A stretch of DNA of 64,000 bases from Macrostomum hystrix (taxonomy: Eukaryota > Animalia > Platyhelminthes), in the NCBI GenBank assembly GCA_950097015.1, contig CATNEN010000001.1, positions 496,001-560,000 on the forward strand, in the 5' to 3' direction. The position numbers and the translations under genes were made by a program. Positions within the stretch are counted from its first letter, which is position 1, and the number at the start of each line of letters is the position of its first letter. Positions 1 through 64,000 of this stretch are shown here, piece after piece. Under the pieces are notes generated by a model that saw nothing but the letters and a program-made list of their open reading frames with translations, had not been told where the DNA came from and ran no database searches.

Positions 1-74
1 TTATACAAGTAAAATAGAAAATAATTGATTGCACATGCCCCATTTACACAGCCGCGCGGCGCGTCTGAATGTGT

Positions 75-266
75 CAGTCCATGGACTGGGGGGACACCAC
101 CACCCTCAATTACCCCAGCTAATGCTGGAACCCATTTAACAGCTGGGTGAACTGAAGTAATGCATTGTTAAGTGTCTTGCTAAAGGACACAAATTGTTCC
201 AGTGGAGTCGGGAATCGAACCCCCGACCTTTAAGTCGTGAGTCCGACGCTTTTACCGCCAGGCTCT
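75..266 (-). mobile_element. tRNA-derived SINE
   Basis: Minus strand reads TAGCCTGGCGGTAAAAGCG (A box) ... GGGGTTCGATTCCC (B box), then GTGTCCTTTAGCAAGACACTTAAC and a CAGTCCATGGACTG palindrome. A second copy lies at ~27180-27340 and a fragment at ~6715. Confidence 0.8.
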
Positions 267-289
267 ACAATCTCCTATTATTTTTTCAG

Positions 290-19329
<19,040 letters not shown>

Positions 19330-19386
19330 TAAACTGGTGAGTTATGTATTTTTTTTCCTTTAGGAGTCACTTTAGCTGTCACTTTA

Positions 19387-20062
19387 GAGTGACTGTCTAT
19401 GGGAGTGACTGTCAATGGGAGTGACTGTCTATGGGAGTGACTGTCTATGGGCGTGACTGTCTATGGGAGTGACTGTCTATGGGAGTGACTGTCTATGGGC
19501 GTGACTGTCTATGGGCGTGACTGTCTATGGGAGTGACTGTCTATGGGAGTGACTGTCTATGGGAGTGACTGTCTATGGGCGTGACTGTCTATGGGCGTGA
19601 CTGTCTATGGGAGTGACTGTCTATGGGAGTGACTGTCAATGGGAGTGACTGTCTATGGGAGTGACTGTCTATGGGAGTGACTGTCTATGAGTGTGACTGT
19701 CTATGGGCGTGACTGTCTATGGGAGTGACTGTCTATGGGAGTGACTGTCTATGGGCGTGACTGTCTATGGGCGTGACTGTCTATAGGAGTGACTGTCTAT
19801 GGGAGTGACTGTCTATGAGAGTGACTGTCTATGGGCGTGACTGTCTATGGGAGTGACTGTCTATGGGAGTGACTGTCTATGAGAGTGACTGTCTATGGGC
19901 GTGACTGTCTATAGGAGTGACTGTCTATGGGAGTGACTGTCTATGAGAGTGACTGTCTATGGGCGTGACTGTCTATGGGAATGACTGTCTATGGGAGTGA
20001 CTGTCTATGAGAGTGACTGTCTATGGGAGTGACTGTCTATGGGAGTGACTGTCTATGTGAGT
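19387..20062. repeat. 16-bp minisatellite (GTGACTGTCTATGGGA)
   Basis: Period of 16. Confidence 0.95.
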
Positions 20063-21934
20063 GATTGTCAACTTAATCTGCAGTTCTATAAGTCAGCTTT
20101 GAATGTAGTTACTCATAATTCATTCCAGATTTCTCCGCACCTGTCCCGCAATCGTGTTCATATTGGCTGGCTTAAATTCAACACCTCGGCTGCAAGGACT
20201 ATATGTAGTGAATTATTTTAAGTAGCCAATTCCATTTGAAAGATAAGACAAGAATCAGAGTCTTAACGAACTTCCTTATTATGTATAATTGAGTAATAAA
20301 TGAAATGCAAGCTTTTCTGTCACATACTACTTATAATCAAATATACGAGTACTTATTGTGCTTATTCTATTCAAGTGTCGATAAAACAAGCAAAGCACTA
20401 AAAGTATGGTATAATTGCAATAATATTTATATGAACTGATAATTTAAATTTTATTGCTTCTAACAACACCATTTTTCGCAATTTTCCTCTGTCTCTTGAA
20501 TATAAACTTCTGCTGCTATTTAAACCACGTTAATGACCGAATTTGTTTAATATCCTCTGTTTTACTGACGCGTTGCTCACAATGTTTAATAATGCAATTT
20601 TTTATTTTACTGCGTGTTTTAATTTAGTATTTATTTAGCTATCAGGCTGACACAAATTCCATAAAAACACTTTATCGAATTTATTTGAATTATTTTATTT
20701 TCCTGAAGACACAAGTAAATTAGCGTCAACTTCTATATGATGCGGGATTTAGGAAATTTCGATACATATCGGTTTTTCTAGAAATTTCAATACAGATCGG
20801 GATTATGGATGTGATAATGATACGTATCGTAGTTTTTAAGAGTTCCAATTTATGTGGTTAAAATTTTCAATTTTAATAGTGGACTTTTCTGTGAAACTTT
20901 TAAGCTTTCTGTGAAATTCATCTCCCCGCTTGTCATGATTTATGACCACCTCCACAGCCCCGCACGATGCTACTGTACCATTTATCTATGTGCAACATTC
21001 CTGTTTATTCATTGTGCATTGCAGAAGCTTTTTAATTATTGATAATAAAAATTTTGTTCTCTAACAAAAGGTTGTCTAGCTACCCTATCGATTCACTACG
21101 AAGTTGTATTGTGTTTTGTGTTTTATTTGTCTTGCTAACCATGCAGAATAGATTTTATGCCCTGAATAACATTTTAAAATCAGTTTTTTTATTCTTTTCA
21201 ATTTGGATGCGTGCGCGTCCCATTTCTTTTTTTCTCGATGCGCGGCACAAATTTTTCAAATAAAACTCCAAACAGACGCTGACTAGTAAGCAAATCAATA
21301 GTAGTTCATTTATAACAGTTTTTATCTAGACTTTTCTGCCCGCTAAAAAGATGAGTCCTTTAAAATATTTGTCTATTTTATTATAGTCTGCTCAATGCTA
21401 TGTCCGATCGACCTTTCTGTTCAAGAACTTGGAACACGTGGACTGTTTCATGTAAAATTATTGTCGTAAACTTTTATTCTTAAATATTAAATAAGCATAG
21501 CTATATACTTACATTCATATTAAAAATGTGATAATAGTTAAAGCAGCCCTCATCATTAATCTTTTGTTTTATTTTATCCGTCTTATCGATTATATCATTT
21601 TGTCATTTATCCCCATATTAAAGTTACTAATAAAAAACATGTGAACTAAGTGTATAATAAAAATGAAAATTCATTTGTTAATTTTTAATCAGTCTAATGC
21701 AACAAACCACATCCTTATGGCTTTGCAATATACGCTCTATAAATATATGCATACATATTATATATCAAAACATTTATATTCTATGATAAAATTGAACTAA
21801 ACTTCAGTCAATTCTATGTGTCTCCAGCTGATTGAGGCTAAAATCGGTTAAACTAATTCTGTTTACACATTTGAACATAAAATCTTGTTGAAGGCGTCCA
21901 ATTTTGATGTCTGTAATTACTTCCTTTTATACAT

Positions 21935-22706
21935 AATTCTTATCAATACAAAATCCCAATCTTCCCTAGATTCTTATCAATACAAAATCCCAATCTTCCC
22001 TCGATTCTTATCAATACAAAAGCCCAATCTTCCCTCCATACTTATCAATATAAAAGCCCAATCTTCCCTCGATTCTTATCAATACAAAATCCCAATCTTC
22101 CCTAGATTCTTATCAATACAAAATCCCAATATTCCCTAGATTCTTATCAATATAAAATCCCAATCTTCCCTCGATTCCTATCAATACAAAATCCCAATCT
22201 TCCCTAGATTCTTATCAATACAAAATCCCAATATTCCCTAGATTCTTATCAATACAAAATCCCAATCTTCCCTAGATTCTTATCAATACAAAATCCCAAT
22301 CTTCCCTCAATTCTTATCAATGCAAAATCCCAATCTTCCCTCGATTCTTATCAATACAAAATCCCAATCTTCCCTCGATTCTTATCAATACAAAATCCCA
22401 ACTTCCCTAGATTCTAATCAATACAAAATCCCAATATTCCTTAGATTTTTATCAATACAAAATCCCAACTTCCCTCGATTCTTATCAATACAAAATCCCA
22501 ATCTTCCCTCAATTCTTATCAATACAAAATCCCAACTTCCCTAGATTCTAATCAATACAAAATCCCAATCTTCCTTAGATTTTTATCAATACAAAATCCC
22601 AACTTCCCTCGATTCTTATCAATACAAAATCCCAATCTTCCCTCGATTCTTATCAATACAAAATCCCAATCAATTATCCCTACGATTTCAATCGACACAA
22701 AATCCC
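21935..22706. repeat. 34-bp minisatellite (GATTCTTATCAATACAAAATCCCAATCTTCCCTC)
   Basis: Period of 34. Confidence 0.93.
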
Positions 22707-23182
22707 ACATATAGAAGCTTAACCGAGCAGCCGTAAGCTTTTTAAAAGCTAAAATAGCTAACACAGTTTTTTCGCTTCACAGTCGACAAGCAGCAAGCAA
22801 GCACGTTATCCTTTTTAACCAGTTTGACAAGTCTAGCCTGACTGCGCATCTGTTTTAAAAATTTCAGTTCGCAAATTTCTTTGTAAAGTCATAAGGGATC
22901 GGAATGTAATAGCACATTTAACTATGCAAGCTAGGTCCAATGAAGGGGAAATAGGAACAGGAAAGGAATACCACGCAATACTCGTTGTGCCTCGAATGCG
23001 TTTTAACAACTGTTCTACGGGAAACCTGAGAAAGACATGTTCTAAGAAACAGCATGTACTTGTTGCTCGTTAGTCCCATTAGGCCTAATTTTTATGTGGT
23101 AACTGCAAGCCATTTACTATGACCGAATGCAAGCACTTAAATAGGCTTGAAATAGATGGGCTAAAAGGGAGATCGGGGATCG

Positions 23183-25405
23183 GGGAGACTAGATGGATGG
23201 GAGAATGAAGAGACTAGATTATTGGGATCGGGGAGACTAGATGGATGGGAGAATGGCGAGATTAGATGGGTGGGATAATTGGGAGACTAGATGGATGGGA
23301 GAATGGAGAGACTAGATGGACAGGAGAATGGAGAGACTAGATAGATGGAAGAATGGAGAGACTAGATGGATAGGATAATTGGGAGACTACATGGATGGGA
23401 TAATTGGAGACTAGATGGATGGGAGAATGGCGAGATTAGATGAGTGGGAGAATGAAGAGACTAGATGGATGGGAGAATGGAGAGATTAGATGGGTGGGAG
23501 AATGGAGAGGCTAGATGGATGGGAGAATAAAGAGACTAGATGGATGGAAAAATGGAGAGACTAGATGGATGGGAGAATGGCGAGATTAGATGGGTGGGAT
23601 AATTGGGAGACTAGATGGATGGGAGAATGGAGAGACTAGATGGACAGGAGAATGGAGAGACTAGATAGATGGAAGAATGGAGAGTCTAGATGGACAGGAG
23701 AATGGAGAGACTAGATGGATGGGAGAATGGAGAGACTAGATGGATGGGAGAATGGAGAGACTAGATAGATGGAAGAATGGAGAGACTAGATGGATAGGAT
23801 AATTGGGAGACTACATGGATGGGATAATTGGAGACTAGATGGATGGGAGAATGGCGAGATTAGATGAGTGGGAGAATGAAGAGACTAGATGGATGGGAGA
23901 ATGGAGAGATTAGATGGGTGGGAGAATGGAGAGGCTAGATGGATGGGAGAATGAAGAGACTAGATGGATGGAAAAATGGAGAGACTAGATGGATGGGAGA
24001 ATGGCGAGATTAGATGGGTGGGATAATTGGGAGAATAGATGGATGGGAGAATGGCGAGATTAGATGGGTGGGATAATTGGGAGACTAGATGGATGGGAGA
24101 ATGGAGAGACTAGATGGACAGGAGAATGGAGAGACTAGATAGATGGAAGAATGGAGAGTCTAGATGGACAGGAGAATGGAGAGACTAGATGGATGGGAGA
24201 ATGGAGAGACTAGATGGATGGGAGAATGGAGAGACTAGATAGATGGGAGAATTGGGAGACTAGATGGATGGGAGAATGGAGAGACTAGATAGATGGGATA
24301 ATTAGGAGACTAGATGGATGGGAGAATGAAGAGACTAGATGGATGGGAGAATGGAGAGACTAGATGGATGGGAGAATGGAGAGACTAGATGGATGGGAGA
24401 ATGGAGAGACTAGATGGATGGTATAATTAGGAGACTAGATGGATGGGAGAATTGGGAGACTAGATGGATGGGAGAATGGAGAGACTAGATGGATGGGAGA
24501 ATGGAGAGACTAGATGGATGGGAGAATGGAGAGACTAGATGGATGGGAGAATGGAGAGACTAGATGGATGGGAGAATGGAGAGACTAGATGGATGGGAGA
24601 ATGGAGAGACTAGATGGATGGGAGAATGGAGAGATTAGATGGGTGGGAGAATGGAGAGACTAGATGGATGGGAGAATGAAGAGACTAGATGGATGGAAGA
24701 ATGGAGAGACTAGATGGATGGGAGAATGGAGAGACTAGATGGATGGGAGAATGGAAAGACTAGATGGATGGGAGAATGGAGAGACTAGATGGATGGGAGA
24801 ATGGAGAGACTAGATGGATGGGAGAATGGAGAGACTAGATGGATGGGAGAATGGAGAGATTAGATGGATGGGAGAATGGAGAGACTAGATAGATGGGAGA
24901 ATGGAGAGACTAGATGGATGGGAGAATGGAGAGACTAGATGGATGGGAGAATGGAGAGACTAGATGGATGGGAGAATGGAGAGACTAGATGGATGGGAGA
25001 ATGGAGAGACTTGATGGATGGAAGAATGGAGAGACTAGATGGATGGGAGAATGGAAAGACTAGATGGATGGGAGAATGGAGAGACTAGATGGATGGGAGA
25101 ATGGAGAGACTAGATGGATGGGAGAATGGAGAGACTAGATGGATGGGAGAATGGAGAGATTAGATGGATGGGAGAATGGAGAGACTAGATAGATGGGAGA
25201 ATGGAGAGACTAGATGGATGGGAGAATGGAGAGACTAGATGGATGGGAGAATGGAGAGACTAGATGGATGGGAGAATGGAGAGACTAGATGGATGGGAGA
25301 ATGAAGAGACTAGATGGATGGGAGAATGGAGAGACTAGATGGATGGGAGAATGGAGAGACTAGATGGATGGGAGAATGGAGAGACTAGATGGATGGGAGA
25401 ATGGG
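23183..25405. repeat. 25-bp minisatellite (GAGACTAGATGGATGGGAGAATGGA)
   Basis: Period of 25. Confidence 0.95.
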
Positions 25406-26813
25406 AATGGTAACATAGAATCCAAACATAAGGATAACCATAGGTATTAGCTAAAAGTTCATTTTCTGTCATTCCCTACACCTTTTGCGGAGGCAACTTT
25501 AATCTCCATAGTTGTGTTCCAACACGCAGCCAATCTGTCATGCCGCCGCATTCGCCCGGCTCAAATTAGTAGATTTCTCTCTGACAGAATGTGTATAGCA
25601 CTCTAGTTAGTCCTCATTAGTAGCCTGTCTCACTGATCCGCGAACAAGAAAGAAAAGTCAAAAGAAGAAGCTAGAAAGTGAAAAAGAGAAGATATTCAAG
25701 TTCTGTTCGTCCCACTCAGCTGGATTCTAAATTGCTGCAGCAATTCTTCATCAACAGAAGCTCTGCTAAAAATATTGATTAAGATAATGGTGAGACACAC
25801 AGGATGATCTGACATACTGACGCACAGGATGAGACAGAGAGAGACACACAGGGTGAGACAGAGTGAGACACACAGGGTGAGACACACAGGATGAGAAAAT
25901 ATGAAAACATCGCTAAGATTGACAAGCAATGGGGCTATTTTTAATGCACAGTGAAGTCAGAATGGCATATGTTGCATACAGGCAGTTTAGTATGCAAAGG
26001 TTCAGAAAAGAATGAATGATATATTATATGTTTATCCATACAGAGTAACATTTCAGTGGCAAGCCTTCGAAGGCAGTGGACCATTGTGCAAACGGTATCT
26101 GATCTAAGTTCCTAGATCTAGTCTATGTATTTGGCCTTAGGGAATTCCAGTAAACACATTGGCTTACTGTTTAAACAAAAACGCAAACTACCACTCCCTA
26201 CTGCTAGCGCAAGTCCAAGATGCGCAAAAATCCCTAAACCTTAACTACAGAACCCAACCGTGTTATTTTCTATTCATAAGCTTAACAGTCTCTAACTAAC
26301 CATTATTAGCTTAAATCAACAATAACCTTAGTGCTAATTATTTAGTACATTTCTATACTTAGTAAGTTGTTTCGCGTTTATTTTTACCTAGAATTCAATT
26401 CTGACATTAAAATCTTCAGTACACTACTGATAAGTAGAAATGAGACAATTTTGACATGAACAAGCCACAAAACAAGCAAGCAGTGACTATTTAGCAGTTC
26501 CAAAAGTATAAGAAACTATTTTGCTATCATTCAAATAGATTTTGAGCAGTTATCAGCTCTATTTTTATTTTTTCAGCAGTCAAAAAATGATAATACTTTT
26601 TGTTTAATAAAGTTAAAATTAAATCGGCTAACTTAAACAAAATTGGAAAAAAATTATCGCACTGATTTTAACAAAAAATTGAAGTTACCGCAATACAATA
26701 TATAGAGGTTAACAAAATTAGACTAACTAAAGACTAAATTAGAAGACATTATTCAAGTTAATAAAATAATATAATAGTTCAATTCACGCAATTCTGTGTT
26801 TGAGAAGTGTTTT

Positions 26814-28937
26814 CTACTCGTGTTTATCGTCGGGTCGCGAATTGGCATGGAAAAACTTTCTCAAGCTATTATCCATAGCGACATGAACAGCAGAGTCTAT
26901 AGGCTTGACAATGAATGGAATGCTGCCTAAACCTATACCAGTTATTAGCCAACGACCAATGGGACTCGGTGCGGAAGATAACGCTGGAAATCTGTTGAAT
27001 CTAGCCAGGGCTAGGCCAGCGGCCCAGCATATGCGGTTAATTGTAAAACCGGGTATCACAACAGATGCCAGGCTCTGCCAGACCAGAGAATCCACGCAGG
27101 CAAATGCAACCCGAGTGTTCATGCGACGGCCCTCAGCCTGAAGTGTTGTTTTATCAATGATTCAATGAACTTGTTAAGAATCACGACTAGAAGGTCGGGG
27201 GTTCGATTACCGACTCCACTGGAGCAAATTGTGCACTTTAGCAAGACACTTAACTTTTCACTGCTTCAGTTGACTTTGTTGTTGAAGGTGGGTGTAAGTG
27301 AAATTGAGGGTGGGTGTGGCGTCCCCCAGTCCATGGACTGAACAGCTGTATGCAGCCTTCAGATGCTCCGCACAATAGCTGCAGCTGTGCTGTCGGCTGC
27401 GCATTTTGGCTTTGACAGCCCTTCATATCATCGAAATATTTAATGGTTTTTGACACATATCTGATTTTTTCCATTTCCATTGAAATGTCTGTCAAACAAT
27501 CAGTTACCTCAATGACACCATTAACTCCATAAGTGGGGTGCCAATTATAAGGGATCCTTAAGACACTAAATTTCCCTAGTAATAAATACTTTTTTCCATC
27601 TTTGTGTATACATTACCTTCATCAGGAATAAAAAACAGATAGTCTATCTTTTAGGGCAAGGACAAAATGGTTAGAATCACCTTTTTGCTGGTTGTGTATC
27701 AATGACTATTGAAGGTTAATGGGAATAATTTTTAATTAATTCTATAAAACTACATTGTATAGGTTCTATTAAGAAGCTAGGCCTATATACTTTTTAACTT
27801 AAACTAGAATATTAAAATTACCTTATACACAATTTGAGTCTTGTGTGCCGTGTCTGCAGCTACATAGCCAAATGCAACAACATAGGACAGGCGAACTAGA
27901 TTCACATGCACCTGAATTCGAAATGCTTCACCAACCTCATTGGCATAGCCTAAAATTCGAGATGCGAGATGATTTTCAAGTCAATGTTGGTTTGAAACTT
28001 TGCTTGTATATTATATTACTATAAATTGTAGGATAAATACTTAAAGAAATTATATGCTCCATTGCTTTTAATTAAATATAGATTGCAAGCAATTTTGTCG
28101 TTTTAAAAAAATTGTTAGATCTTTCACAAATAACAATTATCAGTTTTTACCCAATATGTACGAGTACATGTTCCTGTAATATGTTCTTATGTTTCTTTGA
28201 CTAAAGAAACAGTCTAACATTGACATGCAAATCTATTTTTTCCGCATTCTCTGTCTGACATGCACCCAAGATGATCCAGACTATAGTAGGGGCCTAATAA
28301 AAAGTCTGAAAAAACAATTCACCTATAATTGAGCTTAAAATAAATACTTATACTATAGTAAAACAAATAAAAAAATATATATATGTATCCCAGTGCGGTC
28401 TAGTAGGCAAACATTTTCAACATTTTCTAAATTTTTCACTGTGTCAGTTGTAAGTAAAGTCAATGTAAAATATATTTGTTGCTGTTACTTCTGCTAGCTG
28501 TTATGAAGAGTTAAATATAAAAAGTCCCTTATATAAAATGACCCTTAATCAATTTAATGTTGTGGAATGCTTACCTTACCAAAGTAGGGGCCTAACAAGA
28601 TTTTTTTAAAGAGAAAAAATATTTAAAATGCTTCTGAACTTGAACTTAAATTATGTCTACTGAGTCAAAAAACGTCATAAAATGCAGATTGATATCATTT
28701 CAAATGCAGATCATGTAAATTTCTTGCAGCCTTAAATATATAATTTGATTTATGCGCATCGAACAAAAAATAGCACAATAGAAATAAAGTTATCAATAAC
28801 AACATGAAAACGCGTTTATAGACTTATACAACATCACATTGTCTCTGCGCTATGCAGTCATTACCTAAATAGCGTACCCAGGTATCCCTGAAAACATCAG
28901 GTTCGATATTTTTATTCTTCATTTCCTCGCTTTTCAT
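26814..28937 (-). CDS. MTFP1: Mitochondrial fission process protein 1 (MTP18), 174 aa; exons 28937-28865, 27949-27822, 27137-26814
   Basis: Spliced translation contains DVFRDTWVRYL|GYANEVGEAFR...YVAADTAHK...DSLVWQSLASVVIPGFTINRIC...GLGSIPFIVKPIDSAV, the MTP18 family signature. GT-AG junctions in phases 1 and 0. Confidence 0.95.
27180..27342 (+). mobile_element. tRNA-derived SINE copy, 5'-truncated, in MTFP1 intron 2
   Basis: GGTCGGGGGTTCGATTACCGACTCCACTGG...TTTAGCAAGACACTTAAC...CAGTCCATGGACTG; homologous to 75-266. Confidence 0.8.
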
Positions 28938-29627
28938 GTTTTTAAAAGCAAGTTAAATGGTATATTTATAATGATACACAACTATAAACAATATTTCGTT
29001 ACTATACAGTAATTACCTAAAGAAAAAAAGATTTTACACAAAAGTTTCTGCACAGTACTATCGATTTTGTTGGCTGACGTATCTAGGAAAATGCTGAAAT
29101 TAAACCCCAATGCCTTTCTGGGTATAACAAACTATATAGCTGTATATATATAATTAAGAGTCTAGCATGCTCTTTATAAAAAAAAAAACAATAAATGCTT
29201 ATTTTTATATTTTTATTTCTTGCATAAATTCTACAAATTTTATTTCTTCCTATGCACATCGACATCACCGCTTCGTTCAGCTCAGCTTGTCTTTGCTTAT
29301 ATAAATAAGGCGATTGATCTAACTGACCTGGCTTTCTATATTATAATAAGACGCTAACTCACAGAACAGTTTAGCACAAAAGTATATCTTGGAACCTTTA
29401 TTGTAGACATTACGTTAGTATAATTTTCAACAGATTTTAAAGCCTTCAGCCATATATACTTGAGACACGTATGGCCATAGAACATTGATCTGTGTACACA
29501 TACACAATTAATGACGCTGTCTACGATTCCATGCATACCATGCACTCCGCTCCCTCTCTACCCCCTCTCTCGATCTCTACGGCTACATGTCTATTTTATA
29601 TGTGACACGACAGGTGGCCGGCCGAAT

Positions 29628-30365
29628 GGAACCACCTGTCTACATTGTACTGGCCAACTCTGGCCAGTAACAAGCTGCTGAGCTTCTCGTGCAAAGTGGC
29701 GTTCCTCTCAACAGCCAGGACGAAGACGGCAAGACGGCCCTGATGCTGTCGGTCCAGCACGATCATTCGGCATTGCTAAACTGCTTCTGACGAATGGAGT
29801 TGATTTGAGGCTGAGAGATCGACGCACTTTGAATCATACGACTGCCAGCATGGCTGTGACGTTGTCACTCGCGTTCAAAACGTATTTAACGACTGTAATT
29901 CTGCCTACTTTGGGTGGCCCCGAAAAGGTCAGTTTTTTGTGAATTCAAATTCATGAATAACTCTTGTTCCATTGACATCGGGTGTGCTGCCGACGTTGCT
30001 GAAACTCAAGCAACCCGTGGTGAGTACGGAGGAGCCATTGGCACTTTCAGAAGTCGAACAACGGCACTAGCGGATACATCGAGTTGAAGAGCTCTACTCT
30101 CGCAAAGAAGCCGACTTTCTGCTGTGCTACGCTAATACCGATGGTCGCCAGGCTATTAGTATAGAGATACAGCAGAGAGCGGCTCAGCCAATGTGGCTGC
30201 CGTCTGTGAAGAAATCGAATGGCAACACAGCAGCGACCACATCGAAGACATCAAGACACGGGTAAATGCCAGATTAAAGAGTACTTGAGCATTGGTTGAA
30301 GACCAGCTCAGCAACTATTAAGTGTTTGAGAAGCCATCAACTCTGTCCAAAAGATGCTACTTAGA
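29628..30365 (+). pseudogene. Degenerate ankyrin-repeat plus caspase-like fragment
   Basis: Manual translation across frameshifts and stops gives ankyrin GTTCLH.../GQ*QAAELLVQSGVPLNSQDEDGKTALMLSVQHDH/IAKLLLTNGVDLRLRD and caspase-like FNDCN/PTLGGPEKV, ADFLLCYANTDG, VAAVCEEIEWQHSSDHIEDIKTRVN, EKPSTLSKRCYL. Confidence 0.7.
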
Positions 30366-31218
30366 CGCTCTTCTGTTAGAAGTCTTTCTGAGCCGAATGG
30401 ACGAAAATAACGGCTTACGAAATCAGATCTGAGAGACTGATCAGTGCTCCTTCATATCAAGCTCGTAATTTCCACCTTTGTGAAAAGCTTTTATTGTGAT
30501 TACAATATTAATTAAAAAAAATTTGTACGGGAAAGCAACACAGCAGAAAAACTATACGCCTATGGTACCTCAAGGATGCTAGAATAACAGAGTATCACTA
30601 GAATACTAGAATTCTAGTAATGGAAAGTTATAGTTATCTTTAAAATACAAATTTAACAGTAGTGAAAATGTAATTAAACAACTTTAAACTTAATTAGCGC
30701 ATTTAAAAAGATTCGCTATCAAAACTAAACAGTCTTAAACAGCAGAGAAAAAGAAAATGACCGCATCAAGTATTAAGAATTTTAAATAGCCAGATTAGGA
30801 AAATAACTTATTCATTCTGTTTAAGACTGTTAACGACAATATTTATAAAAATAAAAATTTGATTCAGCCGATAACACTAACTTCTAGAAGCCGTTTAATA
30901 GCAGAACTGCGCCATACTGTAAGCTTGTTATAAAAAAGTTAGTGTTTAAATTCTAAGAAAATGACCCCATGGAATTCATTTCACGAAATTCCTGTCAAAA
31001 AAATCATGAAGAAAAAAATTGTGTCCATACGCTCGTATTAATTAATTAGTTTGAAGCAGGCGATTAGCAAAAGCAAACTTAACAAAAGGAGCTTAACAAC
31101 AGCGAAATAAAATAGGATTTTAGTAATCATTTGTTTCGATCCTTATAATCGGGCGTAAAAATTAGTTTAAGTTTTCCAAATAAAAAAACAATAAATCTCA
31201 CTCAACAAATCTCGTTCA

Positions 31219-32970
31219 CTAAGTGTCTCCTTTGCTGGCAGCTACCTGAGTGCCTTCGGATCCGTGGGCCAAGCCGAGCTTCATGTCGTCGTGTTGGGCG
31301 GTGAGTCCGACTCCCTTTTCACCGACACTCACAGCGATTCTAGAGTAGCTGCTGGCAGCTACCTGAGTGCCTTCGGATCCGTGGGCCAAGCCGAGCTTCA
31401 TGTCGTTATGTTGGACGGTGAGTCCGACTACTTTTTTGCCGACACTCACAGCGATGCTAGAGTCTCCTCTGCTGGCAGCTACCTGAGTGGCTTCGGATCC
31501 GTGGGCCAAGCCGAGCTTCATGTCGTGTCGGGCGGTGAGTCCGACTCCCTTTTCGCCAACACTCACAGCGATGCTAGAGTCTCCTCTGTTGGCAGCTACC
31601 TGAGTGCCTTCGGATCCGTGGGCCAAGCCGAGCTTCATTTCGTCGTGCTGGGCGGTGAGTCCGACTCCCTTTTCGCCGACACTCACAGCGATTCTAGAGT
31701 AGCTGCTGGCAGCTACCTGAGTGCCTTCGGATCCGTGGGCCAAGCCGAGCTTCATGTCGTTATGTTGGACGGTGAGTCCGACTACTTTTTTGCCGACACT
31801 CACAGCGATGCTAGAGTCTCCTCTGCTGGCAGCTACCTGAGTGGCTTCGGATCCGTGGGCCAAGCCGAGCTTCATGTCGTGTCGGGCGGTGAGTCCGACT
31901 CCCTTTTCGCCAACACTCACAGCGATGCTAGAGTCTCCTCTGTTGGCAGCTACCTGAGTGCCTTCGGATCCGTGGGCCAAGCCGAGCTTCATTTCGTCGT
32001 GTTGGGCGGTGAGTCCGACTCCCTTTTCGCCGACACTCACAGCGATTCTAGAGTAGCTGCTGGCAGCTACCTGAGTGCCTTCGGATCCGTGGGCCAAGCC
32101 GAGCTTCATGTCGTCGTGTTGGGCGGTGAGTCCGACTCCCTTTTCGCCGACACTCACAGCGATGCTAGTGTCTCCTCTGCTGGCAGCGACCTGAGTCCCT
32201 TCGGATCCGTGGGCCAAGCCGAGCTTCATGTCGTCGTGTTGGGCGGTGAGTCCGACTCCCTTTTCGCCGACACTCACAGCGATGCCAGAGTCTCCTCTGC
32301 TGGCAGCGAACTGAGTGCCTTCGGATCCGTGGGCCAAGCCGAGCTTCATGTCGTCATGTTGGACGGTGAGTCCGTCTACTTTTTTGCCGACACTCACAGC
32401 GATGCTAGAGTCTCCTCTGCTGGCAGCTACCTGAGTGGCTTCGGATCCGTGGGCCAAGCCGAGCTTCATGTCGTGTCGGGCGGTGAGTCCGACTCCCTTT
32501 TCGCCAACACTCACAGCGATGCTAGAGTCTCCTCTGCTGGCAGCTACCTGAGTGCCTTCGGATCCGTGGGCCAAGCCGAGCTTCATGTCGTGTCGGGCGG
32601 TGAGTCCGACTCCCTTTTCGCCAACACTCACAGCGATGCTAGAGTCTCCTCTGTTGGCAGCTACCTGAGTGCCTTCGGATCCGTGGGCCAAGCCGAGCTT
32701 CATGTCGTGTCGGGCGGTGAGTCCGACTCCCTTTTCGCCAACACTCACAGCGATGCTAGAGTCTCCTCTGTTGGCAGCTACCTGAGTGGCTTCGGATCCG
32801 TGGGCCAAGCCGAGCTTCATGTCGTGTCGGGCGGTGAGTCCGACTCCCTTTTCGCCAACACTCACAGCGATGCTAGAGTCTCCTCTGCTGGCAGCTACCT
32901 GAGTGCCTTCGGATCCGTGGGCCAAGCCGAGCTCCATGTCGTTGTGTTGGGCGGTGAGTTCGACTCCCTT
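31219..32970 (-). repeat. Orphan module C: ~14-15 coding-type 117/120-bp repeats (39/40 aa) ending in a stop, followed by a 3' flank copy at 30564-31218
   Basis: Same repeat as the C-terminus of the SecA-like gene; frame open throughout and all indels are multiples of 3. Confidence 0.9.
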
Positions 32971-33417
32971 GGTACCTCAAGGATGCTAGAATAACAGAGT
33001 AATACAAGAATACTAGAGTTCTAGTAATGGAAAGTTATAGTTATTTTTTAAATACAAATTTAACACTAGCGAGAATGTAATTAAACAACTTTAAACTTAA
33101 TTAGCGCATTTATAAAGACTCGCTATCAAAACTAAACAGTCTTAAACAGCAGAGAAAAAGAAAATGACCGCATGGAATTCATTTCACGAAATTCTTGTCC
33201 AAAAAAATTATGCAGAAAAAAATTGTGTCCATATACGCTCGTATAATTAGATTGAAGCAGGCGATTAGCAAAAGCAAACTTAACAAAACAAGTCTAAGAA
33301 CAGCGACATAAAATAGGAGTTTAGTAATCTTTTCTTTCGACCCTTACAATCGGGCGTAAAAAGTAGCTTAAGTTTTCCGAATCCAAAAACTAATAAATCT
33401 CAATCAACAATTCTCAT

Positions 33418-34107
33418 TCACTCGCCCCTTCTGGCAGCTACCTGAGTGCCTTCGGATACGTGGGCCAAGCCAAGCTTCATGTCGTCGTGTTGGGCGGTAA
33501 GTCCGACTCCCTTTTCGCCGACACTCACAGCGATTCCAGAGTCTCCTCTGCTGGCAGCTACCTGAGTGCCTTCGGATCCGTGGGCCAAGCCGAGCTTCAT
33601 GTCGTCGTGTTGGGCGGTGAGTCCGACTCCCTTTTCGCCGACACTCACAGCGATGCTAGTGTCTCCTCTGCTGGCAGCGACCTGAGTCCCTTCGGATCCG
33701 TGGGCCAAGCCGAGCTTCATGTCGTCGTGTTGGGCGGTGAGTCCGACTCCCTTTTCGCCGACACTCACAGCGATGCCAGAGTCTCCTCTGCTGGCAGCGA
33801 ACTGAGTGCCTTCGGATCCGTGGGCCAAGCCGAGCTTCGTGTCGTCATGTTGGACGGTGAGTCCGTCTACTTTTTTGCCGACACTCACAGCGATGCTAGA
33901 GTCTCCTCTGCTGGCAGCTACCTGAGTGGCTTCGGATCCGTGGGCCAAGCCGAGCTTCATGTCGTGTCGGGCGGTGAGTCCGACTCCCTTTTCGCCAACA
34001 CTCACAGCGATGCTAGAGTCTCCTCTGCTGGCAGCTACCTGAGTGCCTTCGGATCCGTGGGCCAAGCCGAGCTTCATGTCGTGTCGGGCGGTGAGTCCGA
34101 CTCCCTT
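33418..34107 (-). repeat. Orphan module B: ~5.7 repeat units plus stop, followed by a 3' flank (32971-33417) that appears identical to 34108-34554
   Basis: Duplication offset of 1137 bp; junction GACTCCCTT|GGTACCTCAAGG at both 32970/32971 and 34107/34108. Confidence 0.9.
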
Positions 34108-34554
34108 GGTACCTCAAGGATGCTAGAATAACAGAGTAATACAAGAATACTAGAGTTCTAGTAATGGAAAGTTATAGTTATTTTTTAAATACAAATTTAA
34201 CACTAGCGAGAATGTAATTAAACAACTTTAAACTTAATTAGCGCATTTATAAAGACTCGCTATCAAAACTAAACAGTCTTAAACAGCAGAGAAAAAGAAA
34301 ATGACCGCATGGAATTCATTTCACGAAATTCTTGTCCAAAAAAATTATGCAGAAAAAAATTGTGTCCATATACGCTCGTATAATTAGATTGAAGCAGGCG
34401 ATTAGCAAAAGCAAACTTAACAAAACAAGTCTAAGAACAGCGACATAAAATAGGAGTTTAGTAATCTTTTCTTTCGACCCTTACAATCGGGCGTAAAAAG
34501 TAGCTTAAGTTTTCCGAATCCAAAAACTAATAAATCTCAATCAACAATTCTCAT

Positions 34555-37500
34555 TCACTCGCCCCTTCTGGCAGCTACCTGAGTGCCTTCGGATACGTGG
34601 GCCAAGCCAAGCTTCATGTCGTCGTGTTGGGCGGTAAGTCCGACTCCCTTTTCGCCGACACTCACAGCGATTCCAGAGTCTCCTCTGCTGGCAGCTAGCT
34701 GAGTGCCTTCGGATACGTGGGCCAAGCCAAGCTTCATGTCGTCGTGTTGGGCGGTGAGTCCGACTCCCTTTTCGCCGACACTCACAGCGATTCCAGAGTC
34801 TCCTTTGCTGGCAGCTAGCTGAGTGCCTTCGGATACGTGGGCCAAGCCAAGCTTCATGTCGTCGTGTTGGGCGGTGAGTCCGACTCCCTTTTCGCCGACA
34901 CTCACAGCGATGCCAGAGTCTCCTTTGCTGGCAGCTAGCTGAGTGCCTTCGGATCCGTGGGCCAAGCCAAGCTTCATGTCGTCGTGTTGGGCGGTGAGTC
35001 CGACTCCCTTTTCGCCGACACTCACAGCGATGCCAGAGTCTCCTTTGCTGGCAGCTACCTGAGTGCCTTCGGATCCGTGGCTGAAGCCGAGCCTTTTGTC
35101 CTTGCGTTGGGCGGTGAGTCCGAATCCCTTTTCGCCGACACTCACAGCGATGCCAGAGTCTCCTTTGCTGGCAGCTACCTGAGTGCCTTCGGATCCGTGG
35201 CTGAAGCCGAGCTTTTTGTCCTCGTGTTGGGCCATGAGTCCGACTCCCTTTTCGTCGACACTCACAGCGATGCTAGAGTCTCCTTTGCTGACAGCTACCT
35301 GAGTGCCTTCGGATCCGTGGGCCAAGCCGAGCTCCATGTCCTCGTGTTGAAGTGTGAATTCAATCCCATTTTCAGTAGCATTAAGTTGAATTGCTGCGTT
35401 TCGTTGTTGATTTCTTTGTTTTTGTTTTGTTTGTCTGTTCGTTTTAGTTTTTGGGCTGTGACACGGTTGGCTTTGTTTATATGCAGACTTAATTGTTTTT
35501 GAGACCGTAGTTTTTACTTTTTCTACGGCGTGTTGGGATAGGCTTTGTATATTTTTTTGTATTAAATCTTCTAAAATGGAAACGGCAATATCTGTTGTTT
35601 TTTTTTGAAGACAAAGTGCAACATTTTGTTTTAGATCATTGAGCTGTGCTTCATTTATTTGTTGTTCTTTTCGTGTACTTGCTTTATTGTCGCATGCTTT
35701 TTGTTTTTCGCAATTTTGAAGAACTCGGTCCATTTCTTTGACTGTGCTGCTAACTATATTTTTGATATTATTTGCGTGCAATCCAATTGCAGCCGCATCA
35801 GCTACCACGTCAGCGAATTTGATGATAGAAAGAACACCCTTGAATAGCTCTGCGCAATCATTTTTCAAAATTGCGAGTTTGGATTTCAAAACAGTCATTA
35901 TCATTTCTCCTGTATTCACATCTTTCATAACATTATCTGCTGCTTGCTGTATTATGAATGTGAAAGTTTGCAAGATCTTTTCCTGCATTTCTGGACGAAG
36001 TAACGAGAAGTCGCAGATGTTGGACTTGCCTGTACCCTCGTTTTGTGGTGTGCAGTATGGGGCCGTGACGCGCAAAATGATTGCCCTCAGATGACCTTCA
36101 CTTGCCTCTTCGGTGCACTTTTTGTCTATGTCGTTTTTGACGCTTTGCTTGATCTTCTTTATGAGCTGGTTAATAAGTGCTCTCTGTGCAGAATCTATTA
36201 TTATTCCACCAAAGAATTTTCCAACCGGGTTTTGTATGCATTTGAACAGAAAGTCGACAGTATTCTTTCCGATCAACTTGGTAAGAGCAGACGCTGCCCT
36301 CGTACATAGTTTATTCCCAACAGCACCAGACTTCTGAATAAGAGAGGATGATGACTTTAGATAGCCCAAGGCTTTTCCGAAACCGAAAGTCAATATGGAC
36401 TGCCCGATTTTCATTGCTTTATTTGTACACCAAGACTGCATATCAAACTCTCCGCTGATCAGTCCCATCACGCCTGCCATTATGTCGTTGAATCCTTCCG
36501 TAATAAAATAATTTCCGTGGTTGACGAAGCCAGCCACGCACAACATACCCCCGATGACGATTTCCACAACCCCTAAGACAGTGACTGCGGACGCATAAAA
36601 ATTCGAAGGTTTCTTTTGAACATCAAACAGCCTCACGTGACCTAGCAGGTAGAGGGACTTCAGCTCATCGAGTGTGATTTTGCCAGGGTTCTTTTCAATA
36701 TCTTTGATGCAAGTACTGATTGCAATGACTTTTTCGCCAGCTTCTCTATGCCTCTCAAGATTTTCTAAGCACTTCTTTATGCTCTCTTCAAGCTTACCGA
36801 CAGTATTAAGCCTGGCAAGGCACTGTTGAATTAATTCGTTGTTTTGATCTTGCTCTGAGCCCGAAGCTTTGTTAGGTTGTTCATCCTCTAATACGGCACG
36901 AGAATATAGGTGAGTCCAAATCGAATGGGCAAGCCACGTCTCACTTAATCTGGATTTCGCTTCTTCCAAGTCCGACATTACGTCTTTGATATCGATATCA
37001 CCTTTCATTAATTTGGCATACGCTCTGTTGTAGTAGGCGATTGCGGACCACGACTGATTCAACCCAATAGCTCTTGAGTACACATCAATAGCGCTTTGGA
37101 AGTTTTCAGCCCTCAAATTCTTGTCTGCGAATTTCAGCGCCTGGAATGGGCTCAAAGAACGATCAGATTCGACGTTTAGAACTGCTTCTTGAAACATTTT
37201 TTTACCTTCTCTTTGCACTGATCATCCCTTTCTCTGTTGAAGTCTTTAACGTGACAGATGGTGGTCTTTAGATGCATGCCCCACGTTTCCTTCAGGTAAT
37301 CGAGCTTAAGCCTGATTTCCTTGTCATCTTCCATTTGCTTGCGGATACGATACTCAGAAAGTAGACGACTGAAGCAATCAAAAAGACGCTCCTTAAACTC
37401 TACTTCTCGCAAGGCAAAATCCTTGTGATATCTTAGTTCTTTTAAGCTGGCTTCGCGCCTCATTTGCTTCATCTCCTCCACAGAATCGCAGTCGGCAAAG

Positions 37501-40500
37501 CAGGCACTCAGGCTTTCCTTGCTCAGTAGCAACGTTGCAGATCCTCGCTGACCCTTGCGGCCGCTCCGACCGAATACTTGCTCCTCAACTCGCTGATTTA
37601 AAGGTAAAAATGTCACAAGCACAAGAAGACCTCCGGCTTCTTCTGCTTCATCGCTCACCTTCACATCTGTGCCTCTGCCGGCAAGATTAGTAGCCACAAT
37701 CACATCGCCAGGACCGACTTCCAGTTCTCTCTCCGTATCCTTGTTCTCGGAGTACTTTATCGCCTTTACTGTGGGGCAACGATATTTTATTTCACTGAAA
37801 ATATGCTCCACACTGTTAATGTCCTCACAAACTATTAGGCTAGGCCGGCTTACACTCTCTTTCTTGACCAGGTTGCACAGCTTCGTGATGCATTCTTGTT
37901 TTGTATCAGTGATGATTCCGGGATTCTCAAGTAATCTGCGTTCTCTGTGTGGAGGAATATAGTTTAGCTGCACACAGTAGGTTTCACGCATGAATGCTTT
38001 TTCATGCTCTTCTCCAAGAGTTCCAGAAACACCAAACACTGAGCGTTTATATCGACGAAAGAATTCAAGGTTTGACAGGAAGTTGGTTTCAAGTCCCAGG
38101 GGTCGCATCTGTAGCTGATGCTTCAGCTGCAGAAACTGCTGCAGCCCGTCGCTCCACCGCATGCTCTCCTGGACTACCCCGGTGTGTCTGTAGTCTACGG
38201 GCACAGCGTCTCCGTCTTTAACAATATAGTCACGCCCGGGGACGAGTACGACTGCCGTCAGGGCACTGTTAATCCAAACATCCAGCATATCATCAATGAA
38301 CTGTTTCAGGTGTTTAGGCATTGGGAGCAGAGCTTCATTATTTTTGTCTTGTTTACCACCACTCGGAGAGTCCTTTAGGGTAGTGGAGTAATTTATTCTT
38401 GACTGGATATCCAAAACTTTATTCTTTTTGAAATCCTGAATATCTTGGTACAAAAATCTGCAAAAACCACTATCCATAATCAAAAGGTGCATTGAGCAGC
38501 CATTTGGAGCACACAGGAGTTCAATTTCCTGATTTCTAAGACAATACTTTGCGCACTTTGGAAACTGACACAAAAAGCTTTCTGCAAATGACAGAATTTC
38601 CAGGGCTCTACGAACATCAAAGTGATTAACTGGATTGCCATTTGGCTCACTGCTGTCAGATAAAAAGCACTGCTTCTCCTCTGAGCTTATGAGATTTTGT
38701 TGGGCCAGCTTTTCTACGAGGTCCTCTAACTCTTCGTCCGCTTCAACAAACTCCTTGATGAGATACAAAAAAGTCATCGGTTGCTCTGCAACCATCTCAT
38801 CTCTGTGGACGGTGTTTAGAACGTGACACCCATATATTGCTCTGAAGATAGTTGGGAATATTGGATCCAGCATCTTCATGTCACCTGCATCCTGAGCCAG
38901 ATAAGTGAGTTGCACTCCTTGATCCAATAGTAATGAGTCAACCTCATCCACTATGACAGAATCAAACTTCCTAGAGCCTCGAATGCCTTTGAACTGAAAA
39001 TCATGCCGTAATACATCTCCAGCAAAAGTTGAGACTGTCCCATAGACAATCTTGCACTCGTAGCATTGCTTTGGATTTTTGTGGCCAATATTACAATCGA
39101 CTGAAATACTACACTCTTCATAGAACTTTTTCCATTCAGCATAATCTCTTTGAGCCAGAACTTCTGATGGAGCCACAACATCGACAGACGTTCGTCCGAG
39201 AAGCATGAGGCCCACTGCAGTCATAGCAACAATGCAAGACTTCCCTTCACCTGTCAGAATCTGTAAGATTTGGCCGAAATTCTGAGTACCATAGGAACCC
39301 CTTAGCAGTGCCGCAGCACTGAAGACCTGGGTGTTTCGGGGAAGGTATCCATTGCTTTTCCTTACTGCTTTGCATAGGTTGATAAGAATTTTATGAATCG
39401 GCTGCTGTTTGTCTCGCTTCCACAGTTTGAATTTGCTTAGCTTATCTTTGCCCATTTCCAAAGTCTGTTTGATTCTACTCGTAGAACTCTCAAAGTATCC
39501 AGTAACTTCTCTGACGATGCCTTCTAGCTCTATAAGCTGTCCATCTTCAAATTGTCCAGTCTCTTTTATCTTTTTCAAAAGCTGGTCGATTGTCATCTGA
39601 GATGATTGATCTTTTTTCAACTTTTCGATTAGGCAATCCGAAATAGCGTCACTTGAATCTGATAGACTCTTTGGGTCACAGCGGTTAAGCACCATCAGCT
39701 TGACAAACTCTCGCACCTGATCCTGCGCAGCGTCCGAGCGTTTTATGATGCCCATCAGCTTGAATATGCTTTGGGAATCCCAATGATGCATCGAAGCGAT
39801 AAGCTCTACAACACACTCGGTATTTGATATCTTTTCTAGATGATCTGTCACGCCAACTCTCTTTAGCAGGGTTGTTTGAACAGCTCGAATGCGTTTCAAC
39901 TCGTTCGTTTCGAGTGGAACAGGCCACAGACGAGCGACCTCTTCAGATGCAACGAGCAGACGAAGCAGTACTATGGAAATAAGATTCGAATCGTCGTGAT
40001 CCTGTGGTGTAAGCAAGTAATTAAGGTGCTTAAGTGCGATCTTCGTTGCTTGAAACTGCTCATCTAGGGCACATATTTCAGTGTCGTACTTTGAGTCGTC
40101 TGCGGATGCATGATTCATAAGAAGGATTAGCAAGCTGTAGCTCATAAAGTCCAGATCAGCTCGCGGAAAGAGTTTCTCGAATATTTCGTCTGCGAGTTTT
40201 AAATTTTTTCCATTTAAGTTCGGTGACAGCAGGCTGAGCACTTCAGTTTGCAAATGCACTCGACTGTCTTCAAGCGATTCAGGTCTGAGAGTGCGTGCTT
40301 TCCAGCTGCGAAAAAGAAGGTCTAGGAAGTGCTTTGCCAAATAATCATTTTTCGTGCTTCTAGGAGTTTTGTGTTCTTCGCCTTCTTTGATGCTTGAATA
40401 AAACGTGTCCAAAATTTTTTCCACAAAGTCTTGAACGTTCTCATCAAATTGTTCTTTAAGTTCAACAGCGGACGCATCGCTGCCTGTTTGACTTCTGTAG

Positions 40501-41715
40501 TTCTGACTTGTACATGTATTTCCTCGCACATGTTGAATCGAATATTTTCTATCTTTCCAAAGACCTCCGCATCTCTTTTGCTCGCTGTTTCTCCAGCTCT
40601 ACCGCTACCTGTCGCTTGAAGTCCGCTGCTTTCTTGAGGCTTTCTGATTCATGCTGCTTTCTCATTCTCTCTTGTCGCTGTTCGAGAATCTTTTTCGTGA
40701 TTTCAGCCTCTCTGTTAGCGATCTCGGCTTCAAGCTGGCTCCTGTCCCTTTCCAACTGCTCCTGTTGAGAGAGCAGCCTCTCATTCAACTCCGTGCTACG
40801 CTCAGCCAATTCTTTATATTTTTCTTCAATCTGGCTTTGAAATTGGGTGTGCCTCTGCTCAAACTGAGTCTGCAGACGTGCCCTATGCTGTTGAGCCTCC
40901 TGTTTGAGGCTGCTAAACTTTGCGCTTGTATCTCTGATAATTTGGTTTTTTCGGCTCTCAAATTGCTCCAGTCTCTTGCTGCGAATCGCTTCAGCCTCTT
41001 TCTGCTCTTTTAGAAGAGCCTGCTGGCCCCGACTTTTCCAGTCGGTCCGCTGCTGCTTAGCGTCACTGAAAATCTTCTCTCGCGATTGCCTTTGTTGTGA
41101 TAGATTTTGTTCTCGCTGGCTCAGTCTCTCTTGCTTTAAAGCTTGGCATTTTCTACTGAACTCGACCGCTTTATAGCTGTAGTTCTGCAGATCATTACTA
41201 CGCTGCGTGTTTAGCTTATCCCACCTTTTGCTATTTTCGCTGTGCATTTGCTTCTGTTGAGATTTCTGCTCTTCCAGCTTCCTTTGGTCGAACAACGACT
41301 GCTCTCTTCCATTCTGCTTCAGCTGCTCTCTGGTGTCTTGCATCCGCTGCTCCCGCTCTCGGCGCATTCTAGCCGCGTACATCGACTTGGTTTCGTATTT
41401 GTACACCTCTACTAAGTCGTCATTATATGACAGATGAATGACACCCTCAGAGTGACTTAATAGCTTCCATTCTTTGTTTCTTATTCCGTTGCACCACGAA
41501 GTAATGTTGGGATCTTTTTCGGTTTCTGACTTACTGTGATTCCCATGCTTAAAGTAAATATTGACTGGAAAGCCTTGAAAGTCAAAGTGAGTGGAACTAC
41601 CAGAAGGCAGGTTAACTGTGCCAGAGCCGGCTTGATTGCCAATCACTTTGTAGTTCGCAGCAACAGACCAGTCTTCATCAGATTTGTTGCTGAGCTTGCT
41701 TCCTGTATTGCCCAT
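34555..41715 (-). CDS. Giant SecA-like (SF2) ATPase, ~2,386 aa if two frameshifts (~40550-40590 and 37197-37203) are corrected: myristoylation motif, coiled coil, SecA NBD1/NBD2, TPR, hydrophobic Gly-rich segment, C-terminal 40-aa repeats. May be a recent pseudogene or carry assembly indels
   Basis: SecA motifs in order: QILTGEGKS, VDVVAPSEVLAQRD, IVYGT, VIVDEVDSLLLD, DYIVKDG..VPVD..TG...RWSDGLQQFLQLKH, FFRRY..GVSGT, VATNLAGRGTDVK, GGL..QRVEEQVFGRSGRKGQRGS. TPR-like AIDVYSRAIGLNQSWSAIAYYNRAYAKL. The three ORFs (40549-41715, 37176-40529, 34555-37218) have overlapping open frames. Confidence 0.8.
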
Positions 41716-41716
41716 T

Positions 41717-41730
41717 CTGGAAGAAAATTG
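41717..41730 (-). promoter_or_regulatory. Splice (or trans-splice) acceptor 1 nt upstream of the SecA-like ATG
   Basis: Minus strand reads CAATTTTCTTCCAG|A ATG GGC. Confidence 0.55.
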
Positions 41731-41831
41731 TGTTGTAATATAGGAACAGCAATCAAATATAAATTATTCATTCGTTCATCCTCATAATCATCAATCATCC
41801 ACCTATATGCAATGGTTTTATTCCTTGCCTT

Positions 41832-44095
41832 AGAGGCAGTGATCGAACTGTAGCGTGAATGCTGACAAATTGGCTGAATGATTATCGCTTCTAATGTACG
41901 CTCTCTCTCTCTATGTACATAGCTAATAACTCCACCTTGCATTGCATAAATATAGCGAGCACTGCCTCACGGGGCTGTCGTTGATTTTTTGCCAAATTTT
42001 CTGCCAAATGGGTAGCCACCGCGCGATTCCGAAAACTTTTAGCTCTGGCAACTTAAATGAGTGGGTGCAGCGGTTTGAACTGAATAGTTCAAACGACAAG
42101 CACTTACATCTGCCAACGTTTCTGGATGGCGAAGCTCTGGCGGTCTTCCTTGAGTTCGGCGACAGGGACAAGAGCGACTACAGTCAAGTGACCAAAGCAT
42201 TAACCGAGGCCTTTCACCCGGACAGCCAGCACTTCTCAGCGCTGGAGGCATTCGAGAGCCGGAAGCTGCTGCCTGGTGAACTGCCTGCGTGCTGCTATCC
42301 GCTGCCCTCGGCTTTTCCTCTACCACCTGAAGCAGCTGCTCAAGGACGCTGGCATCAGCAACAAGGATGCCACTGACGAAATGCTGACCCATCACTTCAT
42401 CCGCGGACTGCCAGCGGATGTCAGCAGGCAGATCAGAGCGGATGCGTCAGTCAAGACGGCGAGCGACGCTCTTGCGCGGGCATAACTACTACTGGAGCTG
42501 CCTTCTGCCACCACTGAAGGAAGCCATCAGCAGCCTCACGCGGCGGCAGCCGGAACTGCTTGCGGCAACGCCGAGACTGTGGATATGAGTGCTGCGGTCA
42601 GCTCGCTGCAGGCGACGGTCCAAGACCTGGTTGCGAAGCTGGACTCAGAGGTTTCGGACTCCTGCGCCTTTCGCAGCGCAAGGAGACACCGCGAGGTGAC
42701 ATGTTATAACTGCAATTGCCGCGGACACATTGCCAAGAACTTCAAGCAGCCGTCGAGAAACGCGCCCAGCAAACCTTCACCTACATGGACGACACGATGT
42801 GCTTCTCCAAGTCAAAGGCTGAGCATCTCCAGCACCTGCGCGAAGTCTTCGAGAAGATCAGGGACGCCGGGCTCACAGTCAGGGGCAGCAAGTGCCAGCT
42901 GGGCCTGCCGGAGGTCAAGTTCCTCGGCACTGTGCTCTCGGCCAAGGGTGCCACGGTGAGTCCTGAGAAGGTGCGCGCCATCCAGGAGTGGCCGGAGCCG
43001 CAGTCCCCTACACAGGTGCGGCAGTTCCTGGGTCTATGCAACCAGTACAGGAAGTACGTGCCAAGCTTCTCCGAAATCGCCGGGCCGCTGCACAGACTGA
43101 CCAGCAAGACGGAGAAGTTCGAGTGAACCGGCGTGTGCAGCACGGTATTTCGACGGCTCAAGGAGGCCCTGTAGCAGCCGTCGATCATCGGCCACCAGGA
43201 TTTCTCCAAGGAGTTCCAGCTCTACACGGACGCAAGCAACACCGGAGTCGGGATCGTGCTCAAGCAAGGTGACCAGGTGATAGAGTACTGCAGCAGAGCG
43301 CTCACGGCTCCGGAGAAGGGCTACTCAGCCGTCGAGAAGGAGTGCCAGGCGATCCTGCACGCGCTGAAGACCTACCGCCACTACCTGCTCGGTCGGCACT
43401 CACGGTCTTCACCGACCACTGCCCGCTCACGTTCCTGAATTCCCAGCTAGTCGACAGTCACGGCCGACTCAGGCGCTGGCGGCAGCAGGAGTTCACCTTC
43501 AGAATCAAGTACACAAAGGGCGTCGACAACGTGGAGGCGGATGGCCTGTCGAGGATGCACGAAGGCCACTGCGAGACACTCGGAGCGTCGGCAACGGAGC
43601 TGCAGCCGCGGTGTCCAACAGAGAGATGCGACAGGCGCAGCGGGCTGATCCGAAGCTCAAGCTGGTCATCGATGCACTGGAGAACGACATCAGGACTCTG
43701 CCAAGATGGTCCGTCAGCAGACAGCGACACCTCTGCCGCATCTGGCGGAAGTTGCGAGTTCAGGACGGCCTTCTCTGCCGGGCTTTCAACGACGCCGCGG
43801 GTTCGAGGAAGTTCCCCGTGATACCGGAGTCGCTGCGACGCCAGTTTCTGGCCGACTGTCACGAAGGCATCGGCGGCCATTTCGGACCCGAGAAAATGGC
43901 CGACACACTGAAGCAGACCGCTTACTGGCCTGGGCTGCAGAACGATGCGGTGAGTTTCTGCTAGGAGTGCCAGACCTGCCAACTGAAAAAAGCACAGCAC
44001 ACAGACCGAGGCAACAGCTACCTGCTGGTGATGCAGGACCAGTTCTCCAAGTTCCTGAGCGCCGTGCCGATGCCTTGACCAGACTGCCAAGACTT
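41832..44095 (+). mobile_element. Degenerate, internally deleted Ty3/gypsy LTR retrotransposon; putative short 5' LTR at ~41832-41969
   Basis: gag-like region with zinc knuckle CYNCNCRGHIAKN; RT YMDD...KCQLGLPEVKFLG...VRQFLGLCNQYRKYV; RNase H FQLYTDASNTGVG, YSAVEKECQAI, TDHCPL; integrase H..GH...C*ECQTC. Multiple stops and frameshifts; protease and the RT N-terminus are absent. Terminal inverted repeat GAGGCAGTG/CACTGCCTCA precedes a PBS-like CGGGGCTGTC. Confidence 0.9.
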
Positions 44096-45241
44096 CTAAT
44101 TTGCATTGTGAGATTGTGTTGATCTCTTTGCTTTGAAAAATTCCAATGGAAAGGTTACATGCTCGTAGAACATGCTTTTTGCTGCCGTTTTCAAAGGTCA
44201 AAATTTTCATCTGTAGAAAAATTTTTTTTTTGATTGCATCCGTGGTTGATTGCATCCGTGATTTTCTCACCCACGCGTGTGTTGGTAAAGGGCAGGCTGA
44301 GTTTAAGTTGCCTAGGCAAAATTGCGGATTGATCAAATTTGATTTGTAAAAATCTGCAAAGCTTTACCTATAACTGCATGGTAAGTCGTTACACTATAGC
44401 AGAAATATTTTAATTGAAAGGTAGTTTTGTCGGAGAAATTGGCGCATTGTAAAGAACTAGGCTAGGATAGGCTGGGTGAAATTTCATTGTCCCGAGTTCC
44501 AATCTTTGATGCAGCGAAATATACATGAAATAATTTTCAACCGATTTGCTCTTCATTTTTTTAAATCAGCTGTGAAAACAAACATTTTTTCTCTAAAACT
44601 GAAATGTACGAGCGTAAAATGTTTTAACAGTTTTATAAGAACAGAAAACTGGTTTTGCTTGCTTTTTTATCGTGAGGAAAGAGCATGGTATATCAAGGAT
44701 AAAGTATGAGACAGCATGAGGAAAGTATGATTTATCGAGGGTGTCTACTACCATTGGACATTAGTTTCCTGCTAAAGGCGGGATATTACGAGTAGTTGCG
44801 TGCTGGGGGACTTTATGAGCTGTAGGGGTACATTGCGTCTTTGCTAAAGAAGGGCATAGTTCTGTGCTAAAGAGGGACAATTGTTCGCTGCTAAAAGGCT
44901 ATAAATTTGTATAACAGGGCATTAAAGTATGCACACATACTCTCCCTTAAAATTGAAGCCTCCGCGGCTCGCCCGTGACCTACTGCACCAGTCCTATTGT
45001 ATCCCGGAAGTAATCTTCGAACGATCCGCTTCGCAAATTCAAAGAGCACAAAGATCCAACCCGCTGCGGCTCCAACTGGAGGCCAGAAAAATAAACGTTA
45101 ATCGGCATCTTTAAATTTCGACCTTCTGTGGTCAACTTCCTAGCGGCATCAAGCTACGGTTCCTAGGGAAGCCTAGAGGATCACAGGCTTCGAGTCATTT
45201 TTCCTCGATCTGGCCCCAGACCACTACCGATGTAGCTGGGC

Positions 45242-45270
45242 TACACACACACGCACGCACACACACACAG
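45242..45270. repeat. (CA)n microsatellite
   Basis: tacacacacacgcacgcacacacacacag. Confidence 0.8.
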
Positions 45271-46719
45271 AAAGTATTGTCAAAGTTTTTGTGCCTCTCT
45301 GGAAAAAGATAGAATCCACAAGACAAAGGAGGTATGACTATGAGACATTGGGGGATGAGTCAGTAGAGAGTTAAGACACCTGAGATGAAAGAGCAGGCTG
45401 GATAGAAGTAGAATCAGTGAATCAGTGACAGGTGGGAGGCCAATGTGTTTGGCAGGCCGATAGCAGTTTACGCATTTGAAACGCACACCAATACGAGTGC
45501 CAATCATACAACTTCGCTAAACTTTTATTATGCGCCTGCTTAACAATCTTCGAATACACCCCACCCCACTCTATAAATCCTAGACCCGACGATTCCAAAA
45601 TAATTGAGTTGCACAATTTATTGGCAATAAATTGGTATTTTATGGGTACCTGGCATCCGATGCACAGCTAGCAGCATGTGCCGGAGCAGTTATAACAGAC
45701 CGTTCGAGACCACTGTAGTTGCTGTGTAATGAAAGTGTAGTCCAGGAAGGCTTCAATAAGTCCAACGTGAATCTGGAAATTAATTAAACTAGATAAAGTT
45801 CAGTAAAAGCATTAAGTGTAAAGGCTTGGTTATCGAGTTGATTATCCATTTTAACAAAATCGTTATATAAGTTAAGAAAAGTGATATTAATTATATATTT
45901 TTAATTAAGATAAATTACGTAACAGTTTTATGTTGATATATGTATAAACTCCATTAGCTATTATAGTATAAATTATTAATTACATCAGTGAAATCTTCAG
46001 TTTAACAAATTCACTAAACAGTAATTTTTTAAAGTAAATAAATGGCTACATGTATAGGAGTGTATGCTCGTCATTATTTGCACCTGTAAGTGCATGCTTA
46101 CCTTCAGATTCACGTCCCGTTAACGTTAGAACAAATCCTAAAATGATATAGTTTAACAATAATTTAAAGCGCCTTACAAGACAATGCGAATGTGTGAAAT
46201 AACTAGTCAGGAATTTATCTGGGCTGTATATATCCAATGTCATCAAAATAGAAGTTCCGTATTTTTATGTGCAGAAGCCTGCGGGATGAATTTTTTGTGT
46301 ATACGAGTATTATCTCGTACTATCCAGATACGCACATTTGCTGTACAATCTAGCCTTTTGCACACATAGCAACCATTGTGCAACAAAGCAAATGAACATT
46401 AAAGGGGAACTTCTATTAATATATGTAGACGAACTAGCTGTACATTTTAGTTTGAGGGTTCAGTACTCGTACTTAGTTCACCCCAAATTCAACTAAAAGC
46501 ACGCTCGCTCTAAGCACCACATTTTTTTCTTTGCTTAGCACGTATTAGTTCAAAAAGGCACTAAAAAGAGTTGAATAGTCACATATTAAGCACACTCGCA
46601 GTGGGCAGAAGACATTTATCCTGTCCAACTTTTAAGGATAATTTCAGTTTTTCGAGTACAAGCACATAGATCTCGCTTGCAAGCGTGTTAAAGCCAACAA
46701 ACAAGGTGGATGTAGGCAA

Positions 46720-49700
46720 ATGGCAGAATCAAGGCGGAGTCACACATTTCTGTTCTGTTTCAGTGACAGCAAATGCTTTAAAAACCGTCGTCTAAGGAGC
46801 GAAACACAAAATACGACTTTGATCTTGGCAAATGAATTCAAGCTTAAAGTAGTCTCCGAGAACTGGAAAGAATATACCACAAGTCTTAATTTGTCGTCAA
46901 CCAGGTCAAACGAAAAGGAATGGAGCATGGAAATTAGCGAAACAGGTACTGGGGTGAGTAAAACGTAGATGTCACTTTTCTCTGAAATGGTACATATTTA
47001 TAGATCTTTTTTCGATACTTCACCCCACGAACAAGGCGCTGGGTTAGGGTTATGTTCATTGTAAGTATATATGTGCTAGGTTTGTTATTTAAAGGACAGG
47101 AAAACTGCGAAAGATAATAATATTCATGGATAATGTAAATAGATAATATTGATTTATTATAAATTCACATGTCCTACCAAATCCAATAACAGCAGCAGTA
47201 GGGGAAAAGTGAGGGAGCATAAAAAATCATTAAAATACGCCTCACCCTACTCGCGGTAGATTAGTATGGGCATTCGTCGGAAAAAGTTTCGGAATGTGCA
47301 TAAAAAGTTAGAACTAAAGTGTGAGCTAATAATAATAATAATAATAATAGTTTCGCCCCAAGCCGACCACAGAAGTGGCCAAGAGGGGGGAGCGTCAAAT
47401 CGCGCGTTTTAGAGCCAGGACTCTGACATGCTTCACGCCGGCCGCCTGGCTGGGTGCTCTGGCATCTTCAAAAAGACGGTCGACATAGCGGGCTGATCGT
47501 CCTTGGCCGCGCCTGCGCGGTCCCTGCGAGGTTCACAGCAGGACATCCTGCAGCGGCTCTGGGCAGTAGGCTTCGGCCCGGATGACATGCCCGGCCAGCC
47601 GCAGGCGCCGCTGACTCAGCAGGACAGAAGGCCGCGTTGGGCACGCGCGCTGGTAGAAGGACTCGGTTGTCTCGCTGCCAGGGCCGCGGCGGGCACCGAA
47701 AGCGGCGCGAACTAGGGCCGCATGCGCCGCATCGAGCTGCGCCTCGAGCGCCCCGGTCATCGTCCAGGTCTCAGCATTGTACAACAGGGCGGTCTCGACA
47801 ACCGCCTGGAACAGCTGAGACTTGGCGCCGTTCGACAGGTCCTCGGAGAGCAGCACCGCCCGCACAGAACGGAAGGCGGCCCAGGCCTTGCCGCGCCGTC
47901 TCACCAGGTCGTTGCCCAAATCAGGCACCAGTCCGCCGGAGTAGACGAACTGACGGCACTTCGGGAGCGCGGTCCCGGGGCCGTCACCGTCTCGTAGTCG
48001 AATCTCGGCAGGTAGGTTATGCGGCACCGTCAGCACCTCGGTCTTCATGGCGTTGATAACGAGGCCGACCCTCGCCGCCGCCGCAGTCAGGCCATCCAGC
48101 AGCCTTTGGGCGCCTTCAGCCGTCGTAGCTACAGCAGGGCGAGGTCGTCCGCGTAGCCGAGGGCAGACAGCTTCTTCTCCGGGTGCCGTCGACTAGTGCG
48201 CCTTTGAAGCAGAAAACCGTCCTCTGCAGTCGGCAAGCCGGTCCTGAGCACCCATTCCATCACCAGCACGAAGAGAAAGGGCGCCAGAGTGTCACCATGC
48301 AGCACTCCGGAGGTAGTGCTGAACAGGTCCGACGGTCCGTCTGGCGTCGCTACCACAGCGGTGGTGTCCTGATACAGCGTCATGATGGCGAAGTTCAGCT
48401 GCTGCGGTATGTTGTAGGCACGGAGCACGTGAGGCAGCGCGCCGCGGGCCACCGAGTCGAAAGCCATGAGGAAGTCAACAAAGATGACGACAAGGCTTGA
48501 CTGGTGGATGCGCGCCTCCCCGATGATGCGGCGGAGGGCCAGGATCTGAGTCACCGTGCCGCGACGGGGCCGGAACCCGTTCTGCTAAAAGGTTCATAGG
48601 ATAATTGCTTGTCTCATAGATTGAAAGCCTGAAGTAAAGTTAGAATAATGGCCACTAATGTGACAATTGACGATTAGTAAAGTACGAGACGAAAGAATCT
48701 ACCTATTGATGATGCATTTCAGAGGCTCGCAAGCTGTACTTTTGGTATCAAGTTTCTGTACGATACCTTGTTCACTTTGTTCTTTCTTCACCGGACCTTT
48801 TCACATTGTGATTCTTGATTTTATTTTCAGAGCGAAGACAGCTGGAACAGCATCGTTAATTTCAACAAAAATACTCACGAAATTCGCGTCACAATCTTGG
48901 ATATGAAACTTAGAAAGCCGATTGAAGTGAAGGCCGATCAAGTTACAGTGTCTAAGTGCAAGAAAATAAGCTACAGTCATCAAGAATTTACTAGCTTATC
49001 GATCTTCTCAGAAAAGGAAGTTCATCTTTCATGCAAAAAGTTGAAGGGATCAATTTTAAGTCTACATGCTCCTGCAGTATACATTAGCAGAGATTCAGTG
49101 ATTCAATGCACGGAAATAAACTGCAAGCCAAACAGATTAGGTGACGCTGAAAGCAGACTCGAAATCTCAGGTAGCATCTTGCCATTCGATGGCTGTTCAG
49201 AGCCTTCTAAGAATATTTCAGCTAAAGTGACCGGATCAATGTTAATCACTATGACAGGAACTATTGGCTGCCATCCGAACCAAAATACCACAGCTGATGA
49301 AGTTATTTTAGCGGTCGCAGGTGGCATAACAAATGTCGGCTTGATCTATGCTAAAAGCGAGATAGGCATTACGGCCAGAAGTATGCAGTCGCCACAGGCA
49401 GTGCAAGACGCTGCTGCTCGAGTTGCACAACGCCAACGCGACTCGACACAGAATCGAGCAGCCGAAACTGACTCTGTCGATGGTAAAGTATTGGATCAAC
49501 GGCTTATAAGCAGGTGTAAAAGCATTTCAGGCGAGCTGAATAGTCTTATTCGCTGCGGAGCGGATCCCCACTACACTGATAGAAATCGCCGTAGATCGAG
49601 TTCAAAGCTATATGAGTGTATTGCCGATCTGAGTCTCGCGAGTCCGCATGGAGTTGCTGAACGAAATCGATTAGATAAGAACAGAATTCTTCTAGACTGG

Positions 49701-52700
49701 GAAGCAAACAGCAAGGGTTGCTACAAGTCCAACAAAATCAGATGCAAAGTCAGCCAGGATGTTGACAATCTCGGCCAGATTTGCGCCTCGATAGTAGAGC
49801 TCGACATTGGAGGAAATGCTTATGTTGAGGCTCGGTCAGTATGGAAGAGTGGAAACGTCAGCGGTTGGTGCCGCGGTAATTTTGAGCTGATGGGGCCTGG
49901 ACGAATTATTTTAGAAGAACTGGGAGGCTTGGAGTTGGGACATTGCAAAATTCATCCAGGAGCGGAGTTGTGGTCACTGAACGGTGGCTCAGTGAGAGTG
50001 GCTGGTACTCTAGAAAATAATGGTCGGATACGCAACAGCTTCCGGCTAATGTCGATCGATACTGGCGACTTCATACAGAGCCCCAGAGCCGAAACTCGCT
50101 CAGTGACGGAGAACAAGGCCGAGGTCCAGATCACAACACGCAAATTGAATCAGTCATTTTTCGGTAGCCTCAGTGGTTACAGGGTCACCGTTGTTGCCCA
50201 CTCTCAGCTCATACTGCAGGCAACTGTTGAAGCGGATGAGTCATTTGTCGGCATGATCTGTGGCTCCGCTGGTCACATTTCTCTGCAGGAAAACGTCTTA
50301 GTAAAAAACGGGCCCATCGTTGTCCAGACCGATGGTTGCGTTGACACAGCTGAGGTTTATGTGAACTGTCGCATCGACTCTCAAGGAGTCGTTTTTCAGT
50401 CTTCGACAGCCAAATTCAGCTCAAATAGCCGCTTGGTTTGCCCTCCAGAGTCAAGTGAAGAAAGGTCGGATTCTATTGAAATCGTGCTGCACAATGCGGT
50501 AACGCAAAACAGATCTGTCTGGGACCTAACTGCTGACGAGGTGAGCATTTTCGTCGGAGATCAATTCACTCACCAAGGAGTTCTGAAGCTCTCGCAGGGC
50601 GGCGAAGAGGCACCGCAGACGTCACTTCTCATAAGAGGACGTAATTTCGTAAACAATGGATCCATTCAAGGAGTGAAGACCCTGTGCATGGACTTGGATG
50701 GGGACTGTGAGCTCAAGACAGGCCTGAAATCAGAATATTCACTCGTATTGATCGCAAGACAGACTATTCAAATTTTGACTTCGACTGTAGTTGCTTCGAT
50801 AAATGCAAGTGTGCATATCAGAGCTGACTACCTTATTAACCAAGGCCGCATTCGCTCCAGCGACAATCTGCTGATTGTGGCACGCGACATTGACAATTCG
50901 GCGGGTAGCGTTGTGTCTGACTGTGGCGCAGTGTTCATGGCCTGGCTAGGATCTCAAGAGGACTCTTTTCTTGAAGGGCACGTTAAAGCTCAATCGCAGC
51001 TTAGTATGTGCAGCATTAAATTCAGAGAATTTGCTCATCCAAGCTCATTCACAGGAGCAGCCTTTGCACCTGAAACTACCAACACTTGGAGCAAGTTTCC
51101 AATGCGTTTCAGGCTCCGTTACGCTTTTCAGTGAAGTTAGCTCAACAAATCAAACTTACATTCACTTCCGGGCTGCGGAGACTATCGAGTTGCAGCGAAA
51201 TGTCAGCTGCAATAAGCTCATTATTCAGCCGAAGCAAAGTTCAAAGCGACTGAAAGTGACGCTTTCCGAATCAGGCGTCATTGAAGTTGACTACCTACTT
51301 GTGAGTTACATGAAGGCCAGAGCATCTTCGGAGACCGCAACACTTTCAATTGAGGCTGAGAAAAAGGCCATTCTGAAGTGCTCAACTTTTATGGGAGCAG
51401 AGATTGATGTGGAGCTTCACATCGATGTTGAGATGAAACTGCCAAGTCAGATCGTTGCCAAGAAGCTATTAGTAGCAGAGAACCTCACAATTACAAGCCC
51501 CGAAGATAAACCTGGTGATTTCCGCCTGCTCTGCGACGACCAACTTGAGATTGGCAAAGCGATACTGCTCGATGCAGCACAATGCCACATGGCGACAAAA
51601 GATTTTATCATAGCTGAAGAAGGTGAGCTCCATTTTACCAGAGTAGCCCAAGCGACAATTCAGTCCAAGAAGATTTCCATTAATGGCCTTCTGTTAGCTC
51701 GCATGGCAGACTCAGAAGACCTTGCAATAGTAGCTCAGACTGACCATTTTGAAGCCAGTGGTGTCATTCAGTTAGGAAGCGCGAGCACTAGCAATGCTGG
51801 CAACTTGGTCGTGTGTTGCAAGAGTGCTAATGTTGGCGGTCAAATTGGTACAATTAAAGATACAAAGCCGGCTGCTCTGCTGCTAGACTTCGTGGGTCGC
51901 GCAGACATACACTCGGAATGCGTCCTGAAATTAGGGAGATTGCTAATGATTGGCGGTCACGAGTTGGTGCTCAGATCTGCAAATATCTCGGTATCGGATC
52001 TGCTGGTTATCGAATCGGTAAATAGGCTGAACTTGGAATCTAGCAAGATTGAGCTGGATCAGGCAAATGTATCAGTTAGAAAAGTACGACACTTGAAACT
52101 GAACGGAACTTGCATAGAATGCAGTCACGGTGTGATACTTGACGAATCGCCAGAAAGCAGCTATGAGGTTAGCACTGCCAGGCTGACAGTCTGCGCTCAG
52201 AATGTTATCACCATGTCTGCTTTTGAAGTGCGCAACATTGAGCACGCCGAATTTCATGCCATCGAGACAGCAACCTATCAATCTCACAGCAGATTTATAA
52301 GCTGCAAGAAGCTCTATCTAAAAAGCGAGTTTCTTGATTTCCAAGCTTCCGTGCGCGATACCGGGGACATATTGTGCGAAGCAGAAGCCGCACTAATCTC
52401 CGGTCTGATGCATTGCAGCTCAGAGCTGTCCGTGTCAGCCTCTCAGCTGATTTTTAATCAAGGGGATCTGAGTGCAGGACTAGTCAGACTAAACGCAACA
52501 GTTCAGATGCACCTGTGCCGGAAGATTGATGATAAGTTCGATTCGGCGAAAATTTCCGCTGAGAAGTCTCTGAATATTAACTGCTACGCCCTAATTACAA
52601 TCTTCGCGAAAATGGTTAGCCCCAGGCTAGTTACCAAGAGCATCTTACACTTCGGCTTTGCTGAACAAGTGCAGGCAAAATATGGCATCGAACATAGGGG

Positions 52701-55700
52701 AGAAGAGAGTGTAGCCCAGGATCTGGTTGAGAAACGAGTGATCGAATCTCAATCAGGTGAAAGGATGCACGAATGTTTAAAATATTTGGTGTCCGATGCG
52801 GCAAATAGATGTAGAAGTGAGCACAAAATTTGCTGGCAGCTGGTCTCCATGGCAACGAAATACCTACGGTCAAACTTAAACGAAACGGACGTCGATGAGA
52901 ACACGGTAGAAAAAGCAGCTTACTTACTTGTAAACTTAACTTCTGCGCTCCAAAATGGATTCGCAGAGGAGGATATTGACTTATCAGAGTACTGGAATAG
53001 TCTGACCCACCTGCATGAACACTCGAGTTCTCAAGGATTGTTCGAATGCAGCCACTGGGTGTGCCTCGCCGGACCCAGTCGCTGTGAGGCGAAAACACTA
53101 ATTTACGAGTGCACGGATTGGTGGTGCGAGGGCGCCATTGCCGTTGATGATGGAACCCTCATCAAGGCCGTCCGTGCCCAGCTGTGGTCTGACAACCAGA
53201 TACCAGCATGGCTTCTTTGTACTGGCGATGTACACATCTTCGCCGAAGAGGTGCTGCGCATTAGAAGCCTGACATCCAGCGAGGGTGCTGTCACACTCCG
53301 GAGTGCAACAATCGATGCCTATGGCATCTGGGCAGCAAAGAATCTCTTAGTGACTGCGGGAAAGGAAGTCAAAATTGATGAGCTGCTTGGAGAATCTGAG
53401 GTCTGGATTAAAGCGAAGGACGCCGTAGTGCGAAATGCGGCTGCAGATAAAATGTACATCCAATCCGCCTCAAGCGATATTTTTAACAGCGCATGTACTT
53501 CTACGCTTTGCGTGATAGGCTCGGAAACGATTCATGCGAAATTTGTCTCGGCTCCACAGGCAAATTTTATAGCATCAGGTGATTACGCTCAAGTGGACTT
53601 AGAATCATCAAAGATCGAAGGCTGTGCAGTTTTATCGAAGAATTGCATGATTTCGAAGTGCTCGTTCACATCTTTAAACTGCACCATCGACCACGACCTG
53701 AAAATAAACGCATCGCATGTATTTAAAAACTTAAAAGCAAAGGTCGGGAACGATTTGAGCATCTGTGACTTCTGCAATTTGAACATTCTCGATTGTCGAG
53801 TTGCCAAAAGGTGCGTAGCGCACCAAGTAGAAGCCCAGGGTTTGAATTGCGCTTGCCAGTATCTTCAAGTAACCGATGCCTTAGTAAACAATATGAATAT
53901 CATCAGCGCTGATAAAATTAAAATCACCGACTCAAGCATTGCCGACCTTAAGGCCCGCGCCACTGAGGCAATCGAAATTTTAGGCGATTTAACGAACTCC
54001 AGTCTCGGACGAGCGGTTTGTGAAAGCGAGAGCTCGTTGACGGTAGTAAAGTCATATGCGACCGAATGTTTGGTGCTGTCTGGAACAGATCTAAAGCTGG
54101 CCGACTCGATGCTGTCAGATCTCCTGTTCTCATGCGATCAGCCGAGCAAAGTCTCCGTTACTCAATCAATGACTCACAATGCTACAATCTTCTGCACCGA
54201 AATGCAAACTAAGGAGAGCAAGTTTGGCAATCTGACTTTTCAGGGTCAAGTTTTGAATGTGGTTCGAACTGAATCGAAGGAAATGCAAACTGATGCTGCC
54301 ATCAGCATTGGCCTTACGAAGTCGTGCGTCTTCGGCAATCTGGCTGTCTGGTGTGAGGTTGCTCACATCTTGAGCAGCTTTTTAGGCTCATTAAAACTTC
54401 ACCGCTGCTCAACGGGCGCAACAGTTAGAGCGAGCGAAGTTCAGGAGGGCATTGAGATCTTTTCGAGACATCTTAAAATGTGTGACTCAAGCGGCAAGTG
54501 CCTACTGATACGGACGAAAGGGAATACAGTCTTAGACAGGCTTATGGTTGACAACGCATGCGATGTAGCTAGTGTCGGGCCATTCACACTGAGAGACTGC
54601 CAATTCGATGAACTCAACGTTTTGGCTGAAGCATCTGCTGCAGTTAAAAAACTAATAACAAACAAAGCCACGTCCGTACTCTCTACAGGTGACACAAAAC
54701 TACGCGAAGTGTTGGTAGGTAGTCTTGATGCGCAATCCGAAAATGGTCGTCTTCGTGTCTCGAATTTAAACTCCATTGGTCGCTGTCAGCTGAGGTCGCG
54801 CAATGTAAGTGTGGATGGTTGTCAGTGCCAGTCAGATCTGGCATTAGTCACAATGTTTTCAGTGCAAATCTCAGACTGCTTTGCTCAGAATGTTGACATT
54901 CAAGGCCTTCAAAACGAGCGAACAAGAGTGAGACTGTTGGAAATTAAAGCCCAGAAACTCAGCGTTGAGAACTCGCTTTTCGTGGCGATAAGTAAAACTG
55001 AAATTATGGAGGATTCTACCTTGAAGAGAATCTCAGGTGACGTAAGAATTAAATGTAACTGCAGTCTTCACAAACTGATGGTTGAGAATGGTGGAATTCT
55101 AGCCGTAAGTGATTCTGAGATTGGTGAGGTCGTGGCTCATAGCAACCGTTGCTGCATCTCTAGCACTTCTGGCCTGCAGACCAGTCTCCGCGTTCGTGCA
55201 ACTGAAACAAAAAGTGCTGGACCGACAGTGTTGTTGGATCTTGTGTCAAGAATTGATGTGGCTGTGATTCATGGACGCCAGATTTGCTTGACGGAATGTG
55301 CCTTTAATCAGGGCAACGTGAAGGCTGATGAGCTGTGCAGAATCGAGGGATGCAATGTCAGGAAGCATTTAGATATTGAGGGCCCCATCGCACTAGTGTT
55401 TGACACAGACGCTGAAGTGATCCGCGTGAAGAAAAGCAGCAGGTGTGAGCTTAAAAATGTGCGATATGCTGAGATCCTCGCAAAGTCAGGGCAACTTTAC
55501 CTTGAAGACTGCCACGTTCAGAAGATTCAAGCAGAAGATATTGAAAGAGTGCGTGTAAACTCCTGTGAGTTTATCGATAGCGTCCTTCTAAAAGCTAAAG
55601 AAGTCAGTATAAAAGGTGTCCTCGTTCAGAACCGCATTCAAGTGCAGGCTAGTGTCTTTGTTCTTGATGGTAAAAATCGAAAAGAGGATAACGAAGGATA

Positions 55701-58170
55701 TGCAAAAGAACTACTTGTGCTATGCACAGACTCTGCAGCTGAGGCAGCGAATGTGAGTATAAAAAATATTCGCACGAGCATGCTTGAAGTGAATGGTAAA
55801 CCGGAGTCAGTTGTGCTAGAGCACGTGACTGTTGAAGAAAGTACTTCGTTATCCGGTCAGGAAATGAAGCTGGCAAATATTGATAGCAAGCAACTATACA
55901 TTATGAACAGACCTACAAACTGCTTCATCGAGGCTGCATTTCTGAAATGTCTTATAGGCGAAGCGCGAAGTCTCACAGTGTCTCGCTCTATCCTAACGCT
56001 TGTTGGCGTTATTGTTGAAAATTTGACCTTAGTCGATGAAACAGATGTAGAACAGGAATTTAGGGCCCACGTCAGGAATCTTAAAATTGCAAGCAGCAAG
56101 GCCGGCTCAGTTTCCATCCTCGCTGATGATCCAAGAGCTACAGCAACAATCCAATGCCTTCTAACAGAGTCAACTTGCGAAATTTATGGCTTCCACGAAA
56201 TTGATCTCCAGGATTGTTGTACTTTTAAAGGAAAGGTGATGATAAAGTGTCAGTCATTCAAGGCGAAACAACTGTGTCAATTTAACGATGACGCGTTAGT
56301 CGATTGTTCAAACTGTGACTGGAAGTATCCAGAGATTGCAGCGTCTTTGAAGTTGCGCTGCAGTAGCGGATGCGTTGAAAATGCTCGAGTAGCTGACAGC
56401 TGCGAATTGCTCGCGACTGGTTTGCTGAAACTCACCGACTGTCAATTTGAAGGACCCATTAAGTCTTTTGGAAAGAAAGGCTCGCTGAACTTTGTAAATC
56501 CAAGATTTTTTTGCTTTGAACTTGAGGCTGACAGCATCGAAATGACAGGCGCGGACACGAAGGAAACCTCCTGGCTTTGCACTACCAGCAATGCGACTAT
56601 CAGCCAATGCTTCAGTAGCCAAGATGTTTCGATTGAGTCAAGATGCGTTCGGATCAATGGTAGTGCCTCATTTAGCAAGTCACTTCACATAAGGTGCTCT
56701 GATGCGTTGGAGATTGAAAGCACTATGGTTAATTCAAGTCTGACAGTCGTTGCTGAGGGCAGTGTAGCGGTTAATTCCGGAGTCACAGCTGCATCCTTTC
56801 TGATCGAATCGAGAAACATGCCTTCGTTTTGTGCGCCAAGCGACTGCAAGTTTGGCGTGTTGCAAATCGTGTGTCCTGGGTTGAGCATGCAATCTATTAT
56901 CGACTTCCTGAGAAACAAAGCAACCGGGTGCGTTAGAGAACTCCTTAAGTTAAAGACAAAGAGCTCTTTAAAAATTTCCGGCGCAGATCTAGGAGGAAAC
57001 GAATTCGGTATGGGATTCGGACTTACTCTTTCTGCGGCTACAATTGAGCTGAGAAATATAAGCATTTTATCACTAAAGCCTATTTGTCTGATTGCGGAGA
57101 AAATAGAAATGGAGGAATATACTGTTACAGCTCCTGAAATTACTTTGAAGGCCAACCAGGGGCCGATATTGTGCAACGGAAAGTACACAGAACACCTCGG
57201 GCTAAAAGGTGAGCAGAGAATGAATAATACAAAGAATCCATTTGATCAAATTTCTAACACCACGAAAGCTCACCCTGCATTAGGAAGTTGTTTCTTAGAA
57301 ACGAACAAGACAAAAGCAGAAGCTCTTAATGCACAGCTGCAGAAGCAGAAGTCCATTAGAAAGCTGGACGCAGTTCCACTGTGCTGTGACACTGAACAAA
57401 ATGCTACATACAACAATGCAAACCTGGATGCCCCGGACTTCGAAGAACTCTTGAGAACTGACAAAACCGAGTGTACTTTTGAGGTAGGGCAGCAATCTCT
57501 GTCGAGATTAACTGACTTTAGTCAAAGCGCTGCCGCCGCTTGCGAGTTAGCCGATAAACAGTCTGAGTCGCAGCTGAGAAACTTTGATTCTGACTGTCAG
57601 TCAGTCAGAGCGAACATACAGACCGATCTAGCTTCGATACCAACTGAGCTCGACTGTGAATTCCCAGTACTTCATGGTGAGGTCGAACAGCTGAAACTGG
57701 AGAATATGGCTAAAGTAAAAATTGAAGAGTTCGACGAGGAATTCAAAACGGATGCCGATGCAAATCGTTCGGATAGAAATTTAAATTGGAGACACGTTGA
57801 AAATGTCTGCTCAGAGTGCACGGAGCCGGAGGACTACTTTCGACAAGCAAGGGAGGCAATGCTAAAGTCTGTCAGCAAGTGCTCTAGCATTCTGGCCATG
57901 AGCATACAGAACAGCCTGCCAGGTCACTTACCCAGGGAACCGGAGAGTTACATCGGACGCGTGCGGCTCCTACCGAGAGCCTCAAAGTTACTGGTGGCGT
58001 TTAGCTCCAGAGGTGTTGCCGCAGTCGACGGTAATATTGCGCTGGCCGCTTTCTCCAGCGTCGGGTCGCAATGGGGATCTGCCTTTCTGCAGCCGGTTGC
58101 TCGCGACTCGGAAGCCAAAGCCAAGGCGTTCGACACAGCTGACCCGGACTACTACACCAACCATTGCTAG
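46720..58170 (+). CDS. Giant Cys-rich beta-helix protein with FHA/CdiA-like repeats, ~3,190 aa; exon 1 46720-46953, exon 2 48831-58170 with one +1 frameshift near 51000-51025
   Basis: Donor GGG|GTGAGT (46954) and acceptor TTTATTTTCAG| (48830) are both phase 0 and the frame is open into the 745-aa ORF. Repeats GTLENNGRI, NFVNNGSIQG, ADYLINQGRIRSSDNLLIVARDIDNSAGSV and LIFNQGDLSAG resemble FHA repeats; a long region of alternating hydrophobic strands follows. Confidence 0.7.
47328..48585 (-). mobile_element. 5'-truncated RTE-like non-LTR retrotransposon with (TAT)n tail, in the intron of the beta-helix gene
   Basis: QNGFRPRRGTVTQI, FVDFLMAFDSV, GVLHGDTLAPFLF, YADDLALL, LLYNAETWT, RLRLAGHV. Frame broken at ~48130; (AAT)n at 47328-47349. 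Confidence 0.92.
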
Positions 58171-60047
58171 GACCAGATTAGCAAATCAAACGCGATTTTT
58201 TTATTTTACAAAGCAGTGCCTTAAGCACTATTAGTTAGCTAGATTTTATATTAATAACATAAGATTTTATGTGTTATAATTTTTAAAACCAAGGGGTGAA
58301 ATCTCCCCTGAAATTTTTGGCAGCGTCCGAATGCTAACAACGTTGGGTGGTGACTGATTGGTTGACCGACTAGGTGATGGTGTCTTGTGGCTGACCGGCG
58401 CCTAATATTTAGGCTTGATCAAATAGAGAAATTGAGAACTTAAGAAATTCGCGTCTGGGTGTCCATAGTGGCCTATTTCCACCTGTTGTAGCCCTTGAAG
58501 GTGTAGCAGTCCGTCTAGATAAATGTAGGTGACCACTGAAGACGGAGATGATGCAGACACATTCGGGTGACATGCTGATTGATTTTGAAGGCCTGGCAAG
58601 GTCGCACTGAGGTGCAGTGCTAATTCGTGTATCGGGGTGTATGAAATGCACTAGCTAGCTCTAATGGGAAAAATCTGACCTTCGGCCAAAACCATTGAGT
58701 ATCTCGACGGTCTGAGAAGACCTGTCGACTTGATTCTTGTTTTAGAAGATGCGCAAAAAAAGAGTTGGCCCGTGTTCTTGAGTTTCGTGTGCTTGTTGCT
58801 CTGTTCGGGTGCAGCACAAATAATTGTCAGGGGGGAATTCCCCTATGGTAGTTCTACTGTTAAGGTACGAGGTACTAGTAAACGGCAGGTTTACTAGTAG
58901 TACTGCGTCACACCATATTTTATGCACATTGTTGCAATTGTGTGTTGCACATACATTTTTTATTAAATGCCATCAGCAGGTCTACTAGTAGTACTGCTCG
59001 CTTAGTGTCACATTTTAAGGTTAGAATTTTTCGATTTTGTCTAGCTTTGTAGATTTCTTTATTAATTTTAAACGAATTCTTTATTTTTTATGTCCCTTAT
59101 TCAGCTACAATATTAATTACACTTTTATACTGTTCTTTCTGTTCGCTTAGCAAAGTGGTGTGCCTCTATATATTTATATACTGTAACAATTGGGTCCATT
59201 GGAAAAAAACATAATCTATAGCTACTTTTTCTTCTGTTCAAAGACCTAATTAATTGTAGATGCTTCAACTAATTGCGAACACTTTTTACGTTAAAAAAAA
59301 CACTCATTCTTTTACTTATTCATAGATTTTTCACAAATGATAGCTCGATTTGTCGATAACAACCTTATTTAAGACAATTGTTTGACTGTTTTTTAGTCAA
59401 TCTAGGTTTTCTTGCTGTGCTTACAGCTAACTGTGGGTCGGCTGCAGCCAAAGGATGTGATAGTTCCCAATTAAGGTTGCGATTTCAGGGGCCGGTTTTA
59501 ACTGGCCAATGGTTTAGCCGACTGGGCCGTCACTCCGCCTGTCTGTGCGTGCGGCTCGCGCGTGTGCATCCCTGGCGCAAGGTGGGGCGCTTCGGGGTGT
59601 TTATTCCGTTGCTTCGTGACTTCCTTTTTAATCCTTCCTTCGTGACGCCCCAAATCCTAGAATATATTCGCTATTGCAGGACTCGTTTCGTCCGCTGCCT
59701 GTGCCTTCCCTCTTGCTGCTTTTGGCCCTGTTGGCTAAAGTATAATTATGTACGACTGTTTTGGCTCGTTCTGTTTTTATTACGAGAATTTTGGTTGTGA
59801 AATTAAAAAACGTCAAAGGAAAGCTGCTGGTAAAAATATTTCTTTCACCTGAATATTTTTATTTCCCAAAAAGATGTTCAGTAAATTATTCGCTTAAACA
59901 TTAACAAAGTTTTTATTCCTTTAGAAGAGAATCATGGAAGCTTTGTGAATTAAAATTTGTGATACTCACCGTTGTAATTTAGAGGCAAAGGTGCGAACTG
60001 TTATTATTATTTTTGCTAAGATAGTCCACATAGACCAAGAAGCAAAG

Positions 60048-60120
60048 TTAGAGTATCAGTCTAGCAAGCACCGCATCAGTAGAATACAGTTTCACTCGCT
60101 GACGTCATCCAAGCTTCTAT
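60048..60120 (-). promoter_or_regulatory. Type II SECIS element in the SELENOF 3' UTR
   Basis: Minus strand: AUGA(60108-60105) C GUCAGCGAGUG AAA(60092-60090) CUGUAU-loop-AUGCGG UGCUUGCU(A)GAC UGAU(60058-60055). The core quartet, an 11-bp helix II with one bulge, unpaired AAA and the apical mini-helix all pair by hand. Confidence 0.88.
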
Positions 60121-60240
60121 AGTCAGAGGACAGCTAAATAGATAAAGACAAAGACATGGACTTATTTGTTAACGCAGGTATTCCACTAGATTATTTCGGA
60201 CGATATCAGCATCGCTATAGCATCAAGACACTAGTCCACC

Positions 60241-61552
60241 CTAAAGCATGCGCTCCTTAAGGAACTCCTCCAGAGTGTCCGTGTCCCAACGATCGATGCC
60301 GAACTCGTCGCTTACGCCAGCAGATCTAGACGCCTCGTCCCGCATTAGGCGAATAACCGGCTCAGCGCCCCGCTTGTACTTGATGCTCAAGCCGGGGAAC
60401 TGAGACGGTCGACTCGACTTAATGAAGGCTGAAAAACAATTGTGAAAATCTAATTAGGTTTATCGCACTGCATGAGGTCCCGAGCTGGGAGTCAGTGGCA
60501 GAGCGGTTAACGCGTCTGCCTCTCGCGGTCACTGAGCCCGATACCGCGGCGAGGCCACATTCATTTGGGGCGCAGCCGCGGAGAGAAGGCTTGGGGGCCA
60601 ACCCCTATGGCACAGTGGCAGTGTACACTGTCTGACGATGAGAAAGTCAGGGCAGATGTACACACCTGTGTGAGCAAGTGCCTGCGCACGGTATCTGTGT
60701 GCGTGTGTGCTCAGGAGTCAGCGAAATGGGCAGAATTGCCTCCTCGCTGGCTGTGAGTCCAGTGTCACCAAATGATGTGCCAGTGAAGGCAGCCCTCCTG
60801 AAAATAATAATAAAAATAATAGGTCCCGAGTTCGAACTCAATTGGGGCAAAGCCGCAGAGAAAAGATTTAGGCGCTTGACGTGCAATTGACACCCATTAA
60901 AGGCTAATTCCCCAAAGGTACAGTGAGTGTGTTCAGGAGTCAGCGGAATGGGCACAATTGCCTCTGGCTGATCGAGCGTAAATTGATGGAGCAACAAAAA
61001 AATCTATAGATACGAAGGTTTACGCCTGATTCCTAGACTCTTTCTTTGCCAATGGATTGGCTGTCTATGGCCAAAAGACTAAAAAATGAAGCCTGAAACG
61101 AGGCCAATTAACCAGTTTTTGGGCTATAATTGTGCTATCGTCATCTGAAAATTTAGTACACACTCTTTGTCTTTTTTTGGTGTCTTCTATGGCAGAAAGT
61201 GTCTATGGTCTTTGTAAGCTATAGGAACCAAAATAACAAAGATTTTATAGGAACCATCGAGCTCTAAAATGGGCACTATTAATTCACACTGAATAATTTA
61301 ATTAATGTAAAGCTGAAAAATTGCTGACTTTAGATTTAAATACTACGAGCGTACGAGCATAGATACCAAAAAACCATCTCTCACCAAAACACAGCTTAAC
61401 ATTATAGAACTAGCAATGCTCTAGACATGGATAGCTACAATAATTAATAATTTGTGATAACAAAGCAAATCTAAAAGAGAATACTTACCCTCAATCTGTG
61501 GATACCTGCCCAGTTTTCAGCCGCATATTTCCAGCTCAGCAAATTGGTAGCG
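60241..61552 (-). CDS. SELENOF: Selenoprotein F (Sep15), last two coding exons 61552-61489 and 60428-60241; Sec TGA at 61519-61517; 5' exons not found in the window
   Basis: Spliced translation RYQFAELEICGUKLGRYPQIE|AFIKSSRPSQFPGLSIKYKRGAEPVIRLMRD...EFGIDRWDTDTLEEFLKERML* matches the Sep15 CGU motif and C-terminus. GT-AG junction in phase 1; SECIS downstream. Confidence 0.93.
60485..60820 (+). mobile_element. tRNA-related SINE with (AAT)n tail and 10-bp TSD, nested in an older related SINE (~60460-60970), within the SELENOF intron
   Basis: A-box TGGCAGAGCGG; tail AATAATAATAAAAATAAT; AGGTCCCGAG at both 60475-60484 and 60821-60830. The host resumes with GAGTTCGAACTC (B box) and shares CAGGAGTCAGCGRAATGGGCA.AATTGCCTC. 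Confidence 0.75.
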
Positions 61553-63056
61553 CTAAAACGATTTATATATAACAAAAATCAGCAAGTAACATTGACGACA
61601 CAATCTATTGGCTACCTGGTTCTATCTACATGTGCTTAGGTCTGAGTATATTAACGATTAAAAGTCTACGCACAGAATGAGAGTGCAATGATGATGGAGC
61701 AAGCGGAGGTAGACAGGAAATTAAACAAAGTCTAACAAACTCATGCGGATGCAGCATTGTTTTTTCCGTCAAATAGTTAATGGCTCAATCCTGCTTCGTG
61801 TTTTGTTATCGAGCACTAATAATTTAAGCGTAAATAGTAATAACAATAAAGGGGGCGATCACATGTAATCCACTTTTATTTTGTAGATTATAATATAAAG
61901 CTAATGTTTCGTATACAATGTCAGCTACACGCGATAATTTGTTGCATATAGCGGTGTCAATAAAGAATTCATACTTAGGCATGCCGCTTACAAGACAATA
62001 TGAAATTGACAGGCAAATAAAGCTTTGTTAGCTAAATCGGAGAGAAAAAATACCACACTAATAAAAATGACTTCAAAACCCAAAAAAAGTGCGGAATGAA
62101 TTGAAATCGGGAACCACAGTAAATCGCTAGAGAAAAAACTGGCCTTTGTAGAAAACAAATGGATTGGACATTGGTTGTGGTTTTCTAATAAATCAAAGCG
62201 AATAAAGACCAGTGCAGTAGGTGGAATGTAAATTATATTAATTACTACGCAAGATTATGTGCTAGAAAAAACACAATCATCAACAAGCATCGGAATGAAC
62301 AAGAATAAAAAGTTCAATAATATATGTAGCGTAGCCTATAACATAAATATGATGTTATAAATACAATACATATGAATTTGAAATCAAGAGAAATCGTAGG
62401 CTACTATTTATAATAAATGAAATTGATCATTTAAAAAACGGGTAGAGGGGCGGGTTAGGCACAGCCAGAAAAGACTGGTTCCAGAACACAAACCGATATT
62501 GATTGGCAACAGTCGATTTAACATTAAAATACTTGCTATAACTAGTGATTGGAAAGCAGTCGCTAATTACACTGACAGCAAATCAGAAGCAAAGTATAAA
62601 ACATTTTCTTTCCATGGTAGTGAACAAGCACATATTAACTTCGATGTTCAACTAAACCTATTAGTGTAAATTGAAATTGGATCGTACTCATAGGAAAACT
62701 AATGATAATGAAAATGATTTGTACTAAAATAATAATATTGTTGTGCTAATTATATGAAGTGTTCTATTTTAAGACTATATGATGTATACAAATGTTGATT
62801 AAACTGGCACTATGCGATCCAATTTCGTTATCTTCTTAATTAGCGCAATTGTTGAATCTTGACGCATAGAATCGGTTGTAGTTTTGACATCTTAGCCAGG
62901 TTAGCCAGTGATAGAGGCACTCATCAAAGATGATTTTGAAATCGAGACAAGAGTAAGAGGTTAGAAGAAAGATAGTGACAGAGGCAGAACAAGAATGAAT
63001 GTGGATAAACTCGTGATAAAAGAAGATTGATGACGGCGTCGCCAAGACTTCAAGGA

Positions 63057-64000
63057 TCACTCAGACGTAGGCGCTGCCGCTGGCTGATCCTGCGGCGGCG
63101 GCGGATCGGGGCCGTCCCAGACTTTGACACCGCCGCGCCAGACCCATTTGCCTTGCCGCTTCTTACTATCTGGCACGTGGATGCGAGCCCGCCCGGTCTT
63201 CACTGTCATGCCGCTGGCGGTTTCATCGATAGACAGTATAGGCGCCTGCGGCTGAGGCGGCGGCGGCGGCAACGGTATCAGGTTGGGAATCAGATTGATT
63301 GGCAAGGTGGCCTGCGGACGCAGAGTTCGCCTGAGTGCGACCTCGCCAGCGTCGCCCTGGTCATCGAGAACCACTGGAATTGGCGCATCTGGTGGCAGAT
63401 TTAGCGACTGGAATGGCAACGACTGAGAGGCTAGCGGCTGCTGCTGTAGCTGCTGCTCGTACATCTGCTGCTGAGCGATAGCCACACTCCAATGGGCGTT
63501 GTTAACAAAGATCGGGCGCAGGGTTCTTCGCTGATAGAATAGGATGTAAGCGTCAGAGGAACTGACTGCGGTCATATCAGAGAGTTCCTCTACTTGGCCG
63601 TCATTAAAACGCCACCACTGATGATCAGCCGGGCTAAGAGCGTAGGCAGTGTAATGTCCAGACTGCAGGCTTCCACTGTGATTGACAACGCCAATTAGAT
63701 CGTAGGTAAAGTCGGCCGGAGTGGCTGACTGCGGCGGTCGGCCAGTGGCAGACAGCGAATAAGGATTCAGTCGGCCAAGATTCTCTTCGTCTAAAAATTC
63801 AGACATGTCTAGCGATTCGATTGGAAACTGAACAAAAGCGGCCACCTTAGATTTGCGTTGGCCAGTCTGTTGGAAACGCTTCAACTGGATGACCATTAGA
63901 TCTGGGCAGGTCCACATACGAGTGATCTGTTCAGCTTGCTGCACTCGGCGGCAATTAGGACACATCCAGGAGGTTGTATAGCCGGACATGTACTGGGCTA
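63057..64000 (-). CDS. Ubiquitin-specific protease (peptidase C19), C-terminal part, USP31/43-like; continues beyond the window
   Basis: WMCPNC, PDLMVIQLKRF, VQFPIESLDM, YDLIGVVNHSGSLQSGHYTAY (His box), WWRFND, AYILFYQRR. Confidence 0.92.
   Translation of the reverse strand, partial: AQYMSGYTTSWMCPNCRRVQQAEQITRMWTCPDLMVIQLKRFQQTGQRKSKVAAFVQFPIESLDMSEFLDEENLGRLNPYSLSATGRPPQSATPADFTYDLIGVVNHSGSLQSGHYTAYALSPADHQWWRFNDGQVEELSDMTAVSSSDAYILFYQRRTLRPIFVNNAHWSVAIAQQQMYEQQLQQQPLASQSLPFQSLNLPPDAPIPVVLDDQGDAGEVALRRTLRPQATLPINLIPNLIPLPPPPPQPQAPILSIDETASGMTVKTGRARIHVPDSKKRQGKWVWRGGVKVWDGPDPPPPQDQPAAAPTSE

What the first reader, a model, noticed from the sequence alone, without database searches (positions are those of the whole stretch)
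29628..58170. Candidate undescribed animal system: SecA-like ATPase head-to-head with an FHA-like giant beta-helix gene, orphan C-terminal cassettes and an ankyrin-caspase relic
Seen: two very large, nearly intronless genes with bacterial-type domains diverge from a 5-kb spacer (ATGs at 41715 and 46720) between ordinary intron-rich housekeeping genes (MTFP1, SELENOF). Downstream of the SecA-like gene are duplicated variable C-termini and a death-protease relic. Known: SecA is a polypeptide-translocating ATPase; FHA/CdiA beta-helices are long stalks of adhesins and toxins; bacterial CDI/Rhs loci carry orphan C-terminal modules; head-to-head sensor/executor pairs occur among immune genes. Inference: a co-regulated module for defence, allorecognition or toxin delivery, possibly of horizontal origin.
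Basis: partly seen in the sequence, partly recalled or inferred. Interest (0 to 1): 0.85.

Follow-up and report, generated by a model that had tools for sequence, protein, structure and literature searches.

The report
Animal SecA-like ATPase beside orphan beta-solenoid
Two large, transcribed but frameshifted animal genes face away from each other across what is likely a short shared promoter: one belongs to a widespread, unstudied animal family of SecA-like ATPases that likely act at membranes in defence, the other is an orphan predicted to form a long beta-helical rod, and nothing found here shows that they work together.

Summary
Both genes are real and divergent. Spliced contigs place a minus-strand 5' exon about 435 bp from the beta gene's first exon; the '5-kb spacer' is mostly inferred 5'-UTR intron holding a Ty3/gypsy relic.

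The SecA-like gene belongs to a pan-animal clade (mussel, horseshoe crab, hemichordate, fishes, frog), so it is not a recent transfer. It keeps all ATPase motifs and has a clade-typical MG start, a TPR and a hydrophobic hairpin, but no SecA scaffold/wing domain was found.

The second gene is a likely beta-solenoid with no relatives found and no signal peptide; FHA identity is unsupported. Both carry frameshifts that short-read contigs confirm, so this haplotype likely makes neither full protein.

The 'orphan cassettes' are tandem copies of one 40-residue repeat plus 3' flank, not variable effector modules. The relic has clear ankyrin but only a weak caspase-p10 trace.

No relative of the beta gene lies near SecA-like genes in 160 loci. 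However, 3 bacterial loci link the family to other hemagglutinin-like regions, and some bacterial members end in toxin domains, which keeps a real two-gene module possible (about 12%).

The parts
26817..28952 (-). MTFP1, flanking housekeeping gene (exon pieces seen)
   Evidence: exon translations; name from recalled motifs
29626..30429 (+). Broken ankyrin relic with a weak caspase p10-like tail; several stops and frame changes; tail-to-tail with the SecA-like gene
   Evidence: Ank_4 E 2.4e-6, Peptidase_C14 E 0.085; no PDB match
30564..32976 (-). Third copy of the SecA-like gene's 3' end: about 15 units of the 117/120-bp repeat plus flank; starts mid-repeat
   Evidence: (flank 92% identical)
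32971..34113 (-). Second copy of the 3' end: about 6 repeat units plus flank
   Evidence: (flank identical at 450 of 450 aligned bases)
34555..37221 (-). SecA-like gene, C-terminal frame (888 aa): TPR, conserved Gly-rich hydrophobic hairpin, helical region, 40-residue beta-type repeats
   Evidence: TPR hints; up to 77 of 152 homologs align here in one 250-bp bin; hairpin; repeats
37176..40598 (-). SecA-like gene, ATPase frame (1140 aa) with intact Walker A/B and NBD2 motifs
   Evidence: Pfam, PDB SecA E 6e-36, motif columns
40549..41715 (-). SecA-like gene, N-terminal frame (388 aa): MGNTGS start (predicted myristoylation) and coiled coil; the ATG lies one base after a splice acceptor
41980..44100 (+). 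Degenerate Ty3/gypsy-type retroelement relic inside the inferred 5'-UTR intron; bounds approximate
   Evidence: RVT_1 and Integrase_H2C2; high-copy relatives
45650..45772 (-). Second 5' exon of the minus-strand transcript; upper edge observed, lower edge (donor) inferred
   Evidence: joint 45772/46102 in 3 of 4 runs; splice signals
46102..46200 (-). First observed 5' exon of the minus-strand transcript
   Evidence: longest side 99 letters; GTAAGC donor
46201..46635 (.). Candidate bidirectional promoter (gap between the most 5' transcribed bases seen)
   Evidence: inference, since contigs do not show start sites or strand
46636..46953 (+). Beta gene exon 1 (ATG 46720; 234 coding bases; phase-0 GTGAGT donor); no signal peptide
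   Evidence: X3 contig 46636-46953 ends at the donor; phase and hydropathy
47340..48586 (-). Non-LTR (LINE-type) RT relic in the beta gene's intron; bounds approximate
   Evidence: RVT_1; high-copy relatives
48831..51134 (+). Beta gene exon 2, first frame: predicted parallel beta-helix with five N-x-G-x-I/L motifs
50950..58170 (+). Beta gene, second frame (2406 aa): beta-strand-rich with a likely helical insert near residues 590-690; no relatives found
60245..61550 (-). SELENOF, flanking housekeeping gene (two exons seen); its splice shows which runs hold spliced RNA

Best explanation
The locus is a pair of divergent, transcribed genes, frameshifted in this haplotype, that likely share a short promoter but are likely not a dedicated two-part machine: one is a member of an old animal clade of SecA-like ATPases predicted to be a myristoylated, membrane-acting defence motor, the other an orphan predicted to form a cytosolic beta-solenoid rod. 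Shown: ATPase motifs, clade membership, frameshifts, spliced 5' exons, tandem 3' duplications. Inferred: an intact allele would anchor through its N-terminal glycine, bind a target through the TPR, and use SecA-type ATP cycles to pull on a polypeptide or to insert its Gly-rich hydrophobic hairpin into an internal membrane such as a pathogen vacuole, without a SecY channel. Inferred: the patch (two frameshifted genes, an ankyrin relic, two retroelement relics, an unstable repeat tail) is ordinary birth-and-death turnover of fast-evolving defence-type genes.
For: Family size and range: 1460 representatives at E<=1e-30 (a share may be canonical SecA); 11 of 30 looked-up hits carry animal names, with tandem copies in a frog and a silverside. 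Tree: the window protein sits in a 74-tip clade (support 0.999) with 9 named animals and 1 of 72 bacterial-genome rows. MG start in 22 of 72 clade members against 2 of 65 outside. Hairpin consensus shared. ApoL fused in 1 and OTU in 2 of 40 homologs scanned. Breaks: contigs of X1 and X2 span 35444-41840 with 0 gaps, X2 spans 48754-55300 with 0 gaps; homolog spacing across 37200 differs by a median of -0.3 residues (66 of 68 pairs), so no intron there. No relative of the beta gene in 160 SecA-like loci or fused in 152 homologs.
Against: The 5' ends lie only about 435 bp apart and run X3 holds contigs of both genes, which fits co-regulation. 3 of 160 loci, all from bacterial genome bins, link SecA-like genes to hemagglutinin-like regions. 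The synteny set is mostly bacteria and unnamed metagenome contigs, not related animals, and a fast-evolving solenoid could be missed by sequence search. No paper found tests an immune role; myristoylation and membrane action are predictions. The beta gene shows a hint of purifying selection (7 synonymous of 16 SNPs, pN/pS 0.38, p 0.049, low-depth contigs), and one X3 contig differs in length within 36670-38431, so the genes may be intact in other individuals.
Confidence: 0.55

Rival explanations
1. A real co-regulated two-gene defence or allorecognition module: the beta-solenoid is a variable binding rod and the SecA-like ATPase the executor, echoing endosymbiont loci where hemagglutinin-like regions and SecA-like ATPases are fused or adjacent; this strain carries a null haplotype.
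For: Divergent 5' ends about 435 bp apart. Both genes covered in X3; X5 covers the beta gene and holds 66% of the SecA stretch's words. L103 fuses a beta-rich, TPS-like N-terminus (judged by eye) to ankyrin and SecA-like domains, L106 has its homolog upstream, L082 has a hemagglutinin-repeat gene abutting the SecA-like gene.
Against: No sequence or profile similarity between the window's beta gene and those bacterial regions. The ATPase is in an animal clade apart from L082, L103 and L106. No second linked pair was found.
Confidence: 0.2
2. Both are long-dead pseudogenes transcribed as noise from a leaky promoter and neighbouring retroelements, with no current function in the species.
For: Three to four frameshifts over the two genes, present in RNA-type contigs for the SecA-like gene; retroelement relics; an antisense splice from beta exon 2 into the LINE relic in 2 of 4 runs.
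Against: Frames of 1140, 888, 771 and 2406 codons stay open; ATPase motifs intact; pN/pS 0.38 in the beta gene. Any loss must be recent.
Confidence: 0.15
3. The genes are functional as they stand, with the breaks bypassed by ribosomal or transcriptional slippage or by tiny introns.
For: The 37176-37221 overlap holds an A-run that resembles a recalled slippery site; GT-AG pairs of suitable phase exist at all three breaks.
Against: Homologs are continuous and leave no room for an intron at 37200; RNA-type contigs are unspliced across the SecA breaks; three or four independent recoding events would be needed.
Confidence: 0.05
4. A secreted CDI/Rhs-like toxin-delivery system with exchangeable orphan C-termini, recently taken from bacteria.
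For: Bacterial family members end in lysozyme (L082) or LHH nuclease (L058) domains, some shared with neighbouring ORFs.
Against: The window's duplicates repeat one 40-residue unit with no enzyme domain; no signal peptide or TpsB partner; metazoan clade.
Confidence: 0.05

Closest known systems
Animal 'protein translocase subunit SecA-like' proteins (e.g. XP_070531556.1 Ptychodera, CAC5418044.1 Mytilus, XP_076334637.1 Tachypleus, XP_069047858.1 Lepisosteus)
   Same: SecA_DEAD core at 30-41% identity, TPR and hydrophobic hairpin after it, MG start, tandem copies
   Different: This copy is frameshifted and ends in a 40-residue tandem repeat (0 of 65 clade proteins had a comparable repeat tail)
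SecA-like domains of intracellular bacteria: phage WO eukaryotic association module (PMC5062602) and Amoebophilus effectors (PMC3482391)
   Same: Same divergent family; 79 loci fetched, mostly Rickettsiales, Legionellales, Chlamydiae, Mycoavidus and Wolbachia
   Different: Separate clade; toxin-like tips or giant ankyrin neighbours in bacteria, none here
Canonical SecA/SecA2 translocase ATPase
   Same: NBD1, part of the preprotein cross-linking domain, NBD2 motifs
   Different: No SecA_SW hit; 166 bits against a cut-off of 862; long branch from 12 canonical rows; animals lack SecYEG (established knowledge)
FHA/CdiA two-partner-secretion exoproteins and other parallel beta-helices
   Same: Beta-strand periodicity, N-x-G-x-I motifs; model residues 1-180 align to beta-helices (Z up to 10.7, rmsd 2.7, 125 aligned; hemolysin A Z 9.4; FHA Z 8.0)
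   Different: No signal peptide, no TPS or hemagglutinin profile hit, no TpsB, no toxin tip; Cys-rich; spliced; the fold match is generic and from a low-confidence model
Secondary SecA_DEAD proteins of PVC bacteria next to T1SS-related genes (PMC4452313)
   Same: Extra SecA_DEAD proteins outside the core translocon, one with TPR and NACHT
   Different: Bacterial; relation to this family not tested

Membership tests
SecA translocase | SF2 NBD1/NBD2 with SecA-type Walker A/B and motifs | tested here: met
SecA translocase | Full-length score at the family cut-off, with helical scaffold/wing (SecA_SW) | tested here: not met
   best 166 bits against 862; no SecA_SW hit in either frame; homologs carry TPR plus hairpin there
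SecA translocase | Works with SecYEG to move preproteins | not testable with these tools
   no host genome held; absence of SecYEG in animal cells is established knowledge
Animal SecA-like (SecA_DEAD + TPR + hairpin) clade | Nests with named animal members | tested here: met
   74-tip clade, support 0.999
Animal SecA-like (SecA_DEAD + TPR + hairpin) clade | MG start, TPR and Gly-rich hairpin | tested here: met
Animal SecA-like (SecA_DEAD + TPR + hairpin) clade | One uninterrupted reading frame | tested here: not met
   breaks confirmed in short-read contigs
FHA/CdiA (TpsA) | Signal peptide and TPS secretion domain | tested here: not met
   no hydrophobic stretch in exon 1; no Pfam or NCBIfam TPS hit
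FHA/CdiA (TpsA) | Long parallel beta-helix | tested here: inconclusive
   models at mean pLDDT 37 and 33; residues 1-180 match beta-helices generically; periodicity score above the 99th percentile of 553 ORFs, not corrected for length; Atlas 0.88
FHA/CdiA (TpsA) | Adjacent TpsB transporter; C-terminal toxin and immunity gene (CDI) | tested here: not met
   none among the window's long ORFs
CDI/Rhs orphan modules | Downstream cassettes with distinct effector domains behind a shared junction | tested here: not met
   same repeat and flank in all three copies
Caspase (Peptidase_C14) | p20 with catalytic His/Cys plus p10 | tested here: inconclusive
   only a p10-like piece at E 0.085; no QxCR motif in 29600-30450
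Head-to-head sensor/executor pair | Divergent starts within about 1 kb (recalled definition) | tested here: inconclusive
   about 435 bp between contig ends; the link of the 5' exons to the SecA ORF is inferred
Head-to-head sensor/executor pair | Conserved linkage, co-expression and interaction | not testable with these tools
   no related animal genomes held; 0 of 160 loci had a relative of the beta gene

The most novel reading that the evidence does not exclude
Animals run a cell-autonomous defence module descended from the polymorphic-toxin toolkit of intracellular bacteria: a myristoylated SecA-type motor paired, from one bidirectional promoter, with a giant cytosolic beta-helix rod that recognises invaders or non-self, with null haplotypes segregating in populations.
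Probability: 0.12. Interest if true: 0.85.

Novelty: new member of a known kind. Interest (0 to 1): 0.45.

Why it matters
The proposed system is not shown, but the locus points at two open problems. First, a large animal family of SecA-like ATPases (molluscs to frogs, often in tandem arrays) shares a predicted myristoylation start and membrane hairpin, and has toxin-tipped relatives in intracellular bacteria, yet my searches found no functional study of it. Second, the roughly 3200-residue beta-rich orphan has no detectable relative. If the two proved linked across species, it would be a new class of paired animal defence genes.

Tried and rejected
Relatives of the beta gene: none in the 5.8-billion protein set (longer proteins only, first frame, near lengths, second frame; both weak negatives). 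None in metagenome, genome or viral contigs (close relatives only), phages or plasmids. PDB by sequence gave only E 0.37 or worse. The Atlas gave nothing at 0.9 or above.

Structure: single-sequence models were poor; Foldseek gave no match at E<=0.001. The second model was not searched. BLOSUM autocorrelation gave no clear repeat period.

Long-read assembly error as the cause of the breaks: rejected (X1 and X2 may be the source of the DNA, so this is a check of method, not of another individual). An intron at 37200: rejected.

No run is on record as RNA; I infer RNA for X1, X3 and X5 from the SELENOF splice, with no DNA control laid. X1 and X4 cover the SecA-like gene but little of the beta gene; lack of cover in contigs is not counted as evidence. 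The splices 45650 to 41716 and 46953 to 48831 were not observed. An N-terminal profile of 22 clade members did not match the 388-aa frame. No LTR pair was found around the gypsy relic. No Pfam hit at 58600-58901. No complex prediction was run, as binding is not claimed. Earlier-findings look-ups by sequence and place were empty.
Full report
Setting. No whole genome is held for this window. The region lies between intron-containing MTFP1 and SELENOF; both names come from recalled motifs. The host is inferred to be an invertebrate animal; its lineage was not established.

SecA-like gene. It lies in three main frames on the minus strand: 41715-40549, 40598-37176 and 37221-34555. The middle frame hits SecA_DEAD (E 6.5e-28), P-loop_SecA, DEAD, Helicase_C and SecA_PP_bind and solved SecA at E 6e-36, but scores 166 bits against a cut-off of 862 for true SecA. 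No SecA_SW hit appears. Walker A, Walker B and NBD2 motifs match the family consensus. The last frame has a TPR hint, one strong hydrophobic segment matching a Gly-rich clade consensus, and 40-residue tandem repeats. Up to 77 of 152 homologs align to this frame in one 250-bp bin, so it belongs to the same protein.

Family. HMMER found 7695 representatives at E<=1e-3 and 1460 at E<=1e-30 (canonical SecA not separated out). Of 30 hits looked up, 11 carry animal names: sturgeon (flagged as possible contamination), mussel, saury, silverside, mormyrid, hemichordate, gar, horseshoe crab, anchovy, rotifer, frog. One has a name without organism and 18 have none. The family also occurs in intracellular bacteria (79 loci), as noted in passages I read on phage WO (PMC5062602; PMC9203015) and Amoebophilus effectors (PMC3482391). 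In a FastTree tree of 223 rows (151 of 182 proteins and 72 of 79 genome loci kept for spanning both ATPase lobes) the window protein falls in a 74-tip clade, support 0.999, with 9 named animals and one bacterial-bin row, L093. This argues for old animal inheritance rather than a recent transfer; the deeper origin is open. MG starts are enriched in that clade (22 of 72 against 2 of 65), and the window's MGNTGS fits, which supports the ATG at 41715 and predicts N-myristoylation. Of 40 homologs scanned, 2 carry OTU, 1 ApoL and none a hemagglutinin, caspase or death domain at E<=0.001.

Beta gene. Exon 1 (ATG 46720, donor after 46953) joins in phase to an acceptor at 48831, across an intron holding a LINE relic. 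Then come frames 48831-51134 and 50950-58170. There is no signal peptide or membrane segment, no family hit and no relative in any search. Support for a beta-solenoid is real but indirect: alternating hydrophobicity scores 3.2 and 3.95 against a 99th percentile of 2.69 in 553 ORFs (not corrected for length); the first 180 residues of a low-confidence model (mean pLDDT 37) align to many parallel beta-helices at Z 8-10.7; the Atlas lists a hemagglutinin cluster at 0.88, a lead only. 'FHA-like' therefore describes a likely fold, not membership.

Breaks. Short-read contigs of X1 and X2 match 35444-41840 with no difference, X4 matches 35444-39566, and X2 matches 48754-55300 with one other letter and no gap. 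The frameshifts are thus in the DNA. Homolog spacing across 37200 differs by a median of -0.3 residues (66 of 68 pairs; 2 outliers dropped), excluding an intron. Codon scores suggest two shifts near 40500-40600. Against complete death: one X3 contig is 2 letters shorter somewhere in 36670-38431 (not located), and the 16 differences of X5 in the beta gene are 7 synonymous and 9 non-synonymous with no stop (pN/pS 0.38, one-sided p 0.049; contig depth 3.6-7.4).

Transcription and promoter. No run is recorded as RNA, but 3 of 4 runs laid (X1, X3, X5) skip the SELENOF intron exactly, at canonical sites, so I treat them as RNA. The same 3 runs show a minus-strand splice 46102 to 45772, and X3 holds a contig 46636-46953 ending at the beta gene's donor. 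The most 5' bases seen are about 435 bp apart. That these exons belong to the SecA-like gene is inferred from a strong acceptor one base before its ATG, a donor at 45650 and near-continuous X1 contigs from 45772 to 35444. If so, the '5-kb spacer' is mostly 5'-UTR intron containing a Ty3/gypsy relic. X3 has depth in all 14 bins of 48827-58080 and contigs over the SecA-like gene. Contigs give no strand, start or level, so co-regulation is untested.

Cassettes and relic. Three copies of [repeat array + 3' flank] start at the same anchor (30564, 32971, 34108); the flanks are 100% and 92% identical, and the arrays encode the same 40-residue unit. This is recent tandem duplication, probably by unequal crossover in the repeat; assembly of the arrays was not checked against reads. 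The relic at 29626-30429 has ankyrin (E 2.4e-6) and a weak caspase p10-like piece (E 0.085), with several breaks.

Linkage test. In 160 loci around SecA-like genes, tblastn found no relative of either beta frame, the repeat tail or the caspase piece at E<=0.1, while the C-terminal frame matched 40. I scanned 44 of 166 neighbouring ORFs of 500 aa or more (chosen as divergent, beta-rich or large): 1 had a hemagglutinin repeat hit (L082, E 2e-4, just under the cut-off). A periodicity screen added L103, where a beta-rich N-terminus with a TPS-like motif (recalled, judged by eye; no profile hit) is fused to ankyrin and SecA-like domains, and L106, with its homolog upstream. None resembles the window's beta gene. 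Some bacterial members end in lysozyme or LHH nuclease domains. The test is weak for animals, because related genomes are not held.

Literature. Searches returned no functional study of animal SecA-like proteins or of an animal hemagglutinin-like partner; the library lacks most subscription papers. Seen as passages only: PMC5037449 (a SecA DEAD-like transcript in a Daphnia differential-expression table), PMC8195603 (SecA-like domains in actinobacterial toxins), PMC4452313 (secondary SecA_DEAD proteins; listing and passages), PMC7397232 (canonical Sec only). No supplements were read.

Verdict. Real genes, a likely shared promoter, an ordinary explanation for the cassettes, and no shown partnership. 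Best reading: neighbouring fast-turnover genes, recently broken in this haplotype (0.55). A functional pair of any origin stays possible (0.2), and the endosymbiont-derived version of it at about 0.12. Interest 0.45, carried mainly by the unstudied animal SecA-like family and the orphan giant.

Noticed in passing
L121, L126, L130, L135, L136, L138-L141, L143-L145, L147-L150, L152, L155-L158: 21 of 160 loci (Legionella, Chlamydiae, Mycoavidus, Coxiella and others) carry a related giant ankyrin-repeat gene (about 2300-2800 aa where complete) beside the SecA-like gene, same strand, upstream in 20: a conserved two-gene module of intracellular bacteria.
   Followed up: partly
L082:2698-15589; L058:37-14868; L055: Bacterial or metagenomic SecA-like giants end in lysozyme or LHH nuclease domains, or share a C-terminal region with neighbouring ORFs, a polymorphic-toxin-like layout.
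   Followed up: partly
L103:5978-13573; L106:407-2467: Beta-rich N-terminal region with a TPS-like motif fused to, or upstream of, a SecA-like ATPase in a Rickettsia bin and a Holosporaceae genome; 38% identical to each other, no profile hit.
   Followed up: partly
window 48584-49577: Antisense-oriented splice (48703 to 48584) joins part of beta exon 2 to the LINE relic in runs X1 and X4.
   Followed up: no
window 382-25404: Dense satellite arrays (periods 14-34 bp) fill the left part of the window; the long ORFs at 10175-12463 are repeat artefacts.
   Followed up: no
window 63057-63998: 3' end of a ubiquitin-specific protease gene (UCH, E 2e-31), covered by contigs in all 4 runs laid.
   Followed up: no
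window 58081-59500 and 60430-61000: Short elements with contig cover and many loose ends, likely dispersed repeats; one sits in the SELENOF intron.
   Followed up: partly
window 49480-49690: A helical insert in the first beta frame contains an ankyrin-like turn (judged by eye; no Pfam hit).
   Followed up: no
P0003 with L105: A nematode-named SecA-like protein groups with a Wolbachia locus (support 0.93): possible transfer or contamination.
   Followed up: no
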